Of a stretch of 64,000 nucleotides of DNA, positions 1 through 64,000 are shown one piece after another (positions within the stretch are counted from its first letter, which is position 1; each line of letters opens with the position of its first letter). Origin of the DNA: Bilabrum cf. latius. Its lineage: Eukaryota. The stretch spans positions 124,001 to 188,000 of the forward strand of contig OZ237737.1 in assembly GCA_965178125.1 (NCBI GenBank). The letters run 5' to 3'. The notes under the pieces were generated by a model. That model did no database searches. It was not told the DNA's origin and was given only the letters and a program-made list of their open reading frames with translations. Made by a program: the position numbers and the translations under genes.

Positions 1-3000
1 TCGTTCTCTCTCCGACTGGAAACACCGGTCCTGGGCTCCATCCCTGCCCGTGTCTTTGCCGCTCTGGGCGGCATGCGAGACCTATCGATACGGGCTGCTG
101 CAGGCGCATCCTTCGGCCGCCTAGACCAGCCGTGCAGCGCGTTTGAAGGACTATCGGGCCTGCGAGAGCTCGGCGTCGATGCACCAGGGGCCGCTAACGT
201 GTTCGGCGCACAGCAACGCCTGACTGAAGACGGCTTCAAAAGCTGCTCCTTTGGCCCCACGCTACGCCAGCTTGCCTTGAACGGCCTTGATCTTTCCCGA
301 TCCATCTGGAGCCGCGGGACATTTGCAGCGCTGCCCAGCCTGCACCGCCTGGCCGTGACTGGCTCCTCTGGACAGCGATCCTTCTCCATTGGCGGCGATG
401 TCCTCACGCCACTTTCACTGCTCGAAGAGCTTGACGTTTCGCGGAGCGGGCTGTAGATGCTGCCGGTACTCACTCGCTCAGCGGGTGGCGTGCTTCGGTC
501 CATCAACGTGCAGGGCAACCCGCTAGACGTCGTGGTGGACAACCCATTCGCCAACATGTTTCAGCTCATGGACGTGCTCACAGATCCTGGTAAGCAGTGC
601 AACCAAGGAACTGTTAAGCAGCCAGTGACTGTTCTGAACGGGGACGACCCTGCCATGTGCGTCATGTGTCCGGCAGGCCATTACTGCGCGGATGGCATTG
701 TCCGCACCGAGTGCCCGCTGGGGAGCTTCAACCCGACTCGCATGGCTCCCAACGCGACTGCATGTCAAGATTGCCCTGTTGGCAGCGTGACTACATTTAC
801 AGCGGCCGTGTCCAGCGACCAGTGTGTGGCAGTGCCGCTCAGGTGCAACCCGGGCACTGCCGGCCAGGACTGTGAACCATGCGGACCTGGCACGTACTCG
901 CTAGGAGGAGACATTAAGGAATGCCTGGTGTGCCAAGCAGGGACAGTGTCACAGCGAGAGTACCTGTCGCTCGGATGCGACGAGTGTCCTCAGGGCACGT
1001 ATGGATCCAGGGCGAGGCAAGCTCTGGTCAGCAGCTGCATGCAGTGCGGAGATGGGCTTCGGTCGGACAGCGGGGCCACAGCGTGCTCTGGGTGCCCAGC
1101 GGGACAGCTCCTCGACTCCAGCTCGGGGCAATGTATCTTGCAGGCTGACGAGCCCAGGTGTGGAGCGGATGGCATGGCCTGTCTGCCAGGCGTGCCAGAG
1201 CCGGTCGTGGCCCCAGCCGTCGTGCGCTAGCTCGTAGCGGAGCTGCCGCTGCCCTCGTTCGTGCAGGCGGGGTTCGATTCAAGCAGCTCTAACGCCCTCT
1301 TTGGTGGATTTGAGGAGCCTGTCCCCGCTGACGCAGCGGTGGGCCCGCAGGGCGACGAGTCGCTTGCTCGAATTCTGAGACGCGCATCAGAGCGGATGGA
1401 CTATCAAGACAGCGCAGCAGCTCGAGAGGCTGGCTACGGTACACCAGTAGAGCAACCGAGCCATCCAATGCGCATTGGACGGGACTCTCAGCCGTCAATT
1501 TCCTCTAGTAGGAGGCAGTTGCAGGACAACGGCGAGTCTGGCGGCGATATAGATGCCGGCAAGGACGAGAAGAGCGATACGGCTGCTGCTGAGCAGATAG
1601 CCTGGGTTGTGAGCACTTGTTTCATTGGAGCTCTGGCGCTGATTCTACTGATACCACCTGCCCGTGCCCCGATGCACAGCTTCCTCAAGCTGATCGATTC
1701 GATGTCAATGGACCATTCCCCAGAGCAATTTGCAGCCATGAGGAGAATTAGCACGCCCACGGGTGGGTGGTTTACTGTGGCTGCCATCCTTGTGGCCTTG
1801 GCTTCGTCGGCTAACCTGGTTCTGTAGTATGCGTACAGCAACAGTATCAGCAACGCGGGACTGCAAGTTGCTGCCACCGGTGTAGAGGGAGCCGACAGGG
1901 CGGCAGCAGCACGCTCCAGCATGGTGCTGGACCTGGTGCTGCAGCCGGCATCGTTCGTGAGGTGTGATGATAGCGTTTCGCTGCAAGTGTCTTCTGGGAG
2001 CGATGCGGCAACGTCACAGTTTGCGGTGATGGAGACGCCAGACACTGCCACCGACACCGACAGTGCGACTCCAACGCTAGTACAGCTGGCAAGAAGTGCG
2101 AGGGTGAAGGAGTACAGGACCGAATCACACCAGGAATCTCGCCTGTGCTGGGTGCGAGCAGTGTGTGCAGAGTGTGGCCTACCGGCCGTGGCGCGCATAG
2201 ACACAGTAGCCCATTGGTCTGCACAAGCAATCGGGTGGCGATTTGCCACCCAGGACGCCTAGAGGGCGTGGTCCCTGGCCAGCGGCACAGCGACTGCTCC
2301 AGTAGCAGACCCTGTCGCTGGCAATGCATCCGGCCTGTCCGACCAGATGCTTGACGTCAGACAGGAAAACCTCGCGCTGGTCGGACACATTCTGGACGAC
2401 GAGCGGAGTGGTCTCACGGTGCAGGCCAGCGGATACAGGGTGCAGGACATGCGGTCGGGGACCAGCACCACGAGGACGATTGCGGCCATCGACCCCTCGT
2501 CCTCGAGAACGACCCTCCGTCTGGATGTAGGGAGGTCTTAGGTGTTTGCATCCACCAATATCTATACCTTGTACACGTTTCCTCAGGTGCTGTCTTTGAT
2601 TGGCGGTCTGACGGTGGGCATCCTGGGTGCCTTCAAGGCGGCTTTTGCCATGTTCGAGAAGGTCCTGGGAGACAGGGTGGAGTGGATGTGCGGCAGAACG
2701 GGAAGGGTGCTCACCGAGGAGGAGGCTGTGAAGAGGAGGGCCGCAGAGGCAAAGAGCTCGCTCGATAGTGGCATGCGCACGGGGGGCAGGAAGGACAGCA
2801 CCCAGATGTTCAGCGTTGTCTCTCCAATGGCAAGCTCCAAGATGCAGCGCAAGCGGGACCCAGGCGGCAGCAACTCCAGCAACCGATCGCAAAGCTCTAC
2901 CAAGGAGTTCGCGGGGTGTTCGACCCAGGGGCCAGCGGTGACAAGACCGCTTCACCGGCCCAGCGTGACCCTGGATAGCTACAAGTCACTCGAAAGGATG

Positions 3001-3036
3001 CACGGGGTGCGGGCGCATGATGGCACGCGGAAATGA
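1..3036 (+). CDS. 5'-partial membrane protein: leucine-rich repeats + Cys-rich (GCC2/GCC3, TNFR-like) repeats + ~3 TM helices (>1011 aa with TAG=Gln)
   Basis: ORFs 73, 457, 1261, 1921, 2347 and 2542 share frame +1. They are separated only by TAG (454, 1228, 1825, 2260, 2539) and end at TGA 3034-3036. LRR motifs (LEELDVSRSGL, LRSINVQGNPL), CPAGHYC/CPLGSF repeats and hydrophobic segments are present. Confidence 0.8.
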
Positions 3037-3170
3037 ACCAAGCAAGAGTTTCGCTGAGTGAGGCCTAGTTTAAAGTTTATCGGGATAAAATTGCGATTAT
3101 TTGCCTTCAAAAACACGCAAGCACTTTTTTGTAGTCTTTCAGAGGCTCGCAGCATGCAATACTACCCCAC

Positions 3171-4106
3171 TCAGAAGTGCACCTCATCTGCTCCCTGGCT
3201 CTGTCCCTCCCTCGCCACCCCTTCTCCTTCCCCTGCAGAGGCTCCAAACACCCTCCTCCTCACCTCGATGGCCCGCGGCACCGCGCCGTCCATAGCATCG
3301 GCCAGCTGCTCCATGCCTTTCTTGTATGTCACGCTGTCAGCGGCGTGTCGCATCGCCGACTTTGACGTCCAGTGTGTCACACTCGTCACACTCACAACAC
3401 CACGGGTACCCTCTCTCCCTGGCACCTGCGGCGCGATACCCCCTACCCCTCCTCCTCCGCCATCGTGCCCCACGAGCAGCTCGGCACCGAGGAAGCCCTC
3501 AGAGATGCGGTATGCAGGCAGCGCGTGCGCCTCGTAGGCCTCCTCCACCGAGCGAGCGCGGTCTTGAGAGGGGAGATCGACGACCGAGACGCGCGTGTAC
3601 CCGGCGTGCGAGACCACGGGGCCTGCCGCAGGGGAGGTCCGGGCATTTGCCTCGCCTGCGCTCGATGTCCCTGAGCTGGGCTGGCCGGCCTCATCGGTCG
3701 TATTGAACTTGGCATAGCCAAACTCAATTCCTCGGCGCTTCGCAGCCGCTTCAGTAGAGCGATCTTCGTCGTAGCCTGGAACGCCCGCCTCAAAATAGTA
3801 GTCCTCTTCGCTGCGTGGCGGTCTAGTTCGACCACGGCCGCCAGGCGGGCGTTTTCGGCGTTTTGCCAAACGACTGTTCAGCGAGGCCTCACTATACCAG
3901 CCTACATCGGCTGGCGCTACGGGAGTGCCGTCTCCAGCCTCTGAATCCGACAGGGCACGCAAAGAAGAATGCAGCCCACGAGAGCTGGACATGGTTACCT
4001 CCACACGAGACCAATGCGATGCCTGACACCCTAGACATCCCATGATGCTTACATGTTGAGATTTAATTGCTTTTGCAATAACCGCTCGTGATTTAACTGC
4101 TCTCAT
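3171..4106 (-). CDS. hypothetical protein with possible C-terminal ABM-like (dimeric alpha/beta barrel) domain; start uncertain
   Basis: 311-aa ORF ending in TGA. The C-terminal pattern 'YEAHALPAYRISEGFLGAELL...SVTHWTSKSAM' resembles antibiotic-biosynthesis-monooxygenase folds. Confidence 0.5.
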   Translation of the reverse strand: MRAVKSRAVIAKAIKSQHVSIMGCLGCQASHWSRVEVTMSSSRGLHSSLRALSDSEAGDGTPVAPADVGWYSEASLNSRLAKRRKRPPGGRGRTRPPRSEEDYYFEAGVPGYDEDRSTEAAAKRRGIEFGYAKFNTTDEAGQPSSGTSSAGEANARTSPAAGPVVSHAGYTRVSVVDLPSQDRARSVEEAYEAHALPAYRISEGFLGAELLVGHDGGGGGVGGIAPQVPGREGTRGVVSVTSVTHWTSKSAMRHAADSVTYKKGMEQLADAMDGAVPRAIEVRRRVFGASAGEGEGVAREGQSQGADEVHF

Positions 4107-4187
4107 CGCTTCGATTATGGCCGTACGTCAGCAGTTGCCTTTGATCGCAAATCACATTTTGTAGCGCGTTAATTTCGGTTCGGAGAG

Positions 4188-4703
4188 ATGGCGGCTATCG
4201 ATGGCCATAGCAAGCTCATCTTCTCTCCCGATCGCGTGATGTTCTCCAAAAAGCATTCTGTTGATTTGCTTTTTACAGTTCATGCCGCTTTCGCACTGAT
4301 TGCAGGCCTCTTCGCGATTTTGCTGCCACACTTTTTTGAGCACTTCATGATTAGCTTTCATGAAGATGGGAGCGGCGGGTTTCATCCAGGAGGAGAAGCC
4401 AAAATTACGCATCTAGTCATTCGACTGTATGGTGCTCTCATCCTGGCCCAATCGTGGATTGTGTGGCATGCTAGAACGCAAGCTACTGGAGCTATGAGGC
4501 GCGCGCTTGTCCAAGCGTACTTTGGGATGTTCACCATCACCGCCCTTGCTCTACTGAGAGCGCAGCTGACTACAGGGGGCGGTTTCAATGCGTTCAACTG
4601 GCTGAACATCATTCTGTTTGCGGGGCTCGCTGGGTACTACGGGTGGTGGATCTTCGTTCAACCGCTATCTGTGTGGGAATTGCCAATGCGAGCAACTGTG
4701 TGA
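4188..4703 (+). CDS. small 4-TM membrane protein (possibly TP53I11/PIG11-like)
   Basis: ATG to TGA, 171 aa, four hydrophobic helices, 'RLYGALI' and 'LLRAQL' motifs. The family call is tentative. Confidence 0.65.
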   Translation: MAAIDGHSKLIFSPDRVMFSKKHSVDLLFTVHAAFALIAGLFAILLPHFFEHFMISFHEDGSGGFHPGGEAKITHLVIRLYGALILAQSWIVWHARTQATGAMRRALVQAYFGMFTITALALLRAQLTTGGGFNAFNWLNIILFAGLAGYYGWWIFVQPLSVWELPMRATV

Positions 4704-5500
4704 CAGCTACTGACAGTAAATTCAAAGTGCATATCCTACCGGTTGCACCAAGCTTGGAAGCCAAAGCCCAGCACGCCGGCGTCGAGTAGTCGAGTGGCGA
4801 GCTCAACGGGCGCGGTGCGGCGCGATCGTTTCGCACTGGCAGGAATGTGCTCCAGCTTGATCTCTGTGTCGTGATATAGTGGAAGATTGGGTGCAGGTCC
4901 CAATCGAGTGTCCCAGGGAAGACCAGTCGATGCTGGGCCTAGGCGAGAGATTGGGGGGCATGGGGAGGGGGAGAGAGGGCAATCCGCTGGTTGGACCCCC
5001 CCCTTCAGTCTGCTGCCTGCTAGACTAAACTGTATCGGTGCAAGCAAGTCTGCGGATAGCCAGGGCGGTGGCACAGCGCCGGCAGGGCGTGACGAGCAGC
5101 TGCCAGCTGTCTCGCTCGGCCAGTCGTGCAAGGGTGCCGAGACTGCTGGTAGCGCAGCCGCGCCTGCAAAATGAGGGGCAATGCTTGGTGGTGGCCGGGT
5201 GGCGCGACCGCAGGCACCGATTTGAGAGGAACTGCCAGAGCATACATGGACCGAGGGCAGCTGCATCGAGGCAGCTGGGATTGACCGGAGGAAGGTTTGA
5301 TCCAATTGTGGGTGACTGTCGTGCTCAATATCATGTGTGCCTACGGATCATCAGTATTGTCTCATTCTATTTGGCAGCCAGAGCTCCGGTCTCGTGTCGT
5401 TGTGGGTAGTCTCCAAAATCGAATTTAGCACGCTACCAAAAAGTGGCGGTTGGTGATTTTCTTTCGCCCTCGCATTTCCAGGTTTTGCGTTAATTCTCGG

Positions 5501-6157
5501 ATGGCTGGCAAAGGATCTTCGTTGTTTCGGGTAGGGGGCCGAGCTGGCACTGGGCTAGGAGGCGTGTCTAGGCGAAAGGTAAGATGTCTCTGTGGGTCTG
5601 CGAAGCACCTTCCATTCGGTCCCTGTCAACTTGGTTGGGATAGCGCCCCTAGTACTTCTCACTGTTCCTTTCGGCTAGAAATCTGTTTACGCTTGCAGGC
5701 GCGTGTGGAGTTGTCGGAGGACCAGAAAGCCGAGATCCGAGAAGCTTTTGACCTGTTCGACACGGATAACAACGGTGGGATTGACTACCACGAATTGAAA
5801 GTATGCTTGCGAGCCCTAGGATTTGACGTGACTAAGGATCAGGTTCGGAAGCTGATGACTGAGCATGATATCGAGGAGAAAGGGGAGATCAATTTCGAAG
5901 CCTTCACGGTCATCATGGCGGAGAAATTTGCGGAGAGAAATGAGGACGATGAGATCATGAAAGCCTTTCAGCTCTTTGATGAGGAAGGGAAGGGTACAAT
6001 CAGCATCAAGAATATGCGAAAAGTGGCGCGGGAGCTTGGCGAGAGCCTGTCCGAAGAGGAGCTGCGGGCCATGCTGGACGAGTTTTCGAGCGCGGGGGAC
6101 GGCGAGGTGACGCAGGAGGACTTCTTCGCAATTATGAAGGCGACAAGTGTGTACTGA
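5501..6157 (+). CDS. CETN3: centrin (centrin-3/Cdc31 type), one intron 5579-5698
   Basis: EF-hands '[32 protein letters not shown]' and '[15 protein letters not shown]'. GTAAG...TTGCAG intron. TGA stop. Confidence 0.9.
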
Positions 6158-6291
6158 GTTGAAAGCGACGTTTCCAAAGTGAAAAATTGTTGAACTTTCT
6201 GACGGCTAGATTCAGTTCGAGCAACTAGTGTCTGCGCGACTCAGTCGTACCATTCCCATGCTTAACGGACTATCACAGCTTTGGAGCTACG

Positions 6292-7858
6292 TCAAATATT
6301 GACGTGCAAGATGTCTTTGGCAGCCTGCTCCAATCCCTCCCTATCCTCAGGGTGCGCGATGTCGATCAGCGCCCGCGCTCGCTCCCGGATGCTCTTGCCG
6401 AACAGGTGCGCGATCCCGTACTCTGTCACCACGTAATGCACGTGCGCGCGAGTGGTGACCACGCCCGCCCCCGGCTTGATGGTGGGCACGATCCTGCTGT
6501 CTCCCCTGCCCGTGCGGGAGGGAAGGGCAAGGATTGGGGTGCCGTTTGCGAGTGCTGCGCCGCGGAGGAAATCCACCTGGCCGCCCACTCCCGAGTAGAT
6601 GCGGGACCCGATCGAGTCAGAGACGATGTTCCCCGTCAGGTCCAGCTCGATGCACGAGTTGATGGCCGTCATGCCCGGCTGCTGCCTGATGAGCCCTGTG
6701 TCATTCGAGTAGTCGCTCGACTTGAAGAGCACGGAGGGGTTGTCGTCCAAGAAGTCGTACAGCTTCCTCGTACCGATGGCGAACGATGTCAGGATCTTGC
6801 CTGTGTGCTGCCCCTTGAGGTCATTCGTCACCACGCCAGACTCCACGAGAGGCAGGATCCCATCCGAGAACATCTCGGACCAGATGCTCAGCCTCCTGTG
6901 GCCACCCAGCTGCGAGAGCACAGCATCCGGGATGGACCCGATGCCCATCTGCAGAGTGGCGCCGTCCTTAACCAAGTTGTCCGCGATATGCTGGCCAATC
7001 TGCTACTGCACCTTGGAGGGCGGTGGAGGGCTCAGCTCGGGCAACTCCATGGCGTGCTCGACGACTGCGTCAAAGTGGGAGTTGTGGATCTGGCCGTCCC
7101 CAAAGGTGCGCGGCATGCGGGGGTTGTACTGCGCTACCAGAAATCGGGAGCACTGCACTGCAGCGCGGGCCACGTCGACCGACACTCCTAAGGAACAGTA
7201 GCCGAACCTGTCGGGGGGCGACACCTGCACGAGCGCAATATCAACCGGCATTAATCCGCGCTTGAACAGCAGCGGGATCTCAGACAGAAATATTGGCACG
7301 TAATCGCTCCTGCCCTCCGCGATGGCCTTGCGCTGGTTGGCCCCCGTGAAGAAATTCCTGGTCCTGAAGTGCTTCTCCATGCCGGGCGCCGCGTGCGGGG
7401 CGGGCCCCTCCGTATGTATGTTGCACACCTCGATCCCCTCAAGATCTTTGTCTTTTGCCACCCTGGCCATGGCTTCCACGAGTGGGGTGGGAGTGGCTGC
7501 CGCGCTGTGCACGAATATTCTCTGGCCCGATTCCATGAGTGGCTCCAAGGCCTCGTAGCAGCTGGTGGCGTGCTTTGGCGTGTGGCCCGGCACCTTATGG
7601 AAGGGCTCTGCGGGCAAGGGATACAAGGGATAGGATGAAAAAGGCACGCGGTATATCGTAGTCCGGGCAATATGTAGTGCTTTCTAACGCATTGTCGTCC
7701 ACCACCGCATTGAACAGCGATTGCGGTTCCACGCATGGTGAGTGAATTCCGTAGCCAAAGCAAAACCACCGAATTGAGACGCTGTGGCTGCTGGCCACGA
7801 ATGAGACCCAAAATGCAAGGCGCGTGAATCTTTGGCTCGGCAAGAGCTTTCTAAGCAT
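6292..7858 (-). CDS. acetyl-CoA hydrolase/4-hydroxybutyrate CoA-transferase family protein (ASCT subfamily 1B-like); 5' exon boundary uncertain
   Basis: Motifs FVHSAAATP, GATLQMGIGSIPDAV, SEMFSDG and SGVGGQVDF. The two ORFs join in frame through TAG 7003-7005 (KVQ*QIGQHIA). TGA stop. Confidence 0.9.
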
Positions 7859-8306
7859 GTCTTGACCGCGACTGCGCGTCACCGCAGTGTTGCGAACAGT
7901 GCTACCGCGCTGCCTATCCAGGGTAGCACGCAACACTGTAGAACGTCTGTGCTCGTATCATTGCAATGAGCATCTAAAAATGACAAAACAACGGAACACG
8001 GCAATGTGGTTCCCTTGCGCTAGCTCCGAGCAACGCAAGATGCGGACACTTACCTCGCACATCAGCGCTTGCGTAGTAAGACCTGCGGTTCTTAATAGAA
8101 TAAGCAGCCTTACGCCTGCAACATTGGCCGATAATTGCCCTGGAAACCTAACCGGCCGATCGAAGCATCGTATTTGGACCAACAGTCGCCTGATTGGGTC
8201 GTGATGGAAACCAAGCTCAGGTTTGGCTCCGAATTGCCACTCAGCCATGTGATGAGCATGATTTTGGCGCATCTTCTTTGGGCCCATTTGCCGATATTCC
8301 CGCAGC

Positions 8307-9329
8307 ATGGCCGCCTTTCCGGGCAAAATTAGTAAGTTGTACTATTTCAACGGCCGGGGTCTTGGAGAGCAATGCAGAATAATACTTTCATCTGCTGGAA
8401 TTTGCTTTGAATCCAACGAGGTGGTGGTTCCAGATGAAATGCAGTCGATGAGGGACGAAGGGCGATTGCTATTGGACCAACTGCCGATGCTCGAGATGCC
8501 TGATGGATCGAGATACACCCAGTCCATGGCAATCGTGCGGCATGTTGCCCGAGTATCGCAGTTGTACGGCGCCACACCAGAGGAAGCCTCCACGTGCGAC
8601 CAGCTCGGGGACGGAATCCGAGACTTTCTCTCCAGCTTCACGCGAATTCCATTTGCACCCTCTAGTAATGACGCTTTGAATGATGCCTAGTTTAGAGCTG
8701 CGCCTAGATTCGCCCGCCTGATGGAGCGCCAGCTCGCTTCGAATGCGGCCAAGCATCGGAGCGCGGCCGCGAGCGCCGTCGGCACAGCGAAGCGAGTCCC
8801 CAGCGGAGCCCCTTCCTACGACGGCCCGGTGTTAGTGGGCGGCGGCCTGACATACCCTGACGTTACCATGACGGAGGTACTGCTCTACTGCGGCGAGTGC
8901 CTACGGCTGCCGCCAGCAGGTCTAGAGGCGGTGAAGCGAGCCGCTGCAGCAGCCACCGCTGACGGGAAGGAGCGCGATCTGCAGCAGGCCGTGGACTCGG
9001 CTGCGTGGCTGCTCTCGCATGGCCCAGAAGAAGGCGGGATCGGGCCGTGCCCCCTGCTGGCAGAGCACGTGCGCGCCATGGCTCGCTGGCCCAGGCTCAG
9101 GGACTACCTCGTCTCGGAGGATCGGCGGCCCGTGGGGGGCGAGGCGTATAGGGACAGGGTCCGTGCTGTGCTGGACCCACTGCGAGAGAAGGAGAACAAA
9201 TTAGCCGAGGAGCGGGCCCGGGCCTTTGAGGCCCTCTCGGCGACGGCGGCTGAAGCAGGGGCTGAAGCAGGGGCGGGGGAGGAGGGTGGGAGCGGCAAAA
9301 CTGGCGCTGAAGACGGCAAATCTTCCTAA
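8307..9329 (+). CDS. glutathione S-transferase (sigma/alpha-like) with Ala-rich insertions
   Basis: LYYFNGRGLGEQCR, QLPMLE, TQSMAIVRH and LTYPD motifs. In-frame TAG 8688-8690. TAA stop 9327-9329. Confidence 0.85.
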
Positions 9330-10199
9330 GCCTACCTGGATCTGCATTTGTGTGTGATGATTAATTAGTCGTATCGTCAAATTCAATCGTCATCATCACC
9401 TTCGAGACCTTGTCTTGAACCCTCGTCCAAAACTACTAGTTCTCTGTGGCACTAATCGAGACTTCCGAGCTCACAAGTGGTGTCTCGAAACCGAGAATCG
9501 GGATTAGTTGACCCAGAGGCAAGTGCACCCGCCGCGATGGGGTTGTGGTGCCACTGGGGCTCTTGGAGCCTCGAGCTCCATTCCCTGAGGAGGGGCTTCA
9601 CCCCTGCGCCTGCACGTCCCTGCTCCGACCCGCTGGTCGACCCCGGTCCCAACTTGCTCAATGGCTGCCGCAGGCGCATCGAGATTTGCCGCTGCCCCTG
9701 CATCTACCTCCACTGCTTGGTGCCGAGCCTTCTCTGCTGTCTTCCTCCTCTGCTCCTCCTCCGTGGCGACATTACGCGCAGTGATCAGACGGACGTGGTT
9801 TCAATAGTCGTCCATGATATGCCCGTAGCTTCGCCAACGCCATCGTGATGCGCCTGGCCCATGTCTTGACCTGGGCGTCCACGCTCTTGCTCTGCTTCCT
9901 CCCGATCCGATACGTCAGGATCCTCGCAAGCTCTTCCAGGACCTTCCCGGTGTGTAGATCTTGCCGCCCTGCGCAGGGCCTGCAGGCTGGTCCAGAAACA
10001 CGCTTTCGATCTACGCAGCATCACTATTCGTGCCGTGATAAGATATAAATCTAGTTGATGCATTCGGTACTATAAATAGAAATAGAAATACATTGTTGTA
10101 CTATTCGGGTTGATGTGATAGCGTGCACTATTGAGTTTCTCATCAATATACCAGATCTCCGCAAGAACGATCCTCCAACACCACTTGAGAATCACAAGA

Positions 10200-10994
10200 A
10201 TGGCAGGGGTAGCGGACAGTGGTACTGGCAAAGTAGAAGTAGAAGTAGAAGTAGAAGCGTAGAGGTCTATTGTCAAATTTGGCTGCGGTACCCTCAACCT
10301 CGACCACACAAAGAAGATTGAAGGGATCGACAAGGACTCGTTCGCTGACACCATGACAACTACGTGGAGAAAGCTGGATAAACCTGCCATCCTCGGATGG
10401 TCAGAGGTAGGGTTCGCATACAGGCCACGCGTGTTTTGCGAGGCAAACCCTGAACTTGATTACTGTGATGCGAATTTCTTTAGGCAAGATCGTACTGCGA
10501 TCCTTTGGGATGCGAGTCGGGTTTCAACAGCCGAGGAGACCAAAACAGGCAGGGTTTGTTCTCCAACTATATCTGACATGGGTAGGTATATGGCAACGCA
10601 TCTGCACTTGCCGGCGACAGAAGAGAATGGACTTGACAGTGGTGGGTTTGTTCAGCTCGCGATCCAAGTCCACATGCCTCACAAAGATTCAAGCAAAAAG
10701 CATGGTAAAGGCCTGAAGCAACGATCTTAGCGATTACTCAGCAAGTTTGTGGAAGAATAGAAAGGAGAAGTCGATGGAATCCTCATTATCGGAGATTTCA
10801 ATGCCAGACCGAGCCAAGTGAAGGAGTACCTGCCGGAGTTGCACATGCTGTTTGACAGTGAGGAAGACGAGTCAGGACAGCGACGAATTGATAATATTCT
10901 GTACGATGGGGTATCAGTTTCAAACCCCCTTGAATTGCGAGATTCCCCGTTTGAGCACCGTCCCATCGCCGCGACAGTGTCAATCATTGAATGA
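10200..10994 (+). CDS. stand-alone exonuclease-endonuclease-phosphatase (EEP/DNase I-like) protein, 264 aa
   Basis: ATG 10200 to TGA 10992 with three in-frame TAGs (10260, 10728, ~10758). Motifs GTLN, LGWSE, VHMP, IIGDFNA, RIDNILY and EHRPI. Confidence 0.75.
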
Positions 10995-11247
10995 TTTGAG
11001 CTGATAGACAGAGCGCCATTGGGTTTTCGGTTAGCAAATGTGTGACTGAGGCAGCACTCTCTCTGAGGTGGCGATGTATCACGTTGTGATCTGCAGCAGG
11101 ACCACGCAAACGTGGTTGCTGCAACGGCGACGGAACAGGTTTACGATTGAACTCGCAAATTGATCTATTCGGATAATTATGGCATAGAATTACCGGATCG
11201 CGGTATCATGGAGTTTTCATACAATCATCCACATCACCGCCGCTGCC

Positions 11248-12753
11248 TCAGAGCTCCTCTTTGCCCTTCTTCTCGCCGTTGCTTTTGCTCTTGGAGCCCT
11301 TGTTGACCTTGCGCTTCTTGACCTTGCGCTTCACCTTGCGCTTGCCCTTCCTGGCTCCCTTGGGCAGCTTGCGAGGCATTCCGCCAGCGGGCGCGTCCCC
11401 GGCAGCTCCCGCCGCCTTGCTGCCGTCGGCCTCGTCCTCGTCCACCGCAACCTGCGGCGTCTTGATGTCGGGCAGGGCGTCAAAGTCCTCGAGAGCAGCC
11501 TTGCCCTCCATCACGGACAGCACGAACCCGTGCATGTCCTCCACGGAAAAGGCGCCCCGGTGCACCGCGTACTTCTTCTTCTTGCCCGAGATGGCCACCA
11601 GAGTGGGGGTGCTCGAAGCCTCGAATGTCTCCAGGAAGGACGACTGCCCCCGCGCGGGCACCCACGCGAAGCTCAGAGGCAGCTGTGTCACCTGCGGGGA
11701 GCCCCTCATGAGCGCACTGGACTCGACCTTGTAGTACGGCTTGCTCTGCAGCAGCCGAACCGCCTGCAGCTGCTCCCGCTGCGACTGGGGCGATGCGCTG
11801 AGCACCGCCACGAAGCACACCCCGTTGCTGCACCTGTCCGAGAGGTGTCCCCTGGACTTGAGCAGGGCCAGGGGTTGCGGGGGCAGGGAGTCGTGCAGCC
11901 AGTCCCGCATGGTGTGGTACTTCTTCTCTCCCTCGAAGCTCTGCCAGCCCAGCGAGGAGAGGTCCACCTGCTTGGTCCCGTCGGGCATGACCTTGGGGCC
12001 CTCGCTCGACCGGGTGCTCACCAGCAGCGCGGGCACGTCCACCTCATCCATGATCGAGCCGAAGCGCTCCCTCACGGCTTCGTGCCGCGCGTTCACGATC
12101 CCGAAGGAGGCCCTGGAGGCAAAGTCGATGGACAGCTTGCGCGCGGGGAGCGAGGCGCTCGGCTTGTCCTGCACGAGCACGACCAGCCTCTGGCTCGACT
12201 GCGCGAAGTCGTCGAGCTTCCGGGTGGACAGAGACTCGTACGTGTGGGGGAAGAACTGCGCCGCCAGCGCGTACAGTTCTTTGGGGCCCTTGTAGAACAC
12301 GCCGCCCACTGCCTGGGCCGGCAGCTGCACGAGCGAGTTCTGAGACGGAGGGCCGTGCGGGGAGATAACCAGTCCTGGCACCGCCAGCTCGCCACTTGTC
12401 TCGTTTTGCATGCCAAACACGACGCCAACGGCCTTTGATTCCCCATCACCGTCCTCAATGATTTCGTTGTAGTACACCTGGTGCATCTTAAACAAACCTT
12501 GGGATCGCATTGACACCTTGGCGGCTACTTCGAGTACCTTGTCGCATACCTCGTTGCACTGCGCAGGCGGCGCCATAACCAGAACCATGTGCATTTCATC
12601 GGATGTCTTGACGAGCTTCTGCATCTCTTCGCCGCGCAGGAGTGGCACGAACTTTGCGATCTCTGAACCAGGCATCTTGGCGCGCACGGGAGAACCAATG
12701 ATCGCAACGGCAGCGGCAGCGGCAGCTGCCAGGCAAGAAATCGAGGATCTCAT
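11248..12753 (-). CDS. ER-luminal thioredoxin-fold/PDI-like protein without a canonical CxxC
   Basis: Signal peptide MRSSISCLAAAAAAAVAIIG. PDI-type b-domain patterns (CFVAVL, FAWV, PTLVAIS). C-terminal KEEL retention signal followed by TGA. Confidence 0.7.
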   Translation of the reverse strand: MRSSISCLAAAAAAAVAIIGSPVRAKMPGSEIAKFVPLLRGEEMQKLVKTSDEMHMVLVMAPPAQCNEVCDKVLEVAAKVSMRSQGLFKMHQVYYNEIIEDGDGESKAVGVVFGMQNETSGELAVPGLVISPHGPPSQNSLVQLPAQAVGGVFYKGPKELYALAAQFFPHTYESLSTRKLDDFAQSSQRLVVLVQDKPSASLPARKLSIDFASRASFGIVNARHEAVRERFGSIMDEVDVPALLVSTRSSEGPKVMPDGTKQVDLSSLGWQSFEGEKKYHTMRDWLHDSLPPQPLALLKSRGHLSDRCSNGVCFVAVLSASPQSQREQLQAVRLLQSKPYYKVESSALMRGSPQVTQLPLSFAWVPARGQSSFLETFEASSTPTLVAISGKKKKYAVHRGAFSVEDMHGFVLSVMEGKAALEDFDALPDIKTPQVAVDEDEADGSKAAGAAGDAPAGGMPRKLPKGARKGKRKVKRKVKKRKVNKGSKSKSNGEKKGKEEL

Positions 12754-12955
12754 ATGAAGGGATATGTATCTCGAGGACTGAATCTCCCAGGCGGTAAACA
12801 GCAAACTCGTGGGGCGCTGCGACACGTGGATCTGCGACGAGCGTGTGATGAGTGCTCGTCAACGTGGAGCAAGGTGGCGAGAAGGTGGCAAGGTGGTGGG
12901 GGTGGCATGCAGGGGCAGGAGCACGCAAGTATCTATATTCAGCGCATTCAAAATG

Positions 12956-15575
12956 TCACTTCGCCTCCTCCGGGGCATACCCAATGCCCCTGAAGGCCTC
13001 CTGGATCTCGTCCAAGATGGCTGGATCATCGATGGTGGCTGGCACCCGGTACTGCCTCCCGTCCGCGATGGCCCGCATCACGTTCCTTAGCACCTTGCCC
13101 GACCGTGTCTTGGGCAGCCTGGGCACCCGCACCACCTGTTTCGCCCGCAGAGACGCCACAGGACCCACTTCCTCCCGCACGATAGAGGCGATCTCGCCCG
13201 CCACATCGCCCCACCCAGCGCCCCCTTGCCCATCGCCATCACCCGCGCCGCTCTTCATGACCACCACTCCCAGAGGCACCTGCCCTTTGAGCTCGTCCGC
13301 CGCCCCCACCACCGCGCACTCCGCCACACCTGGATGGCTCGCGATGGCGGCCTCGATGGCCCCCGTGGACAGGCGGTGCCCCGCCACGTTGAGCACGTCA
13401 TCAAGTCGCGCCATCAGCGACAAGTACCCGTCAGCGTCCCTGGTGCCCGCATCGCCAACCGCAAAGTACCCCGGAAACGGGGCCAAATACGAGGCCTGGA
13501 ACCTGTCTTCATCGTCGTGCAGGCCCATGAGCGCCCCCGGCGGGAGGGGCAGCCGGATGGCCAGCGGGCCGAGCTCCCCGTCAGTGGCCTCTGACAGGAA
13601 GGGGGCCGGGTGCAGCCTGCTGTGGTGGGAGAGGGACAGGTCATCCAGCCCCCTGTGCCCCAGGGCTTGCTCCACGCCCTCCTCTGTGGGAGGCAGACCC
13701 GACTCCCTGACGTCACTGGAGTGCTCGCTGACGTCAGTCTCAAAGAAGGCCTCGTGCTGCGCGTGCTCCTCCCGAGCCTCGTCACCCGCCCCGTCGCTCT
13801 CCTGCCCCGGCTTCAACACGCGCACGTCCCATCCGGGCACGGGGAGCCCCGCGCTCCCCGGCTTCACGTCTGCGGCTCCGAGTCCTTCGCACGTGGCCAC
13901 GCACGGACTCCCGGTCTCGGTCATCCAGAACTGGTCCCGCACCATCCTGAGGGCCTCCTAGCTGGGCGCGGCCGTCTCGCTCCCGGGGTCGATCCCGCGC
14001 GCTCTCGCCAGCAGGCGTGCCAGCCACTGCACCGTGTCTGGGTCTGCCCTCTCCCCCGCAAGGAACATCGTCTCCAGGGGGAACCGCCCGCCAGCACCCT
14101 GCACCGCTTCCTCCCCCTCACCACCGTCCTGCCCCTGCCCCTGCCCCTGCCCCTGCCCCCGCCCCTGTGCCTGTGCCAGTGCGGCCTCCCTTGCGAGCAG
14201 TTCGCCCGTCGCGTCAACCTGCTTGATAGCACGGATGGCCGTCGGGGCGGTGAACATCCGGCGAACGTTCCTCTCCCGGATGACCCTCCAGAACTCCCCC
14301 GCGTCTGGCGTGCCCACGGGCTTACCCTCGAACATGACAGTGGTGAGGCCCTTCAGCAGCGGGCCATAGCAGATGTACGAAGCTCCCACAACCCACCCCA
14401 GGTCAGAAGCAGCCCACCAGGTGTCTCCCTTCTCCATCCCGAAGACGCCCTCTGTGCCCATGGTCCAGTGCAGGGCCGTCATGTAGCCCCCGGTGTCCCG
14501 CACCACGCCCTTGGGCCTCCCGGTGCTGCCCGAGGTGTATATGATGTAGGACGGGTGGTCTCCGCGGAGGGGCTGCGGCTTGGCCGCCCTGCCTTCCCTC
14601 TGCACGTGCCTCACGGCCTCGTCCCAATCGGAGCAGGGCACACCGTGAGGCATCGGCGACCCCTCGTCCCACGGGTGCTGCTGCCGCTGCAGCACCATGA
14701 CTCCGCCCCGGGGCCGGTGCTCCGCTTGTTCGAGGGCCCCGTGCAGCAGGGGCTGGTAGGGAACAATCCTCTCTCCCTCGATCCCGCAGGACGCCGCCAG
14801 GATGATGCTCGGTTTCGCGTCGTCGATCCTGGTCGCGACCTCGTGGGAGGCGAACCCACCGAACACGACCGAGTGCACGGCCCCGATGCGGACGCAGGCC
14901 AGCATCGCAATCAGAGTTTCGGGCACCATAGGCATGTAAATGATCACGCGGTCGCCCCTGCCGACCCCCTTGTCGTGGAGGGCAGAGGCCAGCTGGGAGA
15001 CCTTTGTCTGCAGCTGAGAGTACGTGATCGTGCGGGAGGTTTTTGTCACAGGAGACTCCCACGCGATTGCCTGCGGCATTCAGCGGGGGTAATAAAATGA
15101 ATGGGAGGAAATGCGCGCATCGACTTGGGACATTCGGTAGCCACGTGCAGCGGCCGCGGGCAGCTGACCCCAACCGGACTGCCAGAGCCGGATGGCGTGC
15201 TCATGCTGAGTCCCCGGTACGAACCATGGACAGCTCAGTACTCACCGGCTGGTCACCTAGACCATCCTCTACGTGCCTATCAATGCAAGCATAGGACAGA
15301 TTTGTTCTGCCATCGGCAAACCACTTCCCGTGCTACGCTACGTCCATGTCCAATATTTTCGACGGCTCGTGAAACCAAGGTAGTTCTCGAGCCGCCTTCG
15401 CCCAGAATCGCACGGGATTCTCCATTGATTGGTGGAATGAGTCGGCATACTCGCTGGGTCTGGTGGAGAATCGCACTGCAGGCTGCTAGAATGCACTGGC
15501 AGCACGATGCACGTGAAACCTGCGTCCACCATATTGCGGACGTGCAGACTGCAACAGCCTGCGAATCCTATTCAT
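12956..15575 (-). CDS. ACSS3: propionyl-CoA synthetase / acyl-CoA synthetase short-chain family 3, mitochondrial; one intron ~15071-15245
   Basis: YIIYTSGSTGRPKG, FWMTETG, DDVLNVAGHRLS and LPKTRSGK motifs. The N-terminal exon 'FWAKAA...WFADGRTNLSYACIDRHV' is visible only with TAG read-through. Three TAGs, TGA stop. Confidence 0.88.
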
Positions 15576-16631
15576 TCTGCTCTACTGTACAATATTCGAA
15601 GCCGCCTGTACCAATGCAGTGCAAATCGAATCGATGAAGTGTGGAGTTGCCTTTCGCGCCGGATCGATCACCACCCAGTCAAAATCATCAGGATCGACTC
15701 GGAGGGGCTGTTGCCTCTGTTTACCGAGTACAAAGTAGGCCATGTAAAATGTGCAGCTGTGACTATTGTTGGTAAAGTCAATCGTACAACTGATCTGATT
15801 GCTATTGATATTCCTGCGGTCCGAAGAATGGGAGTATTTCACGACACAGTATCATTTCTTGCCCACTATTGCCTCGCATAGCAATATGTGGATACCGTGC
15901 TTAGATTAAAATGTACACATGTGGTAGTAGACATACTCTCTGACTGAGTCAATCGCTTCAATTTGCGCACGAGCTTATCTACGAGCTGCTTTGCCTGGTC
16001 TTCTCCACGGAAGGATTCCTCAGGCTGAAAGATTTGATTCTACGTACCAAAGCAAATAAAGGTTCAAATTAGGCACGCGACCACCAGCACAAATCACATA
16101 CCAGATGCGCGGTTGCGCTGCTGCAGGAGGGCACATTTTGCCTGAATAGCAATAAAGGGGCGTGCAGCAGCAGGACTCGGGGAAGATACCCCTAGTAGCA
16201 CCACACGTTATTCCTTTCAGCGATTCGGCAGTATTCTGCTCCACGCAGCCTCGCATCGCCGCTCTGTGCGAAAATTCATCCACGCAGAGCAGGTACCCAG
16301 GCTCCTAGAGAGCCTGCATGTCGAGTGCCAGGCACCGACACCACTGGCATCAGCGCCAGCGGGTCCGGTGCATACCCTTTCGATTGGAGCTTCGGCTCGC
16401 TTGTTCCTCCCCAGCGATCCTCTTGCTCCGTCCAATGCCGCTCATAGTGTGCTCGCTCCTGCTCCTCACACGCAGCTTAGCCCCCATCCCATGGCTGCCA
16501 GTCTGAGCAGCAGCGCAAGCGCAACACCATTGTAGCAAAATAGCAAAATAGCAAGTTCCATTTCTTGTAGGCCTGGCGGCCTTCTAATTGATGACACCGT
16601 AGTGTACAGTCCTCGCGTGTTCCGTGACCAC

Positions 16632-19600
16632 TTACAGCTGCGGCTGCTGGTCAGGGGCAGACTCCAGCGCATGGGCGAGGGGATTCATAGAATGCTGCTG
16701 GGCAGAGGGCTCAGCGGAAGCACCACAGTCCGAGGCATCTGCCTGGCCAGGGGAGACACTGGCTGCCACCGCAGCGTCCTCATTCACTGCTTGCGGCTCC
16801 TCTTGTTCGTTATCCGGCTGCATTTCGCGCCCGACGGACTGGCCCTCGCCCTTGTCCTCGTCCTTGTCCTTGCCTTCCTGGCCTTCCTCACCAGTAGATC
16901 TAGCCAGCATCATCGGGTTGGAAATAACGTCCTCGACCACGGATTTGCTCTCTGCAGCGCGCGCGTCCGGGCGAGCTGAAGAGCCCCCTCCGCTACCGAG
17001 TGACCTGCCAGTGGACAGCGATGACAGACCCATGCTGCCCTTTCGAACAGTCTCCCCGGCCTTGCGGCCACCCAGGAGAGAGCGCATGGAACGGCGGGAA
17101 GCCAGCCCCGCGGCGAGCCCCTGCACCGTGGCACCACTCCTGGGAGCTTGCTGGCTGAACTTGAGCTTGAAAGAGCTCGTCGTGGCCGGTCCAGGGCTGC
17201 TGGTGGGCGTCCCAGCGGCAGCAGTGCCAGCCGCGCCTCGGCGCCGTCGGCCTGTTGCACCCAGCCGCACTGCATTGGATCCAGTGGCGGCGGATCCTGC
17301 CGCTTTAGCCATCTCCACCTGCTGCTCCCTCAGTCTCTCCTTGAGGTGTCCCACGGAGCTGTGCAGGCTGCGCATCCACAGGCGGACGGCAGGCCACGAC
17401 TGCTGAGAAGGAGGGTGGTCCATATCCAGCATCTTGTCCACGGTTGTGCTGCCAGCCACTCCCAATGCGCCGCTACCTGCTGTGTCAGAGCCAGCGCGCT
17501 GCATGGCTTGCATCATCAGCGGGTTGCTGGCCATCTCAAGATCATCCTCGCCGTCTGCGTGCAGCATCTCGGCGCCCTTCTTGCCGCCCTTACCGCTCTT
17601 GGCGACGTCGTGGGCCTTGGCCCGCTCAGCGATGGACTTGCAGCACCCGCACGACTGCAGCGTAGCAGCAGCATGCTCAGGAGCAACGCCAAAGTATATA
17701 TCCAGAGCCAGCACGATCAGGGCGTACATCACGATGACCACGAGGATGAAGACCGTGGTCCACGTGATGGCGTCGTACTCGCTCTGATAGTAGTCGATCT
17801 GGTCGGGGTCGAATCGGCTCGAGGCCAGCATGACGGCGGCGAGGCATACGAGGATACCGCAGCCCAGCAGGAAGGCCTCGACCTGGTTGTAGTCCAGCAA
17901 GTACTTGACGATCTGCTCGCCGACCGTGTGCGAAGACTTGCGAGAGTCGAGGAGTGCGTCCACCTTGTGCGTCCTCTTGTAGTTCTTCTCCAGCATAGCC
18001 TGGATCTCGGACTCGATCCGGGCATGCTCGATGCTGGACAGCACTTTGACACGATGCTCGGCGATCACGCGTGAGTGGTCGCCACGAGACATGAAGGGCT
18101 CGTGGCGGATCTGCAGCACGAAGGCAGCGAACAGGGCCAGCATCAGCACGCTCATCTGGTACGTCGGGGAGACACGGAAGACGAGCGAAATCGCCGCGAT
18201 AGCAAACTTCCGCATGATGACAACGATCATCCATCCGTTGCTCCCGGGCTTGAACGGGTAGTAGAGCTGGTGCCATGCCTTGCGGAAGTGGTACAGCTTG
18301 CTCTTGTTGTCGTTGCCTGTACCTGCCGCACGCAGGATCTGGTCGTGCTTGATTGAGTTCTTGTTCGAACGGACGAACCAGAACATTGCCAGGGGCAGCA
18401 CAATGCTGTAGCTCAGGAAAGCAGCTAAACCGAAGGGGAACAGCATCAGCTGCTTGGAGCCTGGCTGCCAGCACGGGTAATCGAGCAGACCGTCCATGTA
18501 CGTCACTCCCTGTGGGTCCGGAGGAGTCGTCTGCAGGCAGCTCACGGTGCTGAGAGCAGCCTGGGTCACAAACAGGTAGCACACGCGCGACAGGATGATG
18601 AGCGAGCTGATCAGCTGCGGCGCATGGGCGTGCAGGTGCTCCTTGCCCTTGCTGGTGCAACACAGCTTATACAAGAGTCGAGCTATGTACACGACAAAGA
18701 ATAGGACAACAACGAGAACCGGTAGAAGCACAGTGGCTGCGAACTTCTGCTCGTAGGTCACATCGGGCTGGATGCACTCCGGGGCCGCGAGCTCGACGTT
18801 CAGGTTGAAGGCGGACAGGATCTGGAAGAAGCGCTCCAGGACCGGGGGCCAGCGGATGCGTGCGTTGGAGAACAGAGCCAACACCTGGAAGGTGTCAGCG
18901 CAGATCATGATCAGCACGTTCTTGATGCCCTTCCTGTTGAGGATGAAGCCAGCGGTCCCTGCCATCATGGCAGCGATTCCCATTCCCACGAAGATAAGCC
19001 ACGGCCTGTCAGGGCACTTCCTGCACTCACCACCGATCCGGTAATGCGTGCCCTTGACGCACTGCGAGCACCTTTCCGCAGTGTATCCCTCGGCGCAGGT
19101 GTTGTTCCCGACACAGGCCCACGTAGGCTCGCACGGTGCCGTGTACATGCACTGCTGCTCCCTGAGCACCGACAGCTCGTGGAACTCGTTCCTGCTCTGG
19201 TGGCAGTACCTGGTGTCCTTGTCGTCGCCACTCGTGACGTTGTAATCCAGTCTCCAGAATCCTTCGCCGCTCGTGACCAGATCCTCGTACGACTCGCCGC
19301 CGGGGCACACAGCACCGATGCGCTCCTCCTCGCAGTTCACGCAGAACTCGCCCACAAGCCCGTAAAGGTCTTTCTCGCACTGGAAGAAGACCAGCTCCTC
19401 GTACTCGTAGATGATGTAGGGCTCTGTGCGGTTTGCAGCCAGAATGGTCATGTTCTTCAGACCCACGCGGTCGCGCTGGGCCTCGCACTGCAGTAGCCCG
19501 TCGTTCAGCCACTGCGGTTCAATGCACTCCAGACCACCGATGACAATCTCCACAAGTGTCGGCTCGCCGCCGAAGTTCTTACCACGGATACGCACCTCGT

Positions 19601-22600
19601 CTCCGTCAGCGTTGGGCTCAGAGCTCTGCACGGCCATGACGATTGGGGGATCATATGCGAAGGTAGGAGGCTCCGGTGCCTCCTCAACCACGACCATGCG
19701 GGAGCCCGTATCCTCAGTCCTGTCGGGCACGTACTCGACGCGGTCATCCAAAGAGGACCTGCCGTTCACAGAGACGGTCACAGGGAGGTTGTCACCGTAA
19801 CCAGCTGGGGCACGGCACACGATCCTGAAGTGGGAATGCGAGCCTACCCTACCCGGGATCTCGTTGTCGGCAGCGAGCGGACAGTCCCACTCGCCGACGC
19901 GCACACTTACGTCACCGGCGGCGCCGAACGACTCGCCGACCAGCTCTAGGTAGAACTGGCCGATCGTGTCGTAGCACTCGGCGGGCACCTTGCGGCAGTG
20001 CCTCGTGTACGTCCCAGTGGCAGCGTCATACGTGTTAAAGCAGCGATCCACGTCCTCGCAGTCCTCCGGGTCTCGCTCGAAGTTCTTGACCCCGTGTACA
20101 CGAGGCGGGTCGAAGACCATGCTGACCCTCGGGTCGGCCTCCTCGGGCGAGTTGGCGGATGACTGCCCGCCGACCCACACCACGATGACCATGTCGTTCG
20201 ACATGTAGCTACCGCGCGGGATGGGGAAGCGCATGTGCGTGTGGTTCTGCGAGACCATGTCAGACGGTCCAACCAAGAGCGAGTCCTCGGACAGCGGGAA
20301 GCCTGGCGAGGCACCGATCGCTCGAGTGAAGCTGTCGTACTCCTGCATTCTGCGAGAGGACACGGGCTGCGTTACTTGCTGCTACTGCCCTTGACGAGGC
20401 ACAAAGAACTCAATCCAGGCGCTTCCATCGAGCCCAAAGTCAAGACCTTGGATCGTGGCATACACCTCATCTCCACTCGCGCTGTGCGAGGCGGGATCCT
20501 GCAGACGAGCCTCCTCCGAGTCGATCAGCCACGAGTACATCTCCCACATGGCATATGGATTTGATTCGATTTCGTCCGCCGAGGGCAACTAGATCCGCCT
20601 GCCGCCCGTGGGAGCCGAACGAGGCCACAGAGACTGCACCACGGGTCGGTTGTAGGCGTACCTCACGATGGGAGAGGATTCATCTGACTGCATGGAAGAA
20701 TCAATCAGCGCGCCGGCGGGTGCCTCATCCGAGATGTCGCTGGACTATCCTGCCAGCTCGACGTGCACCGGCAGGTCTCTGCCCTGTCCTGCCGGCGTGC
20801 GGCACAGCAGCGACGAGTGCTGGGCATTGGCGGTCCACGGGTCCCTCACAGGATCGATCAAGCAAGGGCGGCCCCCAATTGACACTGACAAGCTGGACTC
20901 GGCAGGCCCGCGAGGTCCGAAATTGCGGCCTGCGATACGCACCAGTGCGCCACCCGCGGTGGGCGAGGGCCCGCGTGCATCACTGGACAGGTAGCCCTCG
21001 GGCTGCCACGACGTCACAATTGGCTGTCCAAACCGCAAGCCGAAACGAGAAACAGCGAACTGATCTGAGACTGCGATGGAAAAGACTCGCACCGCACCGG
21101 CGCCTGCACCAACAACGGCCTCGATCGCATTGTGTGTGTGCAAGTGACCCATGCTGGCGTTGTGGACCACTTCCACCTCGGGCAACGCCACCAGCGGGGT
21201 GGCAAGCGCTGGCGTCCCAAAATTGAAGCCTTCGATCCGAATGCGGCAGCCGCTCGTAGGCATACCGCGGCGGGGCCTGGGCAGCGCTGGCGGCGTGCCT
21301 GTGGAGCCATCCGCCTCGAAGTCGAGCCACGCCTGCTAGTACGCCTCCGAGTCGAAGAAGCGGTCGGGGGCAAGGAGGTCGCTGCCGGCGGGCAGGCCAG
21401 GGTAGTCCTCCAGAGTGATCACGCGAGCCACCTGCGGCTTGCCGTAGGACACAGTGAGCCCGCTGTCTTCTCGGCTTGTAGCCCCAGTCACTGCGATCAG
21501 CACGACGTTACCAGCTCCAGTTCCCTCCGGCATGAGGCAGCTGAGGGTTGAGTACGTGGTGGTCTGGGTGTTGTCAGGGCAGCACGATCTACTGGAGCAC
21601 GTGCGACCGTCAGTGGGCTCCTAGCAGGGGTTCACTGCAACATTGGAGCACATACGTCCGCCGATGGTGACGTTGAGCTGGTCAAGAGGTACGCGGTTCA
21701 GGTCTGCCACGCCGAAGATCTCAAACACCATGCGGTTACCGGTGGCAGGATCAACGGCATCGGTAGGCACGTTCTCGTAGTCATTGGGCTGGTTCCTGCC
21801 ATCGAAGGAAGGGATGGGCTCGGCAAAGGTGGCCTCCTCCGATACCTGCCCCCCCACGATCACCTACACCGTGTGATCTTGCGCTGGCGGCTCAGCCGGG
21901 TCTTTGCGATACAGCAGCACGATCTCGTTGTGGTGCCAATTCCACGTATCAACGGGGAGCCCATCGATCCGCACGGACCCGCAGCCGTCCTTTCCGTTGC
22001 AGAAGTTCTCACCCTCGATGATCACACGCAGCGAAGTCTGCGCCTCGAGGCTCTCGGGGTCGATGCCGAAGTCGGTCAGGATGCGATCGGGGGCGATGTT
22101 CTTGATCTCGGGCTTGCCGAAGTCAAACAGAGCCACGTTGGACAGCGCGTTGCCAGCACCGATGGTCAAGAAGAGCTCTCGGTCCGTGCCATACCCCTCG
22201 GGTAGCGTAAACTCCACCTGATGCAGCCCACGATGCTGCACGATGCGCTCGGAGGAGACAATCGGCCTCGACAGTCCTGCCACCCACTCTTCCAACCTTC
22301 TATTCTGTGCTCCTTGCTCTTGATCAGAGGCGCTGATGTCCGTATCGTCCAATTCCGGTAGACCAAGTAGCATGATGCCTGCTTCTTCCCTGGCACCGCC
22401 GCGCCCACCCAGGCCGCTCGGTGTCAAGTGGACCCGCATGTCACTGGGAATGCCGTCAAGGTGCTAATCACCTGGCTGCAGCACCTCGATGGATCGAGCT
22501 TCCACGTTGTCCATTGTCCCGTCGACGTTGAAGCGCACATTGATGGCCGCTGCGTCCCATGCCAGACCAAGGTTTGTGCCAGTGACTAGCACCAGCTATT

Positions 22601-25600
22601 CGCCGTTCGTCCTGCCAGAGATCGGGTTCACGCCCAGAACTCGGGGCGGGGCATACCGGGTCACAGCGATGGACGGCTAGCTGGCCTATCCACCCACATG
22701 CACAATCCATTTCATGGCCTATCCCGGAGGACCTGGCACAGTGAGGCACCGCAGTGTGAAGTGGTCCTCGTAGATAGAGCAGTTCAGCGCGGTGAAGCCG
22801 GTGCCTGCAGGCCCGTACGTCACCTCCTCCAAGTGCTCTGCAACGGAGAAGTTCATACCATGAATCAAGACCCAGTCGCCACCATCTGTGCTCAGTTCAT
22901 TGACGGGCAAGCTGCCCGACTCGCTCTCGAAGCTGGAGATGTGCGGCGGCGAGTAGGACGTTGTGGGGCTCACGCTTTGCAGTCTATCAACAGTCATGCG
23001 CCACCTGAGGCCTTCACCGGCGCCCACGGCGGTCAGGCATCGAACCACTTCGTGCGCCTGGAGCACAAAGCAGTTGGATGCATGGAACTGAACGCCGAGC
23101 TCTTCGCTGCCATAGACGGCGCGATCCACTGGCGTGCTGATGGGACCGAAGTTCCTGCCTTCGATGTCCACAACCTAAGAGCCGTTCGTGTATGCGAGAC
23201 GAGAGCCTGGCCCATCGTACAGCGAAATAACCGGCGGGTGGTAGCTGGACATTGCCGTCTCCTGGGGGCCAGATGTCTGGCCACCGACCGATGCAGCCCA
23301 CACCAGCTGATCTCCGCTGCCCTCGGCTACCTTGCACTCGATCTGAATATGTGCCACAACCACACGGCATTTTACTGCTGTAAAGTACGGCCAAGTACGG
23401 CCATGTGTGTCGTTCAGACGCCCGTATGCCGCCGTTGGTACAACAGCAGCGTTATTGACCTGAACACCATCGGAAGAGGTCGGTGTGACTGGTCCGAAGA
23501 AATCACCGTTCAGCAGGATTGGCACGTCTCCGACCGTGGGTGCGTTCACGGCGCCTGGCCCGCTCACGCTCTTGAGCACAGGTGCGCTGTACCTCGTGGT
23601 ATCAGCACTGGCAGCACTGGCCAAACCAGCCACAGCGACTCGCCATCTGTGGCCCATGCCAGTACCAGCAGAAGGCTCGCACACCATCACGCGGTGAGCA
23701 CGATCATCTGGCACCCTGCACACCAGGGCCTGGTAGACGAAGCCATCGTTGCCCTCGATTGCAGCCCGCTAGTCGGCGATCAGCTCCAGTGAGTCGGGGG
23801 CAGCACCAGCAGCGTCCACTCCGGCAGCATCGCCAGCGACGTAACTCGCCGAGTAGTAGGCTAGGACGTACTGAGGGCCCAGCCCAGCAGGGCCCATGTT
23901 TGCGCCCTCGATGGTGATGAGGCCAGCATCAGAGCCACCACGCGTGTCGAGAGGTTGGACCCCCATTGCAGGCGCAGACTCGTTGAGCAGCGGCATGCGA
24001 ACTGCCGTGATGGACGGACGCATGTACCTCAGAGTCGTGTTGGAGAACTCAGCGGAGCGTTGTTGACCCACATCCACGGTCAGCACGAAGCTGTGACCCG
24101 CACCTGGCACCACATTGCACCTGATCTCAGTGTGAGCCACCGATACCTGGCATCCGGTTGTCTCGAGGTTGAGGGTAGCAGCACCATCGGCGCGAGCCAT
24201 CACGGAGCTCTGCGCGCCGTACCGCAGGCGATGTGCAGGCATAGCATCACGAGCGGCCTAGGGCAGGTCACTGCCAATGGGACCAAGGTCCTTGCCGGTA
24301 AGCACAATGGCGTAGTCGCCGGAAGTGCCGACAGAGCCACCCTCAGTCGGCAGAACTCCATCGTTAGAACCGTCGGCTGGCCCAAAGCTGGACGTCACCG
24401 CGGTGATGGCAGGCGGAAAGTATCCAGACATGCGCAATCTCTGCAATGGCAGCAGCGCGCCAGTCTCAGGGTTCCTGTCAGCGATGGCAGCATCCGCACT
24501 ACCGGCCAGCACACGAGATGACACGTTCTGAAGCGAGTTCGCCACCTGATCTCCGTTCACTGTCACGATCCAGAAGTGGTCCCGGCCATATCCCTCGGGT
24601 ATCGCGCACTGGATCCTCGTGTTGGCTTCCACGACCAGGCAGCCAGTCGCGGCGAATTCAGTGCCGCTGGGTCCGAAGGTTGCAGACACAGTTGTGGGGT
24701 TAGCTCCGCCAGCACTGGACCCTCCCTCTGCTGCAAGCCGGCGCGCCGTTTTGCCAAAAGAAGCTCCCCAGATCTCCACCACGCCCCCACCTCGCGTGGT
24801 AAAGAGCGAGTCGAGCTCTCCGTGAGTCTAACCGTACATGGCGCGGCCCTCGCTGCCCGCAGCCGAGACGCCCACCTCAGCACCGAGACCGCTTCTCTAA
24901 GAAGATTCGGTGACGTGGATCGAGGTGATGGCGACGTCGTTGTCGTTGAGAACCTCCACCCTGACAGTTGTGTTTACTATGATCGGAGGCGCCTCCAGGT
25001 CAGAGTCCTGCACCACGACCACCACGTCAAAACCCGCCTGGTCCTCCCAGTCCAGGCGAGCCCCTGAGGCAAGCCTGAGGTTGCCGCTGTCGTCAATGGC
25101 GAAGAACGAAGAAGATGGGGCGTTCGGGTCGAGCGAGAATTGCATGCGACCCCATGCACCGCTGTCCTCGTCAGTTGCCACGACTCTGCCAACAATGACT
25201 CCCTCTGCCGTGAGTTCACGTACCTGAAGAGGCTCCCCTGCGGCCAAGGCTGTCCCGTCGGGACGCTCGATCCTCCGGAACACGCTCGGCTCGTTCTTGT
25301 CCTCCACGATCAGGCGTACCGTTGCAACATCCGTGTTGTCCGCAGAGTCGGTCGCAACCAGCTGTAGCACGTACTCGGCCTGAGCCTCGTGGTCAAGGGC
25401 CATGCGCAGCTGCACTTGCTCCGGATTCACGTCCGTTGGACTGAACGACAGCATGGACTGGGCCTACGATGCGGTGCTTCCGCCCCACGAGTAGCTCAGT
25501 CCCTCGCCAAACTGGTCAGCAGCATCCTCATCTGCAGCTCGGAGGGCCCCGTGCAGCGATCCTCGCACAGTGGTGCCCTGGACTTCGCCCTCAATCACCC

Positions 25601-28600
25601 GCAGCACATATGCAGAATCCACGGACTGTCCCTAGTCGAAAACTGGGTCCTCCTGCAGATCTGTAAGGGTGATCCTGACGGTCCGAGAGGCGGAAAGTGG
25701 CGTTGTGGGGTGGCTGTCAGTTGCCGTAACGATGGCCTCATACACATTGAACCTTCCGTTTCTAGGGCCCTCGAAGTCCACTCCACCCTCAGCTGCAGCC
25801 ACCTTGATGCGAGCTGTACCCACACCATCCGGGCCAGCACCTTCAACGGTCTCGATCTCGAAGGGGAACGGCCTGTTGACGTTGGGCCCACCCGGGCGAA
25901 GCGAGTACGTAAGCTTCTGGCCCTCGCTGCCATCAGCATCTGCGCCCATGACGATGCCGACCGGCGTACCCACGGCCGTGTTCTCCGCGAGGGAAAACGC
26001 GAAGGGTCCCGTGATGCTGGGCGGGAAGTTCTTGTCGACGACCTCGATCTCGACCCGGGTCACGAACGTGAGCTGAGGGCCGTCAATGCCTGCGTCAGTC
26101 ACCGACACGTTCAGCACATGCACAGGACCTGGGCCGTTCATGGGGTACACCAGCGCGCTTGTGGAGTTATCAACGACTTGAATCTGACCAGATGATGCAT
26201 CGATCGAGAATGTGTCGTCTGGGTTGGTCCTCAGGGACCACGTGTGGGTCTCACGCACGCCCGGTGCCATGAGGTCCTGGTCCCTGAGGTACTCCTGGGC
26301 GAGGGGGGGACCGACTTGGGTCGTGGTCTTGGCAGGGACGTACAGCCGAGGGATTGGCAGGAGTTCTGGCCTCTCGTTCCTGTTTGTCAGGCTAACGATG
26401 GCCCGGCATTGCCCCACCAGCCCGGCTGCGTCTGTCGCATTGATGGTCAAGTCGTATTCCTGCCTAGTCTCCAGGTCAAGCGAATCAGTCGCGACTTCGA
26501 TGAGTCCAGTAGCGGCTGCGATTGCAAAGGGCGAGACATCTCCGGCATCAGTGGCGGGCTGCCTCGCGATGCTCCACGTCAGCACATCGCCTTCGTCCAC
26601 GTCCCCTCCGCCCATCGTGCCGACCTCCTGGCCCTGAGGAGAGTTCTCGGCCACATCGAACACGGCATCCGTGCACCACGGTGCCTCGTTCTCGTCCAGA
26701 ACAAGCACTGTGACCGTCTCTTGATGCGTCAGGCGGTCCTCGATGCCATCCGCCGTGGCTCCCGAGTCGCGCACCCGCACCACCAACTCGAATCGGTCTA
26801 CTGCCTCGTGGTTCAGCTTGCTGGGGTCCGCCACGAAGATCTGACCAGAGCCAGTGTTTATATCAAAGGCACCGCTGGAGTCACCCCCAAGGACTTCGAA
26901 CTGAAGCTTGCCATCGGCCGTGGTGCCGTCCTCCGGGTCAGTCGCGTTGAGCGCGCCTCCCAGTACGGGGGCGCGCAGAGACGCCAGCTCGCCGATGCGG
27001 AGCTCCTGGGACGCCAAGAGGTTGGGCTTCTCGTTCGTGTCGAGCAGCTTGATCGTGATATTGACGTAGGCGCTCAGGCTAGGATCACCTCCGTCGTACG
27101 CCCGCACCAGCAGCACGTGCTCCGGTTTGGTCTCGTAGTCTAGGGCACTGGCACCTGCTTGCGTGAGCTGGATGGTGGCCCCGGTCTCTCCTTCGCCCAC
27201 CAGCTTGAACAAATCGTCCGGATCTCCGTCTTCGATGGCCCAGAACACCTTGCCTTCATCGCCAGCATCTTCATCGGCAGCTGAAAGCGCCACCCCGATC
27301 TACTCGTCGGCCTGGCGCGGTGTGCGCGGTGCATTCTCAGCGATGGTTAACGTCTGCTCCTCCGCAATCGGGGGCTCGTTCACATTCGTCACACGCACAT
27401 GCACATGCGCCTCTGCCTATAGCGCCTGCTCCCCCCGGCCGCCCTGGTCACTGACCCTGACGATGAGCTCGAACTGGTTGGCATCGCTGGACTCGTAGTT
27501 GAGCAACCCGCGGTCACCCCTCGCCACGCGCACCTGCCCGGTGAGCGGCTCGATCATGAAGACCTTGCGCGAGTCGCCTGCCACGATCGAGTACGTGAGG
27601 TTGTACCAGCCAGCCACGGTCTTGCCGACGATGTCCTCGTCATAGCCCTGCAGAGGGGACCCCACGGGCTCTCCCACGGGGGAGTTTTCCACCACCTCCA
27701 CCGTGGAACCGGTGAGCGAGGGGCGGTCGTTGACATCTAGAATCTCAATCTCAGTCGTGGCCTGGGTGCATAGCTAGGGGCGCCCGGTATCGCACACCTA
27801 GATGCGGGCCGTGTAGTTGCGCGTGGTTTCGAAATCAAGTAGAGTACCAGAGGCCACCTGGATCTGCCCGCTACACCTGTTGATCGTGAACAGTCCATCG
27901 GCTGAGCCGCCAACGATCGTGTAGATGAGATCTTGCCCAAAATCAGGATCATAGGCGGGGATCTCTGCCCCCACAGCGTCAGGAAATCCTGCATCCTCCC
28001 TGACCTCGCGCACCTGGTCCCAAACGATGGGAGGTTCGTTCACATCCAGCACCTGGAAGGTGACCTTGGTCTCGTCCTTGAGACCGCCTCCGTCGGTGAC
28101 CCGAAGGGTGGCGTCGTACCGGTTCTTGAACTCGAAGTCCAGCATGCCATCCGCAGCCACAGTCACCACGCCAGTCTCGTTGTTGATCGAGAAGATCGTG
28201 GTGGCGTTGGGAAAGTTCGATAGGCCGACCAGCTCGTACGACAGCGTGCCCCAGTCCTGGGGGTGCACCTCGGAGTCCGGATCCGAGGCGCGGAATGCTA
28301 CGCCCCCGCCCACCGGGCTGCCCGTGTCGGAGTTTTCCGCAACGGTGAGGACCTGTCCATTTGGAACGGTTGGGCGCTCGTTGACGTCCTCTACCATTAC
28401 CATGAACTGTGCAGTCTGAGACAGAGCTGGGTCCCCACTGTCCGTCACTGTGACCGTGAGCTGGTACGACGTGCCGTCCTCAAATGAGAGATACCCGCTG
28501 GCCTTGAGGCGCACCTGCCTATCCGTGCGACCGACCACGAACAGCTCAGAGGACCCTGCCAGATTGTTGGCTGTTCCCAGGGAGTACAATAGAGTCTGAT

Positions 28601-31600
28601 GAGCAAACAAGTCTGGATCAACTGCTGCGGCGAGCGTGCCAGCCAGGGTATCGACGGCAGAGTTCTCCTCGATGGTGAAGCAGCCTACCATCCCGACGGC
28701 CCCATTGCTGCACGTGACCGTGGACGGCCAGGTGGGCCTCTCGTTCTTGTCCCTGAAGGCGATCATGATGGTGCCGAAATCGGTGAGACCCTTGGGGTTG
28801 AGGTCGCCCACGTTGTTGTCCGTGACCTTCACCTCGAAGCCGAGGAACTGCTGCGTCTCGTAGTCTCCAGCGGTAGCCATGCTAATTGCGCCAGATCCGC
28901 CGACGAGCGCAATCCGCGAACCCACCGCATCTCTGCTCTCTGACGGCTCGAAACACACGCTCGTGAACCGAGTGCCCGCAAACGCAGACTTCATCAAGAC
29001 TTCCCGCACATCCAGCTTGGCGGTCGAGCTGTCCGTGGCACTGGCCACGATCTTGCTGCAGGCAGTCCCCGGCTCGTTGTCGGCTCGCAGCCCGATGGAC
29101 AGGGCGCCCGTCTGCCGGTTGGCAGTGGCGCACAGGTTGGCCAAAGTCCCGGTCTCGCCCGTCTCGCCTGTCACCACGTCCACCAGAGCGATGCCTGCGC
29201 CCGAGTTGGCGATGGCGCGGGTCACCAGGTCTGCGCACGAGCCATCGGACTCGCACCTGCGGATGCAGGCCTGGTTGCGACTGGACCCACAGCCCACCTC
29301 GAACTCGTACCTCGCTGCCGCGTTGGTCCCCGATCCTCCCACTCGCATAGCAAGCAGAGAAGAGCCCCTGGATGCAAGCCGGAACGTGGCAGTGACCTCG
29401 GCCTGCGAAGAGGCCGCATGCAGCCGAGCGCCACGCACTGCCACGAGAGTGTTGACCTCCTGGCTGGTCACCGTGTGCGCCCAGCAGTACTTGTCAGTCC
29501 TGGACAGAGCAAAGGCGTGTCCCTGGCCCACGTCCTCGTCGATGGCTGCTGCGGTCGTGACCTGCGCGTTGACGACGTTCTCATCTGTGGCAGCAGATAT
29601 ATCCTTTCCGAAGGGAGCGTCGTTGCCGTTCGACACAAGGACGGTGAGCTTGCCCGTGTCCTTGAGGCCTCCGTTGTCCTCTGCCTGGATCGTCAGCTGG
29701 TAGCTGCTCGTGTCTTCAAAGTTCAGCTTCGTCGCATCGGCGATCGTGATGTTTCCAGCGTGGGCATCGATTGCAAACGCACCGGCGGTGTTGCCCTCAG
29801 TGATCGAGTACGCAATGGAGTCGCCGGCATCCACGTCAATTCCCGCCACCTGTCCTCCAAAGGTCCCACTCGCATCATTCTCGTTAAATTCGAAGGTTCC
29901 CAAGTTGTTCTCTAGCTCAGGGGCCTCATTGACGTCCGTGATCGTGATTTCTGCATTGCAGGTCCCTTTGAGTCGGCCGGCGCCGTCATCCTCAACCTGT
30001 ACCGTGAGGTTGAACACGCCCCTGGTCTCATGGTCCAGCACCGCCTTGGCTAGGGAGATCTTGCCGTTTGTGGCTCCGATCTGGAATGTAGAATCCACAT
30101 TGTCCCCGACAATGGACCAACGGTGCTTGTCGCCGGTGTCGCGGTCTGACACCTGGAGCCCTGTCGAAGGTGTGGTTGCGGTGCCCACCGGCGAGTTCTC
30201 TGCAATCGTGAAGGCCTGAAAGAAGCATCTTGGCTTGAAATTTGAATCTGTGACCCGCAGCGTGACTTGTACAGACGCCGACAGGCCGCCCCCGTCGGTC
30301 GCAGTCACCGTGACCCGGGTGGCTCCAGTCGATGTGGGTTGCTCATTGAGCCAAACGGTACCACCCTGAGACATTCGAAACATGCTACCAGTGTATGACC
30401 ACGTGAACAGCACGGCATCACCGTCGGGATCAGACGCCGTGATCGTGCCAATCTCGGTCCCATTGCCATACTGCTCTGAGATCGAGAGCTCCTGGGATGC
30501 AATCGTCGGCTGCTCGTTAGCATTCGTCACGATGACAGTGACGGCCGCGGTATGACTGAGCGAGTCCTCGTCAGTCACTTTGACCTCGAACACGAACTGG
30601 CTGGCAGACTCGAAATCGGGAGAGAACCCAGGTGCCAGTGTGAGGGATCCGGCATTCGAGATGCGGAAATTGCGGGCAGCGGAGGACTGCACGAGACTGA
30701 AGGCCAGCTGCGTCGAGTCCTCGTCAAGTGTCTGCACCGAACCGATGCTGCCGATGCTAGCATGCGAATTCTCCTCCACTGCAAACGTCTGACCAGACAT
30801 CACCACTGGCGGTTCTGGCTGGTTCCGCACGTTGATCGTATACGTGGCGATGTCGGACAGCCCGAAGCTATCCGTCACTTTGACAGAAAGGCTGTGCCTG
30901 GACTCCGCTTCGTGATCGAGGGCCCGAACCAGGCTCAGCACACCGGCCGTAGACATCTTGAAGAGGCCTTCATCGTTGCCTCCTTCGATCGAAAAGAAGA
31001 ACGTCTGCCCCTCCACACCGTCGGGGTCGGAGAGTCCAGACGACAGCGCGGGCGCAATGATTGCGTCCGCGTCGTTCTCGTCCACAGTGGCGCTCATATC
31101 GCTCAGCACAGGGGCCTCGTTGACGTCGTCGACCTTCACGGTCACCGTGCCTTCTCCGCTCTTGGCGGTCGTGTGTCCCGTGATGCCGCTGTCGGTGGCC
31201 CGCACGACCAGACTGTACAATTCCCTAGTCTCGTGATCGAGCGCCTTGCCAGGCGCCAGGGTGACTGCGCCGGTGCTGCTGTCGATGGCAAAAGCAAACC
31301 CAACATTCCCACTCACAATAGAAAACTGCAACGTGCTGATAACATCCTCATCGTCAGCCTGTACCGTGCCAGCCGCGTCTCCAGGGCTCGCGTCTTCCGC
31401 CAGAAACAGGATCTGATGCTCGACTAGCGCCGGGGCATCATTCCTGTTGATAGTCGTCACGGTGGCAGCCTGCTCTGCACAGAACTCGGCGTCGCACGCC
31501 TTGATGCGGAACGAACGCACCTGCAGCTCGGGCTCCTCGAAGTTGAAGTGCAACGGCTTGGCCACGGTAAGAGCCCCGGTGCGCGCGTCGATCGCGATCG

Positions 31601-34474
31601 CGGCCTGGTCGTCACCCAGGATCGAGTAGGTGAGCCTGTCGCCATCGGGATCCACCCCACCGGCAGACGACGGCCGGAAGGCGCCACCTACGCCCGCATC
31701 CTCGTAAACTTCGAATGAGTAGTCTCCGGCGGGAGGGAACGTGGGTGCCTCGTTCCGGTTTGCCACGGTGACCCGCACGGTAGTCTCAGTGGACATCGCC
31801 GGGGCCCCAGTGTCTGTCGCCCGAACGCGGAGCGTGTACGAGTTTGTCCCTTCGTGGTCCAGCGGTTTGGTCGTGTAGATCTGCCCGGAGCAGGAGCCGA
31901 TCCGGAAGCTGTTCCCCAAGTTGCCGCTGACGATGGCGTACTGGAGCTCCTGTCCGCGATCGGGGTCGGTCGCGGTGATGGGCAGCCCTGCCTGCGTGTC
32001 TGTGGGCATGTCTTCCTGCACGACCCTGCTGTAAGAGGAGGAGCCAAAGGAGGGTCGCTCGTTCACGTCCTTGGTTTCGATGTCCATCGTGCATGTAGAC
32101 GCGTCTGCGCCCCGCCAGCGGTAGGCCACCACAACCTTGTAGCCCGTGCACCGCTCGGCAGACAGGCCGCTCGAGATGGAGCTCTTGAGACGGACGCGTC
32201 CGTCACTCAGAACCTCGTACGGGGCGGAATGAGTGCATCCGCTCGCATCCGGAAACCTGGTCTGGGAGGCGATCCTGTAGGCGCCCCCACTGAGCCCGTC
32301 GAGGTTCACACGAACAGCCACGGCGCTCCGGGCGTTCTCGTTCACGTGCGCCCTGCGCGTGCCGCTTGCGCTGCACACGCTATCGATCCACCCGAATAGC
32401 GGAGTCTTGACTCCACCCGTGCACGAGTGTGCCAGGGGGCAGTCGCACGCGTGTGTGCGTCGGTCTGCGTTCGATAGAGTGGGCTCTTGCCCCGGGATGC
32501 AGCTGAACTTCCCCGCAGGGACGGTCAGCGGGCTCCCTCGACCGCTGGGACAGTAGTACTTCTAGTCCCCGCACCTCCGTGGGCACGACGACGTGGATCC
32601 AGCAGGGCAGTAGCACCCGGCCTGGCACTGTCCGGAGCAATCGCTGGACCTGTATCCGCCCGTTCCTGACCGCCACCTCCCAGCAGGGCACGCATGCCGG
32701 ATGCCAGAGACGCAGTAGTGGCCGGCAGGGCATCTCGTCGCGCCAGTGCGGGGAGTGCTGCTGCTGGTGTCGGGGGAGGCATACCACCCCTGCCCGGGGA
32801 CCCGCTGGTGGATGCAGTCGTGCCCCGTGTTGGGGCAGTACCTGCCAGGCCCGCACGCCCTGTGGCCCCGACTGGTAGTGGCCCCTGCGTTGCCGCAGTA
32901 ACCGCGTGCCACGGCTCCCGGGCAGGTACTCGACCCTGACCCGCCTGATGAGTACCTGCCTGGTCGACAGAGCCTCCCCGAGGGCCGGTTGGTCGTGGAC
33001 CCGGAGGGGCAGTAGTAGCCTGCAGCACACGCCCCCGTGCACGTGGACGATCGCTGGATGGTGGAGCTGCCGTATCGGCCGGCAGGACACGGCTGCCTGG
33101 TGCTGGCTCCGGTGCTGCTCACATAGTGGCCCGTTCCCGACACGCGGCAGCTCGTCTGTCGGTTGCTGGGCTGGTAGTACCCCGAGGAGCACCGCGTGCA
33201 TGCCCTTGCCCTGCTCCACCCGGATCGGAAGTGGCCCCGTCCGCAGTCTAGGCACCGATTCGAGTTATCTGCGGCATGAGTAGGGCGACGTGGGGCTTAA
33301 CAAATGCCTCGAGACACTAGGTTGGTGCAGAGGCATCGGTGGCTTCGGCAATCGCGACGGGGTGCTAGGGGAGTGCTCACAGTGATGGTATTTTGCGCTG
33401 GGGCACTGCCAATAGACGTAAACACTGACTGCGGTTATAGAGAGATCGCAATTCAAGGCCAGGGACCTGTCGTAGGCAATCCTCATGTTGGATGCCGATG
33501 CCTCTGTGTGATGATGATACCAGCGCATGAGCACAGATGAATCAAGAATCTTGGAGTCTCACATCCAGTACTTCCCCTGTGTCCGCGGCAACCCCTGAGA
33601 AAATAAAGTTGTTCGTGATACTTCAGAGGCGCTCAAACACGGTGCATCAGATCCAGTTTCAAACAAGTTTACGAATCGTGAGGCTGCAACTAGATGCACC
33701 GCAGGCCGAGAGCCTTTCTTGCGGCAACAAAGGCGAACTGAATCTTACCAGAAATTACACCTGTAGTCGTGCCTGTTACTTCTAAAGTATACCCCAAAGA
33801 TGGAACCGGTGAACTCCCCATTACGTGGCTTCGACGAGGAGCGGCCCGTACCACAGTACCTTGTCGAACTGAAGGAAGAGCTTGTAGTTCGAAGCTACAC
33901 GTAATCAGTTCTGCACGATGATGACGACGTCAGCTCAAAGTAGTCCCAGCTATACCAAATGCGCGAGCCAGTCGGTGCGTACGTATCTGCGGGTGAACAA
34001 AGTGGTCAAAGGCTTGTTGCATAGTGCGAATCTGAGACTTTTAAGCTGATGTTATTAGAAAGAGATATATTTTGATTATCTGACACCAGTAACAGCTGCG
34101 CAACTGCCTGCGATAGTAAGATATTGAGAACTGGGCGTCCACAACAGGAGCGAATGGACGTATGATTCCACATTCGCAGCTTTGTGGTAGACTTTGAGTC
34201 ACCAGATATTTGAAAAAAAGGCCACTCACGAGTATCTAGACGATCGTGGAGTCCCGTCCGTGAATCTGCGGAGCGAGCGTTCGACCAGGATGGAGAAAAT
34301 AAGGTACTTGCGCGGTGGCTGGCTCTTGCAGGGCTACCATGACCTTATCCTGCCTTACCTGGTCCAACCGGTCGAGCGAATATGGTAAGAACGTGTTCCT
34401 GAACAGTTACCTTGTGCACGGTAACAGACTAAGCTGGCCAAGCATGCAAATATTGCCACCGCTGGAATCCGCAT
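16632..34474 (-). CDS. giant cell-surface cadherin-domain protein (~5,709 aa): signal peptide, CUB, Cys-rich repeats, ~20 cadherin repeats, multiple IPT/TIG repeats, 9 TM helices (nonagonal-cadherin-like)
   Basis: Fifteen ORF fragments from 33143 to 16632 lie in one frame and are separated only by TAG. LDHE/LDYE, DxD and DVNExP cadherin motifs, G.NFG IPT motifs and nine hydrophobic segments are present. Six upstream exons are inferred (34474-34359, 34265-34230, 34107-34085, 33986-33749, 33594-33563, 33428-33381), followed by a 16.6-kb exon 33268-16632. TAA stop. Confidence 0.85.
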
Positions 34475-35030
34475 CCTGCGACATCTTGAATCACGCATGG
34501 AGCCACCAGGGCTTGTTGCGTTGCTCAATCAGAGCAACGAGGCAGCAACTTCAAAGAAATCAGGCGAATATATCAAACACGAAAGAGTTCTGGGAAAAGA
34601 AAGCGGGCGTTGCTGTCTGGAGGGCTGACGCCCACACTTCCCACCAATAGGCAAAAGCGGACGCAGAATTACGGATCGAGGTCCTCTCAGCAACGGACGC
34701 CAAAGCATGGGAATCATTACAATGGAGAAATTAAACTTGTGGAACAGCTGATCTCGTGCACGGGTTTTCCTCACCAGACTGCAGCGAATGTGTGGGGAAA
34801 CCCACGCGATGTCGGTCGGCGCGTGGCGCCGGCGGCTGCGGCAGCAATGGTCGCACCTTGAAAAGTAGGGTCGCATCGGATATGGCTCGGCGCTTGCCGA
34901 GCGCATTGCAACGCAAACACAGAGATTGATCTTCCAACAATCACAAACATGCAGCCGCTGGGATGCGGCTTCGTTCATTCGGGTCATCGAGCATAACCCA
35001 AGACGGCAGGCCTTGCATGGCAATCTCCCC

Positions 35031-37475
<2,445 letters not shown>

Positions 37476-37591
37476 GGCTGTAATGGACCACTCATTTGAG
37501 AAATGAGTTGATTCGCTGCGATTCGCCAGCGAACTTCCGGAAAGAGCTTGTGGACACGCTTAATTTTTTTTTACAGACTACCCGGCAAGTA

Positions 37592-38579
37592 ATGGCTCGC
37601 TCAGCACCTACAGGGAAGCGATAGTACTTCGTGCAAGCGATTCAGTGCTTGTCTCGAGAGGTAAGTGCCTCTCACACCTTGTCGCCACACTCACAATAGG
37701 TCGCAGCTGCAGTGTTTTCGCCGTCTTGGTTGCACCTCAAAACACGTCGTCGCAGAACGACATTCTGTTCGAGTGGTAGAGCCCCGACCTTGACGAAAGC
37801 GCCGCCGACGGCGTACAAGCAGCACTTGAAATCGCGTTGGATACCATCGAAGAGAAGAGTGAGGAGATCCACCTGCAGCACGCCGGGGCAAGAAATCGCG
37901 ACGATCACTCATTAGTCCAAGTGTTTAATTTAGTTGCTCGATTGCAGTCGGAGGCGGTCATGGGCCAACGTTAGAACGTGCAAAGGGGGACCCGTACCTT
38001 GGGCTGCTAGCCACAGCAGATGGCACCCGGGTGTACGGCCGAGCGGGGAGCACGAGGACAGTGCTTGTCGCAGCCAAGGACGCAAACATTGATGCAAAGC
38101 TGATGAGAGACGTAAGATAGCGATTACTGCATGCGCAATCGTCTCGACACCCTGAGAGGTGCACAGCAACGACACGCCAGGCAAGAAGCTGGCAAGAAGC
38201 TGGCAAATATAAATACTTGCAAAAGCATGCCATCAATTACCGCCCACCCCCCCATTCCACCCTTCATCCCACCATGCAGTGCACGGACGCCATCCACGTG
38301 GCATACGTGGAGGCCCTCTGCAATCCTTTCCTCTCGAGTGGCGGCGTCATGCTCGCACCCCCACTGGCAACCGGCTCACCATCTCCCGCCGATCCCAGCA
38401 GATCTACTGGCGGCGATGGCAGCGCCACTGGAATCGAGGGATCTAAGCTGCTGCGCCAGCGAATCGCAGCCATAGCCGCACTGACCGCCCCGGGGTCTTC
38501 GCTATCCGGCGGTAGGGCGGTAGGGTCGAACGGCAGCTCAGGGCCTGGGTCACCAGGGCCCAGGGCCAGGGGGCGATGA
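37592..38579 (+). CDS. TRAPPC2L: sedlin-family TRAPP complex subunit (TRAPPC2L-like), three introns
   Basis: Spliced product includes 'ALDTIEEK', 'DPYLGLLATADGTRVYG' and 'IHVAYVEALCNPF'. GTAAG/GTGAG...GCAG introns. Two in-frame TAGs in exons 1-2. TGA stop. Confidence 0.75.
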
Positions 38580-39104
38580 CGATGACGACTGCTGGCCGGT
38601 GCGGCAATAGATATAGGCCAATCGGCAAGGCTAGTCCCAGCCCCAGCCCCAGCGCGGTAGACTTGCATCTGATCTGGAACGTTCCAGGACCGCCCCGCAA
38701 CAATGGCACCGCTGGCAGTGGCATGCACGCAGGCGCTGGTGCTCTGGCCACTGGCATGCGAGACGCTCAGTGCATGGCGCAGCGACGATGCATCCGTCAT
38801 TCTTGCAGGTAACTCCATGGCTGCAGCGGCGATCCCCCATTGGCAACTGGAGAGAGCGAGCACACGCCTCGCAGGCAGTGGGCGCCTGCCCGAAATGCGC
38901 CCTTACCGCGCCAACCGAGCCGCCGAATTGGACGAGGCGCGATATAGGAACTTGGGCAGCGCCTATCGACCGGGTTCTTCCACAGGAATCTGGTGCTGGG
39001 CAGCTCTGAACGAGAAAAGTAGACTCGGGTCGGAAGGCGGCGGCTTGGGGCAGTACTTGCGGGCTGTGCTTCCCGGATGCAGCGAGCTTGAGGACGGCGC
39101 ATCA

Positions 39105-39609
39105 TCAATTTTCATTCCACCGATGCCCGCACTTCGTGCACTTGTAGAAAGTGGTCGACGGCTCGTCAGCCGACCGAATCTAAATCTGCATGTAGTACGC
39201 TCGTCCGTTATGACACTCGGAACACCTTGCTGCGAATCGAAACCACAGAATCCTAGAAGCATAGTGTACGGTTCGTAACAGATATGGCCTTGTAGCGCTA
39301 ATCCTACGGATTTCTCACCATCGGTCTGGTCGACGTTCTTCCATGCATCGGCCCCTCCTAGGACATCATCGACCTTCTTTGCCTCCAGTACCACTGTTTT
39401 CTCCACTTTCATGCCCCCAATAAGTTTCTGGTGATATGGACAGGCCGTGCAGCAGTAGCTAGACACTTCCTGTGATGTTAAAAATATGCGCGGTGAGCAG
39501 GGTTATCGCTGGTGCATCAGGTAGCGGCGACTGCAAGTCACAGTAAGCCCGCAGCACTCACATGATGGGCCACGACCAATAGATTTCCGCACCAGGGGCA
39601 GAACAGCAT
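39105..39609 (-). CDS. POLR3K: RNA polymerase III subunit RPC10 (C11), 107 aa; exons 39609-39562, 39469-39319, 39229-39105
   Basis: MLFCPWCGNLL...CTACPY...VDDVLGGADAWKNVDQT...CSECHNGRAYYMQI*IRSADEPSTTFYKCTKCGHRWNEN, then TGA. The * is TAG 39180-39182. Confidence 0.95.
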
Positions 39610-39734
39610 CGTGGACTGGCGACGGAGTGGGCTCTGGTCACGGAGCTGCCGGAGGGCCTCTCCTTGCGGAACCGGCAGTGTGGATCGATCCGGCCTTGAG
39701 AATGCAGGGGCTCAATCGTTAGTCTCGGCGAAGA

Positions 39735-41467
39735 ATGGAGGATTTTGTCGAAGATGTCAATGCTCGACTCGATTCACTCAAGTGAGGCATCCTAGCGGTG
39801 GCATCACGAGCTGTGCCATGCCTAGGACTAGTGCAACCACTCCGTTAGTGCAACTCTCCTCGCATCGCAGTTTGAAGTCTTCACCACAAATTGCCCTGAA
39901 AGATGTTATTCATTTCACGGATACGTATAGGGTTGCGGTGTAGGCATGCATACAAGAGGTGAGACACTGTGCAGCCCTCCTGGGCCCTGGTTTGCAGCAT
40001 GCATCGCTCATTTGGACTGCGCACCAAACACTCTTGCCGTGGCACACGCAGCTGCGGAGGTATTGGACCAAAACATCTCACAAGTCGATTGTAGCCCCGG
40101 AGCCATTCAGGAGGGCAGCATTTCTGGACACGATTCGAAGGTGTGGGGCTCACCTGCCCTCCTCGGCCCAGGCGAGCGCGATGGCTCCAGCAAGCGCAGG
40201 CAGCGGCACTAGCGGCGGAGCGGCTCTGATCAATCTATCGGCACTCTAGTTCTTGGTTTCAGAGCTGCAATTTGCTCAGCTGGAAGCGCTCCGGTCGGCT
40301 CCAGCCGCCGCCGCACTAGACGGACCTGTTGCTCCAGCCGCGCCACCTGCCGCCTCTGCCGGTGCTAGTACTCAGGCTGGCAGCGTTGCAGGCACCGCGC
40401 CCGCTGGATAGACTTCCTCATCTTCTTCCGCCGCATCATCCTCATCATCATCATCAGCAGCAGCAGCCCATACTACTCGGGCTGCCGAGCCTGCACCAGC
40501 CATTGGAGCCGAGGCTCCCGCCCCGTCCGTGACGGCTATTGATTTGCTCGCTGCAGACCTGGCGTTGTTGCAGGTGGCCATGGATGATGCTGGGGTGCCA
40601 CAGTCAGGAATTGGGGGACCTTTTGCGACTGGAGCAGGGGCAGGTGCAGGGCATGCAAGTGCAGGAGCAGGCGCCGCTCGCATGACCGACGAGGAGAGCG
40701 GTGTTGGAGACGAGGAATTGCACCCGATTGGTGCGGAACTATAGAATGCACGGCGCCGGCTTGAATCTGCCCTGGCCGCCGGTGCATCGCAGGCCGCCGC
40801 AGATGACGGTTCACCCGCCCCAGCCGGTGCGCCCATCCTCTCAGCTGAGCCATTCGCCGCCGCTGGAGGCCCGCTCAGAGAGGCAGGAGAGCGGCTCGCG
40901 CGAGCCATGGACGCAGACTATGCGGCCCGTGAGGCGCTGATGACCAGCCGGTTGGACGTGACTGTGACTGCACTGCTGTGGGGGGAGGGGGCCAGGGGGC
41001 GCGAGAGGGCTGTGACGAGTGCGCTGCTGGGGGCGCGGAGGGCCATGGAGCTGCCGCGGCTGGCCGTGGGGCTGGACCAGGCCCTTGGTGTGACGAGTGC
41101 GCTCCCCATGGAGCTGGGCAGGCGTGTCAGCGCGGGGACATCGTCGTCTGGTGGGCGGGGCGGCGGCGCTGGCTCGGCCATCAAGCGAGTGGTAGTGCAG
41201 TCGATGCCTGACCGGGGGGGTAGGGCGGGTGAGATGCGGCCGAGTCGCAGAGACATGATGCCCAAGTGGGCTCCGAGGAGGGAGGGCGGCGGGAGCGGCA
41301 GGGGCAGGGGTGGTGGTGGTGGTCGAGGTGGGGGGCGAGGTGGTGGTCGAGGTGGGGGGCGGGGTGGCAAGGGTAGAGGAGGCGGGAGGGGCGGGAAGGT
41401 GCAGGGGTCCTGGACAGGCATGTCGGGTGCAGGAGGAAAGGGCAAGGGCAAGAGCAGGCGAAAATGA
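39735..41467 (+). CDS. FAM98: FAM98-family protein with C-terminal RGG tail; 5' exons approximate
   Basis: 'DYAAREALMTSRLDVTVTALLW' and 'MPDRGGRAGEMRP...MPKWAPR' followed by RGG repeats. Fragments share a frame and join through TAG 40247 and 40742. TGA stop. Confidence 0.75.
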
Positions 41468-41677
41468 AGGGTGGGCCAAAGCATTTCGTTGTTGCCAGTG
41501 ACTTGCGAATTGCGAACCATATCCTTAGCAGACGCAGACAGTGCGGCCACTTGTCAAGAGATGATGCTGTGCAGGCAAGTAGTACCAGCCTATTGACCAA
41601 GTCAGTCTGAGCACTCGCCAGAGCCACACGACAGGCACCCAAGAAAACTGGCAGACAGGCAGGCAGGCAGGACACAT

Positions 41678-41745
41678 GGCCCTGGGTGTTTGGTTGTTCC
41701 CCAGCACCGGCCCTGGGTGTTTGGTTGTTCCCCAGCACCGGCCCT
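41678..41745. repeat. 31-bp tandem duplication between convergent gene ends
   Basis: GGCCCTGGGTGTTTGGTTGTTCCCCAGCACC twice, plus a partial third copy (GGCCCT). Confidence 0.9.
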
Positions 41746-43484
41746 CACTGGGAGGCGCGGGCCCTCGACCCCCTCCTCTTCCGCGCCCCCGCTCCACCCT
41801 CCTCGTCTTCCTACACCTTGCTCTCCCCCTCTGCTGCCTCCTCCTCGTCCTCCTCCTTGTGCTCGCCCCCTGCAACCCGCACACCACCCTTCGCGGGAAC
41901 TACAGGCATCTCCCCGGGCAGCACCCTGGCCTTGAACACGGCCTGCTCCTCCACGACGATGGGCGCACCCAGCACGCGGGGCTCCCTGTTCTGCAGGTCG
42001 TCGTCCTTGCCCTGCCCCAGCTTGTGCAGCAAACGGAGGTGCGACGCAACGATCCTTGCGTACGACGGGTAGGCGTTGTACGGCACGCCGCGCTCGGCGC
42101 ACACCTGCCTCACGATGCGAGACATGGCGGGGTAGTGCACGTGGCACACCCCAGGGAACAAGTGGTGCTCGATCTGGTAGTTGAGGCCCCCCGCGGCCAG
42201 CAGCCAGAACCACGCCCACACCGTGGGTGTCTCGGGGTCGTGCATGACGGACCAGTTGACGGCAGTCCGCACTTGCATCTCTCCCCAGTCCACGTCTCTC
42301 GGCACGTTGTACTCCACGCCCTCGCTATTGTGCGAAACGATGAACGAGGTCGCCAGGTAGGCCGACCCGGTCATCTGCATGGGAAGCACCACCGTCCACA
42401 GAGCCGCAATGCCGTGCAGGTAAAAGGGAAGCACGTAAAAGCCGCCAATGTGAAGTGCCTTGCCCAGCCAGAACAGGACCAGATCAACCGCCCGCAGCTT
42501 GTGCATCCGCGTGTGGCCGTACCTGGCTGTGAACACATTCACCATGTCGTTGATGGTGTAGGCCATTCCCAGGAGCGTAAACAGGGCGGGGCCGTACACG
42601 TGCTGCCACCCGTGGTGAGGGAGCCGCGGCAGTGCGGGATTCAGCCGCATGAGTGGCCAGTTCTCGTACGAGTCCGTGTCCAGAACGGCATCGTTCGGGT
42701 CGGCGTGGTGGGCCACAACGTGCTGGTGCCTCCAACACAGGGCGCTGCCTCCGATCAGGTCGTCGCAGAAACCGAACGCGCGGTTCACCATGGACGAGGC
42801 GGAAAGGGCGCCGTGGTTCGCGTCGTGCTGGATGGAGAGTCCCACCACCGCGAGCATGAACCCCATGAACATCGCAGCCGGGGTGTTGCCCCGCACGACG
42901 CCAAGGTAGTACGCCGCGGCGCAGATGCCAAGGCAAACGATCGTCTTGAACAGCATAAACGCGCCGCCGCGAGAGCTCTGGCCCGTCTCCTAGAAGTACC
43001 TGTTAACCCTGACGCGCACTTCATCATAAAATCCTCGCGAGCTTGACTTGCCCTCGCCATCGAACGTGCCCACCTGGACAGGCACGGCGGGCTTGAAGCT
43101 CGACTTGGTCGCGCCACTGACCTCGAGCGACGCAAGGAACTTCTGCGCCTTCCCAAGGTTCCTGTGGTACGAACGAAACATGACAGTCGCATCTCGGCCG
43201 GCCGCAAGCAGCAGCAGGTCGGAGCCGCCGGGGTGCTTGTCCAGGAACGACTTGATGTCGTACACCTTGCCATCGATACGGGTCAAAGTCCCGTTCAAGA
43301 ATTCGCCCTTGCCGTCGAACGAGCTGTTCGGCTTCTCAGAAAGCGGCTCTTGCTCAGAACCCAGCCCAACTTCGTGAAGGCGGCGCGCCGGGGGATATTC
43401 TGACGTGTGTGCTTCCCTAGGCTGCGCCTTGTCGCCAGCCGATGGTACATCGCTATCGATCTCGTTTCCGCCAATGGATGGCAT
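41745..43484 (-). CDS. front-end fatty acid desaturase (delta-5/delta-4 type) with cytochrome b5 domain
   Basis: HPGG heme motif and His boxes HDANH, HVVAHH and QIEHH. TAG at 42990 between the b5 and desaturase domains, and TAG at 41811. TGA at 41745. Confidence 0.92.
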
Positions 43485-43794
43485 CACAGTAAACTTAGGG
43501 CAAAGGCGAGCGTACGGATTACCGAGCGCACAGGAAAAGCGAGTGCTGCCAAAGTGGAGTGGGATTTGACCCGATCCCGACCACTCCAGGTGCCTTCGTG
43601 AAGGTTCGTTACACCGTCAGAGCTCCTTCGGCTCCGACGCGTTTTGAAACAAAACGAATCGTATTGCAGAGTCGTATTGCACTGCATGCAGGCCCCAACT
43701 GACCTCTCCCAGGCCAGTTGCCACCGGACCGCTCCACGGTGGGGTGCCACCACTGGCAGCTAGCCTCGCTATCATTTGCTCACCTCACCTCGCC

Positions 43795-44858
43795 TCACTG
43801 CCTGCCCTCGGCCTCCCTTGCCCTGGCCTCGCCAGCCTCCTCCCCTCCCCCGGTGCGGTTCAACTCCTGCTGCTCCTTCTCCAGGAAGCGCAGGGAGGAG
43901 TCCTCCACGACCTTCTCCGCGTCCAGGTAGGCAGACCCCCCGGGCAGGAACTCGTGCTGGTGCTCCTGGGCCAGGTCAGCAGCGGCCTCGGCGCCCTCCT
44001 CCAGCTCGGCCATCTCGGTGGCAGTCAGCTTGCGCACGAACTGCGCGGGGTTACCCGCCCACACCTCCCCCTTGGGGACTCTCCTGCCGGGGTGCACCAC
44101 GGCGCCGTCCGCCACCACGCCGAACTCCTCCACCAGCGCGCCCTCCATCACGACCGCCCCCGCGCCCACCTTGGCTCTGTTCTCGATGGTGCATGACTGC
44201 AGCACCGCCCCGGGGCCCACCACGACGTAGTCCCCGATGCGGCAGGTCGCCGCCACCTGGCCCTCGACCGTCTTGGCCGTGTGCACCACCGCTCGGTCCT
44301 GGATGGACGTGTACCCGCCGATCTCCACGGCATTCAAATCACCGCGGACGACTGCGCCGTACCAAACGGATGATCGTGTACCTACCTAGACGCTACCAAT
44401 GACTGACGCGCACGGCGCAATAAACACATCGGCATCGACGAACGGATGCTTGTTGAACAGATTCATGACGCTCCTATGCCGGCTGACTGCGATAATTTAT
44501 GATAAACGTGGATACAAAGAGCGCGAGTTCGAGTGCACAGGCCCCGCTTTCGTCCCCGTACAAGGCTGCAGTTGCTCGGGAGTGGCACAACCGAGGGCGA
44601 AGCTGGCCGCAACGGCGGAAGGAGCCGGCGACGGCGTAGCTCGCGCCCAATCAAATGCTATCATCAATAAGCAATACATTGCGCCGCCATCTCGGTAGTC
44701 AATCCAGCTGACGCCAAGGTGGTCTCAGCTACGATCTGCTCACAAGCTTCCCTAAAGATAGGCTTCTCCAGCGCAGCAAGGCCAACTCCGTCGAGGTTCA
44801 ACCCCGCTTCTCGCAAGACACGGCCAAACTCGTACAACCCCCTGCGAAATACGCTCAT
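43795..44858 (-). CDS. mitochondrial complex I gamma-carbonic anhydrase-like subunit, one intron
   Basis: 'GRVLREAG..LD', 'SRHRSVMN', 'FIAPCASVIGSV*VG..SSVWYGAVVRGDLN', IQDR and WAGNPA motifs. TAG at 44386-44388. TGA stop. Confidence 0.9.
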
Positions 44859-45032
44859 GGTGCGAGCGAGACAGGCAGCAGTGCGTCTCGAAGCCGACCT
44901 CGCTGCTGCCTGCCCGAAAAAAATCGAATTCAATCTGCACAGTACAATTACGATATAGGGTGCAGTTACACTTATTCGGATTCCTGGTGAGATCGCGAAT
45001 GGCAAGTGCTACTGCTAGAGCGCTCTTGTGCT

Positions 45033-48000
45033 ATGTCGGCGCGCGTAGGGTTGTCAAGGGAGTTCTTCTAGTTGGTGTAGTCGATTGGGGAGTCCAAATC
45101 CAAGCAGGTAAGAGAGAGAGAGCCCGGCAGGCCTGCTTGCACTGCCACACACGCACAGCCGGCAAGCGCGCATCTCTGGGTGTTCGAACCGGTTGTGCCG
45201 CAAGCCCCATGCCAGCCAATTGCCGTGCCATTGTGACATATGCCGTCTGTCGTCGCAGGAGGAGGACCGGATCATCGTGAAGGAGCTCGGCACCCTGAAA
45301 AAGCTCAATGCCACGCGCCTCGACAAGAAGCGGATGAAGGAGTTCGTGATCCGCCTTATGTACGTGGAGATGCTTGGCTACGACGCCGAGTTCGGCTACA
45401 TGAAGGCTGTCGAGCTGGCTTCCACTGGTAACATGCTCGAGAAGCGCGTGGGATACCTGTGCGCCGGGCTCTGCCTGAGTCCCGAGCACGAGCTGCGGAT
45501 GATGTTCATCAACCGCCTGCAGAAGGACATGCAGAGCGACAACGTGCTGGAGATCTGCCAGGCGCTCACGGCCGGCGCGAAGCTCGTCGCCACGGACTAC
45601 ATCCCCGCCGTGCTTCCCCTGGTGGACCGGCTGCTCAAGCACGACCAGGCCATCGTGCGCAAGAAGACCGTCATGCTGCTGCACCACTTCTACCTGATCA
45701 AGCCCACCTCGGTCACGGACTACCTCCCCAAGCTCAGGGCCGCCCTCTGCGACCGGGACCCCAGCGTCATGGCCGCCACCCTGCACGTCTTCTTCGACCT
45801 GGCCAAGGCGGACCCGGGCCCGTACAAGGACCTGGTCTCGTCCTTCGTCAGCATCCTAAAGCAGGTCACCGAGCACAGGCTGCCCAGGGACTTCGACTAC
45901 CACCGGGTGCCCGCCCCCTGGATCCAGATCAAGATCCTCAAGATCCTGGCAGAGCTGGGGCACGCGGACCAGTCCTCCTCGGAGCAGATGTATGAGGTGC
46001 TGCTCGAGTGCATGCGCAGGGCGGACACGGGCATCAACGTCGGGTACGCCATCATCTACGAGTGCGTCAAGGTGGTCACGTCCATCTACCCCAACTCGAC
46101 TCTCCTCGATGCCGCCGCCGCTGCCATCGCCCGCTTCATCGAGGCCGAGAACCAGAACCTGCGCTACCTGGGAGTGACGGGCCTGACTTCGATCGTGCGG
46201 GACCACCCCAAGTACGCGATGGACCACCAGAAGACCGTGATCGAGTGCCTCCAGGACCCCGACGAGACGCTCAAGCGCAAGACGCTGGACCTGCTCTTCC
46301 ACATGACCAACGGGGTGAACGTTGGCACCATCGTGGACAAGCTCCTCGAGCACCTCAAGGAGGCCACGGACCGGTTCCTTCGTAGGGCGCTCGTGAGGAA
46401 CATCGCGCAGGCGGCCGAGAAGTTCGCCCCCGACAACGGGTGGTACATCAGCGTGATCGTGCAGCTGATGGAGATGGGTGGAGACCTGGTCAGCCAGAAG
46501 GTCGTGCAGAGCCTCATCGCCCTCGTGGCGGAGGGAGAGGGGGACGACGACCAGGAGGCGGACGACGACTTGCGGTCCGACGCGGTGGAGACGATGCTGA
46601 TGCTGATCGACAAGCCCTCGCTGCCCAACACCTTGCTGCAGGTCATGTTCTGGGTGCTGGGCGAGTACGGCTACCTGGCAGAGAGCATGAAGGTCGCCGA
46701 GATCACGGACAAGGTGTGCGTCATCGCGGGGAGGGCCTCCCTCACGCCCACCGCACGCTCCTGCGCCCTCAGCGCCATGCTCAAGCTCACCGCCCAGATC
46801 GGGACGGTGCTCCCCTCGGCCAGGGAGGTGGTGCAGCGCTACCAGCACTCGAGGGACGCTGACCTTGCCCAGCGCTGCCAGGAGTTCCTCGCACTCGCCT
46901 CCCAGCAGGACCTCATGAAAGCCGTGCTCCCCGTGGACGCCAGCCTCGAGGACATCGAGCCCGGGGACATGCCCTTTCTCGACAGGTACGTGCAGGACGC
47001 GCTGGCGGCGGGGGCCAAGCCCTACTCGAAGCCCAAGGAGGGCATCCCCGGGCTGCAGGGGCAAGGGGGAGGGGACTCCCACGAGCTGCGGTTTGACGCG
47101 TATGATGACCCGGAGAAGGCCATGGCCGCCGCGCTGCAGGAGCAGGCCGAGCACGCGCCCATGGGCGACGGTTAGGGCGGCGGTGCCAGCGGGCAAGGGG
47201 GCGGCGCCAACGGTCAGGGCGGCACTGGGCTCGGCCTGAACCTGCAGGTGGCCGGCATGCAGAACGTCTGGGGCGCGGACGGGTACATGGGCGGCGCGCA
47301 GACACCGGAGGCGGGTGGCTCCGGGAACGGCGCTGACCCCGGGGCGGCCAAGGGTGCCATGGAGGGCGCGCTGAGCGGGCTGGGGGCGCGAACGGGGGCG
47401 CAGGACGGGGGGCAGCAGGACGGTGGCGCGGCGGATGCGGCCGGCTCTGCTACTGCGGACATGGGCATGGGCATAGGTGGCAGCAGCAGCGGCGGGGCGT
47501 GGACCTCCCCTCCCGCGGCGGCCCCCGCGCCCCCCCAGCCGACGGAGGAGGAGCTCCAGGCCCAGGCGCTGTTCGCCGGTCTGGGCGGGGGAGGGAGCGG
47601 GAAGGGCAGCGGTGTGGGCGGCGCGGCGGGGCGGAGGGCAGGGCGCCGCGCGGGCAGGACCCGCAGGCAGAGGGGCGCGCCCGAGCAGGCCCCTGCACCC
47701 GCACCCGCACCGGCACCGGCACCCGCACCGGCTCCGTCGGACGGGGACGACCTCATGGCCGGACTGGAGGTCACGGCCCCACCGCAGCTGCCTGGAGCCC
47801 CAGCCCCCGCCCCAGCACCCGCACCCGCCCCCGCGGAGGACGAAGACGAGCTGGACCTGTTCGGGGCCCCTGCACCGGCCCCTGCACCCGGTGCGGGCGC
47901 CGGAGTGGCTGCCTCTCCGTTCGACCAGGGAACAAGCGGTGCCGGAGGGGGCGATGACGGCGAGGACGATCTCTTCGGAGGCATGTCCATGGGGGGAGCG

Positions 48001-48831
48001 TCTGCACCCGCCCCCGCCCCTGCCCCTGCGGCGGGTGCAGGCGGTGCCGGCCTCAAGATGGAGAGCCTGACGGCTCCTGCAGCCGTGGAGTCGGCCGTGG
48101 GTGCGGGGGTGCCTCGGCGGCCCGAGCGGGGCGCCATGGACCTTGGGGGCGACGGGACTTTGCGAGTGGGCGTGCAGCTGGGCTTCCGGCCCGAGTCGCT
48201 GATGGTGGTGGTGCACGTGGGGAACAGCGGGGGCTCCCCCGTGTCCGGGGTGCAGGTGACCCCGCAGCCCCTTAGCTTCCTGAGCGTCAGGGCGGTGACG
48301 GCGGGGTCGGGGGACGTGCAGGCGGACGCTGCCGGGGCCAAGCTCTCGGCCCCGCTGGGCCCCGGGCAGTCGAGGTGCTTCGCGATGCAGTACGTGATCG
48401 CGAACGTGCCGGCCAACTCGCCCTTGCAGCTGCGGGTGAGCTACGCCGGTGCAGCCGCGCCCCTCGTGGTCAGCGTGCCGCTGTCCGTGCTGGACCTGCT
48501 GCGACCCAAGCCCATGGCCACGCCCGAGTTCGGGGGCATGTGGACCAACCCGGCGTACGGGCACCAGGGCAGCGCCAGCTCCCATGTGGCCGCGCCCTCC
48601 ACGCTCGAAGCCGTGCAGTCGCTGCTCCCCGTCCGCGCGCACCACCACTCGATCGAGGGCATCCCCGCCACGCAGGAGGTCATCGCGTCCTCTCTGCTCA
48701 TGGGCACCCCACAGCACTCGCTGCTCCACTGCAAGCTCGCGGGAGGCGGCCAGCTCGGCATCACAGTCAAGACCGCCGACGCGAGCTTCACCGCGACCAT
48801 CGCAGAGGCGCTCAATGGGAAGTTTGCGTGA
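45033..48831 (+). CDS. AP4E1: AP-4 complex subunit epsilon, intron 45108-45258
   Basis: 'LSREFF*LV*SIGESKSKQ|EEDRII', 'YVEMLG', 'EKRVGYL', 'DYHRVPAPWIQI' and a C-terminal appendage domain. Three in-frame TAGs. TGA stop. Confidence 0.92.
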
Positions 48832-49036
48832 GGCTTGAAAGGCTGCAAAAGATAAGCACAGCAGTTCTTGTCGTGCCTTGCTTTGTTTTGGAGTGGCGGG
48901 CGTGCTTTTTTTGGCACCAGGGCGTCTTTGCAGCGAATTATTATGCTCGAATATTTCCCTTGAATTTGTTTGCCTTTGCATCTAGTTCATCTGAGCCCCT
49001 CAGAAGCCACACAGCTGCGCCTTGACCCCGATCATA

Positions 49037-50921
49037 TCACCACAGGAAGCTGTCGCGGTTGGCAATGTTGCTTCTGAACCGCGGGGGCCGCGGCAGCGTC
49101 ATGGAGGCGAAGCGAGCCCTCTTGCGCCGGGCCGCCTTGATCTTGGCGCGCTGCTCCTCCTCATCGCCCTCCCCGTCCAGCTCTCCGGGGCCTACAAACG
49201 GCGTGGGTGGCACCTGCGCGTGCCCGTCGGCCAGCGCCTTGGCTCTCCTGCGGTCCACCCACTCGGCGCCTGAGAATCCCATGGCCTCGTGCAAGCGGGC
49301 CGCCAGGGCGTCCGGCGCCTCCCGCGCCAGCACCGCGCCACCCAGGGTGGGCACGGCCACCAGCCGCTTGGCGTCCTCGGGTGCCAGCCCCTCCTTGGCC
49401 TCTGGCAGCTCGGGCGCCCCCTCCGAGGGCCCCTGTCCGTCGTTCTGCAGGAGCCCCCTGGCGAGGATCTCGTCTCTCGAGAGCCACTGGTAGTCGGAGA
49501 ACAACTCGCGGTCCAGCCGCATGCGCCCGTCCAGCGCCTCTGCCCTGAAGAAGAGCCTCTTCTCCCCCAGGCACTGCCTCTCGGCCTTGTCTTCCTCGCC
49601 GTACTCGTGCAGCCACACAGAGAGCGGGAACTCCCCCATGACCCAGGCGTCCAGGCCGTCACCCACGGCAGACACCACGGCCCGCTGCGCCGCGCTCCGC
49701 AGGCTCTCCTCCTCCCCCCCTCGCGCGGCCCAGGGCAGGGTCCACCTCCCCGATGCCTTCTCCCGCACCACCAGCACCAGCCTCTGGTCGTACCTCCTGT
49801 CCAGGGTCCTCGTGTCTCCGAGCTTGTCCGCCTCCGACTGCCGGCCCCCCCACAACGTGTGGTCCGTCTCGAAGTCCTCGGAGCCCGGCGGGGGCATCAG
49901 GGGGTCCAGCGGGGTGAAATCCCCGGCGGGGGCGTGAGCTAGGGAGGCGGCCGCGAGCGAGTCTGCCTCCTCGTCCCCCGTCGCCGCCGCCGCGCCCGCC
50001 TCGCCGCCGGCTGGGGCCGCTTCGTCCCCGGCACCCACGGGGGCCGCGGTCCCCTGCTGCGCCTTGGCCTGCTTCTTCTTGCTCTTCTTGCCCCCGCCCT
50101 GCCGACCGGCGCTCGAGTTTGCGAAGGCCTCGTCCATGGACAGCCCCTGCAGGAGTGCCTGGGCCTCTGGAGGCAGCGGTGCGGTGGACTTTGCCTGCAG
50201 CGACTGCTGGTACTCCAAAAATTCTCGCTCCCAGTCCTCGACATCCGGGAGCATGATCGGCCCTCGCTCCACAAGCCTGCGAGGGGGCCAGCGAAGAGAG
50301 CCGAGCAGGATGGCAGTGTCGCAAGATACGGCTCAACGTTGCTATACATCGTTAGTGAAACCAACACGGCAAACATCTCACGTGTAGACAACCAAAGGGG
50401 GCTTGTTTGGGAATGCCTCGGCCTGTTCATGGAACCGTTCCAGCCTGGACGCGAACCCAGTGCTCTCCGAGTGCCGTCGAGCCAACCGAACCGCCCTTCG
50501 GGCCAGCCGCGGGTCGTTGTATCCGTCGAAAGGCTTGTTTTTTCTTAGAAACGGGCCATCCATGTTGCGCTTGAAACCTGCGACGATTATGCATGGCCAT
50601 TGATGCTCGTTGGCTGCTTGCGCCGCACGCTCCGGAGAGCACCAGCTGGTGTGACACCAACGGAATTGCGGGTGCAATTTGGGCCTCAGTGCAATTGCGA
50701 AACTACGTAATATCCTTACTTCGGTTTTGCTTCTTGGCTTGGTGAAAAGACAGGGGCTTATCTCGCGCACCGCCGCCCTTCTTGGTGCGCCGGGAGTCCC
50801 CAACTCGTGCTGCGGGCCACAGGAGGTGCTACGCGCTGCATCCCTTACTAACTAGTCCTGACAAAGACGAAACTATGGATAATCGTCCGCGGGCACCCTT
50901 GGAGCAAAACCTAGCGGCCAT
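49037..50921 (-). CDS. MRPL46: mitochondrial ribosomal protein mL46 (Nudix-like), two introns inferred
   Basis: 'LVERGPI...WEREF', 'SEADKLGDTRTLDR', 'WTLP', 'ESLRSAAQR' and 'DYQWLSRDEI' motifs. The upstream exons carry an Arg/Ser-rich presequence containing one TAG. TGA stop. Confidence 0.75.
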
Positions 50922-51014
50922 TTTTTCAATGTGAGCGAGAACTATATGATTTCACCAAGACGATTAAAATAATGTACTTCATATGGTTATTATAATTAAA
51001 GGCCTACATTACGT

Positions 51015-51086
51015 TCCGTAATGGTGTAATGGTTAGCATATCTGGCTCTCACTCAGGTAATCCGGGTTCAATTCCCGGTTACGGAA
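51015..51086 (+). tRNA. tRNA-Glu, anticodon CTC
   Basis: Acceptor stem TCCGTAA/TTACGGA, D-arm TGGTGTAATGGTTAGCA, anticodon arm TCTGG-CTCTCAC-TCAGG, T-loop GGTTCAATTCC, followed by an oligo-T Pol III terminator. Confidence 0.95.
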
Positions 51087-51490
51087 ATTTTTTTCCCATG
51101 GTGCAGCATTAATTTTGCCCCGTGCATTGGACAACAGCACTGCGGCACTGATAGCATCATATCACATCACGATGCCTTCTCGAGTTGGCCCGGAGGGAAC
51201 AAATGACCACTGTGCGACCGCCAACCCTGCCACCTGAAACACGAAACCGATGATGCCAGTTGACTGAGTCGAGTGGGGAGTGCGGCGGCGCTCTGGCGGT
51301 GTCGCAAGAAGCGCAAGGACACGCAGGTATCAGTCTTCTTGCCGCAAACGGTGCAGCTACCCTACAGAAGTCAAACGCAGCCGGCAGGCCCGCCAAGGCC
51401 AGGAACGGCTCATGAATGTCAGTGGCAAATTCGCCAGAAGTGCAAGACGATCGAAATGTCCACATTCAGAATTGCACCCACAGATCCCGA

Positions 51491-54361
51491 TCAGCCGTTC
51501 ATGTTTAGCTGCTGCACTGCCAGAGGAGACGTGGGCGACCCCTCCGGAGACCGACCCGCCCCAGCACCCGCCCCCGCCCTCTCCGGGGAAGGCCTCTCGG
51601 GGCTCAGCCCGGCCGCCTCATCCGCGGCCGACAGCCCGCCCCCCTGCTAGATCAGCTCGTCGTCCAGCTGCGGGCCGCCGCCGCCCCCCTGTGCCCCGCC
51701 GTTGCCGCCGCCGCCGCCCCCCTGCTCCTCCTCGTCCGCCAGCCGCATGTACTCGACCGAGGCGAACCGGTCCCACTGGGAGGTCCCCTTGGAGTTGAGC
51801 TCCTGCTTGACCACCATGGGGTCCCTCCCCTCGAAGGCCTGCAGCTTGCTCAGGTTGAAGAGCGCGGAGAAAAACACCCCGGTGAGCTTCACGCGGGAGG
51901 GGTGCAGGAAATCGCCCAGCCGGAACACCCCGGGGCGGGACGGCGCCAGCAGGTCGGTCATCTGGGTCACCACATCGGATAGCTTGATGGGCTCCATGCC
52001 CAGCTCCTGCATGAGGGCCGTCTGTTCCCTGTAGAAGTGGTTCATCTCCGTGCGCGTGATCCTCCCGTCTCCGTCCAGGTCGATGACCCTGAACCAGTAC
52101 CTCAGGGCCACCTCGCTCGTCTTGTCCTCCTCAGAGAGCAAGAAGCACACGAAGTCCTCGTAGCACATGTGGCCCGGTGTCAGGCTCACGCTAGGCCGCC
52201 CGGCGCCCTCGAACACGCGGTCCAGCACCGAGTGCGTCAGGTTCTGCATCTTGGAGAGGTCCTCCCGGGACAGCAAGAAGTCGTGGTCCGCGTCCAGCTC
52301 CCAGAACTTGCAGTAGAGCACGTAAAAGTGTTCGTAGGAGAAATAGTCCGTCACCACGTTGATGTCCTCCTCCATGTCGACGGTGTGGAAGGCTCGGGTG
52401 AGGGGGGGCGAGGAGGCGCGCATCTGACGGGGGGAGAGCACCTGGGTCGCGTTGGGGTCAAGGTGGTAAAACACGCGGGCCACCACTGTCCTCGCGTACT
52501 TTTCCTGGAACTCGGGAGTGCTCTCCAAGAAAGCGAGGCCGGGGTGGAAGGCCAGCAGCTCCTCGAGGTAAGGCATGAAATCAACGGGCTCCACGCCCCT
52601 GAGCCCGGCCCTGGGCCCCTTGGCCAGCGGCTCCATCTTGCTCAGCAGCCTAAAGAACCGGTCGCACTCGTCCCATGGCTCCGTCTCCTCCCTCCAGTAC
52701 TCCAGAAAGGCGGACAGGCGCACCACGCCCTTGGTCTGGTCGTCATACCCACGGTGCGCCAGCTGCGCCGCCTCCTCCTCCTGCTCCCCCACGGGCACGT
52801 GGGGCGCCTTGCACCACTTGGGGGACTCGTCAGGCAGCCTCGCCTTGGGGGCGGGGCCCTGGTCGCTGTCGTCGAAGCCGCCGGGCACGGTGGGCGCGGG
52901 CTCCTGCTTCCCCTGTTCCCTGGCCGCCTGCCTGGCAGCAGCGTCTCTCGCCAGCGCCTTCCTTCTCTCCGCCTGTGCCCTGACCCTGCGGAACAGCGGC
53001 GCTGCGAAGAACGACGGGAAGCCGCACAGTGTCTTGGCGACCGCAGCAAACTGCTCCACCGGCAGCCCCTTGCGCAGGTCGCCTTTGGCCACCTGCACCC
53101 CGCACACCTCCGCCTCCTCCGCGTCGCCCCTGCGCACCTGCTGCTCGAAGATCACGCCCCCGCTCGCCGCCGCTTTGGCCAGGTCGGGGTCACCCCCCAG
53201 CGCGCCCTCGAGCGCCTTGCAGGCCTCCGAGTGGTGGTGCCTCCACACCTCCAGCACCGTGGGCAGCTTGCTCTCCAGCCTGTCGCCAGTGGGCCCCTTG
53301 CCTCGCCCCGGGATGGGCAGGCCGGGGCCCAGCAAGGGGGGCAGGACGCGCGCGCCCCGCCCCAGCATGCCGCCGCTATCGCCCTGCTCTGCCGCTGCCG
53401 ACGATGAGGAAGCAGAAGACCCCGACTGCTTCTTCGCTGGGGTGTCGCCTCCTCGAAAGCTGCTGGGAAGCAGGCTTGGCTGCGCCGCGGCAGGGGCAGG
53501 CGAACCGGCCGACTGAGACGACCCAGCCGCCGCCCCGCTTCCACCCCCACCTTGCTGCTGCTGAGGCTCCTTGCCCAAGGGGGAAGCCCCCGGGCCCGAG
53601 CCCGACCTCCGGCGACTGGGTGTGCCTGCCTGCTGGCCCGGAGAGGACTCTCTCCTCCGGGAGAATGCACCAGCGATGCCGTCGTCCTGGGGCGAGCCAG
53701 CGTCTGCGAGGTCGGTGAAAGAGAGGGGTATCCGTGTGGGGCGGGGGAACATGGGTGGGTGGGATTATTTGGTGCAAGATTTAACGGAAGAGCGGATACA
53801 TCAGGAAAATGTAGGCCATTGGTCGATGGGGGCGCGATGCTTCGAGGAGCAACCGGCCCCTCGCCGTGCCGACAACGCATCATAGTCGGCGAGACCTGGC
53901 TTAGGACACCCGATCGCGCCGAGCTCACCGAATGTAAAGTGCATAGGGGACGACGGAGATGGTGGGGCGTCAAGTCCTCTGCCACCGGGGGCCCTCGATG
54001 GGCTCCGGGGCGGAGCAGCAATCCCAGCCGCATCGGACTAGGTCCGGCCGGACGCTGGGGAGGACGGAACGCTGGCGCCTCCCGGCATGGCCAGTGCCCG
54101 TCCAGATTTCACGTCGTGCAAAAGGCCGCGCACCAAATCTAACGTCTCCGGGCGGCCCATCCATCGAAGAAACAGCTCGTCGAGCTTTTGCCTGGCGATC
54201 GCCACCCGGTCGATTCTGGCAATTGCCCGGGGTGACGGTGCCGGGTCTCGCCATCCGCTTGCAGATGGAGACGCAGACATCATGCGCGAGGCGACATTCG
54301 TCGGCTGCTGCGGCGTCGTCGGCGCATCCACTTTGATCTGAAGCGAGTGCTTGGCAGCCAT
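51491..54361 (-). CDS. PPP2R3: PP2A regulatory subunit B'' (PR72/PR130 family), one intron
   Basis: 'KLDELFLRW', 'HPGLAFLESTPEFQEKYARTV', 'YFSYEHFYVLYCKFWELDADHD' and an EF-hand DLDGDG. TAG at 54038 and 51647. TGA at 51491. Confidence 0.9.
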
Positions 54362-54566
54362 GGCAACCTATCCGCGCTACTCGCAGCTGCACTTCAGTCA
54401 ATGGATTAACAATATTCCAGAATGAGCAAAGCCTTGCAATAAATACACAAAATGTCCCTGACCTAGCTGCTGTTCCGGCCGGCAAAGCAACTTTTTCAAC
54501 TGGCAGCACGGTCTGGTTTAATCGTAGGAGTTGCGTGTACAAACACCAAATCACACCGATTCGCCA

Positions 54567-56015
54567 TCAACCGTCTTCCTCCTCTTCCATTGATCGCATG
54601 ATTGCCATGGCAAGCTCTTCATCGTCCTCATCTTCCTCTTCATCGCCTCCCCCACTCCCAGCACCCGCACCCGCACCCACACCCGCACCCGCACCCGCAC
54701 CCGCACCCGCACCATCACCATCACCATCACCCCCCTTGGCCCCCCCATCCCCCCTGTCCTCCTCTTTGCTCGCAGCAAGAACCGCCTCCAGCTCGGCCGC
54801 CTCAACGGCCTCTAGCGCCTGCTAGATCGCCTGCTATATTCCCCCCTGGTTCGCCCCCCGCACCACCGCCACCCGCTTCCCGCCCCCGAACACCAGGGTG
54901 GTGGGGAAGGCACTCACGCCGTACCCCTGCACCAGCTGGGGGCTCGCGTCGCCATCCACCTTCACGAAGACCACCCCTGGTTGTTCCCTGGCCATCTGCA
55001 CCAGCACGGGTGCCAGCCTGCGGCAAGGGCCGCACCAGGACGTGCTGAAGGTTGCAACCACCACGCCGTCCCGACTACCAGACGCATCCAGCGCCGCCTG
55101 GATCTGTTGGGGGGTATTTATCTGAGAAATCGAACCTTGGGTAAAGATTCCACCCGCACCTGCTCCAGCGGCCGCAGGAGCCGCTGCCTGGGCCTGTGCC
55201 GGTGCCGCGCTGCCACCTCGGTGCGGTTGGGACCGTACGCCTCCCGCTGCGATCTACGCCGCAGTGCGCTGCACCTCGGTGCCCTGCCCGAAGTTGCGGA
55301 CCCGCCTCATTTCCTCCGCCCTCCTTGCTCGGTCCTCCGCCTCCTGCTGCGCCGCTCGCTCCCTGGCCCTCGTGCGAGCAGCCGTCTCGTCGGCCTGTTT
55401 GGCCGCCATGGCCCTGGCGTCTGCCTGCTGCTGCTCCAGCTGCTTCGCGGCCGCTTCCTTCTCCCTGGCGACGCGCTCTCGCTCCGCTTCATCTTCCTTG
55501 GCGCGGGAATCGACGGCGGCCCTGGCGCTTTCCTCGAAGCGGCGCCGGGCAGCCTCGGCCTCGTCGCGTGCGCGGCTCGCGGCAGCGCGGGCTAGATCCA
55601 CGCCTGCTTGCCAGTGCTCCTCCACCGCCTAAAATTTGACGTCAGCATCGAGAACTTTCTTCGTCATTTTCTCTCCGTACACTCGCTTGTCCGGGTCCGT
55701 TTCCTTCGCTCGACGAAGGTATCCATCCATCTCGCCGCGCAAGGACGCAACCTCTTGATCCATGCGAGCCACGTTTGCCTCCAACGCATCCGCATTCTGG
55801 GACGCGCTCTCAATTGCTGCCACGGCGGCGGCCAAGCTATCGATCGCGGATTCCCCGCCGCGGCTAGCTCCGCCTGAAGCAGGTGCCGCCGTCCCATCGT
55901 CAACTGCCGCGCTCCTAGAACTTCCAGGCCCAGAATCGCTGTGCCCATCCAGAATCTACTGTAAATCGTGCTCTAGTTTGTCGATCCGAGCCTCAAACTT
56001 CTTAAATTTTGACAT
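54567..56015 (-). CDS. coiled-coil + thioredoxin (WCGPC) + two UIM-like motifs
   Basis: Four ORF fragments in one frame joined by five TAGs. 'FSTSWCGPCR' and 'VSAFPT' thioredoxin motifs. UIM-like 'EAAELEAVLAASKEE' and 'DDEELAMAIMRSMEEE'. TGA stop. Confidence 0.8.
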
Positions 56016-56145
56016 GGCGCAGCTGCAGGTACCGAGAATGATTTGGCCCGACGTGTCGCGGTAAGGTGCTAAATGAATATATAAGAGTTTTCGCAGACGT
56101 TGCAGCACGCGGTCACTCAGCCTCTGGTCAGGATCACCTGGGACA

Positions 56146-59100
56146 ATGGCAATCGCAGACATTGATGAAACGCTATAGTAGCTATCAGACTTTGCGGCCT
56201 CGCTGAAATTCGATGATAATGATGGCCAAGAGACGCGTGTTTCACCTGGTGCTGCTGCTGAGGCTTCAGATGCAACTGCAGGAAGAAACGAACCCAGAAG
56301 TGATACAGTAGGGAATACTTCCAATCAAACAAAAAGATTTGCTCAGGACAAGCCCTCGTGGCTGACGTCGCCAGCTTCTAGTCGCCGCACGGCTACTATA
56401 CTGGCTGAGTTGCAGGGGGCGTCAAAATCTGATGAATCAGCCCTCTCAGCTTCAGCTGCTGGTAAAACTTTGGATGAAGTTCTCTGTTATGAGCCCGCCG
56501 AGTTGAGGATATTGTCGCCGCAGTTGCGACGTGGTGTAGCTGCTCATAATAGGGTACCTATCGACCCGCAGGGGATGTCAGTGTCGATGTACCCGGGAGA
56601 AATACCCAGCGGGGTACTTGGTAGTGTGGGCACCCCATCAAACCGAATATCTAGACTAGAGTAGACGTCCCGCCGCCCCATCCATGCAGCGGGCCCCACC
56701 AGCACGCGGGGCTCTCACAGCCGTCCCCGCCGCGCCTCGTGGACCGCGGGCCGGGCCAGCCATGCAGCCCCCTACTAGCAGTTGCACAGTTTAGGGCCCC
56801 CTGGATTAGCACTGCTGACACCCCGGCCGGGACAGGGGCAGGGGCAGGGGCAGGGGCAGGAATGGGAGGAGGATGCAGAACTGCACCAATGGGGAGCCTC
56901 CAGCAAGACTGCTCGCCATTCGACACCCCCCCCCGGTGCTTCAAGGGCCCCGGGAAGGCGAGTCGCCAGGCGCAGCTCCAGCAAGACTCGAAAGAATTCC
57001 TCTAGGGGCAGAACTGTCTCCACTGCCGCCGTACATCATGAGGGATATTCCCAATCGGGACGGCGGCAGCTGATGCGGGCCAGCCGCAGCGCCCCTTCGT
57101 CGCCGCCTCGTCTGCGCCCCGGCGTGCACTCGTCACACGGACCCGACGAGCAGGCAGGAATCCCCATGAGCAGCGTGTTGGCCGTGGAGAAGCTGCTCGC
57201 CGCGCTGGCCTCGCCTCAGAAACAAGAGGGCCAGATCGACTAGCAGCAGCGTGCGCGTGGACACGGGCAGGAGCATGGGCAGGGGCAGATTCAACCGCAA
57301 ACGGTTGGGGAAGGGGCCTCTGCTGCGATGGAAGAAAGCGGAAAGGGACAGGCAACAGTGATTAGTCTGGGCACAGAGGCTCGTACTTCTGCAGTCACCA
57401 GCAAAGTGCAGCATCAGTCGCGGGGGCACCGGGATCCAGTGCACTAGGCTGGCAATGGCACTGGTGCAGGGACTCGAGGTGGCACGAGCCGGAGCCGCAG
57501 GCTTTCCTTCGATGCGCTTGTGGCCCGTGTGGCCGATAGGGGCGCGCTGAGGGGCGGGAAACTTCGAAGTGGTCGTCGTGTCCCGTTGAAATCTAGTGCG
57601 CCGCCACCAGCACTAACCTCAGCCCCTGCCCCTGCCCCTGCCCCTGCCCCTGCCCCTGCCCCTGCCGCTGCTGCACCAAGAAGCTCCGGCGGCAAGACGC
57701 TCCGAGCGAGAGGAGGCCGGCTCATGCTCCCGAGCACGACCGCATTGGCAGACAGCCAAGCGTCTGCAGCACCAGCATCGAACAGCAGCCCAGGGGCAGG
57801 CAGGAGTTCATCGATGCCCCCAAGGCCGCAGTCCAAAGACATAGAGGCACGCGCGGTGCAACGGGCAGAGGAACAGCGGGACAATCACGGCAAACCCACG
57901 CTCCACCTGAATACACAGAAAATTCAGCGAGACACCGCCGCTGCCTCGGACGCAGACGACAAACACACAGCGAGCCCCACCCCCTAGCCCTAGTCTCACG
58001 AAGACGGGGCCATGCAACAGCAAGGCACTCCGGCCCCCGACAGCCTGGCCCTGCTGGCAGCGGGAGACAGCAGCGGGCTGGCGGCTGCCCTGCTGCAGGC
58101 CGCTAGGCAACGGGACGATGCCATGCGGGAGGTGATCCAGCTCAGGACGGACGCGCAGCTGGCCAACGAGGCGCTGGCATCCGCTCGGGCGGACGCAGAG
58201 GCGGCGACTGCGAGCAGAGAGGAGACCATGCAGCAGATCGAGCGGATGAAGCGGGCGGAGGAGGGCAGAGCAAAGCAGCTGCAAGGCGTCACGGAGCGGG
58301 CGTCAAAGCTGAAGGAGGAGAGAGATGCCCTGCAGTCGCAAATGGCGCAGCTGCGATCGCAGCTGGACCAGGCCAGCGAGCGGCACCAGAAAGAGGTGAA
58401 AGAGCTCGAGGGCGAAGTGGAGCGGGAGCGATCGGGCGCAACTGAGGCCAAGCAGAGGGTGCAGCAGCTCGAGGCACAGGCCAGGGAACAAGTTGCGGAT
58501 CTGCAGGCAGAGCTGAGGAGCGCACGGGCAGAGGCAGGCGCGTCCCGAGCGGTGCTGGAGAGCGAGAAGGCGTGCAGGCGGGAGGCAGAGGCCAGGGCAG
58601 AGGCGCTCGCCAGGCAGCTGGGCGCGGCGCGGTGGATGGGTGAAGAAGCAGAGCGGCGGGGCACTGGGCTAGTCAGACGCCGTGACGAGTCTGGCGAGGC
58701 GCGTGATGTAATGGGCGCTGCGGGTGCACCAATTGTAAGTTCCTAGACTTCGCTGGCCTCCTCTGGCCAGGCAAAGGGCACTAGCCGGGCGACCAACGTG
58801 GCTGCCGGCCTTCTTGCCGGCAGTGTTGCTGTTTCTCCGGCCAAGCACGCCTCCCAGCAAGGCAGCAAACCTGCTGCAGTGGCCCCACTGCGCGATTCGG
58901 ACGCCGGACAGCCCAAGATGCAGACAGAGAAAATCCAACCCAGCCCAAGTAGGCAGCCATCAGATGACTCAAAGAAGCAGACACAGCCTCTTTTGGATGC
59001 TGTGAAAGGACGGATGAGTGCCAAATCGGCCTAGTCGTGGTCACGAGAAGGCGCACAGTCCACCGACACCGACACCGCCGTGAGCCAGGCAGACCAAGCG

Positions 59101-61713
59101 CAACCGAGCAGCACCCCATCATTTACCCAAGCGCGCTAGCAGAAGGCGGTACTGCAGCAGCCCGGCGCGTCAGCCGAAACGGATGTGCTTTCCGCGCCCG
59201 CGCAACGGCCGGGTGTCCCGCGGCACCAGAGCACTCCGCCATCCAAGCGAAGAAGGTCCTCGAGGAGCAGGATGGCAGCCAGCCAGGAGTCCATCGGGGC
59301 GATGCCGCCGTCCCTCCAAGACCACCGTCCCTCCCTCACCGAGGCCTCTTAGATAGACACCACCACGCGCTAGACATCTGGCCCATAGGCCGGCAAGTCC
59401 AACAGCAGCGGCTCTGTCACATCTGCAGCTTTGAGCAGCTCTCAAAGCCTGCCACAGCGGCAGGCTCGTGAGGACGAGATAAAAGGTGGTACCACTGATG
59501 CCAGTGCGGGAACGAGAGTGGCATAGTCGTGCCCGTCCGTGGTACCCGCTCGAGCGCCCGCTCTGCAGCAAGACAATGCTCGGGATCGAGGCGGCGCGGC
59601 CACCAAACGGGCTGGCCCGTCACTCCTTTCCTCTGTGGCTGTTCCCGGTTCCGTGACAGCATCCATGCACACGCAGGTGCCTGTGAGGAGAGAACAACGA
59701 GGCAGCGATGGCACTGCTGGGGGCGGGGTTAAGAATGCTGCTGCAAGTGCTGGTGCTGCCGAATCAGTGCACGTGGCAACGCACGGGCACGCAAGCGAGC
59801 GCGAGCTACAGCACGACCTAGGCAAGACAGCACCGAGCCAGACCCCCCAAGCACAGCAGCGCGCAGCAAGGCTTGCTCTCCCCAAGACAAAAAGCACCGG
59901 CTCCGGCCCACCCAACTTGGCTGGTGCTGGAAGATAGCAGCAAAAGGCGACCGAGAAGCAATTCGTTGAGGATACTGCTGCCATGGGCGTGCCTGCAGGT
60001 GTTCGTCCGCATGCAGCAGCCGATGGGAGTGATTCGGACAGGGTGGCATCGCGTGGAACGGAGAGTGTGCCCAGACTGGGACGAGGCATGCCCGGGGGAA
60101 TGGGAGAGGGCGGGGCCGGGATGGAGCTGATCGCGGCAATCGCCGCCATGGCCGAGGCAGTAGAGGGCGAGCGGGGTCCCGACGGTCTCGCCGCTCTGAT
60201 GGATGCAATGGCTGGGGGTGGAAGCGGGGGAGGGGGTGGCGGGTATGAGTTCGACGATGCGATGCAGATGCAAGCCGAGGAGGAGGAGGACATGGCAGAT
60301 GTAGCTGCTCTCCCAGACATCCCCCTGCGGTCTGAGTCGCGCGGCGGAAGTGCAGGCACCGACGCCGGCAGCCAGGACGGGTATGATGGGAGCATACCGG
60401 CGAATGAACAGACAGACGCGCAAGAGACAGGAGAAGGTGAAGGACAAGCATCGATGATCGACGTGTAGAGTGCGGCCCCACCTGCCCTGCAAGGTGAACG
60501 CAACGACCTCCCGTATCCCAAAGCTGTCCGAGATGCTGATGCTTCGAGCGACTCTCGGCGGGTCAAGGAGCTAGGGGACGGCGTCGGTGTCGACACCAAA
60601 GTGCCATCGGGTGCCGCTCGCCAGCGGCTGGAAGGCCTGCTGCTGGCGCATCGCAGGTTTGAGTCCATGATTGATTCGGCTGGGACTGAGAGCGGCCCGG
60701 TCTCAGGCTTGAAGGGTGAGTTTGATACTGGGGAGCCGTGCGACGGGCCGAAGGGCGGTATCAACGGCGGTCATGCCAAGCAGCAGAGGGAGACCAGCGT
60801 GCGCGCGTTGAATGCAGGCATGCCAGTGGAAGAAGCTCCCTTGGACGCAGAAACGGCTCAGCACGCCCAAAGCGTACAGGAAGAGCCCAGCCTGGATGGA
60901 ATGCTGCCGATCGACGAGCAGTACGACCCTGACAGGCCGCTGGACGCATCCTTGCTCACGCTGTCACCGTCTCCTGAGAGGGCGCGCAGCGGCGGCAGGA
61001 CGGCGTGTCCTCCGGGCCCTGACGGCAAGCAAAACAACAGTGGAGTCGAGCTAGCAGTGTCCGATATATTGGCAAACGAAGGTGAGGAATCGCTGCAAGC
61101 ATCGGAACATGCCGATGCATCCGTGGATGGCTCGTCCGTGCCGACAGTCGGCTCCACCTCATTGGCATCCGCCGAGGGCAAGGAGGTACCCAACACCGGA
61201 CCTGAGCAGGCATCTGGAGCATCAAAGCCGAGAAAGACGAAGAAAGTCAAGAAGAAGAAGAGGACAAAGAGCAAGACCACCTAGGGCAGCGCGGGGCCTG
61301 CACATGGGGCCAGAGCGCAGGGCAAGACTGCAATCAGCAAGCCAGCCCCCAGCAAGGCCAAAAAGGCAACCACACTGCCAGCCACGACCTCCAAGCGGCC
61401 GGGGCAAGGCAAAGCCACGGCGGGCCCGAGACGTGGATCCACGGCTTCGCAGTCGAGCAGCCACGGCCCCACGCACTTGGCAACGTCTTCCGGACTACGT
61501 GATGCGGTGCGCGAGCGGCTTGGGATGCTGGGGGGCGGGGGTGCGGTCCGGGTGCCCCTCGGTGCGGTGCCTGCAGGCGCCTCGGCCGATCGCGGCAGCG
61601 CTGCGCCCGGCGTCTCGGGGTCGAAGGCAGGGCGGTCTGCTTCCCAGGTAGGCGGTGCAAGGCGAGTGCTGGCGCGCAGGCCCTCGTCGAGGTACGGCTC
61701 GATGCCGAGGTGA
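56146..61713 (+). CDS. large low-complexity protein with a central coiled coil (~1,855 aa), function unknown
   Basis: Frame +1 runs from ATG 56146 to TGA 61711 with about 18 TAGs and no TAA or TGA. Coiled coil at ~58080-58630. Confidence 0.75.
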
Positions 61714-61847
61714 TCGGATCCAGACTGGATTGTGACCAGCGCAAGCTGGACACGCATACGGCGCTGAGAAGCGCAGATAATGTCAATTTTAATCATATTA
61801 CACATAGCCGGAACTGCACTCAAGGCACGCGCAAATTCTTCAGCATC

Positions 61848-64000
61848 TCAGTCCAGCACCAGCAGCACGCTCTGAGGCAGGTGATCCGAAGGGAATTGTG
61901 GCGACGGCAGGCCCTTGTATCTCCTAATCTCCATGTCAGGCACCTCGGACAGTGCCGCACAGGGCAGCAGGCCGCCCCTGTACATGGCCTCTCGGCTCTT
62001 TGCCTCTTTGTCTGAGCCAGCTCCTTTCGCCTTACCCTTGCCCTTGCCCTTGCCTCCCGCGCGCCTGCCACCCTTGGGCTTCGCAGCCGAGGATGAAACG
62101 CGCCCTGCGCCCAGCCCGAGCGCCCCCGGGTCCGGCCCGCAGTAGACCCAGTCCAGCGCAGCGTGGAACTCGCCCACGTGGTGCGTGAACACGGGGTCGT
62201 GCCCGAAGCAGGCAGACACCGACGAGGCCAAGGACAGCGGCTTGTCCAGCATGGAAGTAGACAGCAGCCCGTGCCACGCACCCTCCGGTGCCAGCCATCC
62301 TTCCGGTACCATATCTCGAAGGCGGGGCAGCGACAGCAGTGCAGCCGGGTATGGCACACCCTTCTTCTCTCCCTCTCGAATCTCGCTCGTGCTGGCCTTG
62401 ACGGTGCCCCGTGACAGCAGCCTGTGCATGGGGTGCGAGCTGAGCGCGTTAAAGTCCCCACCGATGACGAAGAAGGGCCAGCTCGGCCGCCCAAAGCTGC
62501 CCTTGGCCAGCTGCCCATCGGGGTCCGTTGCCTCCAGTGAGGCCCGAAGCCTCGCCACGGTGGCATGCACGCACGCGGACATCTCCATGAGCTGCAGGTG
62601 GGGCTGCCTGAACTGCGCCGTGATGTGCACGCTCACGGCCATGCCCACGTGCGCCGTTCTCCTGTGCCTCAGAACCACAGCAGCGGCCACCTCCGGCAGC
62701 GTCGACTGGAACAGCGCCCTGGTCTTGGCCGGCTGCTCCGATTGGGAGATGGCCTCGTCCCCTAGGTGCACGTCGTGCTTCGAGATGCACTCCCAGTCGG
62801 CCGTCTGCCAGTGAATCGAGGGCCCGATCGCCCGACCAGCCGTGGGCCTGCCGCCTGCCTTGCGCTTGCGGCAGTGCAGCCCCTCGTAGCCGATCGTGAC
62901 GAGTGCGCCGTTGAGCCAGCGCTCGTGGTTCTGCTCAGAGGAGCCCCTTCCATTGCGGTTGCCGATCCGGACAGGCATGGGATCCGCCTCTGCGCCGCCC
63001 TTCTCTTCTTTGCCCTCGCCCGCACCTGCACCGCTGCTGGCACTACCACTACCGCTGCCGCCCGTCTCTTTCTTGGCGTCCTCCTTGGCTGCTTCGTCTG
63101 CCCTGCGCTTGAATGCCTGCGCGTCCTCCTCCTTTGGTGGCGCGTCCTTGACAACGAGAGCGACAGCGTCCGGCGTCTGCCAGCTCTGGACCTCCTGCAG
63201 CATGAGGATGGACGGGAGGCGGAACCTGATCTCCTGCATGTGCAGCGCGCGGCGCCACTCCCACTGCATTGCGGTGCGGGAGGCGTACGGGAACTGGTGC
63301 GGCCCGCAGAGGTCGCCTGCCAGGAGGTTGCGAGTCTCGACCACGAAGGCAGTCTTGTCCCGGCCCAACCTCTCGAGGAAGCAGCGCTCCAACGCCGCCA
63401 CGGCACGAGGTACAAGTCTATCCGCCGCTCCGACGTCAAAGGAATCCCGCCGCGCAACCGCAGACGTTTGATGCCCGCCGGCTGCACCAGCCTGCCCTGT
63501 CGCCGCCACTGCCCCAGCCGAGGCACGATCGTCAGCCCCATCAGACGACAAAGACGAAGGAGATGAAAGAGGCTCCAGCTCCAAACGACGAGCCAGCAAG
63601 GCGGCGGGCGCGCATCCCCGCAGGCCCAGCGGCCGGCTGTACCACCGCTTGCCGCTGGCCAGCCGTGCGGCCTCCTTGCGCCCCACCCCATCCGTGGCCC
63701 CATCGCTGCTGAACCGCGCCTCTCCGTCGCTTCCCTCTCGTAGCATCGGCCGGGCCTCCTGCCCGCCGGTGCTGGACGCACCCTCGGTGGATCCACGCGA
63801 CGATGACGCGGATCCGCTCGCGCCACCGGGCGCCAGCGCGGGCACGCCGGGCCTAGCCCCCAGCGTGGCCCCGCCCACCGTGCTCGCATCACCTCCAATG
63901 ACCGAGCGCGCGCGGATGGCCTTTCTCGCCCTGTTCACTCGTGACTGCATGCGCAGCGCGCTGGTGATGAGTGCCTGCAGCAAGTGGGGAGACTCCTCTC
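61848..64000 (-). CDS. CCR4/nocturnin/ANGEL/PDE12-like EEP deadenylase-family protein, 5'-partial
   Basis: 'RNLLA', 'WEWRR', 'LMLQEVQ', 'GGDFNA', 'LDWVY' and 'FPSDHLP' motifs. TGA stop. Confidence 0.85.
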   Translation of the reverse strand, partial: EESPHLLQALITSALRMQSRVNRARKAIRARSVIGGDASTVGGATLGARPGVPALAPGGASGSASSSRGSTEGASSTGGQEARPMLREGSDGEARFSSDGATDGVGRKEAARLASGKRWYSRPLGLRGCAPAALLARRLELEPLSSPSSLSSDGADDRASAGAVAATGQAGAAGGHQTSAVARRDSFDVGAADRLVPRAVAALERCFLERLGRDKTAFVVETRNLLAGDLCGPHQFPYASRTAMQWEWRRALHMQEIRFRLPSILMLQEVQSWQTPDAVALVVKDAPPKEEDAQAFKRRADEAAKEDAKKETGGSGSGSASSGAGAGEGKEEKGGAEADPMPVRIGNRNGRGSSEQNHERWLNGALVTIGYEGLHCRKRKAGGRPTAGRAIGPSIHWQTADWECISKHDVHLGDEAISQSEQPAKTRALFQSTLPEVAAAVVLRHRRTAHVGMAVSVHITAQFRQPHLQLMEMSACVHATVARLRASLEATDPDGQLAKGSFGRPSWPFFVIGGDFNALSSHPMHRLLSRGTVKASTSEIREGEKKGVPYPAALLSLPRLRDMVPEGWLAPEGAWHGLLSTSMLDKPLSLASSVSACFGHDPVFTHHVGEFHAALDWVYCGPDPGALGLGAGRVSSSAAKPKGGRRAGGKGKGKGKAKGAGSDKEAKSREAMYRGGLLPCAALSEVPDMEIRRYKGLPSPQFPSDHLPQSVLLVLD

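Follow-up and report, generated by a model that had tools for sequence, protein, structure and literature searches.

[quoted passage not shown]

Introduction

Ciliates are a known hot-spot of change in the genetic code. Codes in which UAG alone has been reassigned to glutamine are described, in passages of PMC11687900, from two phyllopharyngean lineages and from Protocruzia tuzeti. Outside the ciliates, passages of PMC5304391 describe the same arrangement in Iotanema spirale (Fornicata), where UAG is glutamine and both UAA and UGA are stops. Two further cases (PMC5304391; PMC11687900) uncouple UAG from UAA in favor of other amino acids: leucine in the rhizarian exLh and serine in Scotinosphaera, with UAA kept as a stop in both. 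Another arrangement is code 6, in which UAA and UAG are both glutamine; it is listed there for many ciliates, hexamitid diplomonads, some ulvophytes, Streblomastix and Amoeboaphelidium (PMC5304391, PMC11687900). PMC5304391 does state the premise of the original prediction, namely that UAA and UAG as a rule change meaning jointly, but because uncoupled cases are documented there and in PMC11687900, uncoupling is not new in kind. Nuclear splits of UAG from UAA are nevertheless rare, the examples given being a rhizarian, Iotanema, Scotinosphaera and several ciliates (PMC5304391, PMC11687900), and in PMC5304391 the question of which changes in eRF1 and tRNA separate the two codons is tied to code engineering in eukaryotes.

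Here we describe a 64-kb stretch of GC-rich (61%) DNA, which we call the window. We consider it highly probable that the window derives from the nucleus of a stramenopile with GC-rich DNA and few introns, and that the cytoplasmic ribosomes of this organism read UAG as glutamine, with UGA as the main stop and UAA as an apparent rare one. As read from the sequence, this UAG-only pattern corresponds to NCBI table 15 (TAG read as Q, TAA and TGA kept as stops), which is also the codon table of the UAG-only ciliates, although the hosts there are ciliates and the host here is probably a stramenopile. Some phages, too, are translated with table 15; that use has no bearing here, since the genes in the window are spliced and eukaryotic.

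The resemblance to Iotanema extends to the reassignment of UAG alone, to glutamine, with UAA apparently retained as a stop, and to the minimal mechanism implied, a tRNA-Gln(CUA) together with an eRF1 that is blind to UAG (passages of PMC5304391). The two systems differ in other respects. Iotanema is a metamonad and belongs to a lineage unrelated to that of the window; its primary stop is UAA (PMC5304391), whereas 17 of the 19 gene ends in the window are UGA; and a T32G substitution in the GTS motif of its eRF1 is reported in the same source, whereas the window is known from genomic DNA and from an ortholog of one of its genes. With code 6 the window shares the reading of UAG as glutamine and the retention of UGA as a stop, but it has no TAA in frame where about 20 would be expected, and TAA closes two of its open reading frames. 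With exLh and Scotinosphaera it shares the uncoupling of UAG from UAA, but the amino acid differs, since the ortholog and the homolog columns point to glutamine.

Results

Reading frames and gene ends

We were able to assign 19 gene ends in the window, the first at 3034-3036 and the last at 61848-61850, although two of the 19 gene models (3171-4106 on the reverse strand and 10197-10994 on the forward strand) are less certain, since they lack a Pfam match and their codon bias is weak. Seventeen of these genes end in TGA, two in TAA (9327-9329, forward strand, and 16632-16634, reverse strand) and none in TAG. The original prediction had counted 22 ends (20 TGA, two TAA and no TAG); its pattern, both TAA positions and the outer span hold, but we could assign 19 ends rather than 22. 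Within the genes, which total about 16,950 codons, there are 72 in-frame TAG codons and no TAA or TGA, in agreement with the earlier count of about 75 internal TAG and no internal TAA. The two other frames of the same genes contain 20 and 43 TAA and 306 and 309 TGA codons, compared to zero of either in frame.

Reading TAG as sense lengthens the longest stop-to-stop frame from 4,764 nt to 16,665 nt, and it raises the summed length of open reading frames of at least 900 nt from 50,994 nt under the standard code to 112,728 nt; treating TAA as sense instead raises that sum to only 56,343 nt. The genes bearing the 72 TAG codons include some with full-length Pfam matches, and one gene of 1,855 codons without a known family, a low-complexity gene on the forward strand (56146..61713), contains 18 of them before its TGA. 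The share of TAG among glutamine codons falls as GC3 rises (Spearman correlation -0.56, P = 0.015, n = 18 genes), as is expected of a minor sense codon. TAG serves as a sense codon; it occurs in frame and is subject to purifying selection.

UGA remains a terminator, and UAG is unused at gene ends. For example, a TGA directly follows the last EF-hand match in a centrin-like gene (last exon 5720..6157, forward strand; Pfam EF-hand_7 positions 2-67 of 67 at residues 222-285 of 290), and in the AP-4 epsilon gene (45334-48831) a TGA follows the AP4E appendage domain, which is matched at residues 1133-1234 of 1239. These ends bear on the possibility of a context-dependent code, in which UAG would be glutamine inside genes and would terminate translation near the true ends of mRNAs, so that some C-terminal tails beyond a late TAG would go untranslated. 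Such codes are on record in Condylostoma and Blastocrithidia (passages of PMC5304391), and in two genes, desaturase and PP2A B'', the last TAG lies only 21 and 51 codons before the TGA, in tails that are not conserved. However, none of the 19 ends, a small sample, is TAG, and GC3 beyond these two late TAG codons is 0.86 (desaturase) and 0.80 (PP2A B''), as against 0.33-0.73 in the 30 codons past real stops. We therefore regard a context-dependent code as very unlikely.

Splicing and strain variation

The acyl-CoA synthetase gene (about 12956-15519, reverse strand) contains a 175-nt GT..AG intron in phase 0 at 15071..15245. The intron is missing from contigs of the public sequencing runs X1 and X8 and present in a contig of run X3; an ACAS_N match lies upstream of it, and the spliced junction restores the reading frame. 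The genes in the window thus carry spliceosomal introns. From this one spliced joint we infer that runs X1 and X8 are RNA, although none of the listed runs is on record as RNA, and their contigs give no transcript ends relative to the TAA codons.

The occurrence of introns leaves some room for a reading without any code change, in which tiny introns or RNA editing would take out or alter the TAG codons before translation, or the open reading frames would be decaying pseudogenes. Against it, a contig of run X1, a run in which the neighboring gene occurs spliced, matches the window without a difference over 22746-24048, including the TAG codons at 23769-23771 and 23175-23177. The giant gene discussed below also has frames that stay open over 16.6 kb in the window and 12.8 kb in its ortholog, two species that share three TAG sites. 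Moreover, among the 40 strain differences listed for this gene, 32 are at third codon positions, a bias which indicates that the genes are functional. A reading without a code change has, in our view, a close to negligible probability.

TAG corresponds to glutamine in a giant gene and its ortholog

The largest gene in the window, on the reverse strand at 16632..33262, has about 5,540 codons and was identified from its open reading frame, Pfam matches and an ortholog. Its product combines ephrin-receptor-like Cys repeats with cadherin and IPT/TIG repeats and has a tail that passes the membrane several times; there are Pfam matches to Cadherin (9 + 6 stretches) and TIG. The gene contains 23 in-frame TAG codons and no TAA or TGA before its terminal TAA. 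We did not locate its 5' exon or exons. The ortholog (L001), which is 70% identical, lies on a metagenome contig and has a frame of 4,262 codons if TAG is sense and of at most 714 codons otherwise, with 20 TAG and no TAA or TGA in frame.

At the 20 TAG sites of the ortholog, the window has glutamine at 12 (10 CAG and two CAA), TAG at three and another residue at five. Excluding the shared sites, glutamine is found in the window at 12 of 17, and no other residue occurs more than once. As a baseline, at 140 ordinary glutamine sites of the window, the ortholog has glutamine at 51% and TAG at 9%. The TAG codons common to both genes are at 32562..32564, 27300-27302 and 21864-21866 (reverse strand) of the window. 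Since the ortholog uses the same code, the reassignment is common to at least one related species and is thus a trait of a clade.

In the reverse direction, the ortholog has glutamine at five of the 21 aligned TAG sites of the window, TAG at three, and other residues (V, M, A, S, E, H, T and G) at 13. The comparison starting from TAG sites of the ortholog is thus much the cleaner of the two. The only explanation that we can offer for the asymmetry is that TAG codons in the window are at weakly constrained sites. Short fragments taken alone (P0241-P0245) have S, M, M, A, E and T at six TAG sites of the window, and these seemed contrary to glutamine until the reciprocal comparison with the full ortholog changed that view.

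TAG in homolog columns, variants and repeats

Two TAG codons fall in conserved columns of homolog alignments. The one at 22686..22688 (reverse strand) is in an IPT/TIG repeat, in a column that is glutamine in 248 of 327 homolog domains (76%), and the one at 20745..20747 (reverse strand) is in the same motif column of a second IPT/TIG repeat, where 39 of 63 homolog domains (62%) have glutamine; leucine is found in 21/327 and 5/63, respectively. The ortholog has CAA at both. A third TAG in the same gene, at 21336..21338 (reverse strand), is CAG in contigs of runs X1 and X8 (A>G on the forward strand at 21338); this is the one change at a TAG site among the 40 listed of 434 differences between run contigs and the window. 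Elsewhere, the TAG at 44386..44388 (reverse strand) in a gamma carbonic anhydrase gene (43795-44466) aligns with glutamine in three and histidine in two of the best five solved homologs. In the AP-4 epsilon gene, the TAG at 47173..47175 (forward strand) stands where glutamine is expected in a short tandem peptide repeat rich in Gly and Gln; at this place the two remaining units of the repeat have CAA and CAG. Searches of acetyl-CoA hydrolase and AP4E homologs for an informative TAG column yielded none, the column being variable in the former and of low complexity in the latter. Together, the alignments with orthologs and homologs support the equivalence of TAG to glutamine codons.

Pooling the log-likelihood over TAG columns, glutamine is the best of the 20 residues (-30.57), followed by lysine (-31.82), with arginine and glutamate also close. 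The margin of glutamine over lysine is modest.

These likelihoods are compatible with an alternative in which sense UAG specifies a residue other than glutamine (leucine as in the rhizarian exLh, serine, glutamate or lysine) or is ambiguous, as are the 13 of 21 non-glutamine matches in the reverse comparison and the lysine found in a 98%-identical relative at the TAG site of acetyl-CoA hydrolase, in a variable column. The 12 of 17 unshared sites, with no other residue seen more than once, the two conserved IPT/TIG columns with their low leucine counts, and the TAG/CAG variant all argue for glutamine, and we consider a different or ambiguous residue to be extremely unlikely.

UAA is absent from reading frames and ends two genes

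If TAA were used like CAA, we would expect 14.5 in-frame TAA codons in the window and 5.7 in the ortholog, but there are none in either (P = 5 x 10−7 and P = 0.003, respectively). UAA thus has no role as a sense codon. This result addresses the alternative that the code is of the code 6 type, with UAA and UAG both glutamine, TAA too rare to appear in 64 kb of GC-rich DNA, and the two TAA ends read through. GC3 is high in the window genes, and just 16.6% of CAA plus CAG codons are CAA; the support for UAA as a stop comes from two ends with non-conserved tails; and GC3 past the TAA of the giant gene is 0.61, a little below the 0.74 of the gene as a whole. All three points agree with the code 6 reading. 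Nevertheless, the expected numbers above, set against zero in about 21,200 codons, speak against it, and so do the codon scores past both TAA ends. In the giant gene the 94 codons between the TAA and the next TGA score -0.148 per codon, as compared to +0.161 for the last 94 codons of the gene, and this extension scores below all 545 windows within the gene (minimum -0.084). In the GST-like gene (8307-9329, forward strand), the 42 codons past the TAA score -0.416, when the in-gene minimum is -0.097. GC3 drops across the TAA from 0.57 to 0.37 in the GST-like gene, and by a small amount in the giant gene, where it is 0.67 in the last 30 codons.

The sole in-frame TAA that adjoins coding sequence, at 33297..33299 (reverse strand), is just upstream of the giant open reading frame. 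We considered it as a sense codon and rejected this, because a likely splice acceptor follows: a pyrimidine-rich tract ends in AG at about 33263, a candidate acceptor, and is followed by the first codons of the Cys repeats, and the sequence upstream is filled with stops. We read this TAA as intronic.

Taking this evidence together, we regard a code of the code 6 type as very unlikely, to the same degree as a context-dependent one. UAA appears instead to be a rare terminator, used at two of the 19 gene ends. The caution originally attached to UAA as a stop still applies, in that there are two such ends and both follow non-conserved tails; what can be added is the drop in codon score after each. 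The core of the original prediction, that UAG is sense and UAA is not, is borne out by the glutamine alignments, the lack of in-frame TAA, the lack of TAG at gene ends and the point at which codon bias stops. Neither in-frame TAA at glutamine positions nor TAG gene ends, the observations named in advance as contradicting it, were found in the window (0 of 19 ends for the latter).

Host lineage and origin of the code

A prokaryotic or phage origin of the window was rejected because its genes are spliced and eukaryotic. All the named matches among the 120 listed for the AP4E protein are stramenopiles, at 50-57% identity; among the matches listed are oomycetes, brown algae, diatoms, chrysophytes and a dictyochophyte. 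In a single-gene AP-4 epsilon tree, built without an outgroup, the window falls in a clade of nine sequences (eight others plus the window; SH-aLRT 98), apart from the other 10 sequences on the oomycete side and 16 on the ochrophyte side. This tree places the organism among stramenopiles outside both oomycetes and ochrophytes. A Protein Atlas search with AP4E returned only generic adaptin clusters, which are taxonomically uninformative.

By analogy with the reasoning in section 9 of PMC5304391, the change may have involved two steps. A tRNA-Gln(CUA), probably derived from tRNA-Gln(CUG), would decode UAG but could not pair with UAA, and eRF1 would have lost affinity for the third-position G of UAG while still recognizing UAA and UGA. 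The only tRNA in the window is a tRNA-Glu(CUC), the ortholog's contig has none, and eRF1 is not among the window genes.

In a limited literature search we did not find a nuclear UAG reassignment in stramenopiles or labyrinthulomycetes. We judge the chances to be about even that the window represents an independent, clade-wide change of UAG to glutamine in GC-rich heterotrophic stramenopiles outside oomycetes and ochrophytes, originating in a UGA-dominant background, and the first non-canonical stramenopile nuclear code to be reported. If this is true, UAG can be captured alone in a genome that is under GC pressure and has neither the AT-rich background nor the ciliate-type biology common to most previous cases, and a stramenopile that is GC-rich, looks culturable and has compact genes would offer a natural test of which changes in eRF1 and tRNA suffice to split UAG from UAA. 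Gene callers using the standard code fragment the genes of this lineage, and genomes and metagenome bins of the clade will be badly mis-annotated unless table 15 is used. In the protein database, orthologs of the giant gene appear as fragments of 138-389 residues.

In-frame TAG codons and gene ends

Within approximately 16,941 codons of window genes there are 72 in-frame TAG codons, no TAA and no TGA, close to the roughly 75 internal TAGs and complete absence of internal TAA in the original prediction. The two other frames of the same genes contain 20 and 43 TAAs, and 306 and 309 TGAs, and the occurrence of TAG in frame without TAA or TGA is far beyond chance. With the standard code, no reading frame is longer than 4,764 nt, versus 16,665 nt when TAG is read through; reading through TAA in place of TAG leaves frame lengths almost unaltered.

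We could assign 19 gene ends (two of them from gene models with no family match and weak codon bias): 17 are TGA and two are TAA, at 9327–9329 on the forward strand and 16632–16634 on the reverse strand. Earlier counts of 22 ends, comprising 20 TGA and two TAA, agree on the two TAAs, the lack of TAG and the dominance of TGA, and include more TGA ends than we could assign. Frequent TAG at C-termini had been named as the sign of a context-dependent code, and TAG was found at 0 of the 19 ends. TAG occurs late in two genes, 21 and 51 codons upstream of their TGA; the tails after these TAGs have GC3 values of 0.86 and 0.80, and the sequences after real stops have values of 0.33–0.73. In this small sample of gene ends and late-TAG tails, we saw no sign of a context-dependent code.

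A second species with the same reading of TAG

The longest frame belongs to a giant gene (16632–33262, reverse strand), whose protein of more than 5,500 residues runs from N-terminal ephrin-receptor-like Cys repeats, with about 15 cadherin repeats and many IPT/TIG repeats, to a C-terminal multi-pass membrane region. A representative search with this protein found 1,552 related proteins, the largest of up to 7,000 residues. The ORF has no start codon or signal peptide, so both must sit in an upstream exon, which we did not find.

By searching for related loci we found one metagenome contig, L001 (15,079 nt, 58% G+C), in which positions 2294–15079 are an ortholog of the giant gene (4,234 aligned columns, 70.4% identity). 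The standard code leaves no frame in it longer than 714 codons; if TAG is sense, the frame stays open for 4,262 codons, to the end of the contig, and contains 20 TAG but neither TAA nor TGA. Three TAG sites are common to the window and L001, so the reassignment is older than the split of the two species. Orthologs predicted with the standard code are present in the database only as fragments of 138–389 residues, one of them from a 15,129-nt contig; this fragmentation agrees with a shared reading of TAG.

In contigs from three public sequencing runs (X1, X3 and X8), equal-length segments of the giant gene are strongly diverged from the window, including 20843–21118 and 25169–25255, and there are pairs of small compensating indels (for example, 18692/18695 and 21877–21890). 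Possible sources of this variation are another haplotype, a paralog and a close strain.

TAG encodes glutamine

The 20 TAG sites of L001 align in the window with Gln at 12 sites (10 CAG, two CAA), TAG at three, and Thr, Arg, Ala, Asp and Ser at one each; as a baseline, L001 has Gln at 51% and TAG at 9% of the window's 140 ordinary Gln sites. In the reverse direction the match is weaker: 21 aligned TAG sites of the window match Gln at five sites, TAG at three and other residues at 13. Window TAGs often lie in variable stretches, and the asymmetry might reflect TAG codons of different age or origin in the two lineages.

We also aligned 723 domain matches from 159 proteins to 1,101 residues of the giant protein in which TAG was masked as X. 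Two TAG sites fall on the conserved Gln column of an IPT/TIG motif, Gly-Gly-Gln-x-Ser, where 248 of 327 sequences have Gln at one site and 39 of 63 at the other; the column of a third site has 134 Glu and 113 Gln among 453. When likelihoods were summed over TAG sites, Gln ranked first of the 20 residues, by a modest margin over Lys, Arg and Glu. Individual sites add to this: the five best solved homologs of the gamma carbonic anhydrase have Gln (three) or His (two) at its TAG site, AP-4 epsilon has a tandem peptide repeat of three units, one of which has TAG in its Gln slot, and the codon at position 21338 is TAG in the window and CAG in X1 and X8. One site disagrees, in the acetyl-CoA hydrolase, where a 98%-identical relative has Lys in a variable column. 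We conclude that TAG is almost certainly a sense codon for Gln.

The sequence data further indicate that TAG is translated and that these genes are alive. Of 40 listed strain differences in the giant gene, 32 are at third, six at first and two at second codon positions. An X1 contig matches the window without a difference over 22746–24048, which includes two in-frame TAGs, and X1 (presumed, like X8, to be RNA) is one of two runs containing the spliced form of the neighboring gene. TAG makes up about 9–10% of all Gln codons, and its share is lower in genes of higher GC3 (Spearman −0.56, p = 0.015, 18 genes): genes with GC3 of 0.84–0.90 have zero or one TAG, and the low-bias gene at 56146–61713 uses TAG for 18 of 134 Gln codons. 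This trend fits a minor codon that is avoided in strongly biased genes.

TAA as a probable terminator

If TAA were a Gln codon used in the same proportion as CAA (16.6% of CAA plus CAG), the expected numbers of in-frame TAAs would be 14.5 (window) and 5.7 (L001), and neither contains any (Poisson P = 5 x 10−7 and 0.003), although the test is partly circular because TAA and TGA served to define where ORFs end. The ORFs so defined nevertheless contain complete family matches. In-frame TAA at Gln positions, which would point to an ordinary joint reassignment, was found in no window gene and not in L001. The sole in-frame TAA adjoining coding sequence (33297–33299) lies 5' of the giant ORF, where stops are frequent and G+C is lower, and precedes a pyrimidine tract and AG resembling a splice acceptor.

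Coding signal ends at both TAA gene ends, which are the same two cases, after non-conserved tails, on which the original prediction had cautioned that UAA termination rests. The 94 codons after the TAA at 16632 score −0.148 per codon, compared to an in-gene minimum of −0.084 (545 windows) and +0.161 for the last 94 codons of the gene; the 42 codons after the TAA at 9329 score −0.416, compared to an in-gene minimum of −0.097. TAA is thus probably a working terminator.

Gene content and host lineage

The window (56–66% G+C) has a typically eukaryotic gene set, with genes for AP-4 epsilon adaptin (45334–48831, forward strand), a PP2A B''-type EF-hand subunit, a fatty-acid desaturase fused to cytochrome-b5, gamma carbonic anhydrase, acetyl-CoA hydrolase/transferase, acyl-CoA synthetase, a PNP-oxidase domain protein, a thioredoxin protein and a centrin-like protein, as well as the giant cadherin, IPT/TIG and ephrin-receptor-like repeat protein. 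At least one spliceosomal intron is genuine: a 175-nt GT..AG intron (15071–15245, reverse strand) is absent from X1 and X8 contigs and retained in an X3 contig, and its removal fuses an ACAS_N exon to an AMP-binding exon in frame.

Several proteins, including those encoded at 35031–37475 and 12956–15069 (reverse strand) and AP-4 epsilon, contain long (Ala-Pro)n or (Gly-Gln)n dipeptide runs in microsatellite-like coding DNA, and the PNP-oxidase domain protein has about 20 Ala-Pro units in one run and a very long N-terminal extension. The acetyl-CoA hydrolase/4-hydroxybutyrate CoA-transferase homolog (6292–7710, reverse strand) matches proteins of animals, bacteria and Nannochloropsis about equally well, at 54–63% identity, which is an unusually flat spread. 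From its 98%-identical copy in another assembly, it follows that a strain or species very close to this one has been sequenced.

Every named sequence among the 120 AP-4 epsilon matches listed is from a stramenopile (50–57% identity). A quick tree of 37 sequences, built by maximum likelihood, places the window inside a clade of nine (SH-aLRT 98), the other eight being unnamed, apart from an oomycete side (10 sequences) and an ochrophyte side (16 sequences). This tree, of one gene and without an outgroup, shows a stramenopile host outside the oomycetes and ochrophytes, with no finer placement. A labyrinthulomycete-like organism would presumably fit the high G+C, few introns and front-end desaturase.

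Relationship to known UAG codes

The original reading of UAG as sense while UAA is not is borne out, and the code is very probably a UAG-only Gln code common to a clade of stramenopile-like protists. Section 9 of PMC5304391 argues that CUA is the sole anticodon to pair with UAG but not UAA, so tRNA-Gln(CUA), one base from tRNA-Gln(CUG), would be the expected decoder. We found a single RNA gene in the window, for tRNA-Glu(CUC) (51014–51087, forward strand), flanked by two protein genes, and no tRNA in L001. The release factor eRF1 would have lost UAG recognition and retained UAA and UGA; in PMC5304391, the Iotanema eRF1 is reported to carry T32G within its GTS motif, and that of the rhizarian to have Ala at position 69.

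The first nuclear codes splitting UAG from UAA, as described in PMC5304391, assign UAG to Leu in a rhizarian and to Gln in Iotanema. Further UAG-only codes in PMC11687900 include Ser in Scotinosphaera and Gln in two phyllopharyngean ciliate lineages and Protocruzia tuzeti, among others. The codon table found here is NCBI table 15, so this kind of code is already known. In the full-text literature searched we found no report of nuclear UAG reassignment in stramenopiles, including labyrinthulomycetes and thraustochytrids; the sequencing runs that contain this DNA are from 2025, so a description may be in preparation or lie beyond the literature covered. What differs here from the known UAG-only codes is the host lineage, the G+C-rich background, and the use of UGA rather than UAA as the main stop codon.

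Follow-up and report, generated by a model that had tools for sequence, protein, structure and literature searches.

An RPC10 gene with an in-frame TAG

The window, the whole 64,000-nucleotide stretch of Bilabrum cf. latius DNA analysed here, carries at 39105-39609 on its minus strand a three-exon gene whose spliced model is a 324-nt coding sequence of 107 codons followed by TGA (Table 1). An initial inspection of the letters alone (the sequence-only reading) had given these coordinates, the codons around an internal TAG and a spliced product of 107 amino acids, all of which proved correct against the sequence and the spliced gene model, and had taken the product for a TFIIS-type zinc-ribbon subunit of RNA polymerase III. 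Homology searches lead to the same assignment. Exon 3 matches the Pfam family Zn_ribbon_TFIIS (PF01096) at 4.3e-21 over its residues 1-37, and its best matches among solved structures are RPC10 chains, with E-values of 4.1e-14 (yeast) and 4.2e-13 (human), against about 1e-8 for TFIIS, 3.5e-8 for RPA12 and 1.5e-5 or weaker for RPB9-type chains. By these PDB E-values the gene is nearer to RPC10 than to RPA12, RPB9 or TFIIS.

The predicted N-terminal ribbon, of the RNA-polymerase-M type, shows CPWC and CTAC, in exons 1 and 2; the ribbon of exon 3 holds four cysteines, in the pairs CSEC and CTKC; and the acidic hairpin, IRSADE, follows directly on TAG. Full-length homologues align across all three exons (tblastn), and exon 2 queried by itself matched no Pfam family. 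With RPC10/Rpc11 (C11) of RNA polymerase III the protein shares its length of about 107 residues and a C-terminal TFIIS-type ribbon with Q-x-R-S-A-D-E, and the predicted N-terminal CxxC...CxxC ribbon would be a further feature in common. As a protein it is no different; what is unusual is the codon for the conserved Gln alone.

On the minus strand, exon 3 reads ...TAC TAC ATG CAG ATT TAG ATT CGG TCG GCT GAC GAG... Judged from the translation, a protein that stopped at codon 83 would lack R85-E89 together with C97 and C100, the second CxxC pair; this loss of the acidic hairpin and two Zn ligands had been pointed out at the outset. The C-termini of homologues stop at the same place as the TGA of this gene (PDB matches). 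No second ribbon of this type was found within the window by tblastn with full-length homologues, and a word-indexed search of the collection's proteins of 71-2000 aa returned none more than 81% identical to exon 3, which argues, weakly, against a TAG-free copy among the predicted proteins.

Table 1. Features of the window discussed in the text, in window positions.
Feature	Position	Strand	Description and basis
RPC10 exon 1	39562..39609	minus	16 codons; ATG at 39609-39607; first CxxC of N-terminal ribbon; translation, tblastn with full-length homologues
RPC10 exon 1/exon 2 splice joint	39468/9 to 39561/2	minus	Present in contigs of runs X5 and X6
RPC10 intron 1	39470..39561	minus	92 nt, GT..AG, GTGAGT...TCACAG
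RPC10 exon 2	39319..39469	minus	Linker with VDDVLGG motif; translation, tblastn; X6 piece 39319-39468 with 0 differences
RPC10 intron 2	39230..39318	minus	89 nt, GT..AG, GTGAGA...TCGCAG; joint 39229 to 39319 in X5 and X6
RPC10 exon 3	39105..39229	minus	C-terminal TFIIS-type zinc ribbon, acidic hairpin and TGA stop; Pfam, PDB
RPC10 in-frame TAG, codon 83	39180..39182	minus	Position of near-invariant Gln in Q-x-R-S-A-D-E
RPC10 terminator	39102..39107	minus	TGA, directly followed by a second in-frame TGA
Cadherin/TIG open frame	16632..33296	minus	5,554 codons; 21 cadherin and at least 8 IPT/TIG repeats, C-terminal membrane part; 23 TAGs, no TAA or TGA, ends in TAA
Gamma-carbonic-anhydrase-like (gamma-CA) codon 37 (gene 43795-44496)	44386..44388	minus	TAG in window, CAG in relative L001
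Gamma-CA codon 80	44257..44259	minus	CAG in window, TAG in L001
Gamma-CA codon 209	43870..43872	minus	CAG in window, TAG in L001
AP-4 epsilon codon	45559..45561	plus	CAG in window, TAG in L001
tRNA-Glu(CTC)	51014..51087		Sole tRNA gene in window

TAG is kept in spliced RPC10 transcripts

Logan contigs of four runs were mapped to 36500-44000. One contig of run X1 is unspliced: it covers 36559-41707 without a joint and with 0 differences, and keeps the TAG. Contigs of two other runs, X5 and X6, from two studies, leave out exactly 39230-39318 and 39470-39561, and their pieces over 38280-39229 also have 0 differences, the TAG being kept in the spliced contigs. That X5 and X6 are RNA is deduced from the splice joints, the run records labelling it as a guess. 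The same contigs hold spliced exons of a convergent plus-strand neighbour, which shows that their source is RNA rather than a processed DNA copy. With the introns removed and 0 differences, the RPC10 transcript reads TAG: at 39180-39182, where the sequence-only reading had proposed an RNA check, there is neither a CAG nor a splice across the codon, at the level of contigs, which cannot show minority variants. RNA-derived contigs that cover the DUF2465 and desaturase genes likewise retain their TAGs.

Since pseudogenes are usually recognised by a lone in-frame stop, this RPC10 copy might be supposed to be one, or its TAG to be an assembly error, to be edited in the RNA or to be spliced out. Such explanations are scarcely credible here. 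Runs of two studies show the gene's transcripts correctly spliced and with the TAG unchanged, and the DNA contig of X1 agrees; 62 further in-frame TAGs are found in 11 other genes; and L001, the contig of a relative described below, carries in-frame TAGs as well.

The mapping brought out two other features of the region. Over 37658-39229, one RNA-derived contig joins the spliced plus-strand neighbour (joints 37658/37754, 37858/37948 and 38111/38280) to spliced RPC10, so that the 3' ends of the two convergent genes seem to overlap or meet; no Pfam family matched the neighbour. At 42136-42141, in the desaturase gene, X1, X5 and X6 have alternative contigs with a paired one-base insertion and one-base deletion, which is probably an allele, because the frame is kept.

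TAG stands at the position of a near-invariant glutamine

A search of 1.84 billion representatives was made with an RPC10 query that carried X in place of the TAG codon, so that this column could not bias the matches, of which there were 1,686. Among the best 150 of these, the column holds Q in 148 and S in one (P0276, a match in two stretches), the remaining one being unaligned there; the commonest motifs in the same 150 are QTRSADE (64) and QIRSADE (63). Longer relatives found in a word-indexed search, whose query itself carried Q, have Q in 52 of 52 cases. Aligned to solved structures, the TAG falls on the Gln of yeast and human RPC10, of archaeal TFS and of TFIIS. The claim that the column is a near-invariant Gln holds in a search in which the query was neutral at this site. 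The RPC10 codon had also been singled out as the most diagnostic site for the residue, and it is indeed the sole TAG of the window at a strongly conserved column.

In-frame TAGs are frequent in the window

RPC10 is one of many genes concerned. The 17 frames of 15 genes in the window comprise 15,694 codons, among them 63 TAG, 560 CAG and 105 CAA, and in 12 of the 15 genes one or more TAGs stand in frame. Internal TAA and TGA are absent from all 15, and the frames end with TGA in 14 cases and TAA in one. That neither TAA nor TGA is found internally is in part circular, these two codons having been used to delimit the frames, and some frames include 5' extensions which are perhaps untranslated, so that a few of the 63 TAGs may be outside coding sequence. 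Circularity notwithstanding, the absence is meaningful in view of the 5,554-codon frame and of the domain-complete enzymes. If TAA too were read as Gln, about 12 in-frame occurrences would be expected at the CAA:CAG ratio of 105:560; none was seen.

Nor are the TAGs confined to one kind of gene. When TAA and TGA alone are taken as stops, long frames open up in the window. A frame of 1,878 codons holds 18 of them, and genes that carry TAG and are complete in their domains include those for a 4-hydroxybutyrate CoA-transferase, an acyl-CoA synthetase, a cytochrome-b5 desaturase, AP-4 epsilon, and PP2A B''-type, PNPOx-domain, thioredoxin-domain and gamma-carbonic-anhydrase-like (gamma-CA) proteins; Pfam domains extend across in-frame TAGs. 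The largest frame, for a cadherin/TIG protein, lacks a Met close to its beginning and is bounded upstream by the in-frame TAA of 33297-33299, beyond which the sequence is rich in stops; the gene would have to start in an upstream exon. The window is GC-rich, at 0.53-0.71 in 2-kb windows along it. Long dipeptide repeats, (PA)n, (GQ)n and (GA)n, are present inside the coding frames of otherwise conserved proteins (e.g. 35031-37559, 45112-48831 and 56077-61713).

TAG might nevertheless be ambiguous, meaning Gln inside genes and serving elsewhere as a context-dependent stop. Such a code would be compatible with a Gln at RPC10 codon 83, and context-dependent stop/sense codes are known in ciliates, according to the account in 10.1101/2022.04.12.488043. 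We regard it as unlikely for this organism. Frames whose C-terminus is defined by homology end in TGA, and the base 3' of in-frame TAG (G in 22 cases, C in 18, A in 16, T in 7) resembles that after CAG, which indicates no special read-through context. At none of the 15 gene ends is TAG needed as terminator; this is a small sample, too small in itself to decide against dual use.

TAG and CAG exchange between the window and a close relative

Scanning metagenome contigs with the AP-4 epsilon alignment yielded L001, a contig of 3,373 nt whose protein is 92% identical over 457 residues. It is syntenic with 43171-46632 of the window, the start of the desaturase gene, gamma-CA and AP-4 epsilon being in the same order, and is about 79-82% identical in nucleotides over the coding parts, with three in-frame TAGs of its own. 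The two sequences give 679 codon pairs, of which 348 are identical codons; where TAG is not involved, the same residue is encoded in 617 of 675 pairs (91%). With residues conserved to this degree, the codon opposite a TAG would usually be expected to specify the same amino acid. TAG occurs in four pairs, in the window in one and in L001 in three, and its partner is CAG every time (Table 1). CAG makes up 3.5% of codons, and four such pairings by chance are therefore very unlikely. These exchanges confirm Gln independently of the RPC10 column, and they show that a second, related organism, the source of L001, also reads TAG as sense. The collection's own protein entry for gamma-CA is a 164-residue piece in which the TAG site is uncovered, a truncation by standard-code gene calling.

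Other, more distant relatives were compared in AP-4 epsilon. The frames of L002, L003, L005 and L080 (57-62% identity) contain no TAG; this says little on their code, because the AP-4 epsilon of the window has one TAG. In L009 (50% identity), at residue 317 of the AP-4 epsilon query, an in-frame TAG is aligned to a Tyr invariant in alignment A1, which could reflect another code variant, a sequencing error or a splice artefact.

Which amino acid TAG encodes

A sense codon need not mean Gln. TAG could encode another residue (Leu, Glu, Ser, Lys, Tyr or Trp, as reassigned codes elsewhere have it) whose substitution RPC10 tolerates, and codes with UAG as Leu and UAG as Ser are among those described in PMC11687900. 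Two of the TAG sites in the window do not by themselves point to Gln: the gamma-CA column varies among 120 homologues (D 27, E 20, T 15, L 14, Q 9, A 7, S 7, gap 6, R 3 and others), and opposite the TAG of the CoA-transferase four solved chains have R, L, E and L. Both sites are variable and uninformative on the residue.

A profile of the giant cadherin/TIG protein built from its own repeats, 21 cadherin and 8 TIG units, was tried as a test of the residue. It put Ala, Asp, Arg, Ser and Gly, in that order of log-odds, above Gln, an order which could be taken to favour another residue; the test is uninformative, since no TAG falls in a strongly conserved column. An apparent match of TAG to Glu in the last repeat unit of the same protein lies within an unalignable flank and was discarded. 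A Gln codon adjoins TAG in 11 of the 63 cases, the highest figure of 59 codons, in a test of low power, because Gln codons themselves cluster weakly (about 11%).

Against another residue stand the RPC10 column, with Q in 148 of the best 150 of 1,686 matches and in all 52 longer relatives, and the orthologous partner of TAG, which is CAG in 4 of 4 pairs at 91% residue conservation. Taken with this evidence, a residue other than Gln is very improbable, and the Gln of the sequence-only reading is upheld on two counts, by the RPC10 column and by the exchanges with L001.

Affinities of the organism

Every named protein among the best 120 matches of AP-4 epsilon is from a stramenopile, at 49-56% identity, while the top matches, none of them among these named ones, reach 57-62%; oomycetes, brown algae, Phaeothamnion, Rhizochromulina, Spumella, Nitzschia and a pelagophyte are represented. 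A FastTree tree was made from 52 rows, namely the window and 51 of the 120 matches (16 oomycetes, 9 ochrophytes and 26 others), with 69 left out. In this tree of one gene, unrooted and without outgroup, the window falls in a cluster of 12 rows with an SH-like support of 99, apart from the oomycete and ochrophyte clusters, and none of the 16 oomycetes or 9 ochrophytes is in it. Named matches of gamma-CA form a more mixed set, with a dinoflagellate transcriptome at 59%, oomycetes at 48-49% and a brown alga at 51%.

Discussion

The observations are best explained by a nuclear code that uses TAG as a regular sense codon for Gln and keeps TAA and TGA as stops, the pattern of NCBI table 15; we put the probability of this reading at roughly 0.9. 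TAG in the DNA and in spliced RNA, the in-frame TAGs throughout the window, the Gln column of RPC10 and the interchange of TAG with CAG support it directly. Codon 83 of RPC10 would then be translated as the conserved Gln before the R-S-A-D-E acidic hairpin, and the outcome would be a complete subunit of 107 residues with both zinc ribbons. If other reassigned codes are a guide, TAG would be decoded by a tRNA-Gln with anticodon CUA, and eRF1 would no longer recognise UAG; neither a tRNA with a CUA anticodon nor an eRF1 gene was seen within the window.

Codes of this kind have been described. UAG is Gln, with UAA and UGA as stops, in the fornicate Iotanema spirale (PMC5304391), and UAG alone is Gln in Protocruzia tuzeti and two phyllopharyngean ciliate lineages, as given in PMC11687900. 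These share with the present case the use of TAG alone as a sense codon, for Gln, while TAA and TGA terminate. They differ from it in lineage and composition, the nearest named relatives here being stramenopiles and the DNA GC-rich. The main terminator differs as well: TGA here, at 14 of 15 ends, but UAA in I. spirale, where it is named as the primary stop (PMC5304391).

The codes in which both UAA and UAG are Gln (UAR, table 6 type), listed in PMC11687900 for ulvophycean green algae, hexamitin diplomonads, Streblomastix, Amoeboaphelidium and many ciliates, have in common with ours the capture by glutamine of a stop that is one transition away from CAG or CAA. They differ in that TAA is no sense codon here: against an expectation of about 12 it occurs in frame 0 times, and it terminates one gene. 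With the UAG = Leu codes of the rhizarian exLh and some ciliate MAGs, and the UAG = Ser code of the green alga Scotinosphaera (PMC11687900), the window shares the decoupling of UAG from UAA; the residue differs, the evidence here pointing to Gln.

Codes of this kind are known already; the present lineage appears to be an addition to those in which TAG alone is Gln. In the full-text literature searched, the code was found in a fornicate and in ciliates only, and neither that literature nor a 2024 stramenopile overview yielded a nuclear code of the sort for a stramenopile; the search covers subscription journals thinly and leaves absence unproven. We give about even odds to a more specific proposal: that the window represents an undescribed, independent origin of a UAG-only Gln code, with TGA as the main stop, in a GC-rich, stramenopile-related lineage which lies outside the oomycete and ochrophyte clusters of the AP-4 epsilon tree and includes at least two related taxa, the organism of the window and the source of L001.

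The finding bears first on gene prediction. Prediction with the standard code would break 12 of the window's 15 examined genes into fragments, and annotation of Bilabrum cf. latius and its relatives needs a code of the table 15 type. It bears also on how codes change. Among the codes set out in PMC11687900, reassignment of UAG only is rare, being found in one fornicate, a few ciliate lineages, one rhizarian (as Leu) and one green alga (as Ser). A further lineage would be a test case for the capture of a stop codon in a GC-rich genome, in which TAG is not expected to be a rare stop, so that the case, if true, sits badly with simple scenarios of codon disappearance. The lineage is apparently in culture, with RNA data from several studies, and would be a new natural system in which to study how UAG and UAA are told apart by eRF1 and tRNA-Gln.
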